A DNA stretch of 64,000 nt from positions 149,502-213,501 of the forward strand of contig CAIKZC010000001.1 of NCBI GenBank assembly GCA_903831815.1, written 5' to 3'. The notes under the pieces are model-generated. The model had not been told where the DNA came from and searched no databases. It saw nothing but the letters and a program-made list of their open reading frames with translations. This stretch comes from an uncultured bacterium (GTDB lineage Bacteria > Patescibacteriota > Minisyncoccia > Phycocordibacterales > UBA11359). The first letter of the stretch is position 1; the number at the start of each line of letters is the position of its first letter. Below, piece after piece: positions 1-64,000 of this stretch. The position numbers and the translations under genes are program-made.

Positions 1-860
1 TACGCGGTGCAATCATAAAACCAATATCATCTTCCGTAATATTTGTTTGCGAAACATTCATCTTGCGCAACAATTTCATGAGACCAAGTCGCGGAGATTT
101 TCGCAAAACTTTTAAACCATAATGTGCGAACATTCTATTCTCGCCCTGGAGTGGCACCATGTCAGCACAAGTGGCAATGCCGACCATATCAAGCAACCAC
201 TTTTCCACACCTTCTTTTAAACCAAAACGGTTTTTTTGTAAAATCGCTTGAATTAATTTGTAAACGACGCCGGATCCGCACAACATTTTGTAAGGATAAG
301 TGCATCCATCTTGTTTCGCATCAAGAGTCGCATATGCTTTTGACGGACCATTCACCGGCAAATGATGATCAGTCACAATCACATCAATACCCAAAGATTG
401 CGCGTGAGCAATTTCTGCAACATCAGCGATACCACAATCAATCGTGATGAGCAACGTAACTTTTTTTTCTTTGAAAATATCGATTGCCTCTTTATTTAAA
501 CCAAAACCCTCAAGGTGTCGATGTGGAATATAAACCTCAAAATCTTTCACGCCAATTTTTTTAAAAAAATCCGAAAGCACTACTGCCCCAGGCACACCGT
601 CGGCATCATAGTCGCTAAAGATGACAATTTTTTCTTTATTTTCGATCGCCTGTAAAATGCGCGTGACCGCTTTATCCATATCTTTCATCAAGAATGGATC
701 GTGAGAATCATTTTCAAAATGCGGATTGAGGTATTTTTCAGCGGCAACAGCGGAATCAATACCGCGATAAAACAGCAAATTGCGCATAAATGCCGGATAC
801 GCAGAAAGTTCTTTTTCGGCAGACTCAGGAATTTTCTCTCTGACAGTATATTTCGACATT
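1..860 (-). CDS. recJ: Single-stranded-DNA-specific exonuclease RecJ (DHH family). The N-terminal part lies in the window, with the start codon at 860; the gene continues past the window edge.
   Basis: My translation of the minus strand gives MSKYTVREKIPESAEKELSAYPAF...VIFSDYDADGVPGAVVL...LLITIDCGIADVAEIAHAQSLGIDVIVTDHHLP. It carries the DHH-family motifs DxDxDG and DHH typical of RecJ. The ORF track omits it because it runs off the window edge. Confidence 0.8.
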
Positions 861-888
861 TAGTCATTATATACCAAGTATTAGCTTC

Positions 889-1003
889 AAAAATACGGAA
901 AAGTGTGTTGTGAGGGACTCACGGACGCCGACGGGCGGAGTGTGAAGGAAATTTCCAGCAGGAAATTTACCTGTGCCCGAACAACACACTTTTCCGTATT
1001 TTT
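889..1003. repeat. Copy 1 of an IR-flanked GC-rich core element. It is a perfect 23-bp inverted repeat, AAAAATACGGAAAAGTGTGTTGT (889-911 and 981-1003), enclosing a 69-nt GC-rich core.
   Basis: The arms and core are read directly from the sequence. The core GGGACTCACGGACGCCGACGGGCGGAGTGTGAAGG... is homologous to the cores at 9849-9905 (opposite orientation) and 17953-18013. It lies between the divergent recJ and HIT starts. Confidence 0.6.
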
Positions 1004-1020
1004 GATATATAATATCTGTT

Positions 1021-1383
1021 ATGAACGACTGTATATTTTGCAAAATCGTAAAAGGTGAAATTCCGGCCAATAAGGTCTATAAAGACGACAAATTCCTGGC
1101 TTTTTTGGACATCAATCCACTCTCTCCCGGTCACACTCTCGTCATTCCAAAAGACCACTACCGTTTCGTCTGGGACGTGCCAAACGCCGGAGAATATTTT
1201 GAAGTCACCAAAAAGATCGCCAAAGCACAACAAAAAGCTTTCGGGACTGATGTGATTTGGAGCAAAATCATGGGAGATGAGGTATTTCACGCTCACATTT
1301 GGGTCTTTCCTCACGCCAAACTCGCTCAGGGTGATAAAACCGATTTCGCCAAAAACGCCGAGAAAATAAGCCAAAATCTCTAA
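1021..1383 (+). CDS. HIT-family (histidine triad) nucleotide hydrolase
   Basis: The 120-aa ORF has an HxHxHxx-type motif (HAHIWVFPH) and a typical HIT N-terminus (CIFCKI...G.IPA..VYKDD). A TATAAT sits 7 nt upstream of the ATG, suggesting a near-leaderless transcript. Confidence 0.85.
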   Translation: MNDCIFCKIVKGEIPANKVYKDDKFLAFLDINPLSPGHTLVIPKDHYRFVWDVPNAGEYFEVTKKIAKAQQKAFGTDVIWSKIMGDEVFHAHIWVFPHAKLAQGDKTDFAKNAEKISQNL

Positions 1384-1489
1384 AATACGCCATTTTTAGG
1401 CAAAGCTCTTTACAAAGAACGCTATATATGCTTAAATACTTGCTGGTCTTTGAGTTCTTAACACTTATAACCTAGGAAGGACAGTCGCT

Positions 1490-1858
1490 ATGTCATCTAC
1501 ACAAGCGCGGGTTCTGCGCATTTTGGTACTGTGCCACGAGGATGCGGAACAAATGGTGAGGTATCGAGAGCTGCAAGCTCTGCTGGCACGGACATTCCCC
1601 AAGGAGGATGAGCCGCTCGTAACGTTTCTGCGGCAAAACTATCGATCGGCCAAATCAGAATTGGATGAAGATAAAGTCGATGCTATAATCGGCCTTTCTG
1701 AATACAACATGGATTGGCTACAGACCATTGCGCCGAGTTTTCAGGAAGTTCGGATGCTGGTAATAACCAAAACCAACCGGAAGGCCGCCCACGGAATCAG
1801 GGTCGTAGACCCTTTGACGCTAACTCCTGCATTCCTTCGCTCCCTGCTGGAAGGGTAA
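1490..1858 (+). CDS. Hypothetical protein (122 aa) in a GC-elevated single-gene cassette
   Basis: It has an AGGAAGG RBS and the ORF fills the span from a promoter-like region to an intrinsic terminator at 1888-1920. Its GC is clearly above the neighbouring sequence. I see no recognizable domain. Confidence 0.55.
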   Translation: MSSTQARVLRILVLCHEDAEQMVRYRELQALLARTFPKEDEPLVTFLRQNYRSAKSELDEDKVDAIIGLSEYNMDWLQTIAPSFQEVRMLVITKTNRKAAHGIRVVDPLTLTPAFLRSLLEG

Positions 1859-1887
1859 CAACATCCTCCAAGATCACAAACTACGCT

Positions 1888-1920
1888 CCGACGACCTAAA
1901 AATCGTCGGGGCTTTTTATT
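1888..1920 (+). terminator. Rho-independent terminator (CCGACGA...TCGTCGG + T-run) between the 1490-1858 ORF and the convergent pgk
   Basis: A hairpin followed by GCTTTTTATTT is read in the sequence. Confidence 0.6.
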
Positions 1921-1929
1921 TGGAATTTA

Positions 1930-3105
1930 TTATTTTGAATTTTCCAGAGCTTCGATACCAACCAGAGTTTCGTTGGCGAGAAAATCCAACATCGCGCCAC
2001 CGGCGGTGGAAATAAATGTAAATTTGTCGGACAATTTTAATTCTTCAATTGAAGCGAGGGTGTCACCGCCACCGACGATAGTTTCGACACCGACATCTGC
2101 AATCGCTTTTGCCAAAGCAAAAGTAGCTTCAGTGTAACCGGTTTCAAAAATACCGAGAGGACCATTCCACAAAATAAATTTGGCCGATTTGATGAAAGGT
2201 AAAAGTTCGGTAACCGTTTCGGCACCATCGTCACAAATTTTGTCACCAACTTGTATTTCATTAGCTTTTCTGGTCACTTTTTTCTCCGATACTCCGGTCG
2301 CGCCAGTTGCCGTTTGCACCATAACGTCTACCGGCAAAATAAGCTTTGGATTAGCCAACATTTCGGTAAAACCAAAATCGGCAGATGAGTGCGCGGAGTC
2401 CCCGATTTCATATCCACGAGCTTTGAAAAGATCGTTTGATAATGCGCCACCAACAAAAACATTGTCGGCAATTCCCAAAAACTTTTTTATGAGAGGCGCT
2501 TTGGTTTCAAATTTTGCCCCACCTAAAATAAATAAATATGGTCGCGGCGGATTGAAAGCCTTGCTCAAATTGGCCACCTCTTTTTCAAAATTATATCCGG
2601 CAAAACTCGGCAGGAATTTTGGTACACCAATTATGGAAGCGTGCGGGCGGTGTGCAACCGAAAAAGCTTCATTTACATAAATATCAGCCAGCGCCGCCAA
2701 CTTTTTGGCAAAATCTTCATCATTTTTTTTCTCACCTTCCCAATTGCGAATATTTTCCACGACCACAACTTGCCCATCAGCAAGGCTTGTCAACGTCGCT
2801 GCCCCTTCAACACTCCATGGATCCTTCACAAAACTGGCCGGAAAAAATTGTTGTGCATATTCACAAACAATATCTAGCGACGGATGCTCTTTATTTTCCA
2901 AATGCGCCACCACGATAATTTTCGCTCCGGCTTTTCGCAAATATTCAATCGTTTCCAAAGATTGTTTGATGCGGAAACCATCGGTCACCGCATCATTTTT
3001 AATCGGCACATTCAAATCAAGTCGCAGAAGCACGCGTTTGCCGGCAATCGCCCCAACCACCGACTCCACATCTCGCACGGCTTTAAACGAAAGTTTATTT
3101 TGCAT
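1930..3105 (-). CDS. pgk: Phosphoglycerate kinase
   Basis: The 391-aa translation has canonical PGK motifs (RLDLNVP, the hinge and C-terminal GGGDT...AGGAMLDFL). Confidence 0.95.
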   Translation of the reverse strand: MQNKLSFKAVRDVESVVGAIAGKRVLLRLDLNVPIKNDAVTDGFRIKQSLETIEYLRKAGAKIIVVAHLENKEHPSLDIVCEYAQQFFPASFVKDPWSVEGAATLTSLADGQVVVVENIRNWEGEKKNDEDFAKKLAALADIYVNEAFSVAHRPHASIIGVPKFLPSFAGYNFEKEVANLSKAFNPPRPYLFILGGAKFETKAPLIKKFLGIADNVFVGGALSNDLFKARGYEIGDSAHSSADFGFTEMLANPKLILPVDVMVQTATGATGVSEKKVTRKANEIQVGDKICDDGAETVTELLPFIKSAKFILWNGPLGIFETGYTEATFALAKAIADVGVETIVGGGDTLASIEELKLSDKFTFISTAGGAMLDFLANETLVGIEALENSK

Positions 3106-3121
3106 TTATTTTTTCTAAAAT

Positions 3122-3883
3122 TTATTTACCGTTGGCCACGGAAACTATGTACATGATATTTTCCGGTACCAAACTATCGCGTCCGACCAGCAAGCCGTCA
3201 ATCTCACCGTCTTTTACAATATCTTCCACATTATCAATATTAACGGCACCTCCATATAAAATCGAAATGGAATCGGAAATTTGTTTGTCATACAATTCAG
3301 TCAAAACTTTTCTTATATAAATAGTCATGCCATGAATATCCGAAGGTAACATGGCCTCGCGACCTCCAATAGCCCAAACCGGTTCATAAGCGATCATAAC
3401 ATGGGCCATCATGCGTTTATCGATCTTTTTTAAACATTCTCGTAAATCTTCCTTGATAGTCACCAGATATTCGGCATTGCGATCACGGACTTTTTCACCG
3501 GTACATAATATAACAGTCATTTGAGCTTCGATTCCAGCTAAAACTTTCTTGGCAATTATATCCGGAGTCTCGCCAGCTACGGATCGACGCTCTGAATGAC
3601 CTACGATCAGATATTTTGCCCCAACGCTTTCAGCCATCGTTGGGCTCAAATAGCCAGTTAATGAGCCATTATTTTGCCAATAGGCATCTTGTGAGCCAAA
3701 CATTATTTTCTTGCCTTTATACGAAGAAACCAGCGCGTGTAAGTACGTCGCAGGGGGACAAATAACCAACTGTCCGGTCACATCGCTAGAAATTTGCTTT
3801 ATTTTACTAAATATTTTCTTGGCTTCAGGCAAAGTTGCGGGATTCATCTTCCAGTTCCCGATCACTATTCGTTTCTTTTTCAT
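3122..3883 (-). CDS. tpiA: Triosephosphate isomerase. The start is set at MKKKRIVIGNWKMN; the ORF-track ORF extends 17 codons further upstream.
   Basis: It shows NWKMN, AYEPVWAIG and GGAV motifs. The upstream extension overlaps the preceding gene's stop region. Confidence 0.9.
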   Translation of the reverse strand: MKKKRIVIGNWKMNPATLPEAKKIFSKIKQISSDVTGQLVICPPATYLHALVSSYKGKKIMFGSQDAYWQNNGSLTGYLSPTMAESVGAKYLIVGHSERRSVAGETPDIIAKKVLAGIEAQMTVILCTGEKVRDRNAEYLVTIKEDLRECLKKIDKRMMAHVMIAYEPVWAIGGREAMLPSDIHGMTIYIRKVLTELYDKQISDSISILYGGAVNIDNVEDIVKDGEIDGLLVGRDSLVPENIMYIVSVANGK

Positions 3884-3900
3884 ACCGACATTGTAGCACT

Positions 3901-5199
3901 TTACTGTACCTCCTTCCAACTTGTGATATTCCAACCACCAGATGGACCGCTGGAGAAATTATAATTAGCTAAACCTGAATCATAAGTAACGGATCCGCCG
4001 CCATCAATGATAATTTGCTTTGCCGAGAGTGATCTGGCGCTCGTGCCACCCGATAGATGAAGAGTGCCGTTTTGAGCGACCAACACAACTGCGCCAACGC
4101 TACCATTTACCGTAAGAGCACTGCTACTATTACTTGTTGTAATAAGTAAAGGATAACTTCCAGCCGTACCTGATCCGGCAAAACTGGCACTTCCACCAAG
4201 GTTCATTATGCCATCTGAAATCAAAACTCCTCCTCCGGAACCATAACCAGGCGCCAAAGCTAAATCTCCGCCACCTGAAAACGTTACTGTGCCTGTCACA
4301 TAAATCGTTCCCGCTAAGGTCAAAAGCCCGCCACCATCCACCAACAAATTACCGTTAATTTTCATTGGACCGATTGTCGCACCCCTATAATCAACGTGAT
4401 AATTACCATTATATGTCGTACTGGCCGAACCATCAGCTTTCCAAGTTGCAATATTTTCATCAGTAATAGAAAAATCCTGAGCCGGAGGATCGGCACGAGA
4501 AGTATTACATGCTTTATTGTTAGTGGTGCCGGTTTGACAATATATCGTTCCTTGAGCACTAACTCCTTTTACCGTGTGACCCCACACGTCACCCACTCCA
4601 CTTGTGCCAACATTAAGTGAACCGACATAAGTTCCACCTCCAATAGTCGAAAAGGTGGAAGTGCTTAAATTTGCGGCTATAACCGAACCTGTAACAGTCA
4701 CTCCGTTATCTGCCGTCACTGATCCGTTAGAATATACGTTACCGTTAACCGTTCCTCCACCCGTGATTGAAAAACCTCCGATACCCGAAAGCACACCATA
4801 AAAGAAATCAACACCGACGCCGGCCACGATTACCGTGTGAATTTTTCTGAAATTATTATTAACGCTGCCGACCGCATCGATCGTTTTGGTTCCATTAGTA
4901 TTTGAAACTGTAGTCGTCGCGGTAAAACCGTTAATATTAAGATAAATCGGCACGGCATAATTTGTGATCATATTTCTTTTAACTCGAAAAACTGCATCCT
5001 CGGAACCAGAATCTGCCGCATACAAACTGGCTTTTGAACGTAAAAGATCGCTGGTCAAACGCAATTCGTTGACTATCGGATCGACGATTCCAAGTATAAT
5101 GGTCAACAATATCGAAGTACAAAACATGACGACGACCAAGATCGCTTGTCCCCTATTCCAGTTATCGTGATTTATATTTTTTCGTAAAAAATAATTCAT
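3901..5199 (-). CDS. Large Gly/Ser/Thr-rich pilus-associated protein with a pseudopilin-like N-terminus that lacks Glu+5 (GspK/PilX-like minor pilin or tip protein)
   Basis: The N-terminus is basic followed by a hydrophobic helix (NRG|QAILVVVMF...), then a long G/T/S/N-rich repetitive region. It is the last gene of the pilB-pilC-pilin operon. The TATCTTAAGATA palindrome lies 10 nt upstream of its ATG. Confidence 0.5.
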   Translation of the reverse strand: MNYFLRKNINHDNWNRGQAILVVVMFCTSILLTIILGIVDPIVNELRLTSDLLRSKASLYAADSGSEDAVFRVKRNMITNYAVPIYLNINGFTATTTVSNTNGTKTIDAVGSVNNNFRKIHTVIVAGVGVDFFYGVLSGIGGFSITGGGTVNGNVYSNGSVTADNGVTVTGSVIAANLSTSTFSTIGGGTYVGSLNVGTSGVGDVWGHTVKGVSAQGTIYCQTGTTNNKACNTSRADPPAQDFSITDENIATWKADGSASTTYNGNYHVDYRGATIGPMKINGNLLVDGGGLLTLAGTIYVTGTVTFSGGGDLALAPGYGSGGGVLISDGIMNLGGSASFAGSGTAGSYPLLITTSNSSSALTVNGSVGAVVLVAQNGTLHLSGGTSARSLSAKQIIIDGGGSVTYDSGLANYNFSSGPSGGWNITSWKEVQ

Positions 5200-5206
5200 A
5201 GAGAAT

Positions 5207-5220
5207 ACTATCTTAAGATA
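5207..5220. promoter_or_regulatory. Palindromic motif ACTATCTTAAGATA (copy 1), 7-20 nt upstream of the ATG of the 3901-5199 gene
   Basis: A perfect 12-bp palindrome TATCTTAAGATA. The same motif recurs at 5767-5779, 29331-29359 (split) and 43546-43558, always just upstream of a minus-strand start codon. Confidence 0.45.
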
Positions 5221-5223
5221 AAA

Positions 5224-5730
5224 TTAATATGAGCCGCGCAAAACTATGGTCGTGTAAAAATTCCTACTAGTACTTGCCGTGCCGACCGTACTCGATAGCC
5301 CTAAAATGATTTTAATGGCTTGTGAATTTGTGCTGGTAGATAATCTGAATTCTAAATTATTCACATTCACTCCGTTTAAAGTGAGCGGGCCGACATACGA
5401 ACCGCTCGAATCCACGCTGATTCTATTATTAGATAGATAAAATTTAATTGTTTGAGGATTTCCACTAACATCTGTCGTGTTAAGCGTCAGCGCTCCGGTG
5501 CTGGTAGCCAACGTACTCTGAGCGACGTTAACCGAAGAAGCATTGCGAATATCTCGCGATATGCGCTCGAGTGAAAAGATTGCGGATGATTCCAAGTTTT
5601 TGGTCGCTTGAATGGTTTGATAAGTTTTGGTCAAAGATATCACCAACGCGATCACAACTCCAAGCAAAATAACCATAAAAGCCAAATAAAATAGCGTTTC
5701 GACCATCGTGAACCCACCGTTTTTTTTCAT
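5224..5730 (-). CDS. Type IV pilin / pseudopilin (prepilin-type N-terminal cleavage/methylation domain)
   Basis: The N-terminus is MKKNGG|FTMVETLFYLAFMVILL, with G-1, F+1 and E+5. Confidence 0.8.
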   Translation of the reverse strand: MKKNGGFTMVETLFYLAFMVILLGVVIALVISLTKTYQTIQATKNLESSAIFSLERISRDIRNASSVNVAQSTLATSTGALTLNTTDVSGNPQTIKFYLSNNRISVDSSGSYVGPLTLNGVNVNNLEFRLSTSTNSQAIKIILGLSSTVGTASTSRNFYTTIVLRGSY

Positions 5731-5766
5731 TATTTTTTTAAAAAAAATCTTTTTTCATAGGGTACT

Positions 5767-5779
5767 CTATCTTAAGATA
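5767..5779. promoter_or_regulatory. Palindromic motif CTATCTTAAGATA (copy 2), in the 51-nt gap between two pilin genes
   Basis: It reads AGGGTACTCTATCTTAAGATA. On the coding (minus) strand the motif is followed by CCCTATG plus a 6-codon mini-ORF, and then the pilin ATG at 5730. Confidence 0.45.
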
Positions 5780-5781
5780 AA

Positions 5782-6297
5782 TCAATTGCTCCAAATATTT
5801 GTTAAATACACCGAAAGAGATTTGCTGGTAGTACCCGTTCCTCCATTCCAAGAAACTGTAGCCGTTATCAATGTCGTGCTAGCATCAAGTGTCGCTCCAG
5901 AAGTGCCATTTGGCACAATGTCCTTGGTGGCGTTTCGATATGTTGAACTGGCAATTATCGTCCGATCAAAAAATCCATCAATAAGCGATTGAGGGGTAAG
6001 GGTTGTAGACCATTTTGACGTTGTCGTATTGAAAGTTAAATAATATTTCGTTGAAGTGGCGGTTGAAAGCGTTGCTATGTTACCACTCCAGCTTTGATCT
6101 CGCAAAAGTTGCATGGATTCCAAACTCTCTTCCAACAAATATGCCGCTTGAATATTTGGCGTATTGTGGATCATGACCTGCAAATAATAATTGTAAGCGC
6201 CGATCAAACCCAAAATTCCGATCGTAATCATGGTGATGCCAATGAGAACTTCAACCATACCCATGCCTTTTTTATTTTTTAATGAAAAATATTTCAT
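5782..6297 (-). CDS. Type IV pilin / pseudopilin
   Basis: The N-terminus is MKYFSLKNKKG|MGMVEVLIGITMITIGIL, with G-1 and E+5 conserved. Confidence 0.7.
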   Translation of the reverse strand: MKYFSLKNKKGMGMVEVLIGITMITIGILGLIGAYNYYLQVMIHNTPNIQAAYLLEESLESMQLLRDQSWSGNIATLSTATSTKYYLTFNTTTSKWSTTLTPQSLIDGFFDRTIIASSTYRNATKDIVPNGTSGATLDASTTLITATVSWNGGTGTTSKSLSVYLTNIWSN

Positions 6298-6299
6298 GT

Positions 6300-6761
6300 C
6301 TAATTTGGTTGAATAAGTCCGGTTGAATAGATCGCCACCGTGCGAGTTACCGAATCATTGGCGACAAGAGAAAGAGTCGTTGTGCCCATTTGATTTGTTT
6401 CACCGCTCAATCGATTAAAAAGAATGTCTGAACCGCCGCCAACCAAAGTGATATTTGAAATTTGCACCCTCGGATTTAAAGTTGTCACCAGATTTGAAGA
6501 ATTTGCCGGATTGTAAGTCGTGCCGGTAAAAATAGTAACCGTACTAGTGGCAAAATGCACTCCATATTGTGAGCTATTATATGAATCAAGTGTAAGGGCA
6601 CGAGCTTTTTCCAACACAGAAACGACTCGCGCTTGATCTTTGGACAACGCTTCAGTCGAACTGTAATTAGAAAATGAAAAAAACATTATCATAGAGACCA
6701 TAACAGTGATCGCTACAACCATAAGAGTCTCAGCCAATGTAAATCCCAAACTTTTATTCAT
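6300..6761 (-). CDS. Type IV pilin / pseudopilin
   Basis: The N-terminus is MNKSLG|FTLAETLMVVAITVMV. Confidence 0.8.
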   Translation of the reverse strand: MNKSLGFTLAETLMVVAITVMVSMIMFFSFSNYSSTEALSKDQARVVSVLEKARALTLDSYNSSQYGVHFATSTVTIFTGTTYNPANSSNLVTTLNPRVQISNITLVGGGSDILFNRLSGETNQMGTTTLSLVANDSVTRTVAIYSTGLIQPN

Positions 6762-7982
6762 TTATTTTATGTTAGTCATAACTGAATACGTCGGCGAAAG
6801 CATTGATATAGCAAAGAATCCAACTCCGGCTCCGATTAAAACCATAAGAAGCGGTTCAACAATCGTCGACATGTCTTTGGTGCGCTGATCGACTTCATTT
6901 TCATAATAGATCGCAATTTCCATCAACATTGACGCGAGTTTTCCGGTTTCCTCTCCGACATTCATCATTTCACCGACAAAAGAAGGATATAGTTTTTGAT
7001 TCTCCAAAAATACTCCCGAGATGGCTTCACCGTTTTGAATGACCTTCTTAGCCTTAACAATAACTTCTTTAAAATAAGAATTTTGAATGACCTGCTCGGT
7101 TATTTCCATTGCCACGACCATATCCACACCGGAAGAGAGTAATGAAGAAAGTGTGCGAGTGGTGCGGGCAGAATTGATCTCCCTAACCAGCGTACCTACG
7201 ACCGGTATCTTTAGCCACATCGTGTCGATCGCCCTTTTCCCCCAAGAACTTTTTGCAATCGAACTCACGATCGCAAACAGAACGATAACGACGCCCAACA
7301 AAATAATTCCGTGATGAATGAACATGTCGCTGACAAATATAATGAGTTTAGTCGACCAAGGCAGATCGACGTGTAAATCGTTGAAAGTCGCCACCAAAGT
7401 CGGTACAACATAGACCATCATAAGGACGGCGATTCCACTCATAACGACCAAAATTACCGCCGGATACATCATCGCTCCGCGAATTTTCTTTTGCAGTGAT
7501 AAAGTTTTTTCCAATTGCTCGCCCACATTTTTAAGTGAATGAGAAATGTCCCCGCTTTCTTCACCAGAGTGAGTCATAGAAATGAAAAGTTGAGAAAAGA
7601 TTTTTGGATATTGCGACATAGACTCGCTCAATGTCTTACCTTTCTTTATACCGTCTCCTAAACTGGCGATTATTTTTTTGAATTTTTTATTTTTGGTTTG
7701 TCTTTGCAAAACTTCAAGTGCTCGAGCCATCGGCAGTCCCGCTTCGATCATAGCTCCCAAATTTTTGGCGAAAATGATTTTTTCTTGCGCTTTTATCCTC
7801 GAAGTAAAACTGGCAAAACTTTCATTTGCAAGCGAAAACCAATTATCTTTTTTTTCAGACGCAGTGATCATCATAAGTCCTTCCTTTTGCAGATCTTTAA
7901 AAAGAGTGATCTTGTCGACCGATTCTTTAATCCCCTCGACCGTCTCATTCGCTTCATTTGTCGCTTTGTATGAATATTTCAT
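6762..7982 (-). CDS. pilC: Type IV pilus assembly inner-membrane platform protein (GspF/PilC family)
   Basis: The 406-aa protein has duplicated T2SS-F type domains and three TM segments, and lies immediately downstream of the PilB ATPase. Confidence 0.9.
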   Translation of the reverse strand: MKYSYKATNEANETVEGIKESVDKITLFKDLQKEGLMMITASEKKDNWFSLANESFASFTSRIKAQEKIIFAKNLGAMIEAGLPMARALEVLQRQTKNKKFKKIIASLGDGIKKGKTLSESMSQYPKIFSQLFISMTHSGEESGDISHSLKNVGEQLEKTLSLQKKIRGAMMYPAVILVVMSGIAVLMMVYVVPTLVATFNDLHVDLPWSTKLIIFVSDMFIHHGIILLGVVIVLFAIVSSIAKSSWGKRAIDTMWLKIPVVGTLVREINSARTTRTLSSLLSSGVDMVVAMEITEQVIQNSYFKEVIVKAKKVIQNGEAISGVFLENQKLYPSFVGEMMNVGEETGKLASMLMEIAIYYENEVDQRTKDMSTIVEPLLMVLIGAGVGFFAISMLSPTYSVMTNIK

Positions 7983-8005
7983 ATTTCAAAAATTATTTAA
8001 ACAAA

Positions 8006-9757
8006 TTATTCCGCTACGACACGCAAAACTTCCTCGATCGTCGTTTCGCCTTGAACCGCTTTGAAAACACCGTCTTCCAACATTGTGATCATGCCTTCTG
8101 TTTTGGCTTGTGCTTCAATGGTGTCCGATGTTGCGCCTTTCATAACCAAATCTTTTATGGTCGTAGACATTTTCAAAACTTCATGAATGCCGATACGTCC
8201 CTTGTATCCATCCTCCGCATCGGAACTTCCGATCGGTTTATAAAAAGGAATTTCTTTCCAAGTCGCAGTAGGTGCAACGACTTTTTCTTCAATCAAAATT
8301 TTCAAAACACGATTTAGGTCAACTAATTTGTTAAGTGAAGTCATCTCAGCTTCATCTAAGAAATATTTTTCTTTCTTTTCGGCAAGTCGACGAACCAAAC
8401 GTTGTGCTATAACGATATTAAGAGTAGAAACAAGTAAAAATGACTCGACTTTCATATCGAGAAGTCGTGGCATTGCTCCCGAGGCCGAGTTGGTGTGCAA
8501 AGTCGAAAGCACAAGGTGGCCTGTGAGCGCAGCGTTGATCGCAAGAGAAGCCGTTTCGTTGTCGCGAATTTCACCGACCATTATAATGTCCGGATCTTGT
8601 CGAACCAAAGTACGCAGGCCTGTGACGAAAGAGAAACCGATCTCGGGTTTGACTTGCGATTGATTGACTCGGGCCAATTGATATTCGATCGGATCTTCGA
8701 TCGTGGAAATATTTACGTCCGGCGTATTCAAAATATCCAAAACGGTATACAAAGTCGTCGTTTTTCCCGAACCGGTCGGACCAGTCGTAAGGATCATGCC
8801 AACAGTCGCTTTCATGGCTTGATGAATACGTTCCAAATTTTCGCCATGAAAACCTAGTTTCTCCAAAGTGTATCCGGCGGCGCTTTCTCGCAGGAGTCGC
8901 ATAACGGTTTTTTCACCGTAATAAGTCGGCAAAGTCGAAACACGGAAAGAAACTTTCTCCCCATTCATCTCGATCTTGAAACGTCCATCTTGCGGCAAAC
9001 GTTTTTCATCCAACTTCAAATTGGAAAGGACTTTGATACGCGCCGTAATGCCGCTGGCCGCATTTTTTGGCAAGACCATGGCGTCACGCAAAATACCGTC
9101 GATACGATATCTGATGAGCATATCGCTTTCGAGAGGTTCCATATGAATATCTGACGCGCCTTGTAAAATCGCATGTTTCAAAAGTGTTTCCACTATACGC
9201 ACGACAGGCAGATCTTCCGCTTGTTTCTTTAAATCACTGACACTGACATCTTCCCCTCCATTTCCGGACAACGATGTGATAGCGGCGGCATCTTTTTGAA
9301 TGAGATCGCCGAACTCAGCCTTCAAACTTTTTTGATACAACAAAACCGCGCTCTTAAGCGATTCACTATCTGTAAGGCGTGGCAAAATTTTTAGATCGAC
9401 TTTTTTCTTGATGAAATCGATGGCGCTCAAGTCCTCGGTATCAAGCATAGCCACTTCGAGCGAATCCTCGTTCTTTTTGAAAGCCACAATGTTGTGATTG
9501 CGGGCAATTGGTTCCGGAATAAGAGAAAGGACATCAAACGGAATCTTGGCGCCTTTCAAATCCACAAAAGGAATGCCGACAATATAGGCTTCCATGCGTC
9601 GCAAATCATCTTCGGTCATTTTGCCGGTGGTCACCAAATATTTTCCCAGATGAACATCCTTCTTTTTGGCTTCGATTTCCGCAGCGTCAAGATCGGCTCG
9701 GGAAATCAGTCCAGAGTCAATGATAAATTCCTTTAATTGTTTCTCTTCAATGTGCAT
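8006..9757 (-). CDS. pilB: Type IV pilus assembly ATPase PilB (GspE family). I place the start at the ATG of MHIEEKQLKEF; the ORF-track start is a GTG 20 codons upstream.
   Basis: It has an N-terminal GSPII-like domain, the Walker A GPTGSGKTTTLY, Asp and His boxes, and a TGHLVLSTLHTN motif. Confidence 0.9.
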   Translation of the reverse strand: MHIEEKQLKEFIIDSGLISRADLDAAEIEAKKKDVHLGKYLVTTGKMTEDDLRRMEAYIVGIPFVDLKGAKIPFDVLSLIPEPIARNHNIVAFKKNEDSLEVAMLDTEDLSAIDFIKKKVDLKILPRLTDSESLKSAVLLYQKSLKAEFGDLIQKDAAAITSLSGNGGEDVSVSDLKKQAEDLPVVRIVETLLKHAILQGASDIHMEPLESDMLIRYRIDGILRDAMVLPKNAASGITARIKVLSNLKLDEKRLPQDGRFKIEMNGEKVSFRVSTLPTYYGEKTVMRLLRESAAGYTLEKLGFHGENLERIHQAMKATVGMILTTGPTGSGKTTTLYTVLDILNTPDVNISTIEDPIEYQLARVNQSQVKPEIGFSFVTGLRTLVRQDPDIIMVGEIRDNETASLAINAALTGHLVLSTLHTNSASGAMPRLLDMKVESFLLVSTLNIVIAQRLVRRLAEKKEKYFLDEAEMTSLNKLVDLNRVLKILIEEKVVAPTATWKEIPFYKPIGSSDAEDGYKGRIGIHEVLKMSTTIKDLVMKGATSDTIEAQAKTEGMITMLEDGVFKAVQGETTIEEVLRVVAE

Positions 9758-9828
9758 GGAGAATAAGTGTGTTAAGTATAACAAATTAAATTCAAAAAAT
9801 CTCCACAAGATATACACGACTTGCGTAC

Positions 9829-9925
9829 AAGAATACGGTTTTCAGGGTCCGGATAGTTTTTCCGCTGAAAAACTTCCTCACACTCGCGCCGTCGCGCTCC
9901 GTGAGCCCCTGAAAACCGTATTCTT
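9829..9925. repeat. Copy 2 of the IR-flanked GC-rich core element. The 20-bp arms are AAGAATACGGTTTTCAGGG(T/G), and the core is in opposite orientation to copy 1.
   Basis: Arms at 9829-9848 and 9906-9925 match 19 of 20. The reverse-complemented core GCTCACGGAGCGCGACGGCGCGAGTGTGAGGAAG aligns with the copy-1 core at about 75% identity by eye. It sits between the divergent pilB and 10032 ORF starts. Confidence 0.6.
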
Positions 9926-10031
9926 TCCCGCAAGTTATGAATAAATTATGTAAATTTGACACCAGTAATGTTTTGTGATATTAAAGTAGAGGAAACTAGT
10001 ATTACTTTACCCATGAAAAGGAGTCCGCACA

Positions 10032-10478
10032 ATGAACACAGTTGCTAAACTGGAAGCTGAATTGCTGGAAATTGCGATTAAACGTGTGATTGCCGCCGGT
10101 CTTACAGTGAATGAAGAGGATGTGACACTCATCCTTCGTGTCAAAGGGCATGGTAGACATCATGACGGGTGGTCGACGGTGATTTCGGACGACGATTGGA
10201 CCAAGATCCTCGCTCTACCCTGGAAGTCGAATGTGGAAATAATGTTTCGAGCCCTGCGAGCAAGAAACAATGAACCTCTGACCGGAGAAGAATTGGAAGA
10301 CACCTTTGATGTGGGCACCGAAAGTTACGCCCTCGCAACTGAGGTAAATCGCTTCTTTCAGCCAAATTTCCTTCCCTTCATCCTCTCGGCCGTAACAACA
10401 CTGCCTCGGCGGAAAAGGCGTCAGGAGGGTAGGTACCGTTTATTCAACAAGAGGCCTCTGGCTAGCCCCGCCAAATAA
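10032..10478 (+). CDS. Hypothetical protein (148 aa) in a GC-elevated single-gene cassette
   Basis: A TTGACA-N17-TATTAA promoter lies at about 9953-9981 and an AAAGGAG RBS precedes the ATG. A terminator hairpin follows at about 10485-10530. I see no recognizable domain. Confidence 0.55.
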   Translation: MNTVAKLEAELLEIAIKRVIAAGLTVNEEDVTLILRVKGHGRHHDGWSTVISDDDWTKILALPWKSNVEIMFRALRARNNEPLTGEELEDTFDVGTESYALATEVNRFFQPNFLPFILSAVTTLPRRKRRQEGRYRLFNKRPLASPAK

Positions 10479-10867
10479 GCCATCGCCCCCATCGAGCCGC
10501 CTCTGGCCAGACAGGGGCGGTTTTCTTTTACTCTATTTTTTTGGGAAATTTGACAAAAATAATAAGTTGATATAAATTAATAGACAGCCTAGTTCCCAAT
10601 ACCATTTGCCGAACATTGATTGCCAATTGCTCGTGCAATTTGCAATTTCCGATTCCGCGTTTCCCGTAGCTTGGGTGCCCACGCACCCCCCCTCCGAAGG
10701 CCGCGCTTTCCCTTACCCACCGGGAGGCGCGGCCACTTTTTTTACCTCAATTTGACTTATTTCGTCAGATAGCCTATAGTTAAGGAGTCCAAGTTCGCCA
10801 CCAGCGAACTTCTTTTTTTAGAAAAACCGGCGAAAAACGACAATTTGCCGGAATAATCACAAAAAAC

Positions 10868-12091
10868 ATGTTTGATCTAAAAGTTATCAATTCCGTACTC
10901 GAGCAGTTGCAAGAAGAGCGCGGAATTCCAAAAGAAAAAATTATTGAGGCTATTGAAGCCGCTTTGGCGACCGCCTACAAGAAAGAATACGGCAAAAAAG
11001 GCCAGATTGTTCGCGCTACTTTCAATTTAAATACCGGCGCTACCGAATTTTCTCAAGTCAAAATTGTCGTTGATGAAACTAAAGTCCTTTTTGAGAAAAA
11101 AGAAGGTGAAGAAGCCGAAAAAGAAGAAAAAACCGAAAAAGTTGTCAAAACTAAGAAATCCAAGAAAGCTGCCGAGGAAACTGAAACTCCGGTCAATCCT
11201 GACGATGAATTTAAGGTGCATTTCAATCCGGAACACCACATTTTGTTAGATGATGCCAAGAAAATTAAAAAAGACGCCAAAATTGATGACGAAATCGTTT
11301 TCCCACTTGAAGTTAAAGGAGATTACGGTCGCATCGCTTCTCAAACCGCAAAACAAGTCATTATTCAGAAAATTCGCGAAGCTGAAAAAGTTTCTGTGCT
11401 CGGCGAATACGGCAAACGCGAAGGCGAAATCGTTTCCGGAACCGTTCAGAGACTTGAAAGGGGCAATGTTTTCCTTGATATGGGGCGAACTACAGCCATT
11501 TTGCCATATGAAGAGCAAATTCCAGGCGAGCGATACCGACAAGGAGAACGCGTTCACGCTGTGCTTCTCAAAGTTGAAGACGGTGCTCGAGGCGTATTCA
11601 TTAAACTTTCACGTTCAAATCCAAAATTCTTGGAAAAACTTTTTGCGCAAGAAGCTCCTGAGGTTGTCGGCGGTACTGTAGTTATAAAAGGTGTGGTACG
11701 AGAAGCCGGTTCACGTTCAAAAGTGGCCGCTAGCTCAAATGATGAACACGTTGATCCTGTTGGATCACTAGTTGGTCAACGAGGCGTGCGTGTTTCGACT
11801 GTTATGAGTGAGCTCGGTGGTGAGAAAATCGATATTATTGAATGGTCAGCTGATCCTAAAAAATATATTGAGGAATCTCTTTCTCCGGCCAAAGTTCAGA
11901 GTGTAGAAATTGATGAGGCTGAACACAAAGCAACGGTGACTGTTGCCGAAGATCAGCAATCTCTTGCAATTGGTAAAGGTGGACAAAACGTGCGACTTGC
12001 CGCAAAACTTACCGGTTGGAGAATCGACATTCAATCAACAAAACCTGAAAAAGATACCAAAAAAGACGATGATGAAGATGAGAGTGAGTAA
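10868..12091 (+). CDS. nusA: Transcription termination/antitermination factor NusA, carrying a Lys/Glu-rich low-complexity insertion
   Basis: It has the NusA N-terminal domain, S1 and KH domains (LAIGKGGQNVRLAAKLTGWRIDI). The KE-rich insert is at about aa 75-105. Confidence 0.9.
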   Translation: MFDLKVINSVLEQLQEERGIPKEKIIEAIEAALATAYKKEYGKKGQIVRATFNLNTGATEFSQVKIVVDETKVLFEKKEGEEAEKEEKTEKVVKTKKSKKAAEETETPVNPDDEFKVHFNPEHHILLDDAKKIKKDAKIDDEIVFPLEVKGDYGRIASQTAKQVIIQKIREAEKVSVLGEYGKREGEIVSGTVQRLERGNVFLDMGRTTAILPYEEQIPGERYRQGERVHAVLLKVEDGARGVFIKLSRSNPKFLEKLFAQEAPEVVGGTVVIKGVVREAGSRSKVAASSNDEHVDPVGSLVGQRGVRVSTVMSELGGEKIDIIEWSADPKKYIEESLSPAKVQSVEIDEAEHKATVTVAEDQQSLAIGKGGQNVRLAAKLTGWRIDIQSTKPEKDTKKDDDEDESE

Positions 12092-12116
12092 GATTTAAAA
12101 AAACAAACCAGCAAAC

Positions 12117-12146
12117 AAAAAACTTCCCTCCGGAAGTTTTTTGTTT
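12117..12146 (+). terminator. Rho-independent terminator after nusA (AACTTCC...GGAAGTT + T-run)
   Basis: Read directly from the sequence. Confidence 0.7.
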
Positions 12147-12290
12147 GTGAAAGGTTATCCACCACTATTACTTTGACGCAGCAAATAAAATAACTATACT
12201 ATTAGCTAGATAAGATTTGCTGTTGGCACGGTGCCAAATAGCAATTGTTGAATTTTATCGGTAACAACCATTGGCGAAGGAGCAGATACC

Positions 12291-12461
12291 ATGGCGAAAG
12301 CGAAGCTATACGTTCCACCCAAAGTTCTGGGTGTAACTACAAGCCCCGATCTGACCAAGTGCATGCAAAACACTGGCGGGATCCAGCCGCGCTCGACGTT
12401 TCGGATTTATCGACAGCAAGTTGTACCTCAACGGCGAACTCTAAGCGCCTGCTTGAGATGA
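12291..12461 (+). CDS. Possible small ORF (56 aa) in a GC-rich micro-cassette. Its stop overlaps the ATG of a further 15-codon ORF (ATGA).
   Basis: A TTGACG-N16-TATACT promoter is at about 12174-12202 and an AAGGAG RBS sits 7 nt upstream of the ATG at 12291. A strong terminator is at 12507-12545. An alternative is a non-coding RNA; the ORF-track ORF 12245-12505 is in another frame and lacks an RBS. Confidence 0.2.
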   Translation: MAKAKLYVPPKVLGVTTSPDLTKCMQNTGGIQPRSTFRIYRQQVVPQRRTLSACLR

Positions 12462-12930
12462 CGAACGATCTGTTCGAAAATCTCGGCGGCATCACCAATA
12501 ACTAACCCAGACAGTCCCACATTGGACTGCCTGGGTTCGTTTTTTATGTAAAAATTATGTCCAAAAAAGTTATCCCCTTTTTACATTTGACCGAAATTAA
12601 TTAAATAATTATACTTTTACTTGGATGTACGAACGTGATTTGCTGGCGTATCCAGCCGTCACCGCGCGATTCCGCGCCTTATCCCCGTTGGCCATAGGCC
12701 AGAGGAGGAAGCATGCACCGCGTCGCTTTGATTGGGACTCATGGTCCGCCCCTGCGAAAAGCGCAGCGGGCGCTGAAGACCGCACGGAGATCCTGATCGT
12801 CAAGAAGACCGATCGAACGGCGTATGCCGGATAGACCTGAGCAATTTGCTGCTCGGGTCTGTTTTTTTGCAAAATTCCCATTTTTATATATAGTATAGGA
12901 CATATTCATTAATAGATAAGTAAAGAAAAT

Positions 12931-14958
12931 ATGAACGCGTATATCATTTTTGCATTAGTAAGTTCGGTGGTCGCTATTGTTTACGGTCTCGTTCTCGCTC
13001 GAATTATTATTAAAAAAGATGCCGGTAGCGAACGAATGCAAGAAATCGCTAGCGCTATTCAAAAAGGCGCCAAAGCTTATCTCAATCGCCAATACAAAAC
13101 CGTTGCCATTGTTGCCATTGTTCTCTTCGCAATTATTTGGCCACTTATCGGTTTCACAACTGCTCTTGGTTTCGTGGTTGGAGCTGTTTTCTCAGCGCTC
13201 GCCGGATATATTGGAATGAACATTTCTGTGCGTGCTAACGTTCGTACAACTGAAGCTGCCAAAAAAGGAATTAAAGAAGCACTTTCTCTCGCTTTCCGCG
13301 GAGGCTCTGTTACAGGTTTGCTCGTTGTCGGTCTCGCTCTCCTCGGCGTTACCGGGTTTTACGCACTTTCAAACGGTGACACCAAAGCTCTCATTGGTCT
13401 CGCTTTTGGTGCCAGCTTAATTTCTGTTTTCGCTCGACTTGGTGGCGGTATTTTCACCAAAGCTGCTGACGTCGGCGCCGATCTAGTTGGAAAAGTTGAA
13501 GCCAATATTCCTGAAGATGATCCACGAAATCCTGCTGTCATTGCCGACAACGTTGGAGACAACGTCGGAGATTGCGCCGGTATGGCCGCCGATCTTTTTG
13601 AAACATATGTTGTGACAGCTATCGCCGCAATTTTGCTCGGCGGAATTATTTTCAAAGATGCTACCAAAGAAGTTTCTGACGCTGTCATAATGTTTCCTCT
13701 CGTACTCGGTGGTGTTTCAATTTTCTGTTCAATTATTGGAACATGGTTCGTGCGACTTGGAAAAAGCGGAAATATTATGAACGCTTTGTACAAAGGTCTC
13801 GCAGTTTCTGGAATTTTGGCCGCAATCGCTTTCTACTTTGTGACTAAAATGATCATGGTTGGAAATGGTTTGTTCACTTCAAATCAATTATTTATCTGTT
13901 CACTCATCGGACTTTTGTTAACTGCTGCGCTTGTTGTCATTACTGAGTACTACACTTCGACAAAATACGCGCCGGTCAAATCTATCGCCAAAGCTTCTCT
14001 CTCCGGTCACGGCACCAACGTCATTCAAGGTCTCGCTATTTCAATGAAAGCTACCGCACTTCCTCTCATTGCGATTGTGCTCGCAATTCTTGGTTCATAT
14101 CATTTTGCCGGATTGTACGGTATCGCTGTCGCCGCTGTTGCTATGCTTTCAATGGCCGGAATTATTGTAGCTATCGATTCATACGGTCCAATTACTGATA
14201 ACGCGGGAGGTATTGCCGAAATGGCGGAGTTGCCACAAGAAGTTCGTGATGTTACTGATCCGCTCGACGCTGTTGGAAACACAACCAAAGCCGTTACCAA
14301 AGGGTATGCCATTGGTTCTGCTGGGCTTGCTGCTCTCGTTTTGTTTGCTTCATATACACAAGAATTTGCAAACATGGGACATTCTCTAGTTTTCAGTTTA
14401 AGTGATCCAAAAGTTATTGTCGGTTTGTTTATCGGCGGACTTCTTCCATACTACTTCGCGGCAATGTGCATGGAAGCCGTTGGTAAAGCAGCTGGCGCTG
14501 TCGTCGAAGAAGTCCGCCGCCAATTCCGCGAGATCGCCGGCATTATGCAAGGCACCGCAAAACCAGATTATGAAAAGTGTGTCGACATCGTTACCCTTGG
14601 CGCTATCAAAGAAATGATTTTGCCTTCTCTCATCCCTGTCGTCGCTCCAATTCTAGTTGGATTTATTTTGGGTCCTGTTGCCCTCGGCGGTTTGCTCGTC
14701 GGTTCAATCGTTACCGGTTTGTTCGTCGCTATTTCCATGACTTCAGGAGGAGGTGCTTGGGACAATGCCAAGAAATTTATTGAAAAAGGTGAACATGGTG
14801 GCAAAGGTGGAGATGCTCACAAAGCCGCTGTCACCGGAGACACTGTCGGCGATCCATACAAAGATACCGCCGGTCCAGCCATCAACCCAATGATCAAGAT
14901 CTTGAACATTGTCGCTCTCCTCATCGTGCCATTCCTCATTAAATTCTTGATTAAGTAA
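12931..14958 (+). CDS. hppA: Membrane-bound proton-translocating pyrophosphatase
   Basis: The 675-aa polytopic protein carries the H+-PPase signatures [20 protein letters not shown] and [19 protein letters not shown]. Confidence 0.95.
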
Positions 14959-15058
14959 TCGTAAAACGCAAAAGATTGACTTTAAAATCTGATTTGCTAG
15001 CATATTAGTACTCAGACGAAAAAGGATCCGAAAGGTGTAAGTGCCTTAGGAGCCTTTT

Positions 15059-15592
15059 TCATTTACGGCCAATATAGGTCTTAAGATTCTCCAAGTAATC
15101 ATATAATTCTGAACCCATTCCTCTATACAAAGAAGAAGCAAATTTTTTGTTGGGAAACAATATCTTTTTGAATCGTTTTTCTTCAATCAAAAATTCTACC
15201 AGCAATTTATAATCACCATCCCCAGAAACCAAAATTACTTTATCAAAATCTTCTTTTCTATAAAGCTTCTTCATCGCATAGAAAATAATATCCGAATCGA
15301 CATTTCCTTTTTTATTCCCTACCATCCCCTCAAGATGTCTCTTGAACACAACAATAAACCCGGCATTCTGAATTTTTTCATACAACTCTTGTGCCTTGTC
15401 CGTATCCTGAACATAACCTAAATGATAATAGGCTTTATCAACGCTATATTTTTCAGCAAGATAAACTCTGAATCTTTTCAAATCAATAGTCCAAGGATCA
15501 ATTTCCTTTTTCGTCGTGCCCATATACAAATTCTGTCCATCAATAAACGCGATATTTTTCATTTCTTCTAGAGCGTAGCAACAATTTTTCAT
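15059..15592 (-). CDS. NYN-domain (LabA-like) protein, a predicted RNase. An alternative start is at 15562 (MKNIAFIDG).
   Basis: Motifs FIDGQNLY, VDSDII and LVSGDGDY match the NYN/PIN-like fold (PF01936). Confidence 0.75.
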   Translation of the reverse strand: MKNCCYALEEMKNIAFIDGQNLYMGTTKKEIDPWTIDLKRFRVYLAEKYSVDKAYYHLGYVQDTDKAQELYEKIQNAGFIVVFKRHLEGMVGNKKGNVDSDIIFYAMKKLYRKEDFDKVILVSGDGDYKLLVEFLIEEKRFKKILFPNKKFASSLYRGMGSELYDYLENLKTYIGRK

Positions 15593-15814
15593 TTCATTCT
15601 GAAGTTATCCCCGTAAGAAGATACTGCCCAATACACAAAAAAATAACCCAGAAATACTAAATATCCCTAAAAATAAGGGTATTTTGTTAAAACAATCTAC
15701 TCAAACTGCAAAATTGCTTGACATTTGACTCAAAATCTGCTATACTATTAATGCGAGAGATTCGAATAACGCTGTGTTGTTTGAATACTCTTGGTTCTTT
15801 GAGTCAGGTGAAAT

Positions 15815-15928
15815 ATGAAGACCTTCATGAAAATCTGTATCGAAATTGCTACCGTGGTCTGTGTTGGTTTGGCGGTCGTCATCACTGGCTGGCGGTTCCT
15901 GCGGGGAACCTATCGCTGGCCATCATGA
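15815..15928 (+). CDS. Small hydrophobic peptide (37 aa, single predicted TM helix), MKTFMKICIEIATVVCVGLAVVITGWRFLRGTYRWPS
   Basis: A strong TTGACA-N17-TATACT promoter is at 15718-15746 and an AGGTGA RBS precedes the ATG. A terminator hairpin is at about 15965-15995. It is absent from the ORF track because it is under 60 aa. Confidence 0.3.
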   Translation: MKTFMKICIEIATVVCVGLAVVITGWRFLRGTYRWPS

Positions 15929-16073
15929 CACAGGAGTCGCTTTTCAGATAGCGTTTAATATCTGGAGCCCATGCGAAAGTGTGGGTTTTTTCTTGCAAAA
16001 TTTTTCATTTCCCGCTAAAGTAAGGCGACCAAATTAATATATTTATAAATCACGACGTTTAATTTACACAACC

Positions 16074-17105
16074 ATGAAACCAGAATACAAAATCACCGCT
16101 ACCAACAAACTTCCGCACAGCGAAGTTGAAATAACCGTTGAATTACCGGCCACCGCGCTTGATGAATATCGAAAAAAGGCTATCACTGCGCTTGGTAAAG
16201 AGGTGGCAATGGACGGTTTCCGTAAAGGTCATGTGCCGGAAAATGTTTTGGTTTCAAAGATTGGTGAAGGTCGCATTTTGGAAGAAGCTGCTGAACTTGC
16301 TCTGCAAAATGTAACTCCGGCAATTCTCGCCGACGAGAAAATGGATTTTATCACTCAGCCAAAAGTTGCGGTTACAAAATTGGCGACAGGAAATCCTATC
16401 GAATTCAAATTAACAATTGCTCTCATGCCTGAAGTTGGTTTACCTGATTACAAAAAAATTGCCAAAGAAGAGATGGCTAAAAAAGTTGAAGAAGTTGTGG
16501 TCACCGATGAAGACGTCGAAAAAGTTATTGAAGACATTCGCAAGCGCATGGCTCCCCTTCCGGAAAAAGAAGGTGAGGAGCCAAAATTGCCGGAACTCAA
16601 CGAAGAGTTAATCAAACAACTTGGAAAATTTGAAGACGTGGCTGATTTCAAAATAAAATTAAATGAAAACATTAAACAAGAACGTTTAAATCAACAGCGC
16701 GAGAAAAAGCGTATTGGTATCGCCGAAGATTTGGTTTTGGAATGCAAGATTGATTTGCCGGAAGCGTTTGTCGAACAAGAAATCGCTCTTATGCTCGCTC
16801 GTTTCAAAGACGATATCTCTCGCATGGGTCTAAAGTTTGACGAATATTTGAAACACATCAAGAAAACTGAGGAAGATCTCCGAAAAGATTGGCGAGTTGA
16901 TGCTGAGAAAAAAGCCAAATTGGAATTGGTTTTTGTGGAAATTGCCAAAGCTGAAAAAATAAAACCGGAAGAAGAAAAAGTTTCCAAAGAAGTCGAGCAC
17001 CTCATTGAACATTACCCAACCGCCGACAAAGACCGCGCGAGAGCTTATATCATAAAGCAACTGACACAAGACCTTGTCTTCGAATTCCTAGAGTCACAGA
17101 AATAG
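16074..17105 (+). CDS. tig: Trigger factor, short form lacking the PPIase domain
   Basis: The N-terminal ribosome-binding domain with GFRKGHVP is joined directly to the C-terminal arm domain, for 343 aa against about 430 typical. It lies upstream of clpP as in the canonical tig-clpP arrangement. Confidence 0.8.
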   Translation: MKPEYKITATNKLPHSEVEITVELPATALDEYRKKAITALGKEVAMDGFRKGHVPENVLVSKIGEGRILEEAAELALQNVTPAILADEKMDFITQPKVAVTKLATGNPIEFKLTIALMPEVGLPDYKKIAKEEMAKKVEEVVVTDEDVEKVIEDIRKRMAPLPEKEGEEPKLPELNEELIKQLGKFEDVADFKIKLNENIKQERLNQQREKKRIGIAEDLVLECKIDLPEAFVEQEIALMLARFKDDISRMGLKFDEYLKHIKKTEEDLRKDWRVDAEKKAKLELVFVEIAKAEKIKPEEEKVSKEVEHLIEHYPTADKDRARAYIIKQLTQDLVFEFLESQK

Positions 17106-17125
17106 AAAATAAAAATATAAGCAAC

Positions 17126-17152
17126 AAAAAACTTCCGATTGGAAGTTTTTTG
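17126..17152. terminator. Bidirectional terminator (AAAAAACTTCCGATTGGAAGTTTTTT) between the convergent tig and rsmE
   Basis: A perfect hairpin with A-run and T-run flanks. Confidence 0.7.
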
Positions 17153-17158
17153 TTGCCA

Positions 17159-17908
17159 TTACAAAAGAAAAAGTGTCGCTGCCACAATAGCGGCGGTTTC
17201 CGCGCGCAGTGTCGCATCACCGAGCGAAAGAATATTTACATCGCGTTTTTTAAATTGTTCTATCTCCGTATCGCTCCAACCGCCTTCCGGCCCAATGAAA
17301 ATTGCGATTTTTGTTGTGACCTGCCCCTTTCCACTCGCATCTGCAGAATTTTTTAATTTCTGTGCAATAAATTCTGCAGTTTCCATCAAGCCCTCTTCCA
17401 AATGGAAAGCAACGGCCGGTATTTTTTCTTTTTGAATTTCATTGAGCGCTTCATCAAGTGAAATAATCTGGCGAAGTTCCGGCAACGTTCCTCTACCCGA
17501 TTGCTCAGATGCTTCCTTCACAATTTTCAAACCGCGCTCATGATTAAAATTTGTTTTAACACTTCGTCCAGAAATTATCGGAATAAAATGAGTCACGCCG
17601 ATTTCCGTTCCCTTTTCCAAAATCCATTCAAAATTATCTTTTTTGATCATGGAAACATACAAAAATATTTCGCGCGATTGTTTTACCGAATTTTTTGTCA
17701 TTTCTAAAACTTCGAAAACTCCTTCGTCTTTAGAAAGCAAATCGACTCGCGAACGATATTGAAATCCGCTGTTGTCGAGCAAAATAATTTCATCACCTTT
17801 TTCCAAACGAAAAACATTTTTAAGTTGGTGCAACAAATCAGCATCATCTATTCGCACACTTTTCGCTTCTCCAATTTTCTGCTCAATAAAAAAGTTATGT
17901 AACCTCAT
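17159..17908 (-). CDS. rsmE: 16S rRNA (uracil1498-N3)-methyltransferase RsmE
   Basis: The 249-aa protein has a PUA-like N-terminus and a SPOUT C-terminus (GPEGGW...E). Confidence 0.8.
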   Translation of the reverse strand: MRLHNFFIEQKIGEAKSVRIDDADLLHQLKNVFRLEKGDEIILLDNSGFQYRSRVDLLSKDEGVFEVLEMTKNSVKQSREIFLYVSMIKKDNFEWILEKGTEIGVTHFIPIISGRSVKTNFNHERGLKIVKEASEQSGRGTLPELRQIISLDEALNEIQKEKIPAVAFHLEEGLMETAEFIAQKLKNSADASGKGQVTTKIAIFIGPEGGWSDTEIEQFKKRDVNILSLGDATLRAETAAIVAATLFLL

Positions 17909-17920
17909 GTAAATGATTTT

Positions 17921-18045
17921 ACACTAAACAAAACCGAAAACATACTTTTGAGTGCCTTGCGCAGCGCGACTGGCGCGAGCGGAGCGGACGGCCAGTAGGC
18001 CGGAACGCGTGCAACTCAAAAGTATGTTTTCGGTTTTGTTTAGTG
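17921..18045. repeat. Copy 3 of the IR-flanked GC-rich core element. A perfect 32-bp inverted repeat, ACACTAAACAAAACCGAAAACATACTTTTGAG, encloses a 61-nt GC-rich core.
   Basis: Arms are at 17921-17952 and 18014-18045. The core contains AGCGCGACTGGCGCGAG, matching AGCGCGACGGCGCGAG in copy 2. It lies 13 nt upstream of the rsmE start, in the divergent rsmE/clpP intergenic region. Confidence 0.6.
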
Positions 18046-18123
18046 TCACCATTTTTGAAGTTTTACGTCTACTCTGCTATACTCCCCGTGTAGCAATTAC
18101 AACCAATTTAACCCTTAAAATAT

Positions 18124-18696
18124 ATGAACCTTATCCCAACAGTTATCGAAAAATCTCAAAACGGCGAGCGGGCATACGATATTTACTCACGCTTGCTCAA
18201 AGAGCGTATTATTTTCCTCGGTGGTCCGATCGACGACGATAGCGCCAATATTGTCATCGCTCAATTACTTTTCCTTCAATCTGAAGATCCTAAAAAAGAT
18301 ATTTCCATGTACATCAATTCTCCTGGTGGATCCGTCACAGCCGCTCTCGCCATTCTCGACACCATGAATTTTATTAAATCAGACGTTTCAACCGTTTGTG
18401 TCGGTCTCGCTGCTTCTGCTGGCGCACTTCTCCTCTCAGCTGGCGTCAAAGGCAAGCGTTTTGCTCTCACCAATTCCGAAATTATGATTCACCAACCATC
18501 AGGTGGAGCTGAAGGGCGCGCTGCCGATATTGAAATCACCGCTAAACAAATTATAAAAATTCGAGAAAACCTCAACAAAATTTTGGCTGCCAACACTGGA
18601 CAACCACTTTCAAAAATCCAAAAAGACGTTGATCGCGACTTTTTCATGAGCGCCGAAGAAGCCAAAAAGTACGGCATCATAGACAAAATCCTATAA
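18124..18696 (+). CDS. clpP: ATP-dependent Clp protease proteolytic subunit
   Basis: The 190-aa translation has the Ser-His-Asp triad context ([19 protein letters not shown]). Confidence 0.95.
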
Positions 18697-18760
18697 TTAA
18701 GATAGTATCTCATTTTGGAAGTCATGTTCTCAATCACTGTTCTAACAAAGGAGTGTTCCC

Positions 18761-19177
18761 ATGTCTGTAAAAAAGAAATCGGATGACATCTCGGATGACA
18801 TCTCGGATGACAACAAGGAGCGGATGCCGCTTGCCATCGTGGTTCAAGGAATACCTTCAACTACAGACCCCAAGACCCTCAAACGCCTAGAGCGTGATCT
18901 GAAAAAGACATTCAGTGTGGTCGCAAACCATGCCAAGATTCACGCACATTTTCAGCCGGAATTTTTCGCCAAATCTCTCGGGAAAAGAAACGTGCAGATT
19001 ACCGCATTTGTTCTCGGCTGCAGCGCGAAGACTGCCTACGACAACATGTCACAGACCTTGCCAACGGTTAAGGTGAATGGGTGGAAAGATGTCCTTTCGC
19101 GCGAAGCGGAAAAAGTGATCAGAAAGCACTACCGGCATGCAAGTGCACTATGCATCATCACAGGCAGCGAGGAATGA
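18761..19177 (+). CDS. Hypothetical protein (138 aa) with an N-terminal DDISDDISDD repeat, in a GC-elevated cassette
   Basis: It has an AAAGGAG RBS and a 3x12-nt tandem repeat at 18780-18815. A strong terminator follows at 19208-19243. Confidence 0.55.
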   Translation: MSVKKKSDDISDDISDDNKERMPLAIVVQGIPSTTDPKTLKRLERDLKKTFSVVANHAKIHAHFQPEFFAKSLGKRNVQITAFVLGCSAKTAYDNMSQTLPTVKVNGWKDVLSREAEKVIRKHYRHASALCIITGSEE

Positions 19178-19207
19178 GGACTAGGAGAGGAACGAAACAG
19201 AACAAAA

Positions 19208-19243
19208 GGGCGGGTCTGCTGCGCAGACCCGCCCTTCTTTTTT
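19208..19243 (+). terminator. Rho-independent terminator (GGGCGGGTCTGC...GCAGACCCGCCC + T-run)
   Basis: A 12-bp perfect GC-rich stem followed by TTCTTTTTT. Confidence 0.8.
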
Positions 19244-19334
19244 ATACTTACCTAGACAAAACCGTTAAACAATGATATCTTCTCATCAGAAAAAACGTCG
19301 TAATCAATCACCAACCTGAATAAAAGGAGCTCCT

Positions 19335-19610
19335 ATGACATTTTCTCCAGCCGTCCTGTCATGGTTTGCCGAACACGTCTTTCAGCCAAGTGATAAGGAA
19401 GGATTTCTTAAGGTACTCCGCGAACAACCTGAAGTGGTAAAGGCATTTCTTATGAGGAACTTTTACTTCATGACACTATCCGCTGCTGCCGATACCAATG
19501 AAGTAATCTTAACAATCAACCTGGGTAACCCGACAGAAGAAGTGGACGCCATCATGAAGCACCTCCGCGAAAAGTTCCTCTCAGGAGAAACTGCCGCCAA
19601 TCCGGCGTAA
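19335..19610 (+). CDS. Hypothetical protein (91 aa) in a GC-elevated cassette
   Basis: It has an AAAGGAG RBS and a terminator at 19637-19667 (CCTCCGT...ACGGAGG + T-run). Confidence 0.5.
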   Translation: MTFSPAVLSWFAEHVFQPSDKEGFLKVLREQPEVVKAFLMRNFYFMTLSAAADTNEVILTINLGNPTEEVDAIMKHLREKFLSGETAANPA

Positions 19611-19833
19611 CCGATCAACTTGTGTCACCTAACACCGCCTCCGTATCCAAAACGGAGGCTTCTTTTTTATGCAGTAGACTTTTTTTCGAAATTGTTTTAT
19701 GATGTAGATGTTCATTATTTGTTAATTTCACCTTTCGTTTTTTAACCTTTTACGCAATGTTACACGTTGTTCTGTCTCAAAGTATAAACCTATAGCATTT
19801 TCTAAAAGCCCGGAGAACGAGGGTGCCTGAAAT

Positions 19834-21363
19834 ATGTCACCACAATTATTAGTTATAGTCGCCATATTGATTGCGATTGTTGGTGCTGCGATTGGATATT
19901 ACCTTCGATTGGTAATTTCTCTCGGCAAGCGCGGAACAATCGAAGTTGAAATGAAGGAAATGCTCCTCAAAGCCAAGGAGGAAGCAAAGCGCATCACTCT
20001 AGACGCCGAAAACAAGGCAGTCGAAGTCATGCAACAAACGCGCACCGAAGCTAAAGAGCGTGAAGAAAAATTAAAGAAAGCCGAAGAGCGTCTCATCAAA
20101 AAAGAAGACCAAATTGACGAGCGAGAGCAATCTGTTGTCTCGGAAATCGAATCGATCAAACAAAAAATCGCCGAGATAAAAGAAATTCGTGACAAAACCG
20201 AATTACTGCAAGCCGAAAAGCAAAAAGAATTGGAAAAAGTTGCTAAATTAGATGAAACTGAAGCCAAGGCGATTTTAATTCAAAATCTCGAGCAAAAATG
20301 CGAAGAGGATTTGCTTATTCGTATGCACAAACTCGAACAATTCGGTCAAGATAAAATCGAACAACGAGCCAAAAGTATTATCGCCACAGCCATTCATCGA
20401 CTTGGCAATTCCGTCTCCCCTGACCTCATGACCACTTCTGTGGCTATTCCTAACGACGAAATTAAGGGAAAAATTATCGGTAAGGAAGGCCGTAACATCA
20501 AAGCTTTTGAAAGAATGACCGGCGTTGAAGTTATTGTTGATGATACCCCGGGAATGATCACTATTTCTTCTTTCGATCCAATTCGCCGACAAATCGCGCG
20601 CATTTCTTTGGAATTATTGATTGCCGACGGTCGTATTCAACCCGCCAAAATAGAAGAGACGGTTGAAAAAGCAAAACTCCAGATCAACAAAACAATTAAA
20701 GAAAAAGGTGATGCTGCCGTTTATGAATGTGGTCTCTTCAACCTTGATCCACGAATCGTTTCTATTCTCGGTCGTCTCTGTTTTCGCACAAGTTATGGAC
20801 AAAATGTTTTGCAACACTCCGTAGAAGTTGCACACATTGCCGGCATGATTGCCGAAGAACTTGGTGCAGATGTCCAAATCGCCAAAGCTGGTGGACTTCT
20901 ACACGATATCGGCAAAGCTGTTGACCACGAAGTTCAGGGAACTCACGTTGAAATCGGTCGCAGAATTCTACAGAAATTTGGCGCTTCGGAAGAAATTGTC
21001 AAAGCTATGCAAGCTCACCACGAAGAATATCCTTACGAAACACTTGAATCCATCGTTGTTCAAGCCGCCGATGCTATTTCCGGCAGTCGTCCAGGTGCTC
21101 GTGTTGATAGTTTGGAAAATTATCTAAAACGACTTGGCGATCTCGAAGCTATTGCTAATTCATTTGAGGGTATTGAAAAAACTTACGCTATCGCTGCCGG
21201 TCGTGAAGTGCGAGTCTTCGTTACTCCCCTTTCTGTCAGCGACTTGCAAGCTCATGATTTGGCCCGAAATATTGCTATAAAAATTGAGCAGGAACTAAAA
21301 TATCCAGGAGAAATCAAAGTTACTGTTATTCGCGAGTCTCGTGTAATTGAATTCGCGAGATAG
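19834..21363 (+). CDS. rny: Ribonuclease Y
   Basis: It has an N-terminal TM helix, a coiled coil, a KH domain and an HD domain (HSVEVAHIAGMIA, LLHDIGKA). Confidence 0.9.
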   Translation: MSPQLLVIVAILIAIVGAAIGYYLRLVISLGKRGTIEVEMKEMLLKAKEEAKRITLDAENKAVEVMQQTRTEAKEREEKLKKAEERLIKKEDQIDEREQSVVSEIESIKQKIAEIKEIRDKTELLQAEKQKELEKVAKLDETEAKAILIQNLEQKCEEDLLIRMHKLEQFGQDKIEQRAKSIIATAIHRLGNSVSPDLMTTSVAIPNDEIKGKIIGKEGRNIKAFERMTGVEVIVDDTPGMITISSFDPIRRQIARISLELLIADGRIQPAKIEETVEKAKLQINKTIKEKGDAAVYECGLFNLDPRIVSILGRLCFRTSYGQNVLQHSVEVAHIAGMIAEELGADVQIAKAGGLLHDIGKAVDHEVQGTHVEIGRRILQKFGASEEIVKAMQAHHEEYPYETLESIVVQAADAISGSRPGARVDSLENYLKRLGDLEAIANSFEGIEKTYAIAAGREVRVFVTPLSVSDLQAHDLARNIAIKIEQELKYPGEIKVTVIRESRVIEFAR

Positions 21364-21399
21364 TAAAATCTATAAAAAGTTTAGAAAGAAAATAGAAAA

Positions 21400-21426
21400 G
21401 GCCCTTGCAAAACAAGGGTTTTTTCT
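21400..21426 (+). terminator. Rho-independent terminator after rny (GCCCTTG...CAAGGGTTTTTT)
   Basis: Read directly from the sequence. Confidence 0.7.
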
Positions 21427-21919
21427 TGGAAGATTACTTCGGGAGAAATTACTCAGACAACAAAAAACAGCTGCAGGACACCGTAACATTTGTTATTGTG
21501 CCAAACAGCTGTTTGGCTTCTTTCCCGAAAGAGGTTCGGGATATTTTATGATGCGCTGTCAGAGAGACTGCGCAATCTTTTCTTCTGTGTAAAGAACTCA
21601 TGTCAGCGGAACATATCCACCAACGGCTACAAAGAACTACTTCTCGTGATCAGTTTGTGGCCCACCGGTTCCACTCGCTGAAATTTGTCCCAAATACTTA
21701 CTGAGACTCTTACAGTTTACCAACGATAGTTAATGCGTGTCAAATTTTAATTTACACTGCGAAACATTATTTGCACTTGTGTCAACTATTGTGCGTAACC
21801 ACGGCTCTATTGCCTTAATAAAAACTTGTACTATAATTAATGTAAGCAAGTTTGAGGTTGACTCTTCAAACAAAAGCGATGAGGGTCGATCCTCAATTTA
21901 TACATAATCATAAAACATC

Positions 21920-22192
21920 ATGAATAAAGTTGATTTAATCGAAGCAGTTCACGGAGTAATTGGTGGTACCAAAGTACAAGCTGAACAAGCAGTAGAAAAA
22001 ATAATCGAATCGATCACTAATTCTCTCAAATCTGGTCAGGAAGTTTCAATTGCTGGTCTAGGTATCTTCTCAGCAAAGGAACGAAAGGCTCGAACAGCCC
22101 GAAATCCTCGCACCGGCGAGTCAATCCAGGTCCCAGCAATGCGCGTTCCAAAATTCCGCGCTGCAAAGGGTCTAAAGGATGCTGTAAAATAA
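21920..22192 (+). CDS. hup: HU-family DNA-binding protein
   Basis: The 90-aa protein has the HU signature (GLGIFS...RNPRTGE..I...P.F). A TTGCCT-N16-TATAAT promoter lies at about 21810-21838 and a terminator at about 22214-22247. Confidence 0.9.
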   Translation: MNKVDLIEAVHGVIGGTKVQAEQAVEKIIESITNSLKSGQEVSIAGLGIFSAKERKARTARNPRTGESIQVPAMRVPKFRAAKGLKDAVK

Positions 22193-22251
22193 CACTCTTA
22201 TTATCGAAGTCACAAAAAAACCGCCATAACAGGCGGTTTTTTTGTTTCGTG

Positions 22252-22322
22252 TGCGGGATGGGAGAATCGAACTCCCGCCTACAGTTTGGAAAACTGCAGT
22301 TCTACCATTAAACTAATCCCGC
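22252..22322 (-). tRNA. tRNA-Gly (anticodon UCC)
   Basis: I folded it by hand. The acceptor is GCGGGAU/AUCCCGC, the anticodon stem GCAGU/ACUGU with loop UUUCCAA, and the T-arm GGGAG-UUCGAUU-CUCCC, for 71 nt. CCA is not encoded. Confidence 0.85.
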
Positions 22323-22371
22323 AATATGACTGCAATGAAAAGACTATACCATACAACACAAAACCTCGCAC

Positions 22372-22689
22372 TTATTTCATCGTATCATTATTTATTTTCT
22401 CGATTTTCGACAAAACGCTACTCAAATCATCACCAGGCGCAGTTTTATTTCGTTTTATATAGCCACACACAACACATTTGTTGGAAAGAATAAATTCATC
22501 TTTTTCCATCTCGATTTTTATCGGCTCCATCATACCGCCACATTTTTCGGCCCGATCTCCCGGAAATTTATCGACATGTTTGCTCCACAAACAAGTCGGG
22601 CAGTGGTTGGTGTAGCCACTTCCCTTCACTTCGCGGCTGCAATGACCGCAAACGAAATCTTCTTTATTTTTCTGAAACTTTAGACTCAT
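22372..22689 (-). CDS. RNHCP-domain protein (Cys-rich zinc ribbon)
   Basis: It carries the GYTNHCPTCLWSKH motif characteristic of the RNHCP domain, plus multiple CxxC pairs. Confidence 0.65.
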   Translation of the reverse strand: MSLKFQKNKEDFVCGHCSREVKGSGYTNHCPTCLWSKHVDKFPGDRAEKCGGMMEPIKIEMEKDEFILSNKCVVCGYIKRNKTAPGDDLSSVLSKIEKINNDTMK

Positions 22690-23098
22690 GGGTGTTCAAA
22701 AAAATTTTCATTAATTCTACATCTCTCAGATCTTTTTCTCTTGCCAGTTCCGATTTAAATTTAATAAGTTCCGTTAATGGTAAAAATGGTAAACCCTCAA
22801 TGATATCTGCATTTTTTATCAATTCATCGGTATCCGGTCGATAATTTTTATATTTATAATTTGAAAACACCTCAGTATCGCCCTTAACCAATAGTTTACA
22901 ACGCAAAACTCGCCAGAAAAACCATTTTCTTTTCCAGCCGTCGTTTTTTAGTTGTTGAAACAACTCTTTATTTACCAACAGATCAACATCCCTGGCCGGT
23001 CTAATTCCATGAGCTTCCATGACACCCCCTATTATAATATATTGACCGAGAGGTAAATTTAGTGATTTTACCCTTTCGAAAATAGAAGGATTATTCAT
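22664..23098 (-). CDS. Putative minimal nucleotidyltransferase (NTase-fold) protein
   Basis: IIGGVMEAHGIRPARDVDLLV fits the G[GS]x9-13Dh[DE]h NTase motif. Its stop region overlaps the downstream RNHCP ORF by 26 nt. Confidence 0.45.
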   Translation of the reverse strand: MNNPSIFERVKSLNLPLGQYIIIGGVMEAHGIRPARDVDLLVNKELFQQLKNDGWKRKWFFWRVLRCKLLVKGDTEVFSNYKYKNYRPDTDELIKNADIIEGLPFLPLTELIKFKSELAREKDLRDVELMKIFLNTHESKVSEK

Positions 23099-23107
23099 AA
23101 CAAAATG

Positions 23108-23180
23108 TCGGAGTGCAGGGATTCGAACCCTGAGTCATCTGCTCCCAAAGCAGACATGTTAGCCGTTACACCACACTCCG
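23108..23180 (-). tRNA. tRNA-Pro (anticodon UGG)
   Basis: Hand fold: acceptor CGGAGUG/CACUCCG, anticodon stem UCUGC/GCAGA with loop UUUGGGA, T-arm CAGGG-UUCGAAU-CCCUG, 73 nt. Confidence 0.85.
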
Positions 23181-23325
23181 GTAGAAACAATACTATCACA
23201 CGTACATAAAAATAACTAGCAAAAAAACAGTTAATTTGGCTAATTTCTTCGAGAGAATTCTAAAGGACATTCCTAGTCAGAGAAATGTCCTTTAGAAAAT
23301 CCCAGTGACCTATTGCAAAAACCTA

Positions 23326-23700
23326 CTACAAAATTAGATTCTCAATAAACCTAACCTTAGCCTTCTTTGAAGCGGTGTCTACTCGTATAGCAATGAGCGC
23401 CGCCGACCATTCCATCTCATTAATTCCCTTTTCCTGCAAATAAGTCTGAATAACCCTGGTAAATTTCTTGATCTTGTTCGGACTCATGTTATCTTCCGGT
23501 CTGTAACCAGACCGACTATCATCTCCACCCGTTTCACACGAAACAGTCTTAACTTCCACAAAGCACAGCTTCTTGGCCTTTTTGGCCACAATATCCAATT
23601 CTCCCCACTTCCGGCTATAATTTCTTTCCAAGACCTTGAACCCATGTTTCTTGAGAAACACACAGGCAATATCTTCACCGAACCTCCCTATTTTGTTCAT
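23326..23700 (-). CDS. yraN: YraN-family (UPF0102) endonuclease
   Basis: The 124-aa protein has G.FGEDIA..FL...GF.VLERNY and GELDIVA....FVEVKT motifs. Confidence 0.8.
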   Translation of the reverse strand: MNKIGRFGEDIACVFLKKHGFKVLERNYSRKWGELDIVAKKAKKLCFVEVKTVSCETGGDDSRSGYRPEDNMSPNKIKKFTRVIQTYLQEKGINEMEWSAALIAIRVDTASKKAKVRFIENLIL

Positions 23701-24158
23701 TTTATTGGTTTTTTACTTAGAATTAATAATTTACGCTCGATTCATCACACAAATTTACCCAGACGCACATTGCTTTTATCGCTAAGTTTCATGAATAACA
23801 ACACTCTCTATGTTTCACATGAAACCTTTTAGCTGAAAGTACGACAAAAGGTCTATTTTTAGGCACATTTCACCAAAATGTCTATAGTTTTATAGCCATT
23901 TATTGGACATTTTTGACTGTCTTTTATACACATGTCCCCAGAGTTATCCACATAATTGTTGAAAAATATAGGTATTTCTGTTTACAGAAACCTAAAGGAC
24001 ACATCGATTTCAAAGACTTCCTCAAGCCTAGCAAATAGAGATAAAATATTTATAAAATTTTCTATTTTCTTTTTAGAAAAATTTTAGACCTACTTTAGAC
24101 AACAAAAATCGCCATTTCATTGGCGATTTTTGTTTTGCTCTAATTTTTGTTTTCTTTG

Positions 24159-24232
24159 TGGTGCGGCCAGGGAGAATCGGACTCCCATCTCATCCTTGGC
24201 AAGGACGTGTTCTACCACTAAACCATGGCCGC
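24159..24232 (-). tRNA. tRNA-Gly (anticodon GCC), with an encoded 3' CCA and an unusual T-loop UCCGAUU
   Basis: Hand fold: acceptor GCGGCCA/UGGCCGC, anticodon loop UUGCCAA, T-stem GGGAG/CUCCC, then ACCA at the 3' end. Position 55 is C rather than U. Confidence 0.75.
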
Positions 24233-24352
24233 AAATATCCAACTGAATATTTATCAATCGATTATACAGAAAAATCAGAAAAACACAAAATCAGTTCGCC
24301 AAATATTTATTCATTTTGGTTTTTTGACAATTTGCGCTATGATTGTGTTACT

Positions 24353-24424
24353 GCACCCGTCGTTCAATGGATAGGACAATAGTCTTCGGAACTATTGATG
24401 TGGGTTCGATTCCTGCCGGGTGCA
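24353..24424 (+). tRNA. tRNA-Arg (anticodon UCG)
   Basis: Hand fold: acceptor GCACCCG/CGGGUGC, D-arm GUUC/GGAC, anticodon stem AUAGU/ACUAU with loop CUUCGGA. The T-arm GUGGG-UUCGAUU-CCUGC has two G-U pairs. Confidence 0.75.
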
Positions 24425-24483
24425 CAGTAAAAATCGCTTTTATTTAGCGATATCTTAGTAGATAATAAAGTCGCACCAAGCAA

Positions 24484-26067
24484 ATGACTAAAAAAGAGGC
24501 TGAAAATAACACATTTTTGATACCTCCAGAGGTTTCATATGTAACTAAAACCCTTGAAAAAGGCGGTTTTGAAGCGTATCTAGTCGGAGGATGCGTGCGT
24601 GATCTGCTGTTACACAAGAAACCTAAAGATTGGGATGTCACCACAAATGCCGTGCCCGAACAAATTCAAGTTATTTTTCCTGAAACTTTTTACGAAAACA
24701 CTTTCGGCACGGTTGGAGTCAAAACCAAAGCCATGAATGAGAACGGGGAAGCGGATAAGAAAGATGCTGCTGGGGCAGATAGCAAAACAGGTGTAGTAGA
24801 TCCGACTTTGGAGATCGTAGAAGTGACTCCATACCGCACCGAAGCAGAGTATTCCGACAACCGACGTCCTGACGCGGTCACCTTTGCAAAAAATCTTTCT
24901 GACGACCTAAGACGCAGGGACTTCACTATAAATGCGCTAGCACTCAAAATTGAGCCTTTGGAGGGGGATTCTACAGGGTTTGTTTATAAAGGACATTTGA
25001 CTGACCTTTATAAAGGACAAGAAGATTTGGAGGCTAAGATTATACGTACTGTAGGATCGGCTGACGAACGCTTTGGCGAGGACGCTTTGCGCATGTTGCG
25101 TGCTGTGCGTTTTGCGGCTGAATTAAACTTTGAAATAAATTCGGATACAAAAAATGCCATAAGTCAAAATGCGGCTCTATTAAAGAATATTTCTCAAGAG
25201 CGTATTCGCGATGAATTTGTAAAAATAATTTCTTCTGACAAACCGATGTTCGGTTTGCAACTTGCACACGATCTCGGAATTTTGAAATATATTTTACCTG
25301 AGCTCGAAGAGGGAATTGGAACTGAACAAAACAAAGCGCACGCTTTTGATGTTTGGGAACATCTTTTGCAAAGCGAACAACATAGCGCCGACAAAAAGTT
25401 TTCTTTGCGTGTTCGTCTGGCCGCGCTTTTTCATGATACCGGGAAACCAAAAAGTCGTCGCAAAGATCCGGAAACAGGGCAGTGGACTTTTTATGGCCAC
25501 GAAGTGATCAGCGAACGCATGGCTAAAAAAATTCTGGAGCGATTGAAATTTCCCAAAAAACTTTCTGATGAAGTTTTGAAACTTGTTCGATGGCACATGT
25601 TTTTTTCTGACACCGAACAAATTTCTCTTTCAGCCGTGCGTCGCATGGTCGCCAATGTCGGCAGTGACATGGTCTGGGATCTCATGAATGTCCGCGAATG
25701 TGATCGCATCGGCACCGGTCGTCCAAAAGCCAATCCGTATCGTTTGCGAAAATATAAAGCAATGATTGAAATGGTCATGCGCGACCCTGTGTCTGTTGGC
25801 ATGCTCAAGATCGACGGAAAGCGTTTGATGGAAATTACCGAAATGAAACCAGGACCACGTGTTGGTTTTATTTTGCATGCACTTCTCGAAGAAGTTTTGG
25901 AAGATCCGAAATTAAATACCGCCGAATATTTGGAAAGGGAAGCGCATACGCTCGCGGCGCTTCTTGACGCCGAACTAAAACAACGCGCCGAGCAAGCCAA
26001 AACTCGCAAGACACAAGAGGAAGAAAAACTGCTGAAAGAGATCACGGACAAATACCATGTGGAGTAA
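24484..26067 (+). CDS. cca: CCA-adding tRNA nucleotidyltransferase / polyA-polymerase-family protein with an HD domain
   Basis: It has the PolyA_pol head (GGCVRDLLL, RRDFTINA) and C-terminal HD motifs (HD...H, RWHMFF). Confidence 0.85.
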   Translation: MTKKEAENNTFLIPPEVSYVTKTLEKGGFEAYLVGGCVRDLLLHKKPKDWDVTTNAVPEQIQVIFPETFYENTFGTVGVKTKAMNENGEADKKDAAGADSKTGVVDPTLEIVEVTPYRTEAEYSDNRRPDAVTFAKNLSDDLRRRDFTINALALKIEPLEGDSTGFVYKGHLTDLYKGQEDLEAKIIRTVGSADERFGEDALRMLRAVRFAAELNFEINSDTKNAISQNAALLKNISQERIRDEFVKIISSDKPMFGLQLAHDLGILKYILPELEEGIGTEQNKAHAFDVWEHLLQSEQHSADKKFSLRVRLAALFHDTGKPKSRRKDPETGQWTFYGHEVISERMAKKILERLKFPKKLSDEVLKLVRWHMFFSDTEQISLSAVRRMVANVGSDMVWDLMNVRECDRIGTGRPKANPYRLRKYKAMIEMVMRDPVSVGMLKIDGKRLMEITEMKPGPRVGFILHALLEEVLEDPKLNTAEYLEREAHTLAALLDAELKQRAEQAKTRKTQEEEKLLKEITDKYHVE

Positions 26068-26262
26068 AAAGTTGCGCGAAAAACTTGACAGGTTCTAACG
26101 GTTTGATAACCTGTTTGAAGGATAGTTGTGATCTCCAAGTGAATCTTCCAGCAGCGAAGATCAACCTTCGGCAATCCATGTTCAATCTTCATGGGCTATG
26201 TCGCCACGGTTGTCTGTTCGTACGGACCACTGAGTTAATTGACTGCAAAACCGCAACGATCC

Positions 26263-26292
26263 TCGAGTCACTTATAGTGACTCGCTTTTTTA
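26263..26292 (+). terminator. Rho-independent terminator (GAGTCACTTATAGTGACTC + T-run) about 200 nt downstream of the cca stop
   Basis: A 9-bp perfect stem with GCTTTTTTAT. It is oriented for the plus strand only. Confidence 0.7.
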
Positions 26293-26301
26293 TAAAAAAA
26301 A

Positions 26302-27045
26302 TTAATTCAACGCGTTCCACATTATTTCAAATTGTTCTTTTTGCATTTGCACAATACTTCTATTTTCAATCACCACCGTCATTATTGGCGCAGCCATTTG
26401 AGTAATGATGACTCGATGAGGAGTGATGACCATGTTTGCCGACAACACAGTATCTTTCGGTAGAAATTTTACAGTCATTGTAGTATTTCTTTCTATCTCT
26501 TTATAATAATGCGCGTCACTTGTATCCTGCAAAATCGCTCGCAAATTTAAATTATATTTAACTCGGTTTTCAATAAACTTGGTAAAATAATCTCTGTCCA
26601 TACTCAAAAACTTTTCCATATCAGAAATAACCACGTAATCATCTCCGGGTTTCAGTCCATCAAGAATGTGATCATAAACAGTTCTAACACCTTGAACACC
26701 TTCATAATATTTTATAAAACTTTCTCCACCTTTTAAGTTGTACATTGCCGTAAGTTCCGGTAGCACTTTTTTAAACCGATCCTTTTTCTGTTCAAATATT
26801 TGTTCAAGTTTTTCCGGACCTTCAGCCGTATATAGAGTTTTGAGACCTTTCACTTCGTTAATGATCAAACCTCTCAGTTTAAGGGTTTCAAGCACAGAAT
26901 ATGCTGTCGTTCTCTTAATTTCAGCTTCTTTAGCAATCTTTAGAACCGTGGCAGGCCCGAGGGAAAGGGAAGAAAGGTAAACTTTAGACTCATTTTCCGA
27001 AAGCCCTAAATCCTGAATATATGATATAAAATCTATTTTTTTCAT
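26302..27045 (-). CDS. TrmB-family transcriptional regulator (HTH plus C-terminal effector domain). The start is placed at MKKIDFISYI.
   Basis: It has the N-terminal wHTH LGLSENESKVYLSSLSLGPATVLKIAKEAEIKRTTAYSVLETL followed by a TrmB-like C-domain. Confidence 0.6.
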   Translation of the reverse strand: MKKIDFISYIQDLGLSENESKVYLSSLSLGPATVLKIAKEAEIKRTTAYSVLETLKLRGLIINEVKGLKTLYTAEGPEKLEQIFEQKKDRFKKVLPELTAMYNLKGGESFIKYYEGVQGVRTVYDHILDGLKPGDDYVVISDMEKFLSMDRDYFTKFIENRVKYNLNLRAILQDTSDAHYYKEIERNTTMTVKFLPKDTVLSANMVITPHRVIITQMAAPIMTVVIENRSIVQMQKEQFEIMWNALN

Positions 27046-27267
27046 ATAATTTTTACTATTTTGAATATATGTCAAACTATTTGACAACACTATTATTACA
27101 TAATCTGCATAATTAGCAAGCTAATTTACAGCCTATATGTGGATATGTCGTCATATTTGACATACTATACAATAATGTGCTATACTTGTAAATAGATAAA
27201 CAGTTCTTTGACTAAGGGTTCTTCACTTGTTGTGAGGGACAAATAGCCAAAAGGAAAGGAGATTGCG

Positions 27268-27867
27268 ATGAATAACGTGACGAAGTTTGCGAAGTGGTTT
27301 CTTGAGAATTTCCCCGTCGATTGCATGACATGCAGTTCCAAGGTGACATCCTCATCAACACGAATCGGCAGAATGCTGCTGAAATTGCAACTTCCATTGG
27401 AGAAATTGCAATATGTAGCCCGTTTCAAGAAAGAAGGAAACGACGAAGATGGTGATACTGTGTACACTGCCTGGTTTGTGGGTTGTAGTCGTGGACCAGA
27501 AGTGCCATCGCTGTACGGTCCGGAAGCGTTCATTGCCGAGCTTGAATACCTAACAGGCGAAAAGGCGGAGCTTTCAACCGAAAAGAGGGGGCGAGTTGAT
27601 ATGTTCGGACAAGCCCTACTGAAGGAGATCGAAAGGATTGCGATCCAAAGAAAGGAGAACTTAAAACTTTCTCAGAAATGGTCGATACTCAATACTGAGC
27701 TTACGACAATCGCAAAGGAACTTAAACCAACGTTTGAGGCAATAGCAATTAGAATAACCTCATCCGAATCTTGGGATGAAAAACTCCGCGAGATTTTTGA
27801 AAAGAAATGGGTTGAGCTCGGTCTCGACAAACTTCCGATCCCGAAAGCACCTAAGCCACAAAAATAG
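27268..27867 (+). CDS. Hypothetical protein (199 aa), GC-elevated, and a paralog of the next gene
   Basis: A TTGACA-N18-TATACT promoter lies at about 27155-27190 and the RBS is AAAGGAGATTGCG. The N-terminus MNNVTKFAKWFLENFPVDCMTCSS parallels MNNVTQFAVWLLIVTEDIKCLGCWS of the 27992 ORF. Confidence 0.55.
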   Translation: MNNVTKFAKWFLENFPVDCMTCSSKVTSSSTRIGRMLLKLQLPLEKLQYVARFKKEGNDEDGDTVYTAWFVGCSRGPEVPSLYGPEAFIAELEYLTGEKAELSTEKRGRVDMFGQALLKEIERIAIQRKENLKLSQKWSILNTELTTIAKELKPTFEAIAIRITSSESWDEKLREIFEKKWVELGLDKLPIPKAPKPQK

Positions 27868-27991
27868 GTACGGTCTGGCAGGTACCGATAAACCTGCTTG
27901 CTCTCCGCCACAGGCGGACTGATGAGTCTTCCGATAGCGTGTGCTACCGGCAAGACGAAAGCAGAAAGTTCTTTCACAAGAAGGAGATACG

Positions 27992-28495
27992 ATGAATAAC
28001 GTAACACAGTTCGCAGTATGGTTACTCATTGTAACGGAGGATATCAAATGTCTGGGTTGTTGGAGCATGAGCGATTCTCGGGTAGATTTCTTAATAAGAA
28101 TCACCAAAAAACTGTTAGCCCTTCAACTCCCGGTTGAAAAGATAAAGGTAACAGCAGAATTGTATAAGACCGGGAAAGGAGATACATTTATCAGGTTCGT
28201 GGAACCATGCAGTCAGTTTCAGTTTCTCGCTGAACTGGAGTTGGTCTCGGAACAAACCATTGAGAGTTTGACTGAGAAACAGCGGCAGGAAGTTGAGGCT
28301 GCGAAGGAGATAATCCGAAAGGAAATTCTTAGGCTCAAACTACAGGAAGAGAGACGTAAGACAATCGAAGCAGAAGTTACAAAATTCATTAACGAGTTAA
28401 TGAATTCGATGGACAACGAAAATGATTTACAACTTCTTCGAACTGAAGTCCCAGATCTTGTAAGCAAACTTCTCTACCAACAAAGAAAGGTGTGA
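27992..28495 (+). CDS. Hypothetical protein (168 aa), tandem paralog of 27268-27867. The start is set at the RBS-preceded MNNVTQ rather than the ORF-track upstream Met.
   Basis: The RBS AAGGAGATACG precedes the ATG. Conserved blocks are shared with the upstream paralog (LQLP.EK..V.A....G.GDT), and the C-terminus is coiled-coil-like. A terminator lies at 28500-28535. Confidence 0.55.
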   Translation: MNNVTQFAVWLLIVTEDIKCLGCWSMSDSRVDFLIRITKKLLALQLPVEKIKVTAELYKTGKGDTFIRFVEPCSQFQFLAELELVSEQTIESLTEKQRQEVEAAKEIIRKEILRLKLQEERRKTIEAEVTKFINELMNSMDNENDLQLLRTEVPDLVSKLLYQQRKV

Positions 28496-28555
28496 TCGAC
28501 AAAAACCCCGGCACTTTCGCTCGGGGTTTTCTTTTTGAATAAGTTTTTTTGAAAA

Positions 28556-29323
28556 TTATTTTATCTCCAGCGAAATAGGGCAATGGTCGGAACCATAGAT
28601 GTGCGACAAAATTTCGGTTTTATTTATGCGCGGCAATAAATCGGACGAAACAAAAAAGTAATCGATGCGCCAGCCGACATTGCGGTCACGAGCAGCGGTT
28701 TTCATATCCCAATAAGTGTACGCGTCAATTTTATTCGGATTTAAATGTCGAAATATATCGACGTAGCCATGATTAACGACTTCATCTATCCACGCGCGCT
28801 CTTCCGGCAAAAATCCGGTGTTCTCTTCATTCTCTTTTGGTCGAGCCAGATCAATTTCTTCATGTGCAGTATTAATGTCACCACAAAAAATAACTGATTT
28901 GCTTTGCTTGCGCAGTTTCTCCACAAATTTCAAAAACTCGTCATAAAATTCCAATTTATATTTCAAACGCTCCGGCCCGCCTCCGCCGTTCGGAAAATAA
29001 ACATTGAGCAAAACAAAATCTTTGTAATACGCAGCAATGAGTCGCCCCTCGATATCCAAATGGGGAAGTCCTAGCACGAATTCAACTTTCTCCGGTTTTA
29101 TTTTTGAATACAAAGCCACGCCGCTGTAACCTTTTTTCTCTTTTGGCGAATCGAAATAAGAAAAATAACCGTGAGGGTTTCTGATTTCTTCCGGCAATTG
29201 TTCGGCGGTCGCTTTCACTTCCTGCAAACAAAAAATATCCGGTCGCTCGATCATGAGCCATTGCCAATTGCCTTTTTTGACCACTGCACGCAGACCATTT
29301 ACGTTCCAAGAAATGATTTTCAT
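28556..29323 (-). CDS. xth: Exodeoxyribonuclease III (AP endonuclease, EEP family). The start is at MKIISWNVNG.
   Basis: Motifs WNVNG, QE.K, GD.N..H..ID and SDHCP are present. The split palindromic motif lies 8 nt upstream of the ATG. Confidence 0.9.
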   Translation of the reverse strand: MKIISWNVNGLRAVVKKGNWQWLMIERPDIFCLQEVKATAEQLPEEIRNPHGYFSYFDSPKEKKGYSGVALYSKIKPEKVEFVLGLPHLDIEGRLIAAYYKDFVLLNVYFPNGGGGPERLKYKLEFYDEFLKFVEKLRKQSKSVIFCGDINTAHEEIDLARPKENEENTGFLPEERAWIDEVVNHGYVDIFRHLNPNKIDAYTYWDMKTAARDRNVGWRIDYFFVSSDLLPRINKTEILSHIYGSDHCPISLEIK

Positions 29324-29330
29324 AGAATTC

Positions 29331-29359
29331 ACTATCTTAGGGTTACACCACTTAAGATA
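29331..29359. promoter_or_regulatory. Split copy of the palindromic motif, ACTATCTTA-GGGTTACACCA-CTTAAGATA, upstream of xth
   Basis: The half-sites are separated by GGGTTACACCA. The same AGGGTTACAC block flanks the intact palindrome at 43536-43558. Confidence 0.4.
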
Positions 29360-29483
29360 AGATACTGAAATGGTATCAATAATCGCCTCAAAATGAAACA
29401 GTTCTTCAATTTTTATTCTCTTGAATATTTTTGACATTTATTGTATAAGTTACGTCAGATCCTAACACTAACCTGGAGGAAAC

Positions 29484-29873
29484 ATGCAGTTAAGCGTAAG
29501 AATACGTTTTGTCGATTCCCGAAGTTTGGTTCCATTCGAAGCAGAAAGAGTGCCGTTTGGCCAGCTTTATGAGTTCCTTTTCCGAGTAGCCCAAAGAACA
29601 TCAGACTTGTTCGGTAACGAGCAGGTCCTTCATTTGGAGGCAACAACGGCAAGGCTTGCCGGCTCTCCCGGTCCATCCATTACTCATATCACGGAAATTT
29701 GGATCGGACGCACGTCGAGAGAGGTTTTGCCTGAAGCCAAGTTGTGTTCGTACTTTTGGCAATACCCCGCGCTCGACCAGATAGACGAGAAGCAAAGGGA
29801 CGAGTTGGTCGGTGAATTGTCGACGAACCTAAACATCGGTCTGAGCAGATGGATGCCTGAAATGAAAAGATAG
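29484..29873 (+). CDS. Hypothetical protein (129 aa) in a GC-elevated cassette
   Basis: The RBS is CTGGAGGAAAC, and a terminator at 29905-29950 (AACCCGACGAGCAAGAGTCGGGTTTTTT) follows. Confidence 0.5.
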   Translation: MQLSVRIRFVDSRSLVPFEAERVPFGQLYEFLFRVAQRTSDLFGNEQVLHLEATTARLAGSPGPSITHITEIWIGRTSREVLPEAKLCSYFWQYPALDQIDEKQRDELVGELSTNLNIGLSRWMPEMKR

Positions 29874-29947
29874 CGGCATTCCAAGACGACGAATCATGAC
29901 AACACGTGCAGCCGCACAAGCAACCCGACGAGCAAGAGTCGGGTTTT

Positions 29948-30973
29948 TTATTTTCTGTTCTTACCGTGAAATTTTTTGTGAATATCGCCGAGATGCTTGT
30001 CGGTGACGTGAGTGTAAATTTGAGTTGTGCCGATATTGGCGTGACCAAGGAGCGCTTGCACCGAGCGTAGATCGGCACCGTTAGACAAAAGATCTGTCGC
30101 AAAGCTGTGTCTGATGACGTGTGGCGTAACTTTTTTAGAAATTCCAGCTTTGACGGCGTAATGTTTGACGATGCGCTCCACCGAACGGCGAGTTAATGCT
30201 GAAATATCCGTGCCGTCGTCGCGGGTAGTCTTTTTTTTGTCAGGTTTTTCACTTTTTGTGTCGTTTTTTTTGGTTTCAGTAGTTTTTTCACTCTTTTCAG
30301 CCTTCACACTCTTTTGAAAACCGTTTTCACCACCAACTTTCACAAAAAGTGCATCTTCCATGTCTTTGCGCTTGTCCAAATAGGTTTTGAGCGCCATGCG
30401 AGCAGTTTCCGAAAGAAAAACCACGCGAACTTTGCCACCTTTGCCACGAATCGAGAAATGATCGGCGCGAATATCCAAATCGCGCGAAAGAGAACACAAT
30501 TCCGACACACGAAGCCCGGTCGAGAACAATAATTCCAAAATCGCGCGGTCACGCAGAGACCCAACGTCACTTCCGTCAGGCGCAGCAAGCAAACGTGTCA
30601 ATTCTTCGGCCGAAATAAAGTCGATTTGGCGTTCGTTGACCTTGGCTAGCTCGATGCGCTCGGCCGGCAACGACTCAATTTTCTGCCGAGTCAAATATTT
30701 TAGAAATGCCCGCAATGCAATCAGGTAATAATTCTGAGTTTTCTTGGAAAGAGTGAGTCCTAGAGCCTTATTATTCCCAGTGGACTGGCGATTTAGCCAC
30801 AAACGGAAAGTGCGAATTACTTCATCCGTGATTTTTTTCGGATCTTCCGTCTTGGCAAAATTTAAGAAAACATCCAAATAATGCTCATAGTTAGCCACCG
30901 TTTTGAGGCTTCGGCCTTTTTCGATTTCAGTATATTCGAGAAATTGACGTTTTAAATCTTGTAAATTTGCCAT
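29948..30973 (-). CDS. Tyrosine site-specific recombinase of the XerC/XerD family, with a Lys/Glu/Thr-rich insertion
   Basis: It has the N-terminal SAM-like core-binding domain and catalytic R..HxxRHSFAT...Y residues (GHANIGTTQIYTHV). A roughly 50-aa KE-rich low-complexity insert precedes the HxxR box. Confidence 0.85.
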   Translation of the reverse strand: MANLQDLKRQFLEYTEIEKGRSLKTVANYEHYLDVFLNFAKTEDPKKITDEVIRTFRLWLNRQSTGNNKALGLTLSKKTQNYYLIALRAFLKYLTRQKIESLPAERIELAKVNERQIDFISAEELTRLLAAPDGSDVGSLRDRAILELLFSTGLRVSELCSLSRDLDIRADHFSIRGKGGKVRVVFLSETARMALKTYLDKRKDMEDALFVKVGGENGFQKSVKAEKSEKTTETKKNDTKSEKPDKKKTTRDDGTDISALTRRSVERIVKHYAVKAGISKKVTPHVIRHSFATDLLSNGADLRSVQALLGHANIGTTQIYTHVTDKHLGDIHKKFHGKNRK

Positions 30974-31111
30974 TTTTAGCCTGTTTTAACCATTTCCAAC
31001 TTCTATTAAATCAGTGTGAGTATTTATTGTGCGACACGTATATTATAGTACATATCACCAGAACACGATACAGGGGTTGCGTAAATTTTCCTTTTATGCT
31101 ATTATTCCCGC

Positions 31112-31387
31112 ATGCTTACGAAACGAAAGAAATTGAATATCATCAAGGAAACAGCCGTCCATGACAAGGATACCGGTTCTCCTGAGGTGCAGATTTCATT
31201 ACTTACCAAACGAATTGAGGAACTTACCGATCATTTGAAGGTTCATGGTAAGGATAAGCACTCAAGACGCGGTTTACTTCAGATGGTAGCCAATCGCGCA
31301 ACCCATATGAACTATTTGCAAAAGAAAAACACTCGACGCTTTAACGGTTTGATGAAGAAACTCAATCTCAAGAAGCGAGCAGCTTAA
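31112..31387 (+). CDS. rpsO: 30S ribosomal protein S15
   Basis: It has GSPEVQISLLTKRIEELTDHLKVHGKDKHSRRGLLQMV. A terminator at 31388-31425 follows. Confidence 0.95.
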   Translation: MLTKRKKLNIIKETAVHDKDTGSPEVQISLLTKRIEELTDHLKVHGKDKHSRRGLLQMVANRATHMNYLQKKNTRRFNGLMKKLNLKKRAA

Positions 31388-31522
31388 CAAACAACGGGGC
31401 ACTCGCCCTGTTGTTTCGTTTAAGAAGTTTTTTTAAGGCATATAAAGTCGTTTCGTAGTATAGTTAGTAGGCGAGTGCAAATCGCAGCAGTTTTTTATAA
31501 ATAATCAGAAGCTCATTTTTTT

Positions 31523-32095
31523 ATGACAGTTATTAAACACAAAGATCAACGCGTCGGTATTTTTATTGATACACAAAATCTATATCACAGCGCAAAAAAC
31601 CTTTATCATGCTCGGGTTAATTTTGGAGCAGTAGTCAAAGAAGCTCTCGGCGGTCGTTCTCTTATTCGCGCCGTCGCTTATGTTATCACCACCGAATCAG
31701 GTGAAGAAAAAGCATTTTTTGATGCCTTGGAAAAAGTTGGAATTGAAACCAAGACCAAAGATCTGCAAATTTTTATGGGTGGATCAAAAAAAGCCGATTG
31801 GGACGTAGGACTTGCCGTTGATGCCATTAAACTCGCACCAAAACTCGACACAGTCATCCTCGCAACAGGGGACGGCGACTTCGTACCGCTTGTAGAATAC
31901 CTCCGAACTAATCAAGGTTGCCAAGTTGAAGTTATTTCCTTCGGCAAATCCACTTCCAGTATGTTGAAAGAAGCGACCGACGACTTCATCGATATGTGCG
32001 ATAATCCGAAAAAATATTTATTGGGTAATCAAAAACAACAAAATGGGGAGCGAAAACAGGAGCAGAAAACGGAAAACGGAAAAGAGGTTAAGTAA
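31523..32095 (+). CDS. NYN-domain (LabA-like) protein, the second copy in the window
   Basis: Motifs GIFIDTQNLY and ILATGDGDFVPLVE are present. It is inserted between rpsO and pnp. Confidence 0.75.
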   Translation: MTVIKHKDQRVGIFIDTQNLYHSAKNLYHARVNFGAVVKEALGGRSLIRAVAYVITTESGEEKAFFDALEKVGIETKTKDLQIFMGGSKKADWDVGLAVDAIKLAPKLDTVILATGDGDFVPLVEYLRTNQGCQVEVISFGKSTSSMLKEATDDFIDMCDNPKKYLLGNQKQQNGERKQEQKTENGKEVK

Positions 32096-32161
32096 TTTTA
32101 ATTTCTCTGTAAAATTTAAATTTAAGATGTAAAACAAGCCTATACTTGATATACTTTAAAT

Positions 32162-33079
32162 ATGCCAGAAAAATTTCATTTTGGTTTTTTAGAAAATCAA
32201 AAAAGATTTGATGAGTTACCAACCGAAGAAAAAGAGTCTTTAATTAATAAGGCTCATGAAGAGGCATTATTGCTAAATGAAAAAGTGGATAAGTATTCTG
32301 ATGAAGGTATGTCCAAGTCTGGTTTCGTCGAAAACCTAGTCAATAAGGAGGAGAATGTCGATTCCTTAATGAGTATTTACAAACACGGAATTATACCGAT
32401 TGTTGAAAAATTAAAAGATGATATTGAAAAAGGAGTGTTTGACACACTGATTAGTGACGATGCTGGTGCAAGATTGCCAACATTAATATTTAAAGACATT
32501 CTTAAAGCAAAAGGTCCAGAAGCCAAGGAAATAAAGGTACATTTTCTTGCATTGGGTCAAAGGTTACACGAAAGATTCGGTTCAAGTTATAGTTCTGAAT
32601 TAGAGGAGTATGTGCGAAATCATAAGGATGAATGGGGTAAGGTTCTACTTGTGACCGAGTATTCTGGAACAGGCGCAACACTGCGCCGTATTCATACGAT
32701 GTTTAAAAACACGGGTGTAACTAATTATGATGTTGCTGCACTCTACTCTAATTTTGAACTCGAGGGTCAGGTTACTGCACCTAATGGTGATATTCAGAGA
32801 ACATTTACAGGTGAAGTTGGTTCAAACGAACAAATAATCGGTAATACACTTAGTCGTCGCAGTAGACAGTTTAGTGGAGTTAAAAGACCTGAGAGTTCTT
32901 CTCCTTTTCCAATACGTCGTGATAAATCACCGAATGAACAATATCATGAAAAAGAAAAATTGATGATGCAAGAAATAATGAATATGGCGAGAAAATACGC
33001 ACAAAAGGCTGCTCAAGAAATTATCGACGAGGTTTGGAATAAAAAACAGGTCAATCAACAAAATACGCAAAACTCCTAG
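32162..33079 (+). CDS. Hypothetical protein (305 aa) with a possible PRTase-like nucleotide-binding motif
   Basis: VLLVTEYSGTGATL resembles the type-I phosphoribosyltransferase PRPP-binding loop (hhhhDDhhxTGxT) but has EY in place of DD. No other recognizable features. Confidence 0.4.
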   Translation: MPEKFHFGFLENQKRFDELPTEEKESLINKAHEEALLLNEKVDKYSDEGMSKSGFVENLVNKEENVDSLMSIYKHGIIPIVEKLKDDIEKGVFDTLISDDAGARLPTLIFKDILKAKGPEAKEIKVHFLALGQRLHERFGSSYSSELEEYVRNHKDEWGKVLLVTEYSGTGATLRRIHTMFKNTGVTNYDVAALYSNFELEGQVTAPNGDIQRTFTGEVGSNEQIIGNTLSRRSRQFSGVKRPESSSPFPIRRDKSPNEQYHEKEKLMMQEIMNMARKYAQKAAQEIIDEVWNKKQVNQQNTQNS

Positions 33080-33195
33080 AATTTGCTAGAATAAAGATGT
33101 TAATAGTAACCGAGGCCTTTGGATAGGTAGGTTTGAAGTACATTTGGAAAAATGTATTATTTCAAATCTGAAATCTGGAGGTCTCTAAAAATAAT

Positions 33196-35442
33196 ATGCA
33201 AACGAAAGAATATTCGTTGGAAATCGGTGGGACGACGATCACGGCGCAGTTTAGTAATTTGGCCGATCAGGCACACGGTTCATGTATCGTGAAGTCGGGT
33301 GGCACGGTAGTACTTGCGACCGCAGTCATGTCCGAAAAAGAAAAAGAGGGAAGCGACTTTTTTCCTTTGACCGTTGAGTATGAGGAACGTTTCTATGCTG
33401 TCGGAAAAATTCTCGGAAGCCAATTTGTGCGTCGCGAGGGCAAAGCTTCCGAAGAAGCCACTTTGACCGGCCGAATTGTTGACCGAACTATCCGTCCACT
33501 TTTCAATCAACAAATCAGGAATGAAGTACAGGTCATCATCACCGTCCTTGCTCTCGATGAACAAGATCCGGACACTCTCGCCGTTTTGGCAGCATCACTC
33601 GCACTTGGAACTTCAAATATTCCTTGGGGAGGACCAGTGAGCGCGGCTAGGATTTTGAACTTGAAAAATGCGGCTGGTCAGGCCGATGTAGGTTATTTGG
33701 TCAATCCAAATTATGTTTCGCGCAAACAACCGAACATCAATTTTGAAATGATTGCTTGCGGCAAGGATGGAAACATAAACATGATCGAAGTGGGCGGTTT
33801 TGAAGCTTCGGAAAAAGTCATGATCGAAGCTCTTGATCATGCATCAAAAGAAATTGAAAAGATCCAGGAATTCCAGAAAAATATCATCAAAGAGATCGGC
33901 AAAGAAAAGCGCGTTATAAAATTACCGGAAATTTTGCCAGAGGTCGCCGCTTTATATAAAGAAGTGATCGAACCGGAAATGGACGCTTCGCTTTTCACCA
34001 AAGGCAAAGCCGGCATGCACAATATGCAGAAAAAATGGTCTGAGCTTGTTAAAGAGAAATTTCCAGAATCAGATATTATGCTCGCCGAAGCTTATTGTGA
34101 TGAAAAAATAAATCAATATATTCACAAAGAGGCGATCGAGAAACAACGACGACCTGATGGCCGAAAACTAGACGAGATCCGACCACTTTTTGCTGAAGCT
34201 GGTGGAATTGCACCTGTACTTCACGGTACCGGAACATTCTATCGTGGCGAAACACATGTGCTCGGTGTACTTACACTTGGTGGCCCACAAGACACACAAA
34301 CTATCGACAGTATCGAAGACCCAGGCAAAAAACGCTTCATGCTTCATTACAATTTTCCTCCATATTCAAGCGGCGAAACCGGTCGCATGGGCGGAACAAA
34401 TCGTCGCATGATTGGACACGGTGCGCTCGCAGAAAAAGCTTTGTTTGCCGTTTTGCCTCCACTAACAAAATTCCCATACACGATTCGTATCGTCGCTGAA
34501 GCCATGGCTTCGAACGGTTCGACTTCGATGGCTTCGGTTTGCGCCGGAACAATCGCGATGATGGATGGAGGTGTGCCGATTTTGCGGCCGGTGGCAGGCA
34601 TTGCTTCTGGCCTCATGATGCAAAGCCCTGAAAAATACGTCGTGTTGACTGACATACAAGGACCGGAGGATCACCACGGTGACATGGATTTCAAAGTGGC
34701 CGGCACAACCGAAGGAATCACCGCGGTTCAAATGGACGTAAAAGTTGACGGTATTCCACTTAAAATTTTGGCCGAAGCTTTTGAAAAAGCTCGACTCGCA
34801 CGTTTGCAAATTTTGGATGTCATTACGAAAGCTATTCCAGCTCCACGTCCACAAATTTCTTCTCGAGCTCCACGCATTTTGGCGATTATGATCAAAGAAG
34901 ATCAGATCGGTCTCATTATCGGTCCTGGCGGAAAAACTATTAACGAAATTATCGACAAAACCGGTGCAGAAATAAATATCGAAGAAGACGGCACAGTTAT
35001 GATTGTCGGAAAAGGGGACAGCGTCGACAATGCCGCAAACATAATTCGCAACATGACGCGAGAATATTTGAAAGGCGAAAGATTTACCGCCGAAGTTATG
35101 AAAATTACGGACTTTGGCGCTTTTGTGAAAATTGGACCAAATACCGAAGGACTAGTCCATGTTTCCGAGATCGCGCCTTTCCGAGTTGATCGAGTCGAAA
35201 AATATTTGAAGCTTGGACAGCAAGTTCCTGTTATAATAAAAGATATTGATGAAAAGAATCGTCTCAGCTTATCAATCAAACTAGCCGACGCAAATTTCAT
35301 CAAACAAATTCCGGTTGCACCTATGGCAAGCGCAGCACCTAGACCGGCAACACCTACAACAACCGCACCGACTAGTGCACCGACAACTAATCCAACAACA
35401 AACGGAGTAAACAATGGACCCCAGAAACCAACCACAATTTAA
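33196..35442 (+). CDS. pnp: Polyribonucleotide nucleotidyltransferase (PNPase) with a Pro/Thr-rich C-terminal tail
   Basis: It has two RNase PH domains, a KH domain and an S1 domain (GGGDTL..., FGAFVKIGPNTEGLVHVSEI), and the tail APRPATPTTTAPTSAPTTNPTTN. Confidence 0.95.
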   Translation: MQTKEYSLEIGGTTITAQFSNLADQAHGSCIVKSGGTVVLATAVMSEKEKEGSDFFPLTVEYEERFYAVGKILGSQFVRREGKASEEATLTGRIVDRTIRPLFNQQIRNEVQVIITVLALDEQDPDTLAVLAASLALGTSNIPWGGPVSAARILNLKNAAGQADVGYLVNPNYVSRKQPNINFEMIACGKDGNINMIEVGGFEASEKVMIEALDHASKEIEKIQEFQKNIIKEIGKEKRVIKLPEILPEVAALYKEVIEPEMDASLFTKGKAGMHNMQKKWSELVKEKFPESDIMLAEAYCDEKINQYIHKEAIEKQRRPDGRKLDEIRPLFAEAGGIAPVLHGTGTFYRGETHVLGVLTLGGPQDTQTIDSIEDPGKKRFMLHYNFPPYSSGETGRMGGTNRRMIGHGALAEKALFAVLPPLTKFPYTIRIVAEAMASNGSTSMASVCAGTIAMMDGGVPILRPVAGIASGLMMQSPEKYVVLTDIQGPEDHHGDMDFKVAGTTEGITAVQMDVKVDGIPLKILAEAFEKARLARLQILDVITKAIPAPRPQISSRAPRILAIMIKEDQIGLIIGPGGKTINEIIDKTGAEINIEEDGTVMIVGKGDSVDNAANIIRNMTREYLKGERFTAEVMKITDFGAFVKIGPNTEGLVHVSEIAPFRVDRVEKYLKLGQQVPVIIKDIDEKNRLSLSIKLADANFIKQIPVAPMASAAPRPATPTTTAPTSAPTTNPTTNGVNNGPQKPTTI

Positions 35443-36391
35443 TCCGAAAATTCCAATATCAGAAGTTCTAAAACAAGAACAAACTGGTTTTGTTACTTCC
35501 GCACCAACAATTCCGAGATCCGGTTCCGGAGTTGTGCCGAAAGATAGTCAAAACAAAATAATTAAAACTTACAAAAGCGACGCGGCTGATGCTGTGAGAT
35601 CACAACAGCAGGTTTCTGTGGCGAAAATCGCTATAGCGCAAGAAAATCAGCGCCGAGCAGAAGGGGAGGAGATCGGCGCCGCGCCAAAAAAACGAACCGG
35701 ACTGATATTCGTCGCCATCATATTACTTCTGCTCGGCGCTGCCGCCATCCCAACTGTTAAATATATCCTTAACCAAAAAACCGTCGCAGTCCCTATTGCC
35801 GTCGAAAAAACGATCATTCCTTTCGATCACCAAGAAAATGCCTTATTGAATTATGCCACCCGCACCGAATTGCTTGCGGCGCTTGGCGTTGTAAAGGCCA
35901 AACCTCAAACAAATTTCTCGATCGAATACATAAAAATTTTGGAAAATATTTTTGACGCAAATCAGAAAAACGTACCAACAAAAATAGCGCCTGATATTTT
36001 TGCAGGTATCCTTGGTCCAAATATGCCATCCGCCCTCGCTCGCTCTTTTGATTCCGATTACATGTTCGGAATTGCAAATTCAAATAATCCAAAACCGTTT
36101 TTGCTTTTCATAACATCTTCATATGAACAAACATTCGCAAATATGTTGAAATGGGAAACTAAAATGACGACCGACCTCGCTCCTATCTTCAATCTCAATC
36201 TCAGCTCTACAACTGCGACCTTCACCGACCAAGTCATCATCAACAAAGATGTTCGAGCTATCACGGCTCCGGATGGCACTATCGTTTTCCTCTACGGATT
36301 TTTGGATAACAACACGCTTGTCATCACAACCGATCCTCAAACATTCCAAGACATCAACTCTCGTTACGTCGCCGCCCGTTTCGTGCAATAG
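35414..36391 (+). CDS. Hypothetical single-pass membrane protein (325 aa)
   Basis: It has one TM helix (LIFVAIILLLLGAAAIP) and overlaps the pnp 3' end by 29 nt, so the true start is uncertain. Confidence 0.45.
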   Translation: MDPRNQPQFNPKIPISEVLKQEQTGFVTSAPTIPRSGSGVVPKDSQNKIIKTYKSDAADAVRSQQQVSVAKIAIAQENQRRAEGEEIGAAPKKRTGLIFVAIILLLLGAAAIPTVKYILNQKTVAVPIAVEKTIIPFDHQENALLNYATRTELLAALGVVKAKPQTNFSIEYIKILENIFDANQKNVPTKIAPDIFAGILGPNMPSALARSFDSDYMFGIANSNNPKPFLLFITSSYEQTFANMLKWETKMTTDLAPIFNLNLSSTTATFTDQVIINKDVRAITAPDGTIVFLYGFLDNNTLVITTDPQTFQDINSRYVAARFVQ

Positions 36392-36412
36392 TCGATGTGA
36401 TATACTTTTCGT

Positions 36413-37102
36413 ATGTTTTCTCATTTGTATATTTGGTTAGCTTTATATTTTTTGTGTTGGTGGATATTTCTATTTTTATGGCGCAAAGATTATAGATCCG
36501 AAATGCTTACGATGGGTCTTATAGGGATAGTGCTCGGCCCATTAGTTGAATTCATGCATTTAACAGATTGGTGGCACCCCCTCTTTATTTTCAATAATTT
36601 TTTGATCAGACCTGAAGACGTAATTTTCGGATTTTCGATCGCAGGCGTCAGTGCCGTAATTTATCAGGAATTGCGGGCAATAAAAGAATTTCAGCAAAAT
36701 AAACTTATCCCGACCAAAAAATACGAACTATTGGTTTTGTTGATAGGATTATTTACACTTTTTGGTCTTTATATATTTTTCGGAGTCCATTCATTTTGGA
36801 CATCCATACTATGCCTGATCACAACCGCATTGCTTGTGCTCATAAAAAGGCGAGATCTTTTTTATTCCATGTTTTTCTCGGGAATCTTAATAACAGGAAT
36901 AGCAATACCTTTTTACATTTTTGCATTGCATATTAATCCTTTTTGGTTTCAGCAAGAATGGTTTTTGGGAAAATTGTCTGGAATATTTTTCCTGAACATT
37001 CCGATCGAGGAGCTAGTCTGGTATTTCTTCATAGGTTTAACATTCTCCGCTATGTGGGAATTTATGAACGGACTGAAATTTGTATTTAAAAAAAGAGTCT
37101 AA
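36413..37102 (+). CDS. Polytopic membrane protein resembling tandem lycopene-cyclase-domain (CrtYcd-like) repeats
   Basis: It has two repeats, each with a PxE[ED]hhF motif (IRPEDVIFGFSIAG and NIPIEELVWYFFIGL), and about 7 predicted TM helices. The assignment is by motif recall only. Confidence 0.4.
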   Translation: MFSHLYIWLALYFLCWWIFLFLWRKDYRSEMLTMGLIGIVLGPLVEFMHLTDWWHPLFIFNNFLIRPEDVIFGFSIAGVSAVIYQELRAIKEFQQNKLIPTKKYELLVLLIGLFTLFGLYIFFGVHSFWTSILCLITTALLVLIKRRDLFYSMFFSGILITGIAIPFYIFALHINPFWFQQEWFLGKLSGIFFLNIPIEELVWYFFIGLTFSAMWEFMNGLKFVFKKRV

Positions 37103-37136
37103 TTGCTTTTACTTCTTGTTTTGGTAAGATTGTTGT

Positions 37137-37496
37137 ATGACACAAAAAACAGAACACTACAAAAAACTTTTGGAGAACGAGTTAAAAGAATTGGAAAAAG
37201 ACCTTAAAACCGTTGGCCGAATTAATCCTGACAACCCAAAGGATTGGCAAGCTGTGCCATCGGATGCAGATGTTACTGTAGGCGCCGAAAAAGAAGAAGT
37301 GGCTGAGAAAATCGAAAGTTTCGAAAGCGATACAGCCGTTCTCAAGCAATTGGAAATAAAATACAACGAAGTTAAAGAGGCCTTGAACCGAACACACGAC
37401 GGCACTTTTGGATATTGCATCATTTGTAAAAAAGAAATTGAAGACGATCGACTTGAAGCCAATCCGGCAGCCAAGACCTGTAAAGACCATATGTAG
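37137..37496 (+). CDS. DksA/TraR-family C4 zinc-finger protein
   Basis: An N-terminal coiled coil is followed by a C-terminal CxxC-x17-CxxH-like finger (GYCIICKKEIEDDRLEANPAAKTCKDH). Confidence 0.65.
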   Translation: MTQKTEHYKKLLENELKELEKDLKTVGRINPDNPKDWQAVPSDADVTVGAEKEEVAEKIESFESDTAVLKQLEIKYNEVKEALNRTHDGTFGYCIICKKEIEDDRLEANPAAKTCKDHM

Positions 37497-37558
37497 AGAC
37501 CTGAAAACGACGTTTTAGATTTTATAAATATTTTAACTCATGCGCGTATAATGCGGGC

Positions 37559-39100
37559 ATGAGTTTTGCTAAAACCTACAGCGCCCAAATTTCATATTTA
37601 AAAGCCAAACTGGTAACAATGGAGGTTGACCTTTCACGCGGACTCCATGCTTTTTCGATTGTCGGGATGCCTGACAAATCGGTTGAAGAAGCTCGCGATC
37701 GTATTTCGGCGGCCATAAAAAATTCCGGATTTGATTCACCTAAAAGCAAAAATCAAAAAGTTGTGATTTCTCTCGCTCCGGCCGAACTACCTAAAGAAGG
37801 CGCCATGTTTGATGTTGGTATGGCCATTGTTTATCTTAAAGCGGCCGGAGAAATAGATTTTGATTCGGAAAAGAAAATGTTTTTCGGTGAGCTGGCGCTC
37901 GATGGCACAGTCAGAAAAATCAATGGCGCGATCACGTTAGTCCGCGAAGCCAAGCTGCTTGGCTTCGCGGAAATATATTTACCAAAAGAAAACGCCGTTG
38001 AAGCGGCGCTTATCGACGGAATAAAAATATTTCCAATTGATAATTTGCGGCAACTTATTGAACATCTCGATCCAAGGATCGGCAAAAAGAAAATAACCGC
38101 GCAACCGCCAACAAAAATTATTCCTGAAGAAACAATTTTCAATATCGATATTTCCGACATTAAGGGACAAGAGGGGAGCAAGCGAGGACTGGAGATAGCC
38201 GCATCCGGCGGACACAACATTGCATTTTATGGTCCGCCCGGCACAGGTAAAACTATGTTAGCCAAAGCGTTTTGTTCCATTCTCCCGCAACTTACGTTTG
38301 ATGAGATTTTGGAAGCAACCGCAATTCATTCCGTATCAGGAACACTTCAAAATAAATATATTTGCGAGCCCCCATTTCGCGCTCCGCACCACAGCGCTTC
38401 ATATATTTCAGTTATCGGTGGAGGATCCAATCCAAAACCGGGAGAGGTCACTTTAGCCCATCACGGAGTTCTTTTTCTGGACGAATTTCCGGAATTTGAT
38501 CGCCGTGTTTTGGAATCCTTACGTGAACCATTAGAAGAAAATATCGTGCGAGTTTCCAGAGCTAAAGGCTCCGCCGATTTTCCGGCTCAATTTATTTTAA
38601 TTGCCGCCATGAATCCGTGTCCTTGCGGGAATTATGGAAATAAAAACAAACCATGCACATGCGTAACCGGTTCTCTTTTGAGATATCGGCAAAGAATTTC
38701 CGGGCCAATAATTGATCGCATCGATTTGTGGGTCGAAGTTTCTCAGGTTAATTACAAAAGTTTAGCTACAAATGCACCAAGCGAAACAAGCGATATGGTG
38801 CGCAAGAGGGTGGAAGCGACTCGAACAATTCAATATATGCGATCCAAAAAAATTAATTTGCCACCAATGTTGAATAGTAAAATTCCATCTCGAATTCTCA
38901 CAAAATATGCCAAAATTTCCGATGAAGCCAGCGAGATCTTAACCATTTCAGCCGAAAAATTAAATATTTCCGCACGAGTCTATCATCGACTTATAAAAAT
39001 AGCCCGCACGATCGCGGACATGGAGAAAAGCGAAACAATTGAGAAACGTCACATGCTTGAAGCTTTGCAATACCGACCTCGACAACATTTAACCGGCTAA
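37559..39100 (+). CDS. comM: YifB/ComM-family Mg-chelatase-like AAA+ ATPase
   Basis: It has a Lon-like N-terminus, the Walker A GPPGTGKT, the VLFLDEFPEF motif, and a C-terminal ChlI-type domain. Confidence 0.9.
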   Translation: MSFAKTYSAQISYLKAKLVTMEVDLSRGLHAFSIVGMPDKSVEEARDRISAAIKNSGFDSPKSKNQKVVISLAPAELPKEGAMFDVGMAIVYLKAAGEIDFDSEKKMFFGELALDGTVRKINGAITLVREAKLLGFAEIYLPKENAVEAALIDGIKIFPIDNLRQLIEHLDPRIGKKKITAQPPTKIIPEETIFNIDISDIKGQEGSKRGLEIAASGGHNIAFYGPPGTGKTMLAKAFCSILPQLTFDEILEATAIHSVSGTLQNKYICEPPFRAPHHSASYISVIGGGSNPKPGEVTLAHHGVLFLDEFPEFDRRVLESLREPLEENIVRVSRAKGSADFPAQFILIAAMNPCPCGNYGNKNKPCTCVTGSLLRYRQRISGPIIDRIDLWVEVSQVNYKSLATNAPSETSDMVRKRVEATRTIQYMRSKKINLPPMLNSKIPSRILTKYAKISDEASEILTISAEKLNISARVYHRLIKIARTIADMEKSETIEKRHMLEALQYRPRQHLTG

Positions 39101-40069
39101 CTAAAAAGGATTTTTGGCACCACGAACCTCAACGTGAAGGTGAGGGCCAGTCGATTCGCCGGAAGAACCAACCAAAGCGATCTTTTGTCCTTGAGTTACA
39201 GTTTCACCCTCAGAAACAAGGAGTTTACTTGCGTGACCGTATACCGTTTGTGTTCCGTTATCATGTTGGATAACCACATAGTTTCCGTATCCACCATTCC
39301 AACCCATACGACTAATTATAACTTCGCCATCGGCGGCAGCCATAATCGGCGTTCCAACAGGTGCACCTAGGTCAACTCCGTTGTGACCATGAATTCCTTG
39401 TGTCTTGTGATAACCCGTTAATGGTTCGATAAAATATCCTACATCGTTGATCAATCCTGAAACCGAAGAATTCTGTATTCGACATAGACTGCACAAAGTT
39501 GGTGCCGTATGCGATGAAGATCTAGGAGTATTTGAGCTTGGCGAAATATCTGATGGAACAAAAACCGTATCACCGACTGCAAGCAGAGATGGATTATCAA
39601 AAGAGTTGTATTGCAAAATATCTTGAACTGAAACTTTGTAGGCCTTGGCAATACTGCCAATATTTTCTCCGGATTTAACCGTGTGCTCAACACCTGAAAC
39701 AGGCAAAATGATCAAACGCTGACCTTCGAGCAATTTCGAACTGGTCATATTGTTGGCGATCATGATGGTATTTGTTGTCACGCCAAAAGTTTTGGCAATT
39801 TGAGGTAGAGTGTCGCCGCTTCGAACCACGTATGTGGTGATTTGCGAGCTATCAAAGACCGGAGCCGTTGTGGTGCTGTTACCGGTTGGATCTATTTCAG
39901 CATACAAAGATGAGCCATCTACAATTACGGGCATTTGATCGACTTTGGTCGGATTGGGGTCAACGTTGACCGCAGCTTTAAGTAGGGCAAGGTTTTGCGA
40001 GTTCTGAACTATTGGCCGCTCCGAAGCGTCGGCAGGTGTATTAAAAAATCCCGATATAAAAGAAAACAT
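39101..40069 (-). CDS. Secreted M23-family metallopeptidase with two LysM domains
   Basis: It has LysM repeats (YVVRSGDTLPQIAKTFGV..., HTVKSGENIGSIAKAYKV...) and a C-terminal HxxxD...HLH M23 core (GVDLGAP...GPHLHVEV). Confidence 0.85.
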   Translation of the reverse strand: MFSFISGFFNTPADASERPIVQNSQNLALLKAAVNVDPNPTKVDQMPVIVDGSSLYAEIDPTGNSTTTAPVFDSSQITTYVVRSGDTLPQIAKTFGVTTNTIMIANNMTSSKLLEGQRLIILPVSGVEHTVKSGENIGSIAKAYKVSVQDILQYNSFDNPSLLAVGDTVFVPSDISPSSNTPRSSSHTAPTLCSLCRIQNSSVSGLINDVGYFIEPLTGYHKTQGIHGHNGVDLGAPVGTPIMAAADGEVIISRMGWNGGYGNYVVIQHDNGTQTVYGHASKLLVSEGETVTQGQKIALVGSSGESTGPHLHVEVRGAKNPF

Positions 40070-40351
40070 ACTGGCTGAGACAGTATGGGGATAGATAACG
40101 AGAGTTAAATAGACAAAAAATCCTATAAATAGGACCGTTTTAACGCGTCGGTTTATGGGTTGCTTATTAATAAGGCTAAGAGTTAGGTTATAATCAGTCT
40201 TTTCGGGAAATATGGCTCTGTTGAGCCATTTAAAAGCGGTCAGGAATGCTCAAATTTCTTGAGTGATAATAGTATATCTTGCTCAAAATCAATGTCAACA
40301 ATGAAAAAATTCAACTGTGGATAACCTTTTTCGTGCTATTATAGTGAAACT

Positions 40352-42316
40352 ATGGGTTCAGATACGCAAACGTACTTACAAGGCTTAAATGAGCGACAAA
40401 AAGAGGCTGTTTTACAAACGGAAGGTCCCGTTTTGATCGTGGCTGGCGCCGGTGCAGGCAAAACAAAAACCATTACACATCGAATCCTGAATCTTGTACA
40501 TAAAGGTGTTGCTCCAAACGAGATCTTGGCCATCACTTTTACCAATAAGGCCGCTCATGAGATGCGCGAACGCATGGACAAGCTTCTTGAGAATGACAAG
40601 ACTCTAAATTTACCTATTTCTTTCACCACACGTCCGCTTCTTTGCACTTTTCACTCACTCGGCGTGCTTATCCTACGAGAAAACGCCGCGATTCTCGGTC
40701 TTTCACGCAATTTTACCATTTTCGATAAAAGCGATTCCAAAAGAGCGATAAAAGAAGCGCTTGAAATTTGTAACATTGATCCAAAACAGTTTGACCCCGG
40801 GAAATTACAGAACATCATCTCCAGACAAAAGGGTGATGGAGTAACCCCCGAAACTTTTCGTGAAAAAATGGGTAAAGAGTACCTACAAAGTATTCTTGGC
40901 AGAGTCTGGGAACAATATGAGAGCATTTTGAAAAGAGAAAAATCTCTGGACTTTGACGATCTGCTTCTCAAAACACTTTCTCTCTTGCGAGAAAACGAAA
41001 GTGCTAGAGAGCATTATCAAAACAAATGGAAATATGTTCACATAGATGAATATCAGGACACCAACAAGGTACAATATTTGATCAGCAAGATTTTGGCCGA
41101 AAAAAGTCGAAATATTTGCGTGGTTGGAGATGTTGATCAAAATATTTACAGTTGGCGTGGCGCAGATATTCAAAACATGTTGAGTTTTGAAGAAGATTAT
41201 CCTGAAGCCAAAGTTGTGATGCTCGAAGAAAATTACCGTTCAAGCAAAAATATTTTGAGTCTGGCTAATACGGTTATCAAGAAAAATAAATTCCGTAAGG
41301 AAAAAAATCTATTCACCAACAACCCGACAGGGGAGAAGATCGGTTTGTTCCAAGGATATGACGAAAGCGACGAAGCCTATTTTGTGGCACATAAAATAAA
41401 TTCTCTAATCGAGAACGGCGCCAAGGCCGAGGAAATTGCCATCCTCTATCGTGCCAATTTTCAATCACGTATTATTGAAGAAGCTTTGTTACATTATGAA
41501 GTGCCATACCACGTCCTCGGCACACGTTTTTATGAACGAAAAGAAATCAAAGACGCTCTTTCATATGTGCGCGCCGCTTTAAACCCTGAATCACTCTCGG
41601 ATATTAAACGAATTATCAACGTGCCAACTCGTGGTATTGGAAAAGTTACGATAGTTAAAATGTTTTCCGGTCAAGAAGAATCTCTACCTTCCGCCACCCG
41701 CGCCAAAATCCAAAATTTTAAAAATCTGCTTTCTGAAATCGCGCAAAATATTCCAATTAAAAAACCTTCGGAGATATTTACCGATCTTATCAAGAAAACC
41801 GGTCTTGATACCGCCCTTGAAGATGGTACTGATGAAGGAGTTGAGCGAGTTGAGAACATAAAGGAACTCGTAACGCTCGCAACAAAATATGATGACATGC
41901 CATTTCCGACCGGTATTGAAAAAATGTTGGAGGAAGCGGCACTCGCTTCAGATCAGGATTCGCTCATCAAAAAACAAACCAATGCGGTTAAAGTCATGAC
42001 CGTCCATGCCGCTAAAGGTCTTGAGTTTGATTATGTCTTCATTACCGGTTTGGAGGAAAATCTTTTTCCGCACAAAAGAATGGGTGAGGAACGTAAGAGT
42101 GAGGAAGATGAAGAGGAAGAAAGACGGCTTTTTTACGTCGCCATTACTCGCGCTCGCAAAAAACTATATCTTTGCTATGCTTCGATACGAACAATTTTTG
42201 GTTCAAAACAAATGAACATTCCGTCGGAATTTTTGAGCGACATAGATGAATCGCTCGCCGAAGAAGAAATTTGGCAGAAGGACGCGGAAAGACCGTTCAA
42301 GACCATTCGTTTTTAA
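40352..42316 (+). CDS. pcrA: ATP-dependent DNA helicase, UvrD/PcrA family
   Basis: It has the AGAGAGKT Walker A, the TFHSLG motif and the DEYQDTN box. Confidence 0.9.
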   Translation: MGSDTQTYLQGLNERQKEAVLQTEGPVLIVAGAGAGKTKTITHRILNLVHKGVAPNEILAITFTNKAAHEMRERMDKLLENDKTLNLPISFTTRPLLCTFHSLGVLILRENAAILGLSRNFTIFDKSDSKRAIKEALEICNIDPKQFDPGKLQNIISRQKGDGVTPETFREKMGKEYLQSILGRVWEQYESILKREKSLDFDDLLLKTLSLLRENESAREHYQNKWKYVHIDEYQDTNKVQYLISKILAEKSRNICVVGDVDQNIYSWRGADIQNMLSFEEDYPEAKVVMLEENYRSSKNILSLANTVIKKNKFRKEKNLFTNNPTGEKIGLFQGYDESDEAYFVAHKINSLIENGAKAEEIAILYRANFQSRIIEEALLHYEVPYHVLGTRFYERKEIKDALSYVRAALNPESLSDIKRIINVPTRGIGKVTIVKMFSGQEESLPSATRAKIQNFKNLLSEIAQNIPIKKPSEIFTDLIKKTGLDTALEDGTDEGVERVENIKELVTLATKYDDMPFPTGIEKMLEEAALASDQDSLIKKQTNAVKVMTVHAAKGLEFDYVFITGLEENLFPHKRMGEERKSEEDEEEERRLFYVAITRARKKLYLCYASIRTIFGSKQMNIPSEFLSDIDESLAEEEIWQKDAERPFKTIRF

Positions 42317-42337
42317 CTTTATTCAAAAAATATTTTC

Positions 42338-43123
42338 ATGTTTGCCAAAAAATCACTCGGACAAAACTTTTTAAAATCTAAAGCGGCTCTGCGTGCCATG
42401 GTTGCGGCTGCAAAAATTGATACAAGTGAAAAGGGAACGATCGTTTTAGAAATAGGACCAGGTAAAGGCGTTTTGACTGAAGCCTTAATTCAAACAGGAG
42501 CTCGCGTAGTTGCCGTAGAAAAAGACGACCGATTGATCGCGGTTCTGCAGGAAAAATTTCAAAAAGAAATTACAAACAATCAACTTCAAATTATTCACGG
42601 TGACGCCCTGGAGTTTGATCCAAGTACTTTCTCCGCTGATTATAAAATAGTTGCCAACATACCGTATTACATTACCGGACAATTTTTCAAGCATTATTTA
42701 ACTGCGGAAAATCAACCAAAAAGCATCGTCGTCATGGTACAAAAAGAAGTTGCGCATCGAATCGTCGCTAGAGACGAAAAAGAAAGTTTATTATCGCTTT
42801 CAGTTAAGTGCTATGGCACACCGATTTACGTCATGACTGTTCAGAAAAAATATTTCTCACCTGAACCAAAAATCGATTCGGCGATCATCGCAGTCGAAAA
42901 TATTTCCAGAGATTTTTTTAATGTCATATTGGAAAATAAATTTTTTGACGTCATCAAAGCGGGTTTTGCTCACAAGAGAAAAGTGCTTATCAGCAACCTG
43001 GAAACGATCACGCCTCGTGAAAAATTAAAAAATGTTTTCCAAAAATTGAATATCTCGGAAAAGATCCGCGCCGAAGACATCACGCTAAACGACTGGAAAA
43101 ATATCTTGAAAGAATTGCAATAA
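42338..43123 (+). CDS. rsmA: 16S rRNA (adenine1518/1519-N6)-dimethyltransferase RsmA/KsgA
   Basis: It has LGQNFL, EIGPGKGVLT and NIPY motifs. Confidence 0.9.
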   Translation: MFAKKSLGQNFLKSKAALRAMVAAAKIDTSEKGTIVLEIGPGKGVLTEALIQTGARVVAVEKDDRLIAVLQEKFQKEITNNQLQIIHGDALEFDPSTFSADYKIVANIPYYITGQFFKHYLTAENQPKSIVVMVQKEVAHRIVARDEKESLLSLSVKCYGTPIYVMTVQKKYFSPEPKIDSAIIAVENISRDFFNVILENKFFDVIKAGFAHKRKVLISNLETITPREKLKNVFQKLNISEKIRAEDITLNDWKNILKELQ

Positions 43124-43125
43124 AA

Positions 43126-43536
43126 TTATATAGCCGTCGAACCGATTCCAATAATAGAATCGATTGTGCCTAGAGTTTGGCCAATCGGAGAACAACTTGG
43201 TGGCACCGTGGGCACTGTTTGTTGGCAAGATATTGGAGTCGGAACGTAAGAACCAAGGACTTGGGGGCCTGACTTCCAAATATTATAATTTGCGCGAACC
43301 AAAGAAGTTAGCGGATTGTAAAAAAAACTCTCAGGACTTCCTGCCGCAGATTTATCAAGAACTGTTATCATCGTTCCCGGATTGTAATAGCATGTACAAT
43401 ACACAACGTTAATTATCGGACCTCCGTAATATACGCCAACTGCCTTAGCTACTTTTCTCGGAAAAGGATATAAAAGACTGACTATTGCGACCACAACGGT
43501 AAGAATGCAAATAAATGAAATAATAATTTTTTTCAT
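43126..43536 (-). CDS. Small secreted Cys-containing protein (136 aa) with a signal peptide
   Basis: The N-terminus is MKKIIISFICILTVVVAIVSLL. On the coding strand TATCTTAAGATAGTGTAACCCT lies immediately upstream of the ATG. Confidence 0.55.
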   Translation of the reverse strand: MKKIIISFICILTVVVAIVSLLYPFPRKVAKAVGVYYGGPIINVVYCTCYYNPGTMITVLDKSAAGSPESFFYNPLTSLVRANYNIWKSGPQVLGSYVPTPISCQQTVPTVPPSCSPIGQTLGTIDSIIGIGSTAI

Positions 43537-43545
43537 AGGGTTACA

Positions 43546-43558
43546 CTATCTTAAGATA
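43546..43558. promoter_or_regulatory. Palindromic motif CTATCTTAAGATA (copy 4) with an adjacent AGGGTTACAC block, ending 10 nt upstream of the 43536 start codon
   Basis: It reads CATAGGGTTACACTATCTTAAGATAAT. Confidence 0.45.
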
Positions 43559-43560
43559 AT

Positions 43561-44328
43561 TTATTGATTGCGCGGGTCCAGCGCTTTGTTATGAATAATA
43601 TTATTTTGCGCTGAAATTTTGTCTAAAATATCGGATGAAACATTGCCGGCGATGACGAACATCGGGAAGTCAGCTCGCGTATCGCCATATTGGTCGCCAA
43701 CCCAAACCATCACAGCTCCGCTAATGTTCGGAACAACCGCGTCAATTTCAGTTGCGCTAACTTTAGTAAAATTCGTCGCATCAGTATCGCCGAAATGAAC
43801 ACTTGGCGTTCCATAAAATTTTCCATTTATAATCAGGATGTCACCGACCGAAATGGCGACTTTTGACACAGCCGAGATGAGAGGCATTTTATTTTGGTTG
43901 GCCGTAGTTTGATTGGAATTATTTTGATTTGTCTGCGCCGGAACGTTAGACGAAATATTATTTGTCGACGCGATCAAAGAATTAATCTTTTTAATCGTAG
44001 CCGGACCGACAAAACCGGTCGGGGAGGCGAGCCCGGAAGGCGTTAGTATCTCCGATTGAAATTTATTTTGAAAACGCATCACTGCATTTTTGGTCAATGC
44101 GCCAAAATATGTACTTTCATTTCCAATCGAGCCAAGTCCTGAAACAGCGATCTGCGTATCGGCGCTTTTATTTAAAAATTTTTGCAATTGCAAGACATCT
44201 TGACCGCTATCGCCGAGTTTTAAGTTTCTAACGAAATAATTCATCGAGATATTTTGTGCAGAAACTTCCACAGCAATAAAACAAATTATTCCTATCGTTA
44301 TTATTCTAAAAACTTTATTCATAAACAT
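43561..44328 (-). CDS. Secreted protein with a peptidoglycan-binding (PG_binding_1-like) domain
   Basis: It has a signal peptide followed by LKLGDSGQDVLQLQKFLN...YFGALTKNAVMRFQ, which matches the PG-binding helical repeat. Confidence 0.55.
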   Translation of the reverse strand: MFMNKVFRIITIGIICFIAVEVSAQNISMNYFVRNLKLGDSGQDVLQLQKFLNKSADTQIAVSGLGSIGNESTYFGALTKNAVMRFQNKFQSEILTPSGLASPTGFVGPATIKKINSLIASTNNISSNVPAQTNQNNSNQTTANQNKMPLISAVSKVAISVGDILIINGKFYGTPSVHFGDTDATNFTKVSATEIDAVVPNISGAVMVWVGDQYGDTRADFPMFVIAGNVSSDILDKISAQNNIIHNKALDPRNQ

Positions 44329-44352
44329 ATAATACCATGATACAATATATAA

Positions 44353-45300
44353 ATGTTACCGAGTAAGAGAACGGCAATCATATTGGCAATCCTGATTGTG
44401 ATCTTTGGCGGTTTTTTCGTCTATAGTTACACTAGAAATTCAACCACAAATTACACTAACACCAACAGTAATGCGCTCGTGGTTGCGACATCAACATTTA
44501 GTGTCGACAGCAGCGCCGCAAAAATAGATAGCGATAATGATGGTCTGCCTGATTGGGAAGAAGCTCTGTATGGCACAGACGCGCATAACCCTGATACCGA
44601 CGGCGACGGCACACCCGATGGAAAAGAGGTCACTCTTGGTCGCAACCCTTTAGTAAAAGGGCCAAAAGACTTGGTTAATCCAGACAATTCCGCCGATAAT
44701 TCTACGTCGACAAAAGAAAATCTGACACCAACCGACGTATTTGCTCGCGATTTTTTTGCTCAATACGTGAACTTAAAGGAATCCGGGGTGACCGTTACGG
44801 CTGATAATGCCAGTCAAATAGCCAGTAATTACCTAAAAAACGCTCCGCTTCCGACCATTCAGGCCAAACAATACACCACTAACGACATAAAAATTGTTGA
44901 AAACACGCCGGCCGGTCTTAGTGGTTATCAAGAGGCTTTTATCGCGGATTTTACCAAAAATTGGCCAAATGACCCTAATAATAACGAGATGTTGGTGCTT
45001 AAAAAGACATTTGGAGACAACAATCCGAGTGCCATCGACGGCCTTTCGGGTATTATTACCATTTACGAGAGAGCTCTCAACACTTTTTTGCTAATTCAAG
45101 TCCCAAGATCGGCGGTTACCCAGCACTTAAGCGTTCTAAATTCTTTAAGTACTTATATTCAGACTTTAAAAATGATCCAATCCGCATTTACGGACCCGAT
45201 GAGCGGTTACGTAGCCCTAAATTCATTCATGACAAACCAATCCAATCTGATCATCAGCATGGCCAATCTCAGAATCTTTCTTATCAACAGTTTGAAGTGA
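44353..45300 (+). CDS. Membrane-anchored hypothetical protein with thrombospondin-type-3-like Asp-rich calcium-binding repeats
   Basis: It has an N-terminal TM helix, then DSDNDGLPDWEE...DTDGDGTPDGKE. Confidence 0.5.
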   Translation: MLPSKRTAIILAILIVIFGGFFVYSYTRNSTTNYTNTNSNALVVATSTFSVDSSAAKIDSDNDGLPDWEEALYGTDAHNPDTDGDGTPDGKEVTLGRNPLVKGPKDLVNPDNSADNSTSTKENLTPTDVFARDFFAQYVNLKESGVTVTADNASQIASNYLKNAPLPTIQAKQYTTNDIKIVENTPAGLSGYQEAFIADFTKNWPNDPNNNEMLVLKKTFGDNNPSAIDGLSGIITIYERALNTFLLIQVPRSAVTQHLSVLNSLSTYIQTLKMIQSAFTDPMSGYVALNSFMTNQSNLIISMANLRIFLINSLK

Positions 45301-45363
45301 TTTTTATATAGCTCTTAAAAATATTTCGGTATATAATAAAGGGGTCTGGCTTCTAAAAAACCA

Positions 45364-47028
45364 ATGTCATTAAAAGTACATTTTAAAAAATACCAAAAAT
45401 GGCAAGCGGTTATACTTGTTATATGTTTTATAACAGTACCTTTGGCAACTTTAACGATAATTCCAGAAAAAGCACAGGCGACATGTATGCCTGCGCCAGC
45501 GATCACGACTTACAATCCGGCGACAGTGCCGGTTAGTGAGTCGATGGATATTGCATACGTCACTCAAAAGCAATATGAGTCTCAAATTTATTACAAAACT
45601 TGCGTTTCGGACGGCATCGCCACGATCATCGGCAAACAGATCATAAAAGCACTTACGCGAAGCATTGTGCAATGGATAAATTCCGGTTTCAAAGGCAACC
45701 CCTCATTCATTCAAAATCCGGGAAAGTTTTTTACAGGCATCGCTGACAAAGTTGCGGGAAATATTATCGAAAGTATCGCACCATTTCTGTGTAGTCCTTT
45801 CAGATTAAATATTCAATTTGCTTTATCTATGGGAGTTTCAGCTCCGGGCGATGATATCAGTTGTACTTTTTCCGATGTTCAAAATAATATACAAGATTTT
45901 GCCAACAATACTAAAAGTCAGGCAAATAATTGGCAAAACTGGTTTCAAATCACGCAAAATCCTTCAAACAATCCTTACGGTGCGATAGCGATGGCACAAG
46001 GTAAAATGAATATCGGTATTTCAAGCGCCAACGGTGAGCAAGCACAGATGCTCGGATGGGGTAGTGGATTTTTGAGTTCCGAAGAATGTCCTTCCGATAC
46101 TCAATCAGCAGCTGAAGCGGCATATCACACCAATAATCCAAATGACAGACAAATATATGATGCAAAAAATCAACCGGTTTATGGCGTACAAGTTGGTGAC
46201 AATAATTGTTTGATCAAGACACCTGGTGCCACGATCGAACAAGGGCTTAGCGACAACATCGGTAGCGACTTACGCGGACTGGAAATCGCTCAAAGCATCG
46301 ATCAAATTTTTGCCGCTCTCGTCGGTCAACTTATGACACAAGCCCTTGGTGCCACCGGTTTGTCACATTCCGGAAGTTACAGTTCATCTGGTAATACAAG
46401 TCCTTACGGCGGAGTTAATAACAACATAAATTATCCTATTAGCGGTTCATGTACTCCGGATAAATTTACTGCAGATATCGGCGAACCTGTAACATGGAGC
46501 GTGTTTGTCGCTAATGCAAATCAAGATGATACATATATGTGGAGTGGGGACGAAGTTCCGACAAACGCCGATCAAACGCTTCCAAACATCACCATGTCAT
46601 ATGCTTCAAGTGGTACAAAAAACGCCGGTGTACTTGTAACTTCTTTGAATGGTGGAAATATCGATACACAAACCATCAGCTGCGTGCCCGCCGTCGTTAT
46701 AAAAACCACTCAAGCTGCATCTTCAACCATTCCGTCGCAGCCATCAGCACCATCGTTAACTTGTGCTCCGACAGCTAGCACGACAACAAGAGTTAATGGC
46801 CAAGCTAGTGTTACCTGGACAGCCACTTTGAATAATGCGCCGGCAGGTACGAGCTTACTTTATGACTGGACACTAAATCCGGGTCCAAGTGAAGTAAATA
46901 TCGTGAACCAATCCAATACTCTAACTCATATTTATACCGGAACCGGTTGGAAAAATACCCACGTCACAGCTCACGGAGACGGAAAAGTCTACGATGCGCC
47001 AAATTGTAGCGTATATATCTCGTCTTAA
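45364..47028 (+). CDS. Secreted or anchored hypothetical protein (554 aa), the first gene of the T4SS-like cluster
   Basis: It has an N-terminal signal/anchor and Cys pairs, with no recognizable catalytic motif. Confidence 0.5.
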   Translation: MSLKVHFKKYQKWQAVILVICFITVPLATLTIIPEKAQATCMPAPAITTYNPATVPVSESMDIAYVTQKQYESQIYYKTCVSDGIATIIGKQIIKALTRSIVQWINSGFKGNPSFIQNPGKFFTGIADKVAGNIIESIAPFLCSPFRLNIQFALSMGVSAPGDDISCTFSDVQNNIQDFANNTKSQANNWQNWFQITQNPSNNPYGAIAMAQGKMNIGISSANGEQAQMLGWGSGFLSSEECPSDTQSAAEAAYHTNNPNDRQIYDAKNQPVYGVQVGDNNCLIKTPGATIEQGLSDNIGSDLRGLEIAQSIDQIFAALVGQLMTQALGATGLSHSGSYSSSGNTSPYGGVNNNINYPISGSCTPDKFTADIGEPVTWSVFVANANQDDTYMWSGDEVPTNADQTLPNITMSYASSGTKNAGVLVTSLNGGNIDTQTISCVPAVVIKTTQAASSTIPSQPSAPSLTCAPTASTTTRVNGQASVTWTATLNNAPAGTSLLYDWTLNPGPSEVNIVNQSNTLTHIYTGTGWKNTHVTAHGDGKVYDAPNCSVYISS

Positions 47029-47031
47029 TAC

Positions 47032-49488
47032 ATGAAAAAACTTTTTGTCACATTTTTCATAACTCTCGCTTTAGCCGGATTTGGTGTGCCGAAATTTGTT
47101 TTAGCGATGGGTCTAACTGATCCGGGCACAGGTCAATCAATATTTATCACCACTCCTCCAGAATCTGGGGTCCAAGTTCCGGTTGGACAAAATAACGTTA
47201 ACGTATCCAATGCCAGACTAAATTATCAACAAGTTATGTCTGACCCAAATGCCACTGATGCGGATAGGGAACGAGCCAGACTTCAATTGGGGGTAAATCA
47301 ATCAATGGCAGACAATAGTAATAATTGCGGCGCTATAGATATCTACTGCAACATTCTTAATCTCTTTTATTTTGTTGTCTCTCTCGTAGGCAATTTTGTT
47401 CTGGAACTTACTTCATGGTTACTGTGGGCTAGCGGAGTACTTTTAAACATGACCGTTGTCCAACTGGTCGTCAACATGAAAAACGTGTTAGAAAAAATAA
47501 CCGTTATTTATTCTTCATGGACTATACTCCGAGACTTTGCCAACATGTTCTTTATTTTTATTTTGTTGGTCATTGCTATTCAAACAATACTTCAAACCGG
47601 AGATTACAAAAAACTTTTAACGAGAGTGGTTTTGGTGGCGTTGTTCATAAACTTCAGTTTCTTCTTTACGGGAGTAATGATCGATTTTTCAAACACATTA
47701 GCATTGTTGTTTTACAACGGGTTCACCAGCGGTCAAAACTGTGGATCGATCGAAAATATGGATGGATGTCTTAGTTTGACTATTGTTCAACAAATGAAAC
47801 TTACAACGCTTTTTATACCACCTGTCGGGGCAGCGATGGCAACCTCAAGTGCAAGGGTAGTGAAAGATTTAGCCAGTTTTTCCAGTTTCTTGATAAGGGT
47901 AGTTCTTGGGTCATGGCTCATGATCGTTGTGGCTGGAGTATTTTTAGCTTCCGCCGTATTAATCATATACAGATTTGTGACTCTATTGATGCTTTTGATG
48001 TTTTCACCACTGGCATTTGCGGCAAAAATTTTACCCAACACCGAAAAATATTGGAAAAAATGGTGGAATTTACTGACCACGCAATTAATTTTTGCTCCGG
48101 TTTATTTTATGTTCCTTTGGATCACCATGAGGATAATCACCAGCGGAACATTGTCGAGCGCTTTGAATATTGATGGAAATTCCAACTTTGGAAACGCTTT
48201 TTCCGGAAATCCAACCAGTCTTTTTGGACTGACTGTAAATTATATTATCGTTATTTCCTTGCTTGGCTTTAGTTTGAAATTGGCAAGCGAACTTGGCGCT
48301 AGCGGAACAGAAGCTGCAGGTAAATTATCCAAAGGTTTGACGGGAACGATTGGAGGGTGGCTAGGTAAACACTCTTATGGCCGCTTAGCTGAAAACCTTG
48401 ATAAAAGATGGCAAAAAAAGACTGGTTTCATGGGGGGGACTGGATTTATTGGCAGTCACCTAAGAAACGTTACAACTAAACCGGCAATGAAGGCGGATAT
48501 GGGCTTTGGATCATGGGAAGATCGACAGAAATCTGAAAAAGAACGTCTCAAAGCAAACGCTGAGCAAATCAGAAAAAATAAAAACCAATCAACATATGAG
48601 ACCGGTATAGCTGCACTTGAAAATGCCCACCCTCCAATTGAGCCAGCACCCCTTCTCCCTGGGGCTTCAGCTGCAGATACAACACGATTCAATAGTGAAA
48701 TGTCCGCATACAATGCTTATCAAAAACAAATTCAGGATTTGGCAGATTTGGTACAAAAATCAAGCACTAAGGATTTGACTGAAATGAAAGCAAATGATAT
48801 CGAAAAGCTGGCAAATGCAGGAATGCTTATGTCTAATCAAGTTTCAGCTATTTTGGATGATAAGAATGAAAAGCATAATAGTGCTGAGAAAGATTCGATC
48901 CGAGAAAGTTATTCCGCAAAAGCTAAAACGGCGGTGGAAAAGTATCTCACAGATCCAACTAACCAAAACCTTGAACGCGCTGCAAAATCTGCAATTGGCG
49001 ACTTGGGCGAAGATGGAATAAAACTAATTAGTCCAAATCTAACCAGTGGCAAAGGAAGAACATCCGAAACAATTATTCAGATGTCTTCAGGAAAACAATA
49101 TCAGGAAATACTTAAGAAGACGTATGGGGATGGCAAAAAGATCATTAGAGACGCAAGATTTAAACCCCTAATCGATCCGTCATCAACAATAGAGAAAAAC
49201 TTAAAGCAGTTAGGTTCACTTGACGGAGCAGATCTTGCTTATCTATTTAAAAATGCAGCCCCTGGTTCTGCTTATGACACAACTATAAACCAATTATTAA
49301 ATGACCCTGGAATAGTTGATGCTTTGGAACCGGCAAAACTTGCAAAAGCTGTTGAAGAAGGACTCGATTCAACAAATTCTCAAAAGATTAAACAAGCGAT
49401 AACAGACCATGCAGCAGCGATAGGAAGAGGGAGATTGTCGCCAAAGCATAAAAAATTAATTGATTGGATGAGACATACCGCATTTTAA
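47032..49488 (+). CDS. Large polytopic membrane protein (818 aa), VirB6/TrbL-like T4SS channel component candidate
   Basis: It has a signal peptide, at least 6 TM helices in the N-terminal half and a roughly 400-aa soluble C-terminal domain. It sits in a cluster with the PrgI-like and VirB4 genes. Confidence 0.45.
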   Translation: MKKLFVTFFITLALAGFGVPKFVLAMGLTDPGTGQSIFITTPPESGVQVPVGQNNVNVSNARLNYQQVMSDPNATDADRERARLQLGVNQSMADNSNNCGAIDIYCNILNLFYFVVSLVGNFVLELTSWLLWASGVLLNMTVVQLVVNMKNVLEKITVIYSSWTILRDFANMFFIFILLVIAIQTILQTGDYKKLLTRVVLVALFINFSFFFTGVMIDFSNTLALLFYNGFTSGQNCGSIENMDGCLSLTIVQQMKLTTLFIPPVGAAMATSSARVVKDLASFSSFLIRVVLGSWLMIVVAGVFLASAVLIIYRFVTLLMLLMFSPLAFAAKILPNTEKYWKKWWNLLTTQLIFAPVYFMFLWITMRIITSGTLSSALNIDGNSNFGNAFSGNPTSLFGLTVNYIIVISLLGFSLKLASELGASGTEAAGKLSKGLTGTIGGWLGKHSYGRLAENLDKRWQKKTGFMGGTGFIGSHLRNVTTKPAMKADMGFGSWEDRQKSEKERLKANAEQIRKNKNQSTYETGIAALENAHPPIEPAPLLPGASAADTTRFNSEMSAYNAYQKQIQDLADLVQKSSTKDLTEMKANDIEKLANAGMLMSNQVSAILDDKNEKHNSAEKDSIRESYSAKAKTAVEKYLTDPTNQNLERAAKSAIGDLGEDGIKLISPNLTSGKGRTSETIIQMSSGKQYQEILKKTYGDGKKIIRDARFKPLIDPSSTIEKNLKQLGSLDGADLAYLFKNAAPGSAYDTTINQLLNDPGIVDALEPAKLAKAVEEGLDSTNSQKIKQAITDHAAAIGRGRLSPKHKKLIDWMRHTAF

Positions 49489-49493
49489 TCAAT

Positions 49494-50252
49494 ATGAATG
49501 AAATAACCCTTAAACAAAAAATATTAAACTCTCCAGATGATATAAAACAAATCATCAACTCTTTTGATATTGCCGATTTTATTGACATGTTGACCACAAA
49601 ATATAAACTTTCCGAAGATCAATCTGGTAAAGTTTGGGATGAAATTATTTATGTTTTAGTTGGTTTATCAAAAAAATCTGATTTAACGAACCGAGTTGCT
49701 GCAATAGGAATTCAGCAAAACATTGTTGGAAATATCGTGAAAGCAATTGATGAAATAATATTCAGCAAAGTTAGGATTAGTTTGGAAAAAATTCAGTCAA
49801 CTATTTCTAATGATGCAAAAGTTGCGACTGCACTACCAACCACATCAACTCCATCACACGAAGAAGAGAATATAAACATGAATGATGTTTTAGCGGAAAT
49901 AGAAAATCCGACACCCACGAAACCGGCCGTGCAAAATCCGATAGGGAAGAATGTTATTTTGGATGCCCAACATAATCTGCCGGAGCAGGAAAAGAAAGTA
50001 TTAATCGGCAGCTCTGCTGTGCCTTCTCGCGGACCGATGCTTGGAAATTTTAAAGTTCAACCTATTTCTCGACCAATTCAACCTGTTTCTCAATCAATAC
50101 AGCCTATAATTCCTGTCACACCACCTCTGCAACCGACTCCGCAACCAGTTCAAGCGCCGAAAGCACCTCAGGCTCCATCAGCTCCAGCTCCATCGGTTCC
50201 AAAAGCCCCGAGTAAATATACTGTCGATCCGTACCGCGAGCCGTTGGAGTAA
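49494..50252 (+). CDS. Hypothetical protein with a Pro-rich C-terminal tail. The start is set at MNEITLKQ.
   Basis: The C-terminus is PIQPVSQSIQPIIPVTPPLQPTPQPVQAPKAPQAPSAPAPSVPKAP. Confidence 0.45.
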   Translation: MNEITLKQKILNSPDDIKQIINSFDIADFIDMLTTKYKLSEDQSGKVWDEIIYVLVGLSKKSDLTNRVAAIGIQQNIVGNIVKAIDEIIFSKVRISLEKIQSTISNDAKVATALPTTSTPSHEEENINMNDVLAEIENPTPTKPAVQNPIGKNVILDAQHNLPEQEKKVLIGSSAVPSRGPMLGNFKVQPISRPIQPVSQSIQPIIPVTPPLQPTPQPVQAPKAPQAPSAPAPSVPKAPSKYTVDPYREPLE

Positions 50253-50271
50253 TTTGTGATACAATATAAAA

Positions 50272-50682
50272 ATGCGATATCAAGTTCCCCAATTTATTGA
50301 AATCGAGGACAAGATCTTTGGACCACTTACGATCAAGCAGTTCGTATATCTCGCTGGCGGGGCAGCACTGTCATATCTCGTCTATGCGCTTTTGAGTCCA
50401 TATTTGCCATTTTTTATCGTTATCATTCTGATGTTACCGACCGCCGCATTTGGTGTGGCGTTGGCATTTTACAAGATCAACAACAAACCGTTCATCAACG
50501 TCGTTGAAGCTGCCATAAAATATTATATCGGAAGTAAATTGTATCTTTGGAAAAAAGAGGCCAAACAAGTCACGAAACAGGAAGTCACTGCATCTGCAAA
50601 CGCAACAATAGTTCCAAAACTGGCCGACAGCAAGCTTAAAGATCTGGCCTGGAACCTAGATATTTCGGAGAAAAAAATATAA
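50272..50682 (+). CDS. PrgI-family (VirB3-like) small membrane protein of a Gram-positive-type T4SS
   Basis: The N-terminus MRYQVPQFIEIEDKIFGPLTIKQFVYLAGG is followed by two TM helices, matching the PrgI family from memory. Confidence 0.6.
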   Translation: MRYQVPQFIEIEDKIFGPLTIKQFVYLAGGAALSYLVYALLSPYLPFFIVIILMLPTAAFGVALAFYKINNKPFINVVEAAIKYYIGSKLYLWKKEAKQVTKQEVTASANATIVPKLADSKLKDLAWNLDISEKKI

Positions 50683-50696
50683 AATTAACCAACATT

Positions 50697-51338
50697 ATGC
50701 CCGTATCAGCCAAAGCAACACAAGATTTTGTTCCCATCAAAGAAATTCGTGATGGTGTAGTTATTTTGAAGGATGGATCGATGCGATCCATTTTGTTGGC
50801 TTCATCACTCAACCTGGCCCTAAAATCCGCCGATGAACAACAAGCTATCCTCATGCAATTTCAAGATTTTCTTAACTCCTTGGATTTTTCCGTACAAATT
50901 TTTGTTGAATCTCGCCGTTTAGATATTCGACCGTACATGGCCCTTCTCGAACAGCGATATAAAGAACAAACAACGGATCTAATGAAACTGCAAACGCGAG
51001 AATATATTGAATTCATCAGGAATTTTACGGAAAGCGTCAGTATTATGACCAAAAGCTTTTTTGTGGTCATTCCTTATATGCCTCCGATTCTTACGAGCGG
51101 CAGTAGTTTAAATATTTTGAGCAAGAAAAAGAGCACTGCCGCATCAAAAGTTTTAGATGCTACGGCTCAATTTGAAGAGAATCGTAGCCAATTGGATCAG
51201 CGTATTTCGGTTGCCGAACAAGGTTTAATGCGATGCGGGATCAGAGTCATAAAACTAGGAAGCGAAGAAATGGTTGAGCTTTATTACAAACTGTTCAACC
51301 CCGGTGAGACCGAGAAACCTATCCAACTAAGCAATTAA
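50697..51338 (+). CDS. Protein resembling the extreme N-terminal region of VirB4/TrbE ATPases; possibly a split-off VirB4 N-domain
   Basis: VPIKEIRDGVVILKDGSMRSILLASSLNLALKSADEQQAILMQFQDFLNSL parallels the conserved VirB4 N-terminus (for example, TrwK TIISTKNAEYLSVWKIDGRSHQSASEADVFQWIRELNNTL). It ends 1 nt before the VirB4 ATPase ORF, in a different frame. Confidence 0.35.
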   Translation: MPVSAKATQDFVPIKEIRDGVVILKDGSMRSILLASSLNLALKSADEQQAILMQFQDFLNSLDFSVQIFVESRRLDIRPYMALLEQRYKEQTTDLMKLQTREYIEFIRNFTESVSIMTKSFFVVIPYMPPILTSGSSLNILSKKKSTAASKVLDATAQFEENRSQLDQRISVAEQGLMRCGIRVIKLGSEEMVELYYKLFNPGETEKPIQLSN

Positions 51339-51339
51339 T

Positions 51340-53175
51340 ATGGGAATTTTAAATAATTTATTCGGCAATAAAGATAGCGCTCCGATTCGAACGGCTCTGC
51401 CTCAAGAGTTGTACGATTCGAGCGCGCTAGAACTCAAAGACATCATCGCGCCATCTGCTCTCAAAGTTTCTCCTCGAGAACTCAGTTTGGGTGACAAGAT
51501 AGTCAGAACTTTTTTTGTCATTTCCTACCCAAGATTTTTGGCGGAAAGTTGGTTTTCGCCGATCATCAACCTCGATAAAGCTTTCGATATTTCCATTTTT
51601 ATTCATCCGATTGAAACCGCAAAAATCCTCCGACAATTTCAAAAGAAAGTTGCCGAAGTCCAAAGCCAGATCCAGGTCAGGGCAGACAAGGGTTTGGTGC
51701 GTGACCCGATGCTTGATACGGCCTATCAGGATCTGGAAGATCTACGCGATAGACTTCAACAGGCTCAAGAAAAACTTTTTGATGTTGGTCTTTATATTTC
51801 CATTTACGGCAATACCACCGACGAGTTGGACAAAGCCGAGTCGGAAATCAAATCGATTTTGGAAGCAAAGTTGGTCTATGTAAAACCGGCCCTCTTTCAA
51901 CAAGAGCAGGGTTTCAACAGTATCGCTCCAATTTGCACCGATGTATTACAAGTGCATTCAAAACTAAATTCATCTCCGCTTTCCAGCCTTTTCCCATTTA
52001 TTTCCTTCGATCTTACTTCAGAGAAGGGGATTCTATACGGCGTCAATCGCCACAATTCAAGTCTCATTTTATTCGATCGCTTCTCGCTCGAAAACTACAA
52101 CTCGATCATTTTCGCAAAATCCGGTTCCGGAAAATCCTACATGACCAAGCTGGAGATTCTACGTACATTGATGTTTGACGTTGATGTAATCGTCATTGAT
52201 CCGGAAAAAGAATACGAAACTATGACCGAGGCCACTGGCGGAAAATATTTCAATATTTCTCTAAACTCCGACAACCACATCAACCCATTTGACCTGCCAC
52301 TCCCTGGAGAAGATGAGTCCAGCGCCGATGTCCTAAGATCCAACACGATCCATCTGGTCGGGCTATTCCGAATTATGTTGGGCGGACTTTCACCGGAAGA
52401 AGACGCAATCATCGACCGCGCCATCACTGAAACCTATGCACTCAAAGACATTACCCCTGAATCAAATTTCACCAATACCGAACCGCCGCTAATGTCCGAC
52501 TTTGAAATGGTTCTAGGTGGCATGCAGGGTGGGGAATCGCTAGCGCAGCGCCTCACTAAATACACCAGAGGCACTTGGTCCGGTTTCATTAACCAACCAA
52601 CCTCCGTTGATATCAACAATAAGTTCGTGGTCTTTTCTCTACGAGACATGGAAGACGAGCTGAAAACGGTGGCAATGTATATTGTCACTCATTATATATG
52701 GAATGCCGTGCGTCGAGTTCATAAAAAACGTTTGCTTGTTATTGATGAAGCTTGGTGGCTCATGAAATCCGAAGACACTGCCTCTTTCCTTCTAAACATG
52801 GCAAAACGCGGACGTAAATATTTCCTCGGACTCGCAACGATCACTCAGGACGTCGACGACTTTTTGAATTCTCCTTACGGTCTTCCGATTATCACCAACT
52901 CTTCAATCCAAATTTTGCTCAAACAATCTCCAACCTCGATGGATAAGTTACAACAAACATTTAATCTTACTGATGAAGAAAAATATTTGTTGTTGGAATC
53001 AGATGTGGGAGAGGGGATCTTCTTTGCCGGCTTGAAACACGTAGCTATAAAAGTTATTCGTTCGTACACCGAAGACCAGATCGTCACTTCCGACCCTTCA
53101 CAAATTCTTTCAATCAAAAAAGCTAAAGAAGATCTCGAAAAAGCCGGAACAAATACCACTACTAGCGGTCAATAA
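51340..53175 (+). CDS. virB4: VirB4/TrbE/CagE-family T4SS ATPase
   Basis: It has the Walker A AKSGSGKSY, the Walker B LLVIDEAWW and the conserved YP...WF N-domain block. 213 + 611 aa gives the usual ~800-aa VirB4 length. Confidence 0.85.
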   Translation: MGILNNLFGNKDSAPIRTALPQELYDSSALELKDIIAPSALKVSPRELSLGDKIVRTFFVISYPRFLAESWFSPIINLDKAFDISIFIHPIETAKILRQFQKKVAEVQSQIQVRADKGLVRDPMLDTAYQDLEDLRDRLQQAQEKLFDVGLYISIYGNTTDELDKAESEIKSILEAKLVYVKPALFQQEQGFNSIAPICTDVLQVHSKLNSSPLSSLFPFISFDLTSEKGILYGVNRHNSSLILFDRFSLENYNSIIFAKSGSGKSYMTKLEILRTLMFDVDVIVIDPEKEYETMTEATGGKYFNISLNSDNHINPFDLPLPGEDESSADVLRSNTIHLVGLFRIMLGGLSPEEDAIIDRAITETYALKDITPESNFTNTEPPLMSDFEMVLGGMQGGESLAQRLTKYTRGTWSGFINQPTSVDINNKFVVFSLRDMEDELKTVAMYIVTHYIWNAVRRVHKKRLLVIDEAWWLMKSEDTASFLLNMAKRGRKYFLGLATITQDVDDFLNSPYGLPIITNSSIQILLKQSPTSMDKLQQTFNLTDEEKYLLLESDVGEGIFFAGLKHVAIKVIRSYTEDQIVTSDPSQILSIKKAKEDLEKAGTNTTTSGQ

Positions 53176-53177
53176 TC

Positions 53178-53888
53178 ATGGAACCAAATACGCCTCAACC
53201 AGGCAGAATAGCTCCAAAAGCGTCTTCGATGTCTGCAACACAAAACTTCGGAGGCATTCAAAAAGCACTGCATCAATTGCCGGAACAAACTAAAGCAGAT
53301 ATAGACAAAGGTTTTGCCAAAATGTTAAGTCCGGCAACTGGTATGGCAGTAAACGCCGGCAAGTCAAAGGATGTTGAGATTGCCGTTACAAACAGAAATA
53401 AATTAAATGATTTCGCAAAAAACCGCCAAATGGGCGGAAACATGGAAATCCCATCTTCAGAAAAAAGACTGACCCCATTCGGACGGGTCGCATTTATTGG
53501 ATTTGCCGCCTTGGTTGATGCCACAGAATTTGTTCTCGACGGTTTTGCTGTAGGAGTAGTAGTTAACCGAATCATAGACATGACCGTCGGTGCAATTTTT
53601 TTAGCATATTTTTTTTACAAAGGACTTTCTATTGCGGACAACTCATCTGTCTTTGGATCAATCATCGGCACAATCGCCGGTGAATTTATTCCATTGGTCG
53701 ATATTGCACCTTTTTTCGCACTAGATGCATGGTATATAACTCGTGCCATAAAAATGAAAGATAAAGCCAATCAAACGGCAATTGATTCGGAAGTCAAAGC
53801 CGTAATTGAAGAACAACAACGTCAGGCATGGATTCAAAACTATCAAGAACAAAATATGATGGAACAAGCAGAAGAACTGGAAGAATAG
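53178..53888 (+). CDS. Membrane protein (236 aa), unknown T4SS-cluster component
   Basis: It has 3-4 TM helices in the central region and an acidic C-terminus. Confidence 0.5.
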   Translation: MEPNTPQPGRIAPKASSMSATQNFGGIQKALHQLPEQTKADIDKGFAKMLSPATGMAVNAGKSKDVEIAVTNRNKLNDFAKNRQMGGNMEIPSSEKRLTPFGRVAFIGFAALVDATEFVLDGFAVGVVVNRIIDMTVGAIFLAYFFYKGLSIADNSSVFGSIIGTIAGEFIPLVDIAPFFALDAWYITRAIKMKDKANQTAIDSEVKAVIEEQQRQAWIQNYQEQNMMEQAEELEE

Positions 53889-53916
53889 ATGTTAATAATG
53901 GTATAATAAAATAGAC

Positions 53917-54951
53917 ATGTTTAGATATCTAAAAATAAATATTTTTATCTTTTCACTACTTTTTTTAAGTATTTTTTCTTTTAATTTTTACGCTAATGCC
54001 CAGTCTGCCCAAGAAATTATCAATGGGGTGCAAAACAATATCCAGATCTCTCTCAGTCCTCAATACCCCAAAGCAGGGGATATGGTGAACGTTCATTTGG
54101 AAAGTTACAGTACTTCGCTTAATGCCGCAAAAATTTCATGGATGATTGGAGGAATTGTGCAAAAAAGCGGATTTGGTTTGGTTGATTTCTCCACAAAAGC
54201 GGGATTAGTTGGCAGTGTGACTAAAGTAACTGCTCAGATCGTAACATCCAATGGATCAACGGTTGAAAAAACAATCACAATCCAACCGGTTGATATAGAT
54301 ATTTTATGGCAAGCCACATCTTATGTGCCGCCATTTTATCAAGGAAAAGCTTTATACCCTCATCAAGGGTTGATTACTTTAACGGCAGTGCCAAATGTTT
54401 CGGCAAACGGCAATATCGCGAAATCAATCGGTTCGTATATTTATACTTGGAAAAAAGACGGCGATGTCCTCGGTGATTTTTCGGGTTATGGCAAAGACAC
54501 TTTTACTCTGAGAGGCACGATCATATCTCGACCTTTTACGATCGAAGTTGATGTCAGTTCAACCGACGGCGCTTCTCTCGGTTCCGCAAGCGTTCTCGTA
54601 AACCCACAAGTTACGCAAGTCGCTTTTTATGAAAAAAATCCATTGCTTGGTGTTTTATATAACAAAAAACTTTCGAATTTCACAATGACCGGAAAGGAAC
54701 TTACCATCTCCGCTGCGCCATTTTACTTTAATACGGGCAGCGAGCCGGCCAATTTGCAATATCTCTGGTCAATGAATGGCAATAGTATCACTTCGCAAAA
54801 CGATCCATCACTTATTACCGTTCGAAACACTTCAGGAGTAAGCGGCAGTGCCACAATTGGACTTCAAGTCAGCAATCTCCTAAAATCTTTGCAATTTTCT
54901 TCAAATTCAATGACGGTAACCTTTGGTAAAAGTAACCAATCCAGTATATGA
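53917..54951 (+). CDS. Secreted hypothetical protein (344 aa) with a signal peptide
   Basis: The N-terminus is MFRYLKINIFIFSLLFLSIFSFNFYANAQS, followed by beta-rich repeats. Confidence 0.5.
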   Translation: MFRYLKINIFIFSLLFLSIFSFNFYANAQSAQEIINGVQNNIQISLSPQYPKAGDMVNVHLESYSTSLNAAKISWMIGGIVQKSGFGLVDFSTKAGLVGSVTKVTAQIVTSNGSTVEKTITIQPVDIDILWQATSYVPPFYQGKALYPHQGLITLTAVPNVSANGNIAKSIGSYIYTWKKDGDVLGDFSGYGKDTFTLRGTIISRPFTIEVDVSSTDGASLGSASVLVNPQVTQVAFYEKNPLLGVLYNKKLSNFTMTGKELTISAAPFYFNTGSEPANLQYLWSMNGNSITSQNDPSLITVRNTSGVSGSATIGLQVSNLLKSLQFSSNSMTVTFGKSNQSSI

Positions 54952-55370
54952 AACAATTTGTAATTATTTTTTTAATAATAGTTGCCGCGGTTGGCATTAA
55001 GATCAACTTTACATCAGCGGTGGGATGTGGAGGATCGTTAGATTCTAATTCTGGATGTTACCAACCCTTGGCCCCAATAACCGACCCTGAAACACATCAA
55101 ACCCTTACGGCAACTAATTTCCCTGATTATCTCCAAGCAATATATCGTATAGGAATCGGTGTTTGTTTTGCCTTGGGAGTGATCATGTTCACATGGGCTG
55201 GGATTGAATACATCGTCAGTGAAGCTATGAACACCAAAGCTGATGCTAAAAAACGAATGCAAGCGGCACTTATAGGACTTGCTATAGCGCTTGTTTCTTA
55301 TATTCTCCTAAATACGATTAATCCTGACCTTCTGAAATTACAAAATATAAACGTTAGTACTTCACCATAA
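54948..55370 (+). CDS. Small two-helix membrane protein, VirB2/TrbC-like T4SS pilin candidate
   Basis: It has a signal peptide followed by two hydrophobic helices of about 20 aa each, for 140 aa, and sits in the T4SS-like cluster. The call rests on architecture only. Confidence 0.3.
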   Translation: MKQFVIIFLIIVAAVGIKINFTSAVGCGGSLDSNSGCYQPLAPITDPETHQTLTATNFPDYLQAIYRIGIGVCFALGVIMFTWAGIEYIVSEAMNTKADAKKRMQAALIGLAIALVSYILLNTINPDLLKLQNINVSTSP

Positions 55371-55413
55371 TAATGAGGTTATGGTATTGAAGTAATTGGT
55401 AATAAACAAAAAC

Positions 55414-56655
55414 ATGTCAAGAAAATACACAGTCATTTTAATAATAGTTATAGCCGCAATCGTTTTGGCTTTGGGTATTTTCTTACTGTTCTTTACATCA
55501 CCTGCAATCCAAAATACGACAGGACCAAGTTCTAATTCACCATTTGGTAGTTACAACGGGTCATCTTCAACGACACCCATAACTTCTGCAGACGGAAATA
55601 ACTCAACGGCATCATCTTCATCGGATGTTCAATATATTAACAATCCAACCTCTCAACTTCTGAAAATTTCGACCGTGCCAATCGCCGGAGCGGAAGTATT
55701 TGATCGTAAAATTAATGCAACCACCTCAGTTAGTATCGTTAGATATATTGAACGCGCAACAGGTCACACAGACGAATATAACCACTCGACCGGCGCACTT
55801 TCAGCCTCTTCAAACACTACAATCCCGAGTATTTATCAAGCGTGGTGGTCTAGCAACACTGTATTAGCTCAATTCATTGGCCAGAGCAAAGATCTGGTGA
55901 AAACTTTTACAGGTAATTTACCGGCTTCAACCTCACCGGCCACACAACTAATTGGAGGTTTTCTGTCGGATAACATTTCAACGCTTGCGATTTCACCAAA
56001 AGGAAATCGAGTCTTCACGATTCAAAAAGGGGACAGCGCTCTTGGTTATATTTCCAATCTTGATGGTTCAAAAAAGACCTCTGTACTGAATTTCCCATTC
56101 AATGAATGGGTTGCTCAATGGCCAAATGAAAATACGATCACCCTTACCACAAAACCTTCATCTGGCGCGCTAGGTTTTATGTATTTCCTCACAACAGGCG
56201 GCGCAATGACCAAAGCGCTTGGTAATATCACAGGTCTTACCACCCTCACCAATCCAAGCCTAAGTTATACGATTTATTCCTCGTCTCAAAACGGAAGTAT
56301 TTCCGCAGGTATTTATAATTTTAGTAAAAATACATACCAACAATTCACAAGCAATCCTACTTTACCCGAAAAATGCGTTTGGAGTAAATTAAATAAAACA
56401 ACGGCTTATTGCGCCGTACCTACAACAATCCCAAGCGGAAATTATCCCGATGATTGGTATCAAGGCAGCGTTTCTTTCGTCGATAATATTTATAAAATAG
56501 ACATGTCCATACCGACTGTGCAGTTATTGTATCAACTGCCGACAGATCAATCGATTGACGCCATCAATCTATTTCTTGATGCAAAAGAAGAAAATTTGTA
56601 TTTCACCAATAAGAGCGATTACTATCTCTGGGGTTTAACGATCAAAGGTCTTTAG
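55414..56655 (+). CDS. Membrane-anchored hypothetical protein (about 413 aa, Ser/Thr-rich)
   Basis: It has an N-terminal TM anchor, MSRKYTVILIIVIAAIVLALGIFLLFF. Confidence 0.5.
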   Translation: MSRKYTVILIIVIAAIVLALGIFLLFFTSPAIQNTTGPSSNSPFGSYNGSSSTTPITSADGNNSTASSSSDVQYINNPTSQLLKISTVPIAGAEVFDRKINATTSVSIVRYIERATGHTDEYNHSTGALSASSNTTIPSIYQAWWSSNTVLAQFIGQSKDLVKTFTGNLPASTSPATQLIGGFLSDNISTLAISPKGNRVFTIQKGDSALGYISNLDGSKKTSVLNFPFNEWVAQWPNENTITLTTKPSSGALGFMYFLTTGGAMTKALGNITGLTTLTNPSLSYTIYSSSQNGSISAGIYNFSKNTYQQFTSNPTLPEKCVWSKLNKTTAYCAVPTTIPSGNYPDDWYQGSVSFVDNIYKIDMSIPTVQLLYQLPTDQSIDAINLFLDAKEENLYFTNKSDYYLWGLTIKGL

Positions 56656-57383
56656 GATTGTCTTTTGTGATGCCAACGCACGAAAAGCTCTTGGCAAATA
56701 CTAAAAGTATTGCTGACGATCCAATATAAGGATACAGCGGCTGAAACTGCGAAGGCGATAAAAAAGATCATGATAGGCAAAACATATTTGCTTTGAAAGG
56801 TCATACTTCGAGCTAGATCATTACCAATAGATTTTTGCGCGCCAGCAACGACCGGTGGGGCCGGAGGAGTAATGATCTGCGCTTGAATGAATTGCGTGAT
56901 AGCCGCAAGAAGAGCAAAAATAATGTTCTTGCTTGTTAGACTTATAAAACCTAAAAACATCATGCTAACTGCATGACTTGGTACATGAATGAAACTGTAA
57001 AGTAAACCTGGATCGATCTTGCTAATGCCGCTTCCCAAAAAGATACGATAAAGAGCGATAATGATAGGGAATTGAATTAAAATGGCAAAAAAACCGGAAA
57101 AAGGATTGACTCCTTTCTGTTTGTAAAAAGCCATAGTTTGTTTGGCTTGTTCTTGTTTGTCATTAACGTATTTTAGTTTAATCGCTTCAAGTTCCGGACC
57201 AATATCGCGCATTTTAAGCTGGGTTCTGATAGATTTTTGGGAAAGAGGGAATAGAATGAAACGAACAAGCAACGTCACGAGAATAATAATGACGCCGGCA
57301 TCCGCCCAAGGCAACACATTAATTAAAAAGACTAAAACGTTGTAAATAGGTTGATAAAAAACAGCAGTGAAAAATGAAATCAT
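56652..57383 (-). CDS. yidC: Membrane protein insertase YidC (short Gram-positive/Oxa1 type)
   Basis: The 243-aa protein has 5 TM helices and typical conserved blocks (GWAIILLTLL-like). It lies adjacent to rnpA-rpmH. Confidence 0.9.
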   Translation of the reverse strand: MISFFTAVFYQPIYNVLVFLINVLPWADAGVIIILVTLLVRFILFPLSQKSIRTQLKMRDIGPELEAIKLKYVNDKQEQAKQTMAFYKQKGVNPFSGFFAILIQFPIIIALYRIFLGSGISKIDPGLLYSFIHVPSHAVSMMFLGFISLTSKNIIFALLAAITQFIQAQIITPPAPPVVAGAQKSIGNDLARSMTFQSKYVLPIMIFFIAFAVSAAVSLYWIVSNTFSICQELFVRWHHKRQS

Positions 57384-57393
57384 CTGAAGAATT

Positions 57394-57747
57394 CTACCTC
57401 ATTTTTGCCCTCTTTTCAAGCAAATCTTTGACTTCTTTAACGACTTCCTCGTAAGAAATCTTGGAAACATCAGTTTTTACACCAAAAATCGTCATATGAT
57501 TGGTTTGATTTGAAAAAACACCTCCTTTATCGAGAGTTTCGATAGCTGTATAGACAATTCTCTTGATTCTGTTACGTAAAACGGCCGTTTTAGCTATTTT
57601 TTTAGGTATAGCTACCGCGTAACGACTAGGAAGACTCTCGAGCAACGAGAACGATCTAATCCAAAAATTATGACCATGCAAAACCTTGCCAACTTTGAAA
57701 ACTTGGTCAAATAGGCCTGTAGTTAGCCTTTTTTTCTTTGGAAGCAT
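57394..57747 (-). CDS. rnpA: Ribonuclease P protein component
   Basis: The 117-aa basic protein has the RNR.KR motif (LRNRIKRIVY). Confidence 0.85.
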   Translation of the reverse strand: MLPKKKRLTTGLFDQVFKVGKVLHGHNFWIRSFSLLESLPSRYAVAIPKKIAKTAVLRNRIKRIVYTAIETLDKGGVFSNQTNHMTIFGVKTDVSKISYEEVVKEVKDLLEKRAKMR

Positions 57748-57752
57748 GCTAG

Positions 57753-57887
57753 CTAAACCGTGAGTTTTTTACGCCCTTTTGAACGACGTCGTGAAATAAC
57801 ATTGCGTCCGGTCTTACTGCGCTGGCGGACTAAAAATCCGTGAGTTACGTTTCGCTTTTTTTTCTTTGGTTGATATGTTACTGACAT
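57753..57887 (-). CDS. rpmH: 50S ribosomal protein L34
   Basis: I translated [44 protein letters not shown], 44 aa. It is not in the ORF track because it is under 60 aa. Confidence 0.85.
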
Positions 57888-57991
57888 AAAAATGGCTTAA
57901 TTTGGTTGTTAACAATTTATACACACATTATAAACATATTTTGGCATTATCCACAAGTTCTTAATTTTTCAACAGGTTATATAATAGGTAA
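57888..57991. promoter_or_regulatory. rpmH/dnaA divergent intergenic region carrying a perfect DnaA box TTATCCACA (57947-57955); part of oriC and the dnaA promoter
   Basis: The consensus box is read directly, in the classic rpmH-dnaA context. Confidence 0.6.
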
Positions 57992-59356
57992 ATGCAACCA
58001 ACACAAACACCGGATTACGTAGGTCTCTGGAATAAGGTCCTAACTGAAATAGAACTATCTATTTCCGGCGCTAACTTTAAGACTTGGTTTAGAGACACTT
58101 ACATCGATAGACAGGAAGAGGGGACGGTTTTCCTTGCCGTGCCAAATCCTTTTGTTAAGACATGGCTTTTGGATAAATTTCACAAAACAATTTTAAGATC
58201 TCTCCGAAATTTCGATGAAAATATTCGAGCTATCGAATATCTCATTGTAAAAAATGAGAATAAAGCTAAACCGGAGCAAACTCAACAGAAACAAACTACG
58301 CCCACCAAAGAACTTCCTCTTGCTGATTTCTATATTAACAAAGATGACAACTTAAATCCTCGATACACTTTTGAAACTTTTGTAGTCGGTCCTTTCAACG
58401 AACTCGCTTATGCCGCTTCGCAGGCCATCATCAAAAAACCTGGCGTTGTTTACAATCCACTTCTCATTTACGGCGATACGGGTCGAGGCAAAACACATTT
58501 AATCCAAGCTTTGGGTAATTACATCAAAACAACTTACAAAAATAAAAAAGTTTTTTACTTAACTTCGGAAAAATTTGCCTTAGATTACATCAGTTCCGTT
58601 CATGATCCGCAAAAAGTAAATTCTTTTAAGGAAAAATATCGCAAATATGATGTCTTGATCATGGATGACATCCAGTTTTTGGCCGGCAAGGAAAAAAGTC
58701 AGGAAGAACTCTTCCATCTCTTCAATAATCTATACGACAACAACAAACAGATTATATTTTCTTCCGATAAGCACCCCAACTATATTCCAAACCTTGAAAA
58801 CAGATTGCGCTCACGTTTCGCGGCCGGTATGATCGTCGATATTTCAGCACCGGATCAGGAGTCACGAGCGGCTATTGTAAGAGCTAAAACACTTCTTCAT
58901 AACCTTAATTTAAGCCCTGAAATTATTGATTATATCGCTACCACCGTCGATTCCAACATCCGCGAACTTGAAGGCACTTTAAATTCAATTGTCTGCCAAG
59001 TTGAATTAAAAGGAAAAGATCTGAATATTTCCGATGTTAAAAATATCGTGAAAGGAAGCGCAAAACCAAAAAAGGCGGTCTCAGTTATGGATGTCGTTAA
59101 GGTCGTCGCAGGATTTTATAACATCGAAGAAGACAGTATGTGTAAAAAAACTCGCCACAAAGAGGTAGTGAAACCTCGTCAGCTCGCTATGTATATCTTG
59201 CGAGAAGATTTTAACATCTCTTATCCGACGATCGGTCAAAAAATGGGTGGTCGAGATCACACCACAGTCATTCATTCTTATGAAAAAATAAAAGAGGAGT
59301 TAAAAATTAATAGTATTTTGGCTGAAGAGTTGGCGCAGATCAGATCGATGATTTAG
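57992..59356 (+). CDS. dnaA: Chromosomal replication initiator DnaA
   Basis: It has the AAA+ Walker A GDTGRGKTHL and a C-terminal DNA-binding domain (HTTV...). Confidence 0.95.
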   Translation: MQPTQTPDYVGLWNKVLTEIELSISGANFKTWFRDTYIDRQEEGTVFLAVPNPFVKTWLLDKFHKTILRSLRNFDENIRAIEYLIVKNENKAKPEQTQQKQTTPTKELPLADFYINKDDNLNPRYTFETFVVGPFNELAYAASQAIIKKPGVVYNPLLIYGDTGRGKTHLIQALGNYIKTTYKNKKVFYLTSEKFALDYISSVHDPQKVNSFKEKYRKYDVLIMDDIQFLAGKEKSQEELFHLFNNLYDNNKQIIFSSDKHPNYIPNLENRLRSRFAAGMIVDISAPDQESRAAIVRAKTLLHNLNLSPEIIDYIATTVDSNIRELEGTLNSIVCQVELKGKDLNISDVKNIVKGSAKPKKAVSVMDVVKVVAGFYNIEEDSMCKKTRHKEVVKPRQLAMYILREDFNISYPTIGQKMGGRDHTTVIHSYEKIKEELKINSILAEELAQIRSMI

Positions 59357-59565
59357 TTGTGGATTACTTGTGAATAGGTAGAGGATTGTTTGTTAATATA
59401 AAGTCAAGAAAAAAATTATGAAAAAATATACCCAGATCGGAGATCGAACTTTCCACACTATCCACACAAAGAATTATATTAATAAAGGTTGTTATTCAAC
59501 ACTGTTTACGAGTTACCCACATATCAACAGTCTTAGTAGTAGTAATAATTTTAATATATAAATAT
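59357..59565. promoter_or_regulatory. dnaA-dnaN intergenic oriC candidate: DnaA-box variants TGTGGATTA (59358-59366), CTATCCACA (59458-59466) and TTACCCACA (59513-59521), plus an AT-rich unwinding stretch at 59535-59565
   Basis: The boxes are read by eye, each 0-1 mismatch from TTATCCACA. A near-pure AT run lies immediately upstream of dnaN. Confidence 0.55.
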
Positions 59566-60666
59566 ATGAAAATAGAGTGCACAAAGAATAAACTACTACA
59601 GGCTGTTTCTAAGGTTGAAAAGATCACAAGTAAACATCCAACACTCCCAGTTTTGCGTTGTGTACTTATTGAAGCTAAAAATGGAAATGTAATTTTAAGA
59701 TCAACTAATTTGGAATTGGGGATTGAGGTAAAAGTTCCAGCCAAAGTTTATACCGAGGGTGTGGTGGCTGTGCCGGCTAATATTCTTTATAGTTTTATAT
59801 CTCAAGTCTCCGAGGATGGAAGTGTTGTTTTGGAGGTTTCCGAAAAAAACCTAATTGTTTCAAGTTCGGGAAGTAAAGCGGTGATAAACGCCTATAATTA
59901 TGAGGATTTTCCAACATTACCAGTTGTGCCTAAAGAAAAAACTTTTAAAATTCATGCTAAGGATTTGGTTAAAGGGTTTAAGTCGGTCTGGTATGCCGCT
60001 TCTATTTCGAGCATGAAACCTGAGTTAGCTAGCGTTTATGTTTATGGGGATGAAAGCGAGGTGTGTTTTGTGGCCACAGATTCATTTAGGTTAGCTGAAA
60101 AAAAGATCTATACCAAAAAACTCAGAGAAATTGGGGCGATCCTCATACCATTTAAAAGTGTTATTGAAATAGTTAGGATTATTGAAGATGTATCCGAAGA
60201 GATTGAAGTTAATTTAACTAAAAATCAAATCTCATTCTCTTTTAGCACAACTTACATCACTTCAAGAGTGGTTGAAGGGGTTTTTCCTGATTACAAACAG
60301 ATCATTCCAAAAGAATTTACTACTGAGGTGGTTGTTTTGAAACAAGATATTGTTCAGGCTCTCAAATTAGCAACGATTTTTTCCGATGCTTTTCACCAAG
60401 TATCGATAAAAGTCGACCCAAGCAAAAAACTTTTTGAAATTTCAACAAGAAACACAGAGGTGGGGGAACATGTCCACTCTTTATCTGCCGCTATCTCTGG
60501 TGAGCCTGTTGCGATTAATTTTAATTTTAAATATATCGTTGATTGTTTTCAATCGGTTGAGGCCGACAGTGTTTCTTTGCAGTTTAACGGTCTAAATCGC
60601 CCCATGGTCGTGCGCGGAGTGTCTGATGGTTCGTTTACCTACCTAGTGATGCCAATGAACAAATAA
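59566..60666 (+). CDS. dnaN: DNA polymerase III beta sliding clamp
   Basis: The 366-aa protein has a three-domain clamp architecture and a typical N-terminus. Confidence 0.95.
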   Translation: MKIECTKNKLLQAVSKVEKITSKHPTLPVLRCVLIEAKNGNVILRSTNLELGIEVKVPAKVYTEGVVAVPANILYSFISQVSEDGSVVLEVSEKNLIVSSSGSKAVINAYNYEDFPTLPVVPKEKTFKIHAKDLVKGFKSVWYAASISSMKPELASVYVYGDESEVCFVATDSFRLAEKKIYTKKLREIGAILIPFKSVIEIVRIIEDVSEEIEVNLTKNQISFSFSTTYITSRVVEGVFPDYKQIIPKEFTTEVVVLKQDIVQALKLATIFSDAFHQVSIKVDPSKKLFEISTRNTEVGEHVHSLSAAISGEPVAINFNFKYIVDCFQSVEADSVSLQFNGLNRPMVVRGVSDGSFTYLVMPMNK

Positions 60667-60671
60667 AGACC

Positions 60672-60917
60672 ATGTTCAACATCGCTGATTTTTTAGAAAA
60701 ATTTAAAAAATTCGACCAGAATAAAACCGTTCGGACTGAAAATATAATAAATAGTGTCGAAAAGATCATCGGAATTAAAATTGATAAGAAAAACATCACA
60801 ATCAAGAATGGTGTTTTGTACATTCAAGGATCCCCAACACTAAAACAGGAGATATTTTTGAAAAAAGAAAACCTTCTGACGCTTATCGCGGCAGAAGGAG
60901 TCTTTGATGTTAGATAA
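60672..60917 (+). CDS. Small protein (81 aa), possibly DUF721/DciA-like, immediately downstream of dnaN
   Basis: The C-terminal IKNGVLYIQGSPTLKQEIFLKKENLLTLI resembles the DUF721 block (L.v.v.s..w.qEL..l...il.kl). Its position beside dnaN is typical for DciA. Confidence 0.3.
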   Translation: MFNIADFLEKFKKFDQNKTVRTENIINSVEKIIGIKIDKKNITIKNGVLYIQGSPTLKQEIFLKKENLLTLIAAEGVFDVR

Positions 60918-60919
60918 TC

Positions 60920-61888
60920 TTAAATATTGGTTAGACAACCTTGATAGGTACAAAATGCGCAGTTAAAAGTGGTTGTTTTGCAATTGGATGTTTGCGTCCA
61001 GTGTGTATTTGGTGCAACCTGTTTGGTTCCTATGCATGGTGTGCCGTTGCCTGGACTTATTACAACGTCTTGTCGACACTCCACGGAGAAATACTTACAG
61101 ACATTTGGAGTGACGGCACATTGATTTGTGATAAGCATGTATTCGTTGATTATATCTCCGCTTGCCCAACTTACGTTGTTTGTCGTTGGGTTTTGAACCG
61201 TGTCTGGGCAAGCCAACATACCTTGAGGTATTGAGCCGAGACATGAATATGTTGTGGTTGCGTTATTACCGCCACCACCGCCGATAGTTTTTGAAATATC
61301 ATCAATGTTTTCGAGTTTGTAGGTTATGGTGTTACCGCTTGAAAATACTGGAGTTGCCAACCATGCGCTTCCATTAGCACAAAGTTTGTTTGAAGGCACT
61401 CCGCTGTCTTGCGAGCAGTAATAATAAACCGGGGTTTTCATATTGACGTTATTGAATTTTTGAAAAGTAACGGTTGATGAAGCGGCTTCAGCTGTTTTAA
61501 TATTCAATAACGACCAGAATGTATTTTCAGTTTTTGTGGGCTCAGCAAGAGCTAGTTGAGTTCCGCTGGTATTGCCTGAGATGTCTAATCCAGGAAAAAA
61601 ACCTTGAGTTTGATTTTGAAACAACTGACATATATCAGTCGAGCTTATACAATACATTGAAAAATCCTTGCCGGTCGGGTTTGGATAAGCTCCTGTATCA
61701 AGGTAATACAGAGACATTTGATTTTTGATTTGGACCGATTCAGCCAGAACATAGGCGTTGGTGGCACTTTTTTTGGCAGACTGCACAAAAACTAAAGTGA
61801 TACTGGCAAGGACGCCAATTATCGAAACTGCGACCAGAAGTTCGATCAAAGTGAAACCTGATTGTTTATTGTTGTCATGCGTTTTCAT
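60920..61888 (-). CDS. Large type IV pilin (major pilin candidate) with a Cys-rich C-terminal domain
   Basis: The N-terminus is MKTHDNNKQSG|FTLIELLVAVSIIGVLASI, the canonical prepilin class-III signal. It is 322 aa. Confidence 0.8.
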   Translation of the reverse strand: MKTHDNNKQSGFTLIELLVAVSIIGVLASITLVFVQSAKKSATNAYVLAESVQIKNQMSLYYLDTGAYPNPTGKDFSMYCISSTDICQLFQNQTQGFFPGLDISGNTSGTQLALAEPTKTENTFWSLLNIKTAEAASSTVTFQKFNNVNMKTPVYYYCSQDSGVPSNKLCANGSAWLATPVFSSGNTITYKLENIDDISKTIGGGGGNNATTTYSCLGSIPQGMLACPDTVQNPTTNNVSWASGDIINEYMLITNQCAVTPNVCKYFSVECRQDVVISPGNGTPCIGTKQVAPNTHWTQTSNCKTTTFNCAFCTYQGCLTNI

Positions 61889-62147
61889 TTCTTTTGACGT
61901 ATTTTTGATTTTTTAAATGTGCCTTATCCACCTGAATTTTTAGTTCTTCGGGCACAACATATGTAACTACTGGGTTGTTCCCCACACCAAAAAGATAATG
62001 GGCGAATGTAATAGCTGAAATGGTTAAAGATATTAGAGAAACGCTAATAATGAGCGCTTTAGCTTGCGTCTCACCTGTAACGATCCCGGTTTTTAAAACA
62101 AAACTAACAACTCTATCTTTATGGGCATTTTTTTTATTGACAGTCAT
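61875..62147 (-). CDS. Small membrane protein (90 aa), hypothetical
   Basis: It has a single TM helix (ALIISVSLISLTISAITFAHYLF) and lies upstream of the pilin gene on the same strand. Confidence 0.4.
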   Translation of the reverse strand: MTVNKKNAHKDRVVSFVLKTGIVTGETQAKALIISVSLISLTISAITFAHYLFGVGNNPVVTYVVPEELKIQVDKAHLKNQKYVKRNENA

Positions 62148-62195
62148 ACTGCGTCTATTATACAGAAATTAGATATTTTTATCTACCCAATTTAT

Positions 62196-64000
62196 TTAAG
62201 GTGTGGTTGGGATCGCGTTGGTAGTTGTTGAGGTTGGAATTATTAACGCAGAGCCGTGTGTGGAAAACCAATTTCTGACGCCATATTCCCAATTTTGAAA
62301 TTGAGAGTCGTTTTCAGGATGGATCGGTGGCGGGCCTAACGGGTCTTTGCGATCTACATAATATAAAAGTGAATGTTGTTCTGCTACACCAAATTGATTG
62401 ACGAAAGGAGTTGAGCTGGAAGTTGGATAAGGCAAATTATAAGTGTACGACGAACTTTGGATAGTTGGCCAAACACCTCGGAGTATTGGTTTTATTGTTT
62501 GATCAACAGGGTCCGGTGCTTTAAATTGCTCGTCTGGAAGTGTTGGTAGAACAGTGTCCATGAAAGCACGCCAGAAAGGTGCAACAATAAAACCGGCGAT
62601 TTTCTTGGCCATTGGTGTACCGTCATTGTTTCCGGCCCAAGCTGTGACCACAATATTTGGTGTGTAACCGATAATCCAAGCATCAACGAAATTGTTGGTG
62701 GTCCCTGTTTTCACAGCCACGTCTTTACCAGGGAAATAGAGAGGGGAGTTGAGACCATACTCGGAAGAACGAGCGACGTTGTCGTTTAATATATCGGATA
62801 TTTCCAAAGCTGTTTGTTCCGGCAAAACCTGCGTGCTATTTGGAGTAAATTGTTCCAAAATATTTCCATCTGAGTCTTGAACCGAAAGAATCCCCGTATA
62901 CGGATTGCGAATACCTCCGGTTGCGAAAACTCCATAAGCGCTAGTCATATCGATAGGTGAGACTTCACCTCCACCAAGAACGAGCGTCAATCCATATTGA
63001 TTTGAATCGGTTAAGCTGGTGATACCCATGGCTTTTGAAAGTTCAAGAGCTTTATTAATCCCAACCATATAAAGCATTTCGACTGCGGGGACGTTGACTG
63101 AACCAGCCAAAGCATTTCGAACGGTAATTGGACCTTGGAAAGTTCCGCTGTAGTCGTTTGGAGAATAGCACGGCGGGGTGCTGGAAAGATCGTTAGGCTG
63201 GCAGTTTGTTGAGAATTGAATTTTCGCGTCAAACATAATAGTGTCGGGAGTGTAGCCTTCATTGAAAGCCTCGGAATAGATAAATGGTTTAAAAGTCGAG
63301 CCTGGTTGTCGGTTTGGAGCAGTGGCGACGTTAAAATTTCCACCAATTTTTGTGTCAAAATAATTTCGTGAACCAACCATGGTCAGAATCTGTCCTGTCT
63401 TTGGATCTAGGGCGACCAGCGCGTCGTTGCTGGCATTGAAATCTTTTTCATTTTGCAGGGCGTATTTTTTGGCCAAAGTTTCCGCGTTTTGTTGCATTGT
63501 ATAGTCGAGTGTGGTGATAACTTTTAGTCCGCCATTCAAAACTTTATCTTCTCCATATTTGTTTTCCAAATAATCTTTAATGAACATGACAAAATGAGGA
63601 GCTTTAATTCCTTGATTTCCTCCAGTCTGGAACGTAACTTTTTCTACCGAAGCTTTGGCAAATTCATCTTGAGAAATAAATTTATTTTCCAACATTTTTT
63701 TCAAAACCAAATTTTTTCTGTCTTCAAGATCTTTTAGATAATTTCCATATGGAGAGTAGTGGGTTGGAGCTTGTGGGATCGCGGCCAGATATGCGGATTC
63801 GGCGATATCTAGATCGGCGGCGTGTTTACCCAAGAAGGCTTCGCAGGCTTCTTCGATGCCAAAATGGTTGCCTCCGTAAGAAATGCTGTTTAGATAGAGA
63901 TTGAAAATGGTGTCTTTGTCGGCAATTTGCTCCAAACGAATCGAAAGGACCCACTCTTTAATTTTTCTTGAAATAGTTTTATCAGAACTGAGTAAAGAAT
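62196..64000 (-). CDS. Class A penicillin-binding protein (glycosyltransferase plus transpeptidase); 5' end beyond the window
   Basis: It has the GT51 C-terminal motifs (RKIKEWVLSIRLE, extending in frame upstream of the ORF-track TTG, and YLNSISYGGNHFGIEEA) and the transpeptidase SxxK (GSTFKP) and SxN motifs. The in-frame reading continues to the window end. Confidence 0.85.
   Translation of the reverse strand, partial: SLLSSDKTISRKIKEWVLSIRLEQIADKDTIFNLYLNSISYGGNHFGIEEACEAFLGKHAADLDIAESAYLAAIPQAPTHYSPYGNYLKDLEDRKNLVLKKMLENKFISQDEFAKASVEKVTFQTGGNQGIKAPHFVMFIKDYLENKYGEDKVLNGGLKVITTLDYTMQQNAETLAKKYALQNEKDFNASNDALVALDPKTGQILTMVGSRNYFDTKIGGNFNVATAPNRQPGSTFKPFIYSEAFNEGYTPDTIMFDAKIQFSTNCQPNDLSSTPPCYSPNDYSGTFQGPITVRNALAGSVNVPAVEMLYMVGINKALELSKAMGITSLTDSNQYGLTLVLGGGEVSPIDMTSAYGVFATGGIRNPYTGILSVQDSDGNILEQFTPNSTQVLPEQTALEISDILNDNVARSSEYGLNSPLYFPGKDVAVKTGTTNNFVDAWIIGYTPNIVVTAWAGNNDGTPMAKKIAGFIVAPFWRAFMDTVLPTLPDEQFKAPDPVDQTIKPILRGVWPTIQSSSYTYNLPYPTSSSTPFVNQFGVAEQHSLLYYVDRKDPLGPPPIHPENDSQFQNWEYGVRNWFSTHGSALIIPTSTTTNAIPTTP

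Follow-up and report, generated by a model that had tools for sequence, protein, structure and literature searches.

A family of non-coding hairpin elements with a conserved three-way-junction core in ultra-small Patescibacteria

Introduction

The Correia/NEMIS elements of Neisseria, ERIC/IRU, YPAL and RUP are hairpin MITEs that occur in multiple intergenic copies, vary in their presence and can supply promoter or terminator functions. RIP/RIB units carry an IHF-binding centre between inverted REPs, and the REP family is mobilised by RAYT Y1 transposases. Palindromic repeats can also be targets: the insertion sequences IS1397, ISKpn1, IS621 and ISPpu9/10 insert into palindromic REP sequences (PMC1525189). 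Quasipalindrome template switching, or palindrome correction, is a documented mutational process (PMC7202029).

Here we describe a family of previously uncatalogued, non-coding hairpin elements of approximately 100-130 bp in ultra-small CPR/Patescibacteria, three copies of which (c1, c2 and c3) lie in the 64,000-nt stretch of DNA analysed here, referred to as the window. The elements share with the MITEs their small size (<300 bp), lack of coding capacity, multiple intergenic copies, patchy occurrence between relatives and long hairpins when transcribed. MITEs, however, have conserved terminal inverted repeats, a target-site duplication and an interior that does not covary, whereas here the ends vary, no duplication was seen and the conserved centre covaries. 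REP/BIME, REPIN and RIP/RIB sequences are likewise extragenic palindromes (PMC1525189) at gene ends that are terminator-like or stabilise mRNA and are recognised as a folded single strand, and RIP also has a conserved centre between inverted repeats; REPs, in contrast, are imperfect palindromes with a conserved head that reach high copy number, and their arms are conserved, GC-rich and 20-40 nt long, while those described here are AT-rich and copy-specific (30-42% GC) and enclose a three-way-junction centre of 65-72 nt. The REP-targeting insertion sequences resemble a nested arrangement in Saccharibacteria in that insertion is directed to a palindrome, but they are full elements with transposase genes, as opposed to a non-coding unit of 70-96 bp. 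IS200/IS605-derived PATEs and integron attC sites, like the present family, conserve the secondary structure of one strand while the sequence covaries, with no classical terminal inverted repeat or target-site duplication. PATEs differ in that each of their ends carries a similar subterminal hairpin and that they insert 3' of a fixed tetra- or pentanucleotide; the two hairpins found here (P2 and P3) are adjacent and mutually unlike. Integron attC sites differ in their R''/R' core sites (RYYYAAC...GTTRRRY), in their cassette context with an IntI gene and in being recognised by the stem and not the apex, whereas the present elements have no R''/R' termini and have housekeeping genes as neighbours. 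Quasipalindrome template switching would explain two-sided arm changes in arms that stay perfect (PMC7202029), but it describes how mutations arise rather than a family of elements, and covers the arms only.

Results

Structure of the three copies

The three copies proposed by the initial annotation are all present, each a hairpin with perfect arms (25, 19 and 33 bp for c1, c2 and c3), a GC-rich core and a fold z-score between -8.6 and -12 (Table 1). The arms of c1 pair perfectly over 889-911 and 981-1003, and extension to 887-911 and 981-1005 gives the full 25 bp. The elements are 97-126 bp in size, at three copies per 64 kb, with spacers of 69, 59 and 60 nt between the arms of c1, c2 and c3. 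GC content is 58, 58 and 75% in the cores and 30, 42 and 30% in the arms, against 41% for the window. The innermost arm bases (..GAGGG / CCC..) form part of the conserved module. At c2, GCGTACAAGAAT is common to the orthologous copy in the related contig L188. The arms had been thought to differ completely between copies; the outer 10 nt, AARAATACGG, are however common to c1 and c2, and to these two only. Otherwise the outer arm ends vary from copy to copy and the centre is the conserved part.

Table 1. Coordinates of the three elements and of neighbouring features in the window.
Feature	Position	Strand	Remarks
c1, whole hairpin	887..1005	+	folding/sense strand, points at HIT gene; -67.9 kcal/mol, z -11.9; 81.6 bits
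c1 5' arm, TCAAAAATACGGAAAAGTGTGTTGT	887..911	+	perfect pairing with 981-1005
c1 core, three-way junction	912..980	+	from fold and covariance model; 66-nt core identical to L193 copy
c1 P1 base	914-916 / 976-978	+	
c1 P2	CAC 920-922 / GUG 940-942	+	internal loop GGA 923-925 / GA 938-939
c1 P2, apical part	926-929 / 934-937	+	loop GACG 930-933
c1 P3	947-956 / 961-971	+	loop AGCA 957-960
c1 3' arm	981..1005	+	aligns with the 3' side in relatives, the empty site of L194 among them
c2, whole hairpin	9829..9925	-	sense strand, points at pilB; -53.7 kcal/mol, z -8.6; 83.9 bits
c2 arms	9829-9847 / 9907-9925		19 bp, perfect
c2 core	9848-9906		
c2 P2	~9877-9904		+ coordinates
c2 P3	~9851-9875		+ coordinates
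c2 with extra imperfect outer stem	9819..9935	-	ACTTGCG 9819-9825 / CGCAAGT 9929-9935
c3, whole hairpin	17921..18046	+	divergent core subtype; sense strand, points at clpP; -78 kcal/mol, z -12; 28.3 bits
c3 arms	17921-17953 / 18014-18046		33 bp, 100%
c3 core	17954-18013		
c3 P2 stem	17964-17967 / 17973-17976		loop GACUG 17968-17972
c3 P3	17989-17993 / 17998-18002		loop AGUA
Predicted clpP promoter, TTGAAG-17-TATACT	18055..18083	+	just outside c3; kept both in relatives that carry the element and in those that lack it
Plain bidirectional terminator hairpin, tig/rsmE convergent junction	17121..17156	.	not a family member; orthologous site in L191 carries a family member

Inverted repeats of this kind are not due to chance: the window contains 23 perfect 19-mer inverted-repeat seeds separated by 40-90 nt, none of 20 shuffles contains any, and the core pattern CACGGA-N4-GACG-N4-GAGTGTGA occurs twice where 0.04 occurrences are expected. 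Two other inverted repeats with spacers of approximately 60 nt, at 14433-14519 and 35648-35741, lie within coding sequence, have no core and were set aside as chance. A covariance model built exclusively from other genomes finds all three copies and no other site in the window, and two models run with filters off likewise return only c1-c3. Copy 3 is a true though divergent family member, since a model lacking c3 gives it 28.3 bits (E ~1e-7) while the next match in the window reaches 11.7 bits.

Core fold and covariation

The module folds on one strand into a GC-rich three-way junction of 65-72 nt. From a short P1 base rise P2, in which CAC/GUG is followed by the internal loop GGA/GA and then by a G/C stem of 4 bp closed by a GACG loop, and P3, a stem of 7-10 bp of free sequence closed by an AGNA loop. 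Fifteen of the 19 predicted pairs show compensatory changes in a 26-sequence alignment. Across 54 copies, 92% of pairing cells are complementary, a share that drops to 62% when the sequences are shuffled and to 41-66% in slid controls, and 325 cells are changed on both sides versus 86. The strong covariation is located in P2, P3 and the base of P1, while about 14 unpaired positions are conserved at >=85%, the combination of covariation and conserved unpaired nucleotides that generally marks structured ncRNAs. Mismatches favour G-U over A-C (23:5 in core helices and 20:8 in arms, 43:13 overall), a bias to one strand. The covariance model that the initial annotation had proposed recovers the window copies, the alignments show covariation in the core helices, and the picture of a conserved structured core between copy-specific paired arms is borne out.

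In L073 and L078 the junction is expanded by extra hairpins while the loops are conserved; the units of the L073 cluster were too diverged for TRF tandem-repeat analysis. None of the approximately 40 P2 matches is a variant with coding cargo between P2 and P3. A K-turn or sarcin-ricin identity for the P2 internal loop was rejected by reasoning, the sequence not fitting the canonical motifs, and a candidate loop-to-junction pseudoknot (GACG with CGU) is not kept across copies.

Extent of the family

A pattern scan of 185,579 species genomes identified about 40 true copies, all in CPR MAGs and all of one architecture. The family spreads across Patescibacteria, including Saccharibacteria, Paceibacteria and others. 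Genus-level relatives hold 3-5 copies per 20-37 kb, and 345 kb of other Paceibacteria clpP loci hold none. The window searched against Rfam 15 at the gathering threshold gave 4 tRNAs alone, and E-value mode applied to c1, to 9700-18200 (c2-c3) and to variant loci gave only noise; the earlier statement that the core belongs to no recognised RNA family holds for Rfam at both levels. Viral contigs, plasmids and phages yielded one chance pattern match and no similarity, and literature searches on Patescibacteria/CPR found no description of such an element.

Gene content and context

Pfam scans of 40 window ORFs detected no transposase, reverse transcriptase or Y1/HUH gene, and no RAYT (Y1 transposase) gene. 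PGK, T2SSF, T2SSE, NusA, PPase, trigger factor, RsmE, ClpP, RNase Y, HU, RNHCP and UPF0102 were assigned solely through precomputed Pfam labels on identical or syntenic contigs. The sole recombinase found in the window is an Xer-like tyrosine recombinase encoded 12-29 kb from the copies.

All three window copies lie between divergent genes: recJ/HIT (c1), pilB (T2SSE) and a 148-aa ORF (c2), and rsmE/clpP (c3), at 26-28, 71 and 12 nt from the respective minus-strand start codons. The initial annotation took divergent promoter regions to be the constant setting, which is correct for these three but does not extend to the family. Only about 7 of 38 copies from other genomes are in a divergent context, and by crude ORF calls a gene 3' end adjoins 27 of 41 copies, 11 of them convergent. 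In tandem contexts the folding strand is antisense 13:6. The neighbouring genes are housekeeping genes unrelated to one another, both in the window and across genomes. Replication-strand bias was considered and dropped, with c1 and c3 on the + strand, c2 on the - strand and an origin near 57.7-59.5 kb by dnaA/dnaN (n=3).

The predicted clpP promoter lies outside c3 and is conserved whether or not the element is present, so c3 is upstream of that promoter and absent from the clpP transcript. At c1 the outer end of the 3' arm merges into a TGnTATATA/TATAAT box in the promoter region of HIT (1004-1012). Inspection of the sequence upstream of the core revealed no conserved promoter. Candidate promoters within the c3 arms that would read into the core on both strands (TTTACA-17-CATACT) were rejected, matching at just 9 of 12 positions and not being conserved in L191.

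Adenine makes up 50% of the outermost 10 nt of the 5' arms, and the 3' arms are correspondingly T-rich, giving the hairpin between an A tract and a T tract that characterises a bidirectional terminator. In L193 the element's arms overlap both stop codons of convergent genes. As a whole, the element resembles a bidirectional intrinsic terminator whose apex is oversized and folds on itself.

Gain, loss and inversion among relatives

The initial annotation did not foresee the signals of mobility, which are now the strongest evidence: empty sites, the same core elsewhere, flipped orientation and identical cores beside diverged genes. Orthologous sites are empty at clpP/rsmE in L188, at recJ/HIT in L194 and L195, at L28/NUDIX in L196, upstream of pilB in L189 and L191, and at the PPase 3' end in the window itself. 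The empty clpP/rsmE (L188), recJ/HIT (L194) and L28/NUDIX (L196) sites contain no palindrome and at most a single arm-like sequence. Comparison of filled and empty sites at these three loci, where the flanks have diverged, shows no target-site duplication, and no conserved terminal sequence was found. The very site that carries a plain bidirectional terminator in the window and in L189 is occupied by a family member in L191.

The window and L193 share a c1-type core of 66 nt with 100% identity, while the HIT gene next to it is 80% identical. The same core is present at recJ/HIT, the PPase 3' end, L28/NUDIX and upstream of pilB in different genomes, and at recJ/HIT the core is oriented + in the window and - in L193 and L196. 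The genome of L189 and L193 has two copies with approximately 25 nt of arm in common. Within the species, contigs covering c1 (7), c2 (7) and c3 (3 spanning) show no polymorphism in presence or orientation. One low-coverage contig, L178, has two uncompensated substitutions and is uninformative, and the ClpP contigs L001 and L004 start inside or just past c3, indicating that assemblies break at the elements.

Orthologues of c3 are present in L189 and L191. This subtype occupies one locus over genus-level divergence, with the P2 module nearly unchanged and the arms and P3 changed, a pattern of retention that looks like purifying selection for a host-level function.

Evolution of the arms and nested units

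The arms of the orthologous clpP/rsmE copy were compared in three congeneric genomes. Between the window and L191, 6 of 19 pairs in the c3 arms have changed, all on both sides and none on one side only. Over 790 arm pairs, mismatches comprise 20 G-U and 28 others, so that G-U is no commoner than the remaining mismatches. In c1 the 5' arm in the window is longer by 12 nt, and this addition is reverse-complementary to sequence that relatives have on the 3' side. Because the arms are perfect and the mismatches are not dominated by G-U, concerted evolution at the DNA level appears to fit better than slow RNA compensation. The earlier suggestion that an RNA stem had evolved by compensation is partly supported by the two-sided changes and disfavoured by the mismatch spectrum.

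One Saccharibacteria MAG, CAYSZI, contains at least 5 near-identical units of approximately 96 bp (L028, L057, L070, L075 and L079), which share the same inner-arm imperfection and lie inside locus-specific outer hairpins. Between the conserved unit and the terminator-type outer stems, for example AAAAACTCGT...GACGGGTTTTT, lie 3-6 unpaired nt. The same core occurs in L019, also from CAYSZI, where the inner arms differ, and in L086/L093. Left flanks of Saccharibacteria copies end in GMA, too weak a signal for calling a target. These units in the loops of terminator-like hairpins partly support the other early suggestion, insertion of a small element into palindromic targets; the empty sites, being free of palindromes, speak against it.

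Discussion

The reading we favour, to which we give roughly even confidence, is that the family is a hairpin repeat that is non-autonomous and either mobile or gene-converting, that it depends on its structure, and that concerted evolution at the DNA level keeps the arms perfect. Congeneric genomes show copies gained, lost, replaced and inverted, with whole hairpins or cores copied across loci. The arms would stay complementary by one of two likely routes, intrastrand template switching (quasi-palindrome correction or extension), as comparisons of the diverged sequences suggest, or recombination between the inverted arms, which would flip the core too. Conservation at unpaired positions, together with the one-strand bias towards G-U over A-C, implies that the module would be recognised as a folded single strand, either ssDNA or RNA, by a putative trans-acting factor. 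The window copies may simply occupy promoter-containing spacers as permissive sites, upstream of the flanking promoters and outside the neighbouring mRNAs; the family behaves like a mobile repeat and not like a regulator of adjacent genes.

The core could instead be a functional structured RNA, either a trans-acting sRNA or an mRNA 3'-end domain, with the arms as a processing, terminator or protective stem (e.g., an RNase III substrate or exonuclease block), the copies as selected paralogues and any mobility incidental. We regard this as possible but doubtful. It would account well for the strong covariation in three helices, the approximately 14 conserved unpaired nucleotides, the 43:13 bias on one strand, the terminator-like arms (A-rich 5', U-rich 3') and conservation of the family across CPR classes; acceptance of extra hairpins by the junction, as in variable RNA domains, and conserved loops with expansions are typical of functional RNAs, and the c3 orthologue is kept at one locus with P2 conserved and P3 covarying. 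Orientation, however, is inconsistent relative to neighbours, with tandem contexts mostly antisense and a flip at the orthologous recJ/HIT locus; no conserved promoter precedes the core, the c3 arm begins just 12 nt from the rsmE start codon, occurrence is patchy among close relatives, and arm mismatches are not dominated by G-U. P3 bases, moreover, vary freely across the family and are nevertheless identical between genomes whose genes differ by 20%, which argues for recent transfer rather than constraint. More speculatively still, the fold itself would be the substrate of spread in a CPR-specific structured module, either a "homing" three-way junction copied in either orientation into hairpin apices by a putative structure-specific enzyme, or a small ribozyme or RNP scaffold carried on terminators.

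It is improbable that mobility is limited to the core and a few bases of the inner stem, which would then enter the loops of palindromes already in place, for example terminators, with the arms as the target. The Saccharibacteria unit set 3-6 unpaired nt from terminator-type stems, the L191 element at the site of a plain terminator, the gene 3' ends that adjoin most copies and the insertion sequences known to target REP palindromes (PMC1525189) all speak for such insertion, but the window copies are in divergent spacers, where a terminator is not expected, the empty sites in L188, L194 and L196 have no palindrome, and about 25 nt of arm is common to copies within one genome. An invertible DNA switch, in which the arms are recombination sites and the core flips to regulate one of the divergent genes, is very unlikely: inverted repeats do flank a short segment in divergent promoter regions, core orientation does vary between genomes at recJ/HIT and a tyrosine recombinase is encoded in the window, yet the arms differ between copies and so offer no site that one recombinase could recognise throughout, nothing in the GC-rich core of 59-69 bp resembles a promoter, the promoters on either side are outside the element, most family members lie at gene 3' ends, the conspecific contigs show a single orientation, and the recombinase is Xer-like and distant. 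Least probable of all is regulation of the adjacent genes in cis, with the element as a riboswitch, leader or operator. The 5' intergenic position of the window copies and the structured core would suit it, but the neighbours are unrelated in the window and across genomes and the elements lie upstream of predicted promoters; the reading is effectively refuted because orthologous sites are empty, the genes there managing without the element.

With its conserved centre and freely varying ends, the family inverts the usual logic of bacterial small repeats, and it would offer a clean natural case of concerted evolution of long palindromic arms. The covarying junction with invariant loops points to a putative partner, which may be a recombinase or transposase specific for the structure or else a protein that binds RNA. 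Annotation pipelines will miss these elements, and the covariance model can be used for a census and for a search for co-occurring proteins. Repeats are considered rare in the tiny, streamlined genomes of CPR/Patescibacteria, yet some lineages carry several copies per tens of kb and their neighbours none. If the "homing" junction or the ribozyme/RNP scaffold were to prove true, the family would be a mobile element defined by its conserved centre rather than by its ends.

Hairpins in the window

Three hairpins, c1, c2 and c3, were found again at exactly the positions given in the initial annotation, whose description of them holds overall: AT-rich paired arms (30-42% GC) enclose a GC-rich core (58-75%) in a window of 41% GC. 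Perfect 19-mer inverted seeds with a 40-90-nt spacer number 23 in the window and 0 in 20 shuffles, so inverted repeats of this kind are not due to chance. In the fold of every copy a three-way junction caps a long P1 stem, with folding energies of -54 to -78 kcal/mol and z-scores of -8.6 to -12. The core pattern CACGGA-N4-GACG-N4-GAGTGTGA is common to c1 and c2 (2 matches vs 0.04 expected). The arms had been said to differ completely between copies, but this is not so for c1 and c2, because the outer 10 nt, AARAATACGG, are found in both.

Coordinates of hairpin arms and selected genes in the window
Feature	Position	Strand	Remark
c1 perfect arms	889-911 / 981-1003		extendable to 887-1005, then 25 bp
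c2 perfect arms	9829-9847 / 9907-9925		19 bp
c2 additional outer stem	9819-9825 / 9929-9935		7 bp
c3 perfect arms	17921-17953 / 18014-18046		33 bp
NYN-domain (PIN-like nuclease) protein	15059-15592	minus	one of two NYN proteins, one of which adjoins PPase 3' end
Xer-like tyrosine recombinase	29948-30973		only one in window scan
NYN-domain (PIN-like nuclease) protein	31523-32095
PrgI-like protein	50272-50682
TraG/VirB4-like P-loop ATPase	51340-53175
yidC	56652-57383	minus	followed by dnaA, dnaN
dnaA	57992-59356
dnaN	59566-60666

Distribution and structure of the family

A degenerate P2 pattern was scanned over 185,579 species, one genome each, and matched 88 stretches, of which about 40 proved to be true copies. 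These all have the same layout and all come from Patescibacteria (CPR) MAGs (Saccharibacteria, Paceibacterota, Yanofsky-, Taylor- and Zambryskibacteria, Minisyncoccia); the remaining stretches were chance matches in high-GC genomes. No resemblance to the core was found in Rfam 15, plasmids, phages or IMG/VR, in keeping with the earlier statement that no known RNA family was recognised, and we found no description of such hairpins in the Patescibacteria/CPR literature. The family is real, uncatalogued and CPR-wide.

The consensus from a MAFFT alignment of 26 copies comprises the P1 base, P2 (CAC/GUG, an internal loop GGA/GA, a 4-bp G/C stem and a GACG loop), P3 (a 7-10-bp stem with an AGNA loop) and a short 3' junction. 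Compensatory changes occur at 15/19 predicted pairs. R1, a covariance model made from this alignment with c3 outside the training set, scored c2 at 83.9 bits, c1 at 81.6 and c3 at 28.3 (E about 1e-7), the next match in the window reaching 11.7 bits; the broader model R2 again returned c1, c2 and c3. Across 54 copies, standard pairs fill 92% of pair cells vs 62% in column shuffles and 41-66% with slid partners, and pair cells altered on both sides number 325 vs 86; fitting this alignment to the model somewhat favours the structure, and the 26-copy alignment independently shows the same. Conservation reaches 85% or more at about 14 unpaired positions (U, GGA, GACG, GA, A-G-N-A, G). The c3 subtype has CGC/GCG in place of CAC/GUG, which confirms the P2a helix.

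Between P2 and P3, variants on two contigs from other genomes (L073 and L078) have a CGCAAG motif and one to three additional hairpins, the hairpin-CGCAAG insert being common to both. The expanded L078 member (6024-6200) has three additional hairpins there and a predicted six-way junction. On the minus strand of L073 (2988-3462), a cluster of four to five diverged units that resemble the family, spaced by about 100 nt, precedes an unknown gene and runs off the contig end. Its units contain an extra hairpin, CGCAAG and a second P2-like module (CGGA-AGAC-GACG-GUCU-GAGG); TRF calls no tandem repeat in this cluster.

Comparison with relatives

The window genome belongs to the Paceibacteria (Parcubacteria), near Taylorbacteria, and we compared syntenic contigs of genus-level relatives (L188, L189, L191, L193-L196; RsmE 78-81%, HIT 83-88% identity). 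At clpP/rsmE, orthologues of c3 are present in L189 and L191, and L188 has an 88-nt spacer without the element and with both promoters intact. P2 is almost invariant among these orthologues and P3 covaries (GGCC/GGCC, AAAGUC/GACUUU, GCC/GGC). Upstream of pilB, L188 carries a c2 orthologue with homologous outer arms (GCGTACAAGAAT) but a c1-type P3; the element is absent from L189 and L191, the latter retaining a single 3'-arm-like sequence. L194 and L195, the nearest relatives, lack the element at recJ/HIT, and their 63-nt spacer there can still be aligned with the 3'-arm side; L193 and L196 have a c1-type core at this locus, in opposite orientation and with different outer arms. The L196 core differs from that of c1 in the P2b stem only, and L193 also holds an orphan copy of the window-like 5' arm.

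The window and L193 agree in all 66 nt of the c1 core (100%), while their adjacent HIT genes have 80% DNA identity. Since P3 stem bases are free to vary in the family, recent copying or transfer explains this identity better than constraint does. This core also occurs in L189 at the PPase 3' end, in L193 between L28 and NUDIX and in L188 upstream of pilB; the only changes are in the 4-bp P2 stem, and all of them are compensated. At the PPase 3' end, L188, L189 and L191 each have a different core subtype, and the window, in which an NYN gene lies beside this site, has no core; the L189 NYN gene (11944-12453) is close to that contig's copy.

Among other Paceibacteria, 345 kb of clpP loci (ClpP 64-83% identical) gave no R1 match, one weak R2 match and one comparable hairpin. 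The rsmE/clpP spacer of a more distant relative (L096 1953-2026, ClpP 81%) has a 20-bp perfect hairpin, missed by the models, around a different 34-nt GC-rich core (GAACGGGTTAGCGAGTCAGCGAGCGCTTTAGTGA), which may be degenerate or a separate family. Weak R2 matches lie at L188 1534-1593 (21.7 bits) and L189 765-876 (31.6 bits), the latter with 29-nt imperfect arms immediately downstream of a Xer-like tyrosine recombinase gene. A Saccharibacteria MAG has at least five near-identical units of about 96 bp, sharing one inner-arm imperfection (GATAC-ACTTTTT versus GATACGACTTTTT) and sitting inside locus-specific terminator-type stems with 3-6 unpaired nt on each side, and a sixth copy with the same core and different inner arms.

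No polymorphism of copies was seen among conspecific contigs from several samples. Two of the short-read metagenome contigs with identical ClpP start in or just beyond c3, L001 in its core/3' half and L004 about 50 nt downstream; the hairpin or repeat may break assemblies.

Gene context

The flanking genes are divergently transcribed at all three window copies, as first described, but an "always divergent" placement does not extend to the family: by crude ORF calls, 38 copies from about 25 genomes comprise about 7 divergent, 11 convergent and 19 tandem contexts. In 27/41 cases the element adjoins the 3' end of a gene, which lies only a few bases from the arm. A makes up 50% of the outer 10 nt of 5' arms, and 3' arms accordingly end T-rich on both strands, which has the look of a bidirectional terminator. 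The convergent rsmE/tig junction has a plain hairpin, AAACAAAAAACTYCC / GGRAGTTTTTTGTTT, in the window (17121-17156) and L189; a family member occupies the same 98-nt gap in L191. In L193 a copy lies between convergent L28 and NUDIX genes, its arms overlapping both stop codons; these genes overlap without the element in L196.

Plain bidirectional terminator hairpins at 12112-12147 and 17121-17156 share the arm AACAAAAAACTTCC, which has 4 exact matches and one 1-mismatch match (54661) in the window vs 0.27 expected; relatives have the same type (AAACAAAAAACTCCC). Together they represent another repeated hairpin family, simpler than the first and located at convergent gene ends. Four tRNA genes (22251-24425: Gly-TCC, Pro-TGG, Gly-GCC, Arg-TCG) include two, Gly-TCC and Gly-GCC, each followed by a small A/T-flanked hairpin of ACAAAAA...TTTTTGT type (22212-22245, 24101-24134).

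A palindromic 15-mer, (A/T)CTATCTTAAGATAA, occurs at 5207-5221, 5766-5780 and 43545-43559 (three vs 0.17 expected), each just upstream of a minus-strand gene start (3901-5199, 5224-5730, 43126-43536) in or near a pilin-like gene cluster, and may be an operator or promoter motif. The block of large ORFs without Pfam matches at 45364-56655, around PrgI-like and TraG/VirB4-like proteins, resembles a type IV secretion or conjugation-like apparatus. The order yidC-dnaA-dnaN places the chromosomal origin probably within 57.4-59.6 kb.

Maintenance and origin of the repeat

Compensatory evolution of an RNA stem had been offered as one explanation for the perfect arms. Two-sided changes do occur: in the inner 19 bp of the c3 arms, 6 pairs differ between the window and L191, each on both sides. 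These changes lack one-sided intermediates, however, arm mismatches are not dominated by G-U (20 G-U vs 28 others in 790 pairs), and arm length differs between orthologues, all of which argue, from sequence comparison, that the arms are kept perfect by a process acting on DNA rather than by slow compensation in RNA. The 5' arm of c1 is longer by 12 nt, which match in reverse complement a 3'-side sequence that L196 has too. Intrastrand template switching at quasi-palindromes, a known process for such arm change (PMC7202029), could keep the arms perfect, and recombination between inverted arms would also invert the core (cf. recJ/HIT).

G-U outnumbers A-C among compatible mismatches in model orientation, 23:5 in core helices and 20:8 in arms, which points to one folding strand, as RNA or single-stranded DNA; this bias is indicative only because copies are not independent. 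A mobilising transposase had been suggested as a check, and none was found among the 40 window ORFs scanned, nor a reverse transcriptase or HUH/Y1 enzyme. Conserved terminal sequence, target duplication and a version with a coding insert were likewise not found. That the hairpins are primarily a functional RNA we consider rather unlikely; a structure-dependent mobile or gene-converting repeat we put at about an even chance, and the two readings are not exclusive.

The family works most like a non-autonomous palindromic repeat of the MITE/REP sort but fails defining tests of the known classes: its ends are not conserved and there is no target duplication, unlike MITEs, and it is without a REP head or attC core sites. 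Its conserved part is instead a covarying three-way junction at the apex, and the locus comparisons, taken together, show the signature of a repeat that undergoes gain, loss, overwriting and inversion.

Follow-up and report, generated by a model that had tools for sequence, protein, structure and literature searches.

Related systems

Phage 'morons' (Cumby et al. 2012, PMC3594210) are autonomous promoter-gene-terminator modules in the genomes of lambdoid and other phages. The ten small gene cassettes described here resemble morons in being independent transcription units with their own promoter and factor-independent terminator, in sitting between genes that neighbor each other in relatives, with a base composition unlike that of the flanks, and in being patchily distributed, mostly small and of unassigned function. 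Unlike morons, the cassettes are carried by a cellular chromosome (with housekeeping flanks, no prophage and no phage-family matches), and have a translation-initiation signal unlike that of the host genes.

A second parallel is offered by the Bacteroidia, in which bulk genes lack a Shine-Dalgarno (SD) site and a small minority have a very strong one; in Flavobacterium johnsoniae, ribosomes without bS21 preferentially translate the strongly SD-led rpsU (PMC7797042, PMC9976891, PMC13000453). The SD-led gene there is a conserved ribosomal gene with a feedback role, whereas the SD-led genes here are non-conserved orphans, and the anti-SD, which is occluded in Bacteroidia, may even be absent in the present lineage (PMC9297842).

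Acquired ORFan or accessory 'islets' share with the cassettes their lineage-restricted short genes, atypical composition and variable junctions in syntenic genomes. Typical acquired genes and ORFans are reportedly AT-richer than their host, whereas the cassettes are GC-richer in a low-GC host, converge on ~0.45-0.5 GC in hosts that range from 0.31 to 0.58 GC, and each consist of one gene with a full set of expression signals. Integron gene cassettes are likewise small single-gene units of mostly unassigned function, each followed by a structured palindrome, but they are promoterless and arrayed beside intI with attC ends, whereas those described here are scattered, have promoters and end in canonical hairpin-plus-T-run terminators; for the recombinase nearby, XerD/XerC gives the best score. 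One unit (unit 5, Table 1) recalls type I toxins in its peptide of <60 aa that combines one hydrophobic helix with a charged tail, its long structured 5' UTR and its predicted 5'-3' mRNA pairing, and differs from them in having no detected antisense RNA gene or promoter and no homology to known toxin families.

Architecture of the cassettes

The window analysed is a 64-kb stretch (41% GC) from the chromosome of a Paceibacteria (Parcubacteria, CPR) bacterium with a tiny genome. Coordinates and ORFs of the ten cassettes, rechecked in the window, agree with those listed in a previous sequence-only reading (Table 1). All lie on the + strand where operons meet, flanked by conserved, syntenic housekeeping genes (PGK, PilB, NusA, PPase, Tig, ClpP, RNase Y, Xth and XerD). 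The sequence-only reading covered just the + strand, but a motif scan of both strands of the window found no overlooked minus-strand cassette. The terminator of unit 10 abuts the 3' end of a convergent xerD-like gene.

Table 1. Cassette units in the window, with their expression signals, ORFs and codon periodicity.
Unit	Extent	Strand	Promoter	Leader and SD	ORF	Product	GC / GC3	Periodicity p	Terminator
1	1409..1917	+	TTTACA-17-TTAAAT (1409-1437)	52 nt, AGGAAGG	1490-1858	122 aa	0.512 / 0.553	8e-4	1885-1917
2	9956..10529	+	TTGACA-17-TATTAA (9956-9984)	AAAGGAGT	10032-10478	148 aa	0.499		10494-10529
Extra (absent from the earlier list)	10550..10743	+	TTGACA-17-TAAATT (10550-10578)	no SD-led ORF			GC-rich body	no periodicity	10699-10743
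3	12173..12545	+	TTGACG-16-TATACT (12173-12200)	90 nt, GAAGGAG	12291-12461; 12458-12505 (ATGA overlap)	56 aa; 15 codons		0.54	12504-12545
4	12587..12868	+	TTGACC-17-TATACT (12587-12615)	~97 nt, GC-rich, AGGAGG (perfect)	12713-12796	27 codons	0.63	not significant	12834-12868
5	15718..15991	+	TTGACA-17-TATACT, extended -10 (15718-15746)	68 nt, structured, AGGTGA	15815-15928	37 aa, one hydrophobic helix and basic tail		not significant	15967-15991
6	18680..19243	+	TAGACA-17-TAGTAT (18680-18708)	AAAGGAGT	18761-19177	138 aa	0.489 / 0.576	0.001	19206-19243, 14-16 bp stem
7	19253..19668	+	TAGACA-17-TATCTT (19253-19281)	AAAGGAGC	19335-19610	91 aa	0.471	0.001	19637-19668
8 (bicistron with 9)	27157..28536	+	TTGACA-18-TATACT (27157-27186)	AGGAGA	27268-27867	199 aa	0.452	0.008	none of its own
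9 (bicistron with 8)	27157..28536	+	none of its own	AGGAGA	27992-28495	167 aa	0.409	3e-4	28504-28536 (single)
10	29421..29949	+	TTGAAT-17-TATAAG (29421-29449)	TGGAGG	29484-29873	129 aa	0.490	0.31 (not significant)	29921-29949

The promoters are of the sigma-70 type and the leaders measure 35-100 nt. The sequence-only reading had described a uniform class of monocistrons, each with a near-consensus promoter and a strong terminator, which needs qualification. Near-consensus promoters (10-11 of 12) occur in five units only, four others score 9 of 12, and promoter-like sites are barely enriched as a class (46 versus 36.2 +/- 5.3 expected). The terminators fare better: nine of the ten cassettes have a strong one, the exception being unit 8, with a mean hairpin dG of -19 kcal/mol for cassettes versus -3 kcal/mol (p = 3e-6), and the region contains 39 terminator-like sites versus 22.2 +/- 5.4 expected. 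Since unit 8 lacks a terminator and unit 9 a promoter of its own, the two are predicted to be co-transcribed as a bicistron; their products are paralogues (36% identity, E = 1e-13). With the absence of a GC rise in unit 9 and the varying promoter quality, the class is not uniform.

Base composition and translation signals

The cassettes had been judged by eye to exceed a background of about 40% GC. Computed values bear this out for the class, with the ten ORFs averaging 0.500 GC and 0.541 GC3 and the 57 other ORFs of the window 0.405 and 0.380 (Mann-Whitney p = 9e-6 for GC and 2e-6 for GC3), the exception being unit 9. Seven cassettes (units 1-6 and 10) exceed 0.48. The GC-richest non-cassette gene is that of PPase (0.459), and the small, highly expressed genes of HU (0.436) and S15 (0.413) show no GC rise. 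Some core genes contain internal peaks of at least 0.50 GC in 250-nt windows, so the distinction holds at the level of whole genes.

The most distinctive trait had been overlooked: no gene of the window other than the cassettes is SD-led. The AGGAGG-type ribosome-binding sites noticed previously prove to be strong SD sites at 10/10 cassettes (predicted anti-SD duplex no weaker than -6.4 kcal/mol and averaging -8.6), whereas the duplex 5' of core starts averages -1.4 kcal/mol, weaker than that of random 20-mers (-2.3). Like the differences in GC, GC3 and terminators, the SD contrast reaches a p value in the range 1e-5 to 1e-6. In a start-independent scan, AGGAG or GGAGG 4-11 nt ahead of a gene start was found at cassettes only, all other matches being gene-internal, and neither motif occurs at any core start across the 64 kb. 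Several core genes look leaderless, with a -10 box that ends 6-9 nt before the ATG. With their GC shift and classical SD site, unlike all core genes of the window, the cassettes look like imported 'plug-in' modules.

Distribution in related genomes

Core synteny is conserved in 80 related species, and the cassettes are missing from the corresponding slots, with no syntenic orthologues among these species. The slot of unit 1 (g967/PGK) measures 19-48 bp in two relatives (L044 and L067), the PilB/NusA gap (unit 2) 22 bp to 3.8 kb, and the ClpP/RNase Y gap (unit 6) only 237-490 bp. In a collection of ~15 billion proteins, nine cassette proteins are present, all as singleton 90% clusters; the exact peptide of unit 5 is missing from its called proteins. 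Exhaustive phmmer among 1.84 billion representatives gave no credible homologue for unit 1 (the two matches besides itself were spurious DUF11-repeat hits), and a word-indexed search of 5.8e9 proteins gave only the self-match for unit 10. None of the ten cassettes has a match in Pfam, NCBIfam, PHROGs, PADLOC, Rfam or PDB, or relatives in phage, plasmid or IMG/VR collections; the JGI metagenome, viral and phage collections likewise yielded no relatives of units 8 and 9, phage, viral and PDB searches no match for unit 6, and viral searches no relatives of unit 7. GC and GC3, slot absence and singleton clusters thus uphold the view of the cassettes as orphans of distinct composition that are specific to the lineage and were probably acquired.

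Unrelated SD-led orphans recur in relatives at PilB/NusA, between Tig and RsmE/ClpP, upstream of PGK and at ClpP/RNase Y, and several share the SD-ATG-terminator anatomy. Based on greedy ORF calls that include spurious ORFs, SD starts were found in 56/391 orphan versus 12/627 core ORFs of relatives (Fisher p = 2e-14), the latter 12 being mostly internal false positives; the frequency declines from 14.1% in orphans to ~1% in the most conserved ORFs. The SD-led orphans are shifted by +0.05 GC and +0.14 GC3 in low-GC hosts, and by -0.01 GC and -0.05 GC3 in high-GC hosts. Their GC still follows host GC (slope 0.61, r = 0.73), so they may be long-standing residents or native genes that evolve fast, instead of recent imports.

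The protein of unit 2, whose exact sequence is present on 13 contigs, has two homologues among 5.8e9 proteins (50-52% identity, on L085 and L086). The three family members occupy three different genomic contexts and all retain the SD; their genes have GC of 0.50 (host 0.41), 0.45 (host 0.41) and 0.47 (host 0.49-0.52). The core genes on the contigs of the homologues are SD-less and leaderless-looking, like those of this genome.

Coding capacity

In six long ORFs codon periodicity is similar to that of S15 and RnpA (p = 3e-4 to 8e-3), and those of units 3, 4, 5 and 10 have no significant periodicity. For unit 10, the evidence for coding therefore consists of its SD, its ATG and an ORF length of 129 codons. 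No protein domain was detected in the cassette ORFs with four profile libraries, and no secretion signal in their products. The previous description of the products as free of domains and signal peptides stands in this respect, but 'no signal or TM' does not hold strictly, since the product of unit 5 is predicted to form a single transmembrane helix. The products look like small cytosolic proteins and one membrane peptide.

Some or all of the units may be structured small RNAs, their ORFs being accidental products of GC-richness, in which stop codons are scarcer. For the three or four short units this deserves serious consideration, at a probability somewhat below even. The transcripts of units 3, 4 and 5 have folding z-scores of -3.1, -4.1 and -5.3 against shuffles, their ORFs and that of unit 10 lack significant periodicity, two frames are open over 12291-12461, and a sibling unit without an ORF, a candidate sRNA without an Rfam match, lies at 10550-10743. 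On the other side, every cassette ORF has a correctly spaced SD and ATG, no Rfam family matches units 3, 4 and 5, and there is no nucleotide conservation for covariation. The earlier suggestion that the shortest cassettes could be sRNAs is plausible, and these three units may be sRNAs or peptides: the coding status of unit 3 is uncertain, and unit 4 is a candidate sRNA or leader peptide. For the long ORFs a non-coding nature is very improbable in view of their periodicity, the conservation of two families at the protein level, and ORF bodies that fold no better than shuffles (mean z = -0.2). A 90-aa ORF antisense to unit 4 (12609-12881), which covers its promoter and terminator, is probably spurious.

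Origin of the cassettes

We consider the cassettes to be moron-like, horizontally exchanged autonomous expression modules within a cellular CPR genome, with a probability of roughly 0.6. They are small modules of sigma-70-type promoter, leader with a strong SD, short ORF and intrinsic terminator, and would be transcribed and terminated independently of their neighbors in the manner of a moron. As accessory genes confined to this species, they most likely arrived by horizontal transfer, each module complete, out of a gene pool circulating among CPR bacteria, with its own composition (~45-52% GC) and its own SD-led translation grammar. No donor, flanking repeat, mobile-element hallmark or recombinase link was found for them. 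Their translation would proceed through SD/anti-SD pairing, and core genes of this genome would initiate without an SD, from A/T-rich leaders or leaderless mRNAs. In a published survey, many Parcubacteria were reported to lack a detectable anti-SD motif in their 16S rRNA (PMC9297842); if it is also missing in this host, the SD could not work by pairing.

Alternatively, the cassettes may be native, fast-evolving lineage-specific genes that form a dedicated 'SD regulon' in a host whose ribosome normally ignores the SD, as in Bacteroidia. Translation of SD-led mRNAs would then be confined to a particular ribosome state or condition, and the GC shift and SD would be selected traits of a special expression regime instead of foreign marks. 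The strong SD at cassettes versus SD-less core genes, its retention across ~50%-diverged homologues, a cassette GC that in part follows host GC, and the precedent of F. johnsoniae, with its occluded anti-SD and strongly SD-led rpsU, all speak for such a regulon. A regulon of conserved function would, however, be expected to persist, whereas the cassettes are singletons absent from relatives, and the sole family with homologues occurs in three different contexts, which makes this explanation unlikely.

The sequence-only reading had raised effector or immunity-like genes from the high-GC host of an episymbiont. CPR membership of the organism is borne out, CPR includes many episymbionts and the cassettes are GC-shifted, all in keeping with recently taken effector, immunity, toxin-antitoxin or defence genes; the structured mRNA and hydrophobic peptide of unit 5 would fit a type I toxin. 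We regard this origin as more doubtful still. The absence of PADLOC, PHROG, Pfam and NCBIfam matches and of secretion signals leaves the effector role without support, and no antisense promoter was found near unit 5. No homologue outside CPR-like contigs was found among 1.84e9 (unit 1) or 5.8e9 (units 2 and 10) proteins. A high-GC host as the source has no support either: the only homologues found, those of unit 2, are in other contexts on contigs with SD-less, leaderless-looking core genes, the one on L086 being GC-poorer than its genome.

De novo birth from intergenic DNA, chance ORFs or assembly artefacts would account for the orphan status and for the lack of a confident AlphaFold fold for units 1 and 2 (pLDDT 40), but are highly improbable given units complete with promoter, SD, ORF and terminator, the conservation of two families at the protein level, and AT-rich local intergenic DNA, in which 400-600-bp tracts at 50% GC are unlikely to originate. 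Identical sequence is present on up to 13 independent contigs, and its occurrence together with both flanks on independent metagenome contigs excludes an assembly artefact.

Organism and gene content of the window

The window (41.2% GC) is rich in housekeeping genes, its long ORFs encoding PGK, TIM, a type IV pilus operon with PilC and PilB, NusA, a Na+/H+-pyrophosphatase (PPase), trigger factor (Tig), RsmE, ClpP, RNase Y and HU. It also carries tRNAs, a CCA-adding enzyme, a TrmB-like regulator, an exonuclease III-like protein, XerD, S15 and PNPase; in an Rfam 15 scan of the window, four tRNAs alone reach the gathering score. A search with NusA recovers 80 species-level relatives (62-73% identity), all of them Patescibacteria MAGs labelled as Taylor-, Adler-, Zambryski-, Nomura- or Kaiserbacteria, as Paceibacteria, or loosely as 'Saccharibacteria', which places the organism, as judged from this protein, among the Paceibacteria (Parcubacteria), within the CPR.

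Composition and transcription signals of the cassettes

All ten of the small orphan ORFs proposed by a sequence-only reading of this DNA (here called cassettes and named by their start) are present and as described (Table). Their mean GC is 0.500 against 0.405 for the 57 other ORFs of the window (Mann-Whitney p = 9e-6) and their mean GC3 0.541 against 0.380 (p = 2e-6), with third codon positions carrying most of the shift. The elevated GC claimed for them therefore holds for the class, in GC and GC3 alike relative to core genes, but not for 27992; seven cassettes exceed 0.48 GC, beyond all other genes of the window (maximum 0.459). Small size and high-expression codon optimisation are both rejected as causes, since other small genes lie at 0.32-0.44 GC, the small or highly expressed genes for HU, S15, RnpA and a DksA-like protein lie at 0.37-0.44 GC, and GC3 is 0.30 in HU and 0.47 in S15, neither of which has a Shine-Dalgarno (SD) site.

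The cassettes fall into nine units with predicted -35/-10 motifs matching the consensus at 9-11 of 12 positions and predicted hairpin-plus-T-run terminators (dG -16 to -29 kcal/mol). The near-consensus promoters that had been described are found in five units (10-11/12), the other four matching at 9/12. The architecture of one promoter, one ORF and one terminator is general, except that 27992 lacks a promoter and 27268 a terminator; these two are paralogues (36% identity, E = 1e-13) that form one bicistron. Cassette leaders are 35-100 nt long, and the terminator hairpin dG is -19 kcal/mol in cassettes against -3 kcal/mol in the 57 other ORFs (Mann-Whitney p = 3e-6). Terminator-like sites in the region number 39 against 22.2 +/- 5.4 expected; for promoter-like sites taken together the enrichment is only weak (46, with 36.2 +/- 5.3 expected). 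An eleventh unit, GC-rich and likewise running from promoter to terminator, contains no ORF. No flanking repeats or insertion signatures common to the cassettes were found around them.

All ten cassettes and the ORF-less unit lie on the plus strand, regardless of the orientation of their neighbours, and a both-strand SD scan of the window found no minus-strand counterpart. SD-led orphans occur on both strands in relatives, so the strand bias may be due to chance (about seven independent loci).

Coordinates of the cassettes and other features (window positions unless a contig or locus is named)
Feature	Position	Strand	Remarks
Cassette 1490	1490 (start)	+	significant codon-position periodicity
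Cassette 10032	10032 (start)	+	significant codon-position periodicity
Cassette 12291	12291 (start)	+	transcript fold z = -3.1
Cassette 12713	12713 (start)	+	transcript fold z = -4.1
Cassette 15815	15815 (start)	+	transcript fold z = -5.3
Cassette 18761	18761 (start)	+	significant codon-position periodicity
Cassette 19335	19335 (start)	+	significant codon-position periodicity
Cassette 27268	27268 (start)	+	significant codon-position periodicity
Cassette 27992	27992 (start)	+	significant codon-position periodicity
Cassette 29484	29484 (start)	+	129 codons
ORF-less unit	10550-10743	+
10032 homologue and orphan run	L085 4477-6400
Core genes whose -10 box ends 6-9 nt upstream of the start codon	32162, 36413, 37559, 40352, 53917, 57992, 61875 and others
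PNPase	33196-35442
GGAGG region upstream of PNPase	33176-33195		duplex -10.5 kcal/mol
Recombinase	29948-30973		XerD/XerC-like
Type IV secretion/conjugation-like cluster	45364-56655		tightly packed, SD-less
PrgI-family protein	50272		in the cluster
TraG/VirB4-like P-loop ATPase	51340		in the cluster
T4SS pilin	54948		in the cluster
AT-rich genes	15059-15592, 22664-23098, 26302-27090, 36413-37102, 60672-60917		0.32-0.35 GC
nusA leader	10752-10820		hairpin + T-run at 10791-10819
Palindrome ending NusA	12112-12147
Palindrome ending trigger factor	17120-17157
Y-shaped palindromic element	884-1008, 9790-9964, 17918-18049		fold z = -8.2, -9.9, -11.4
Y-shaped palindromic element, other loci	L008:15235-15360, L035:870-1000	-

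Shine-Dalgarno sites in an SD-less window

When the entire window was scanned on both strands for ORFs of at least 25 codons whose start codon lies 4-11 nt downstream of AGGAG or GGAGG, eight of the ten cassettes were the only real gene starts found, all other matches lying deep within genes. The other two cassettes have AGGAAGG and AGGTGA, and none of the 57 core starts carries either scanned motif (0/57). The predicted anti-SD duplex is -6.4 kcal/mol or stronger in every cassette, whereas among the 57 other starts only 9% attain -6 kcal/mol. Mean duplex dG is -8.6 kcal/mol for the cassettes and -1.4 kcal/mol for the other ORFs (Mann-Whitney p = 1.4e-6), the core mean being weaker than that of random 20-mers from the same genome (-2.3 kcal/mol; p = 0.006). 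The contrast persists when the best alternative start is assigned to every core gene. At a number of core genes (Table) a TATAAT-like -10 box lies so close to the ATG as to suggest that leaderless or SD-independent translation is widespread among the core genes of this genome; other core genes have A/T-rich leaders without an SD site. The cassettes thus differ from resident genes in composition, translation-initiation signal and termination, and the observation of the class is real and statistically solid. Their SD-led status in an SD-less window is a property that the sequence-only reading had missed.

PNPase is the sole conserved gene with a strong GGAGG upstream, located 14 nt from the ATG and hence outside normal SD spacing.

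Tsurumaki et al. (PMC9297842) detected the anti-SD motif in only 48% of Parcubacteria; the subgroup without it overlaps with the lineages that lack uL1, and the authors suggested that no SD helices form there. In Bacteroidia the anti-SD is present yet occluded, and the rare SD-led genes are specially regulated (PMC7797042, PMC9976891, PMC13000453). The trait shared with such SD-less lineages, whether Bacteroidia-like or anti-SD-lacking Parcubacteria, is that the bulk of genes here have no upstream SD site. Neither the window nor the related loci examined include a 16S rRNA gene from which the anti-SD could be read. Full-text searching of the literature covered here yielded no account of SD-led orphans within CPR genomes that are SD-less.

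Cassettes and their junctions in 80 relatives

The relatives keep the core gene order PGK-TIM-pil-PilC-PilB, NusA, PPase, Tig-RsmE-ClpP and RNase Y-HU. For all the cassettes, tblastn against the 80 loci (1.2 Mb) gives no match. Synteny is not conserved around 27268, 27992 and 29484. The junctions between core genes that hold other cassettes here vary in length from 19 to 617 bp at g967:PGK, 22 bp to 3.8 kb at PilB:NusA, 47 bp to 1 kb at NusA:PPase and 237 to 490 bp at ClpP:RNase Y, and are short or otherwise filled in the relatives, with no cassette homologue. The same junctions in other species hold unrelated SD-led orphans on either strand (PilB:NusA, Tig:RsmE/ClpP, RsmE:ClpP, upstream of PGK, ClpP:RNase Y and RNase Y:HU), and the four loci inspected (L033, L071, L077 and L079) show the leader-SD-ATG-small ORF-terminator anatomy of the cassettes.

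ORFs in the 80 relatives were called greedily and classed by the number of other loci with a homologue. The share of SD-led starts is 14.1% among ORFs with no homologue, then 5.2% and 1.4% with rising conservation, and 3.0% and 1.1% in the top two conservation classes. Overall, SD-led starts are found in 56 of 391 orphan and 12 of 627 core ORFs (Fisher p = 2e-14), those in the core ORFs being mostly internal false positives; the greedy calls include spurious ORFs, which dilutes the orphan signal and does not create it. Relative to core genes, SD-led orphans differ by +0.05 in GC and +0.14 in GC3 in hosts below 0.40 GC, by +0.03 and +0.11 in mid-GC hosts, and by -0.01 and -0.05 in hosts above 0.46 GC. 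Regression of gene GC on host GC gives a slope of 0.61 for SD-led orphans against 0.98 for core genes.

The 10032 family

Cassette 10032 has two homologues (50-52% identity), on contigs L085 and L086. In L085 the homologue lies just downstream of tRNA-Ala (UvrC-Ddl-tRNA-Ala), among SD-less, leaderless-looking core genes, and is the first in a series of small orphan ORFs of elevated GC (0.45-0.51, with 0.34-0.41 in the neighbours), each with its predicted promoter and terminator; the promoter-terminator boundary between the first two is clear. In L086 its neighbours are a PriA-like gene on one side and, on the other, a tRNA-like sequence (no clear anticodon by ARAGORN) followed by MurA. The family therefore occupies three contexts in three genomes. 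Its GC of 0.50 (window copy), 0.45 and 0.47, against 0.41, 0.41 and 0.49-0.52 in neighbouring host genes, is above that of a low-GC host and below that of a higher-GC host. A purine-rich SD site lies 7-8 nt upstream in all three copies (AGGAG, AGGAG and AAGGA), next to SD-less or leaderless-looking neighbours, and its retention before homologues that are about 50% diverged argues that the signal is probably read.

Homology and function searches

The absence of a recognizable domain is borne out by Pfam, NCBIfam, PHROGs and PADLOC, none of which matches a cassette, and a PDB sequence search gives nothing below E = 0.1. An exhaustive phmmer search of 1490 against 1.84 billion representatives returns itself and two marginal matches to giant DUF11-repeat proteins, treated as spurious (Ig-like repeats with summed multi-repeat scores); a protein search with 29484 gives a self-match only. 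AlphaFold2 models have a mean pLDDT of 40.4 for 10032 (two-sequence alignment) and 40.0 for 1490 (alone), and are thus unusable and do not justify a fold search.

Nine cassette proteins are present in a collection of 15 billion proteins, each as a singleton 90% cluster on 2-13 contigs. The cassettes are not chimeras, as the identical DNA, including the flanks on both sides, is present in independent assemblies. All contigs with the exact NusA share one arrangement, with no presence/absence difference between strains among them. Samples containing this population include ENA ERZ18626762, ERZ18625277, ERZ18625396 and ERZ27313081.

Origin and interpretation

The evidence best supports an origin of the cassettes by horizontal transfer out of a pool of genes associated with CPR bacteria: there are indels at the junctions, the cassettes are orphans, the 10032 family has three contexts, and GC3 is shifted; to that extent the proposal of an acquired orphan class was partly right. 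We infer the acquisition step itself, because no donor or mobilisation signature was found and host GC is partly tracked. This partial tracking by SD-led orphans is also what resident, fast-evolving genes would show, and such an origin would fit as well.

A phage moron is an independent promoter-gene-terminator unit of deviant composition between genes that are adjacent in relatives (PMC3594210). The cassettes share the predicted promoter and factor-independent terminator of their own, the position between genes adjacent in related genomes and, 27992 excepted, a composition unlike that of neighbouring genes. Morons live in phages or prophages, whereas the carrier here is a cellular chromosome with housekeeping genes on the flanks, and the PHROG scan, the phage searches and six IMG/VR scans give no cassette relatives. 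Since nothing ties the cassettes to phages or plasmids, they would work like morons and yet not be members of that class. Integron cassettes, by contrast, are promoterless, attC-ended and arrayed by an integrase, whereas the present ones have predicted promoters, lie dispersed across 28 kb and finish with predicted T-run terminators; the recombinase of the window scores 241 and 233 bits as XerD/XerC and 133 bits as integron integrase. Phage or plasmid origin is rejected (tblastn of 27268, 10032 and 18761 against 50,697 phage records and of 10032 against PLSDB gives nothing), as is a defence-system identity (PADLOC), and neither the effector or immunity role nor the high-GC host of origin that had been suggested finds support.

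A more speculative reading (probability about 0.3) is that this Paceibacteria clade, for which a missing anti-SD has often been reported, may use two translation-initiation grammars per cell, with a leaderless or SD-less core and fast-turnover, moron-like, SD-led single-gene modules whose GC is buffered at about 45-52% irrespective of that of the host. With an anti-SD present, the cassettes would form a class whose translation is privileged or conditional. Without one, they would be incoming genes from SD-using donors that the recipient could not normally read, or the purine-rich element would act by a non-16S mechanism. What is added here is the split between SD-led and SD-less genes, which recurs across this clade.

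Genomes of CPR bacteria are tiny, and a large share of their variable genes are without known function. In this clade a recognisable subset of such genes has the predicted make-up of complete, self-sufficient expression modules; these recur at the same operon junctions from species to species and bear a ribosome-binding signal of which the core genome makes no use. A simple sequence rule for finding the accessory pool is thus a single gene that is SD-led, bounded by a terminator and shifted in GC, and the cassettes would be natural reporter genes for translation initiation and gene flow in uncultivated episymbionts. They also make directly testable the published puzzle of whether some Parcubacteria truly lack a working anti-SD (PMC9297842).

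Coding potential and RNA structure

Codon-position periodicity is significant in six cassettes (Table; p = 3e-4 to 8e-3), as in S15 and RnpA, and protein-level conservation is seen in two families (the 27268/27992 paralogues, and 10032 with its homologues). Structured RNA is rejected as an explanation of the long ORFs, the folding of ORF bodies relative to dinucleotide shuffles (mean z = -0.2) being no different from that of core genes. Periodicity is not significant in 29484, where the case for coding is the SD, the ATG and the length of the ORF. The short cassettes 12291, 12713 and 15815, also without significant periodicity, have strongly folded transcripts (Table) and may be sRNAs, leader peptides or small proteins. 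Rfam matches none of the cassettes, and permissive Rfam scans of 12100-12950, 9700-10900 and 15590-16080 give chance-level matches only (E > 0.3). A weak tblastn match of unit 12587-12868 to the ORF-less unit (E = 0.003) proved to be an alignment without real similarity.

The 37-aa product of 15815 (unit 15718-15991), MKTFMKICIEIATVVCVGLAVVITGWRFLRGTYRWPS, combines a single hydrophobic helix with a basic tail, the make-up of a small hydrophobic peptide. The predicted single-helix membrane peptide and the predicted 5'-3' pairing of its mRNA resemble the toxin side of a type I toxin-antitoxin system. A consensus scan of 15600-16100, of a kind that could miss weak or non-consensus promoters, shows no minus-strand promoter-like site.

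Other features of the window

The type IV secretion/conjugation-like cluster contains no GC-shifted cassettes. The AT-rich genes, including that of an NYN-domain protein missing from the same slot in relatives, lack SD sites and strong terminators; they form a second, opposite compositional class that fits the classical AT-rich signature of acquired genes, in contrast to the GC-shifted cassettes.

The nusA promoter (TTGACT-17-TATAGT) is followed by a leader hairpin and T-run about 50 nt before the nusA start, a possible attenuator that brings nusA autoregulation to mind. NusA and trigger factor each end in a perfect, AT-rich palindrome; the two palindromes (AACAAAAAACTTCC....GGAAGTTTTTTGTT) are 91% identical and could be bidirectional terminators.

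A Y-shaped palindromic repeat, without a match in Rfam, has a closing stem of 30-51 nt, arm sequences that vary among copies, and a core of about 60 nt that forms two hairpins, the first AT-rich (GGAAAUUUCC...) and the other GC-rich. The element may represent a small mobile palindrome or else a structured RNA, and an exact 16-mer from its core, CTCGCGCCGTCGCGCT, is found again in two other species.

Follow-up and report, generated by a model that had tools for sequence, protein, structure and literature searches.

The SDRs of cyanobacteria, said to have been described by Elhai and colleagues in 2008, are reportedly dispersed intergenic repeats of 21 to 27 bp with an internal palindrome, which vary at orthologous sites, nest, are shared between genera and have no known transposase. 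To our knowledge, they have not been reported to duplicate TA, to sit in start or stop codons or to obey the orientation of open reading frames. The Correia elements of Neisseria and the pneumococcal RUP are TA-duplicating MITEs moved by transposases of the IS630/Tc1-mariner type; they are 100 to 400 bp long, have terminal inverted repeats of at least 20 bp and lie in intergenic regions near gene starts and ends, and Correia elements supply or alter the promoters and transcripts of their neighbors. Few mobile elements are known to us in Parcubacteria. REP elements form stable GC-rich hairpins with a conserved GTAG-type tetranucleotide, co-occur with a RAYT gene and frequently lie at the ends of genes, pointing either way (PMC3116915).

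A perfect 12-bp palindrome upstream of pilin, secreted-protein and DNA-repair genes had been noticed in the DNA of an uncultured bacterium, from which a stretch of 64,000 nucleotides (the window) was analyzed here. The observation itself was confirmed, and its interpretation as a whole is partly supported and mostly fails. The palindrome TATCTTAAGATA occurs exactly at 5209-5220, 5768-5779 and 43547-43558 of the window, i.e., three times compared to 0.20 expected at up to one mismatch, a count reached by none of 100 shuffled sequences, and no one-mismatch copies were found in the window. The split copy reported at 29331-29359 upstream of xth has the described sequence and reads TATCTTATCTTAAG-TGGTGTAACCC-TAAGATAGTGAATTCT-ATG on the minus strand. 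All four window copies lie on the minus strand and are joined directly to an ATG, where three of four had been counted by the sequence-only reading, with no Shine-Dalgarno sequence in between, as it had stated. Two copies, number 3 and the split one, have the adjacent GTGTAACCCT block in exact form, and variants replace it in copies 1 and 2 (Table 1).

Table 1. Element copies and associated features in the window
Feature	Position	Strand	Description
Element copy 1	5199..5220	-	TA-TCTTAAGATAGTATTCTC-TA, variant block; reads TATCTTAAGATA-GTATTCTCT-ATG (ATG at 5199)
6-codon ORF and spacer	5731..5758	-	ATGAAAAAAGATTTTTTTTAA, MKKDFF and stop; follows copy 2 and precedes the pilin ATG at 5730; T8 run at 5740-5747
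Element copy 2	5758..5779	-	TA-TCTTAAGATAGAGTACCC-TA; reads TATCTTAAGATA-GAGTACCCT-ATG (ATG at 5758)
Possible degenerate fragment	18697..18710	+	TTAAGATAGTATCT; directly after a TATAAT overlapping the clpP stop codon; nhmmer E = 19, not significant
Composite (split) copy 4	29323..29364	-	TA-TCT-TA-TCT-TA-AGTGGTGTAACCC-TA-AGATAGTGAATTC-TA; joined to the ATG of xth (28556-29323; ATG at 29323)
Putative ancestral leaderless promoter of xth, retained	29365..29378	-	TGATACCAT (29370-29378) + TTCAG
Element copy 3	43536..43558	-	TA-TCTTAAGATAGTGTAACCC-TA, AA at the N position; reads TATCTTAAGATA-GTGTAACCCT-ATG (ATG at 43536)

Copy 1 lies 3 nt past the TAA stop of a pilin gene (5224-5730) and shares its final A with the ATG of a 432-aa pilus-associated gene (3901-5199); the product, previously called GspK-like, has no Pfam match, and its homologs are named PilX-like or "choice-of-anchor R." The ortholog of copy 1 in the relative L046 has a nested or tandem form. 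Copy 2 lies 2 nt past the TGA stop of the gene 5782-6297. In this assembly, its ATG opens only six codons and the pilin open reading frame begins 28 nt further on, whereas the L046 ortholog of copy 2 is joined to the true pilin start and the frame is open from the ATG of the motif into the pilin (MKKDFLKKITNR...). Because the L046 ortholog reads through, the T8 run of the window has either a frameshift of one base or an assembly error, and the segment 5731-5758 looks like the frameshifted remnant of the ancestral N terminus of the pilin. Copy 3 is located 2 nt past the TAA stop of a PG-binding gene (43561-44328), directly at the ATG of a 136-aa gene (43126-43536), and seven contigs of the same strain (L001-L007) are identical to the window at this copy. 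Whether the fragment at 18697-18710 belongs to the element family is uncertain.

The palindrome forms the left-hand side of a recurring block, (TATCT)n-TAAGATAGTGTNCCC-TA, the core of which, TCTTAAGATAGTGTNCCC, is 18 to 19 bp long and has TA on both sides in every copy. In other Parcubacteria, the same block stands ahead of gyrB, rpsQ (S17) and genes for a Mur ligase, 6PGD, an S41 protease, a formyltransferase, VanY and a serine recombinase, and in inverted form it is joined to the TAG stop codon of the genes for S7, S11, L36, SWIB and PBP2; the genes flanking the copies are functionally unrelated. The start-abutting copies all point toward the gene (17/17), always reading ...CCC-TA-TG, and CCCT is fused to the ATG in every one of them with no variable spacer. 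In all five inverted copies, CCCTA is joined to the TAG stop. The TA corresponds at gene starts to T(-1)A(+1) where the ATG is leaderless, or to the TA before TG in a stop-to-ATG junction, and at gene ends to the first two bases of a TAA stop; because the element is inverted there, its G re-creates a stop codon as TAG. The proposed nonrandom tie of the motif to gene boundaries was borne out.

The five long forms share the order TCT,TCT,unit,unit, and the order TCT,unit,TCT,unit was seen in none of them. The inner unit is nearer to the consensus in four of the five, and the segment order of the split forms is that expected if a copy nests at the central TA of a second one. Copy quality ranges from perfect to decayed (w1, w4, L020b, L036b, and L046), with at least six decayed positions in the element at xth. 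The patterns that retrieved most copies outside the window themselves included the palindrome or the block, which leads to an overestimate of conservation.

The palindrome had been proposed as the operator of a dimeric regulator controlling a small pilin and xth regulon. A sequence-specific dimeric DNA-binding protein would then use it as an operator or roadblock, and the downstream genes would form one regulon. The perfect palindrome is accompanied by a second, imperfect one (ATAGTGTACCCTAT) centered 10 bp off, the copies occupy places where repressors typically bind, either immediately past a predicted transcription start or across the -35 region of the following promoter, and a TrmB-family regulator is encoded in the window (26302-27090). 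HU genes are present in the window as well, and neither they nor the TrmB-family gene is linked to the site. However, TrmB is also found in relatives without the motif, and dyad symmetry is not kept: the left half-site is changed in both orthologous copies of L046 (TATCTA in TATCTAAAGATA and TATTTT in TATTTTAAGATA), decayed in L020b (TATTTAAAAATA) and missing from the ATG-nearest units of the long forms. The strict dependence of orientation on boundary type (17:0 at starts and 5:0 for the inverted copies at stops) argues against a symmetric operator, which does not predict a single orientation at starts. The targets gyrB, S17, Mur ligase, 6PGD, VanY, pilins, and xth lack functional coherence, and site presence differs between orthologs of xth and of the Mur ligase in close relatives; UBA11359 carries the motif elsewhere and not at xth. 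An operator with its own regulon is therefore very improbable, and the four window copies most likely reflect a history of insertion, not a common regulator.

Comparison of orthologous sites with and without the element, in which sites with two indels were resolved by affine-gap alignment, yielded three filled/empty pairs. The genes for PBP2 and a Mur ligase are neighbors in both L020 (UBA11359) and L032, with Mur ligases 83% identical. The empty PBP2 stop of L032 reads ...GACCGA-TAA-AAATGTTACAAT..., and the filled one of L020 reads ...GACAGA-TA-( GGGTACACTATTTTTAAA-TA )-A-AAATGTTACAAT..., an indel of 20 bp composed of 18 bp plus a duplicated TA inside the TAA. In the same spacer, the Mur ligase start is filled in L032 (TGTTACAAT-CATAAA-(43-nt element)-ATG) and empty in L020 (TGTTACAAT-CAAAAT-ATG). 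The xth start of the window, TGATACCAT-TTCAG-TA-(40 nt)-TG, corresponds to TGATACGAT-TCTTAT-ATG in UBA11359, which is devoid of the motif; the proteins are 81% identical, and deletion of 29325-29364 gives TGATACCAT-TTCAGT-ATG, with the geometry of the UBA11359 ortholog. At both starts, an extended -10 (TGnTAnnnT-N6) is retained and the element separates it from the ATG. The clean 18-bp-plus-TA event is seen in one of the three pairs, the PBP2 stop, where the target site duplication of TA is direct; the xth and Mur ligase starts are composite forms with small additional differences and are consistent with TA duplication. The direction of the indel, insertion versus precise deletion, was inferred without an outgroup.

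On balance, we favor with moderate confidence the view that the palindrome is part of a very small dispersed insertion that duplicates TA at start and stop codons in a few Parcubacteria genomes, and not a pilin or DNA-repair operator. The element would insert at the TA of a gene boundary and duplicate it. Spacers in these genomes appear to consist only of stop, extended -10, N6, and ATG, so that boundary TAs may be the sole sites tolerating 20 extra bases, which would explain why every copy abuts an open reading frame. After insertion at a start, the old promoter would be kept and the element would become the whole 5' leader lacking a Shine-Dalgarno sequence, and within operons it would become the entire spacer between genes; such a leader may be tolerated because most genes there are probably translated without Shine-Dalgarno pairing. 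Insertion alone does not account for the purely forward orientation at starts, which requires selection or an asymmetric target. Four phased TAnnnT hexamers in the element may add promoter activity beside the ATG, and this could account for the single orientation.

Among the known systems, the SDRs resemble it in kind: the element is an intergenic, dispersed, palindrome-bearing repeat of about 20 to 27 bp with filled and empty sites and nesting (same order in 5/5 long forms) in several lineages, and it is unlike them in sequence and host phylum, which are unrelated. With TA-duplicating MITEs (roughly 50 to 500 bp), it shares the flanking duplicated TA and the intergenic position near gene starts and ends, but its core measures 18 to 19 bp and the ends are not inverted repeats. 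No IS630-like gene and no DDE transposase gene was present in the loci, which are genome fragments only; a Xer-like integrase and one large serine recombinase are encoded there, and no transposase or recombinase was found linked to the element. The likeness to REP and REPIN sequences is confined to their being short extragenic repeats often located at gene ends, as the element does not fold and no RAYT gene was seen.

The normal start signal of this genome has to be considered at the same place. Of 56 window genes, 6 have a TGnTAnnnT whose end is exactly 6 nt upstream of the ATG, which supports wide use of leaderless promoters. Where an extended -10 sequence lies no more than 10 nt from a start codon of the window, the gap to the ATG is 6 nt in six genes and 9 nt in two, and never 5 nt. 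In the element, AGA-TAGTGT stands 5 nt from the ATG (6 nt in AA variants) and TAAGAT 10 nt from it. It might therefore be a compact promoter in which a -10-like hexamer (TAAGAT, GATAGT, or TAGTGT, with AGA giving the extended -10 G) initiates at or within 5 nt of the ATG, producing leaderless or near-leaderless mRNAs and internal operon promoters, a reading compatible with insertion. It occupies the same site as the normal stop-TGnTAnnnT-N6-ATG cassettes (e.g., at 50272 and 53917), is similar in length and shares TAnnnT hexamers and the extended -10 G; at xth it stands in the promoter position of the ortholog. The invariant CCCT-ATG fusion is expected if the transcription start must coincide with AUG, nGnTAnnnT next to ATG occurs only in forward orientation, and T-A-T at -1/+1/+2 matches the YRY "start element" (PMC12641261). 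Against this stand the spacing of the best register, TAGTGT, which at 5 nt instead of 6 nt is never used by the extended -10 sequences of the window, and the loss of T(-7), which is A at xth and at junction 2 of L046 in the unit nearest the ATG. The near invariance of its nonconsensus bases also sets the element apart from the normal start signal. Inverted copies at stops would moreover fire antisense into S7, S11, and L36, and a -35/-10 scan showed no site in gene direction at any copy.

Canonical promoters are retained upstream of the element. A strict TGNTANNNT promoter is found directly upstream of four of eight nonoperonic forward copies, and of six of eight with relaxed hexamers, at a chance background of 3.7% per 45-nt window. 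An intact, older extended -10 is kept just upstream of four to six copies, including xth, where the element itself has decayed, and its presence at xth and three to five other nonoperonic copies suggests that the motif is transcribed as a leader and is not the sole promoter. TAAGAT, which had been singled out as a -10 element, is retained as one of several phased TAnnnT hexamers, and a promoter role as the main function of the motif is not supported, given the intact extended -10 upstream. Promoter activity from the phased hexamers is possible, and a compact promoter as the full explanation is unlikely.

Transcription of the element raises the alternative of a functional RNA leader, in which UAUCUUAAGAUAGUGUNCCCU would serve as a Shine-Dalgarno-independent initiation region or as a site for an RNA-binding protein or sRNA. 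By the N6 rule, transcripts from the upstream promoters would begin with the first bases of the element, implying that it is transcribed, and the ribosomal-protein junctions of these genomes do without Shine-Dalgarno sequences. Forward and inverted copies are exactly complementary, and where an inverted copy stands at the 3' end of another mRNA, it could pair with the leader over at least 20 bases. Five instances folded no better than shuffled sequences (z of 0.1 to 0.4); the unstructured state favors Shine-Dalgarno-independent initiation, but no secondary structure is conserved and Rfam 15 detected only tRNAs in the window and 13 loci. An altered or extended Shine-Dalgarno sequence was rejected: UAAGAUAGUGUACCC agrees at 10 of 14 positions with the complement of a 16S 3' tail taken from other organisms, a probable coincidence, but GAUAG replaces the GGAGG core and normal sites are used elsewhere in the genome (GGAG, GAGG, or AGGA in ten other window genes). 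A functional leader also leaves the constant use of the TAG of the element as a stop by inverted copies unexplained and does not agree with the at least six decayed positions at xth. Taken together, a dedicated function of the RNA seems decidedly unlikely.

If the insertion reading is correct, a conserved palindrome before several genes is an insertion trace and not a sign of co-regulation, and caution is advisable in motif-based regulon inference in reduced genomes. Even the compact genomes of Parcubacteria would then harbor a family of active repeats, each about 20 bp long, that uses the only insertion-tolerant positions of their spacers, and xth and the Mur ligase would provide a natural experiment on leaderless versus leadered expression, close relatives having the same promoter with and without a 20- to 45-nt leader lacking a Shine-Dalgarno sequence. 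More tentatively, an 18-bp core that duplicates TA, nests in the center of its own palindrome and inserts precisely into the TA of leaderless starts and TAA stops might rank among the smallest mobile DNA elements and be the first of its kind in the candidate phyla (Patescibacteria). We know of no characterized transposition mechanism that fits an 18-bp core without terminal inverted repeats, and such an element, if real, would imply an uncharacterized one; it would also convert leaderless genes to leadered ones, and its forward and inverted copies could make complementary RNA pairs.

Several other identities were considered and rejected. DNA uptake sequences (DUS/USS) occur about once per kb in both orientations and also in genes, and here there are four copies in 64 kb, none coding, with orientation tied to open reading frame boundaries. 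The reverse complement resembles an SP6/T7-type promoter at 11 of 15 positions, in the wrong orientation and with no initiating G. The NrdR box, the TrmB/TGM motif, the BirA half-site, the DnaA box, the RfaH ops site and the ECF -35 show only partial likeness, with wrong spacing or gene sets. One copy lies ahead of the large serine recombinase in L020, the only link to a site-specific recombination site, and a replication-strand rule does not hold, since ribosomal-protein operons contain copies in opposite orientations (L029 versus L031). Viral contigs gave no match to the 18-base pattern and five to a 16-base pattern, without the left part and the gene-boundary context and probably by chance. 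The literature on the motif sequence and on leaderless promoters in Patescibacteria yielded nothing relevant.

The distribution of the element among relatives is patchy. It was absent across about 80 kb from five relatives with 73 to 76% PilC identity and also in L047 and L050. Copies are present in UBA11359, L032, and L046, with 70 to 86% amino acid identity to the window, and also in MAGs labeled Moraniibacteriota and Magasanikbacteria, distant lineages named here by record titles only. At both junctions shared by the window and L046, the copies agree closely (19 of 21 positions at one of them) despite protein identity of about 70%, which hints at function or recurrent insertion.

The 12-bp palindrome TATCTTAAGATA was present in three exact copies in a scan of the window (copies 1 to 3), whereas 0.20 matches with up to one mismatch were expected by chance and three were reached in 0 of 100 shuffles; no one-mismatch copy occurred in the 64 kb. 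Together with the split copy upstream of xth (copy 4), whose product is an Exo_endo_phos protein by Pfam, these copies bear out the placement of the palindrome upstream of ATG codons in the sequence-only reading. Every functional reading lies on the minus strand, on which copies 1 to 3 each show the order palindrome, block of 9 to 10 nt and ATG. Copies 1 to 3 start 2 to 3 nt past the stop codon of the preceding same-strand gene, and the motif makes up approximately the entire intergenic spacer. The ATG of copy 2 opens a 6-codon ORF only, and the pilin ORF (MKKNGGFTMVE...) begins 28 nt farther downstream. In the ortholog on L046, a contig locus of another genome, the pilin ORF begins at the motif's own ATG, which shows the window mini-ORF to be an apparent frameshift in a T run. 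The pilin has seemingly lost an N-terminal extension of 10 codons because a T/A homopolymer tract differs by one base, whether through an error of sequencing or assembly or because the site is prone to slippage.

Element copies and neighboring features (window positions unless a contig locus of another genome, L013 to L051, is named)
Feature	Position	Strand	Sequence or detail
Copy 1	palindrome 5209-5220; ATG at 5199	minus	GTATTCTCT-ATG
Copy 2	palindrome 5768-5779; ATG at 5758	minus	GAGTACCCT-ATG
Copy 3	palindrome 43547-43558; ATG at 43536	minus	GTGTAACCCT-ATG
Copy 4 (split, upstream of xth)	ATG at 29323	minus	TATCTTATCTTAAG-TGGTGTAACCC-TAAGATAGTGAATTCT-ATG
Inverted copies	L031		stop codons of S11 and L36
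Inverted copy	L033		S7 stop codon
Inverted copy	L013		SWIB-protein stop codon
Inverted copy	L020		PBP2 stop codon
Pilin gene	5224-5730		seemingly lost N-terminal stretch 5731-5758; T8 run 5740-5747
TrmB-family regulator	26302-27090	minus	flanks xth region
XerC/D-like tyrosine recombinase	29948-30973	minus	flanks xth region
T4SS-like cluster	45364-55370		PrgI, TraC-like protein, VirB4/TraG P-loop ATPase, T4SS pilin
Chromosomal origin region	56652-60666		yidC (-), rnpA (-), dnaA (+), dnaN (+); AT-rich spacers ~57750-57990 and ~59357-59565
Leaderless extended -10 examples	37559, 44353, 50272, 57992, 36413, 32162, 37137		at times fills a 19-nt intergenic spacer
Long hairpin	889-1002	plus	66-nt core GGGACTCACGGACGCCGACGGGCGGAGTGTGAAGGAAATTTCCAGCAGGAAATTTACCTGTGCCC; also L031 3245-3310, L037 8079-8145
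Long hairpin upstream of clpP	~17930-18040	plus	also L034 988-1076
Long-form element	L034 577-660		4-codon ORF ATGAAAAAACTGTGA, then hairpin CTGTG...CACAG-TTTTT
Serine-recombinase region	L020 85-1683 and 3026-3097		perfect element copy before the gene
Inverted repeat	L051 857-905		AAAATCTTAAGGT-N11-ACCTTAAGATTTT

The usual gene-start signal in the window is an extended -10, TGnTAnnnT-N6-ATG, ending exactly 6 nt before the ATG, a leaderless architecture found genome-wide; among 56 ATG-start genes, the spacing was 6 nt in 6, 9 nt in 2, and 5 nt in none. Orthologous sites with and without the element were compared against this geometry. PBP2 and Mur ligase genes are adjacent in UBA11359 (L020) and in L032, with Mur ligases 83% identical. 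At the PBP2 stop, the empty site of L032 reads ...GACCGA TAA AAATGTTACAAT... and the filled site of L020 reads ...GACAGA TA[GGGTACACTATTTTTAAA TA]A AAATGTTACAAT..., a 20-bp indel consisting of an 18-bp core and a duplicated TA that lies inside TAA and regenerates a TAG. The Mur ligase start is leaderless in L020 (TGTTACAAT-CAAAAT-ATG), compared to TGTTACAAT-CATAAA-[43-nt long form]-ATG in L032, and the differences at the stop and the start are therefore independent events of the two lineages in one 22-bp spacer. Likewise, xth of UBA11359 has no element (TGATACGAT-TCTTAT-ATG), and the window carries the same promoter with 40 extra bases, TGATACCAT-TTCAG-TA-[...]-TA-TG, where taking out the bases between the first and last TA gives back the exact N6 geometry. 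We infer insertion rather than deletion from two observations: the geometry of the empty states is the canonical, functional one, and TA is duplicated in the events. The best-supported reading overall is that the element represents a TA-duplicating, self-nesting family of mini-insertions in the TAs of start and stop codons.

TA steps recur every 5 bp in the consensus TA-TCT-TA-AGATAGTGTNCCC-TA; the palindrome itself, a further, imperfect one (ATAGTGTACCCTAT), and four TAnnnT hexamers in phase all follow from this spacing. In all five long or split forms (copy 4, L032, L034, L036a, and L046 junction 2), the segment order was TCT, TCT, unit, unit. Insertion of a copy at the central TA of a second copy would be expected to leave this order, in contrast to TCT, unit, TCT, unit if the entire element had been duplicated in tandem. 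In four of these forms, the outer unit deviated more from the consensus than did the inner unit, consistent with a younger inner unit. Some slippage takes place as well, as shown by additional TCTTA repeats in L013, L036a, and possibly L011. The long form of L034 has only a very short ORF and a terminator-like hairpin after it; it is what is left of a lost gene start or else a very small transcript. In L051 (UBA11359), the gene for the Xer-like integrase is separated from the promoter of xth by an inverted repeat that has ATCTTAAG in common with the palindrome and may represent a terminator or a relative of the element.

Orientation was tied to the type of gene boundary. All copies at gene starts (17/17, 11 of them found without an ATG requirement) were forward, with CCCT fused to the ATG; 8 were operonic (gap of 0 to 9 nt after the upstream stop), 8 non-operonic, and 1 at a contig edge. 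In the inverted copies, the block end CCCTA, read in reverse complement, provided the TAG stop codon of a gene in 5/5, and past the palindrome lay a terminator or the canonical promoter of the next gene (TATACT-N6-ATG or TGTTACAAT-N6-ATG). A symmetric operator does not predict such a strict rule, which speaks against the proposal of a dimeric-regulator operator. A pure promoter or RNA-leader model leaves the inverted class unexplained.

Strict TGNTANNNT promoters were located directly upstream of four of the eight non-operonic forward copies, a number that rises to six when the hexamers GATAAT and GAAAAT are allowed, against a chance background of 3.7% per 45-nt window. Applied to these promoters, the N6 rule predicts starts at the opening bases of the element. 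At the window xth, the old promoter is intact and the element has decayed at at least six positions. In the simplest reading, the element would be transcribed and become the entire 5' leader without a Shine-Dalgarno sequence, or an intergenic spacer in operons. Such a leader would be tolerated, since translation in these organisms seldom depends on Shine-Dalgarno pairing; Shine-Dalgarno-like sequences occurred in 10 of 56 window genes (~18%) and in none of the ribosomal-protein junctions of related contigs. No significant RNA structure, Rfam family, or anti-Shine-Dalgarno complementarity was found for the block. Promoter activity of the element itself beside the ATG is possible but secondary: AGA-TAGTGT-ACCCT-ATG is similar to an extended -10 with a spacing of 5 nt, the T-A-T at the element-ATG junction agrees with the YRY start element reported in PMC12641261, and the forward-only orientation at starts would be accounted for. 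Speaking against a promoter as the main role are the register of 5 instead of the usual 6 nt, the replacement of T(-7) by A in two of the units next to an ATG, the older promoters kept upstream, and the inverted copies; the earlier idea of a -10 element with a short leader is a secondary possibility.

A scan of one genome per species with the pattern TATCTTAAGATAG-N6-7-CTATG gave 23 matches, and a metagenome scan without the ATG requirement six further contigs; since the patterns that recovered the majority of copies beyond the window contained the palindrome or block, conservation is overestimated and the counts are no census. Sixteen matches fell in Firmicutes, Bacteroidota, archaea, and other non-CPR genomes with unrelated downstream sequence and no long ORF except in L024; among these, the match in L016, from a "bacterium" MAG without classification, may also be genuine. 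The remaining seven, all sharing the extended block TATCTTAAGATAGTGT[N]CCCTATG, were in Parcubacteria MAGs (five UBA11359, one labeled Moraniibacteriota, and one Magasanikbacteria), with lineage names taken from the titles of the records. Genes directly downstream encode 6-phosphogluconate dehydrogenase, S41 protease, GyrB, large serine recombinase, formyltransferase, S17, Mur ligase, and VanY. This variety excludes the small co-regulated set of pilin genes and xth suggested earlier, and the operator and regulon reading of the palindrome is not supported.

In L046, where the gene order is the same and the 432-aa protein ~70% identical, both of the orthologous junctions in the pilus genes carried the element, though the left half-site and unit number were changed. 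The more distant L047 and L050, with the same gene order, had overlapping or 5-nt junctions without the element, and five relatives at 73 to 76% PilC identity had none in ~80 kb; an nhmmer profile of the element matched none of these. Copies ranged from perfect to clearly decayed (copies 1 and 4, L020b, and L036b). A copy-and-decay repeat family would fit better than binding sites arisen independently at each locus, because presence is patchy, identical sequence recurs across lineages, and decay is graded. In L020, a tRNA gene follows downstream of the Mur ligase gene, with the large serine recombinase gene close by, and this region may be an integrated mobile element; L032 also has the tRNA gene.

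TA duplication is the hallmark of IS630/Tc1-mariner MITEs, e.g., Correia elements, which measure 100 bp or more and end in terminal inverted repeats; the element shares the duplication but has no terminal inverted repeats. Closest among described systems are the cyanobacterial "very small mobile repeated elements" (SDRs, 21 to 27 bp), reportedly described in a 2008 study by Elhai and colleagues that PMC3116915 cites. REP/REPIN was rejected (no hairpin, and no RAYT gene in the genome fragments covered), as were an uptake sequence, a Shine-Dalgarno site, and a canonical promoter. Neither the sequence nor an element of this kind in Patescibacteria was found described in the searchable literature, and the family would add a variant to very small dispersed repeats.

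The window is Parcubacteria-like (GC 41%), with a type IV pilus operon containing pilB, pilC, and pilins, and shows 78 to 86% identity in xth and neighboring proteins to the MAG "Candidatus Taylorbacteria UBA11359", where the integrase, xth, and TrmB neighborhood is kept. All four copies lie left of the origin region, and the T4SS-like cluster adjoins copy 3 and its 136-aa secreted-protein gene. Two long hairpins had no Rfam family, the first even at E ≤ 1. The hairpin at 889-1002 is a candidate unannotated ncRNA; its 66-nt core, in which the part GAAGGAA...AGCAGG recalls SRP RNA, is 88 to 95% identical in other Parcubacteria contigs, and the closing stems differ yet remain complementary. An unrelated contig shares the core of the hairpin upstream of clpP (GTGCCTTGCGCAG...GAGCGGACGGCCAGTAGGCCGGAACGCGTGCA) with 88% conservation.
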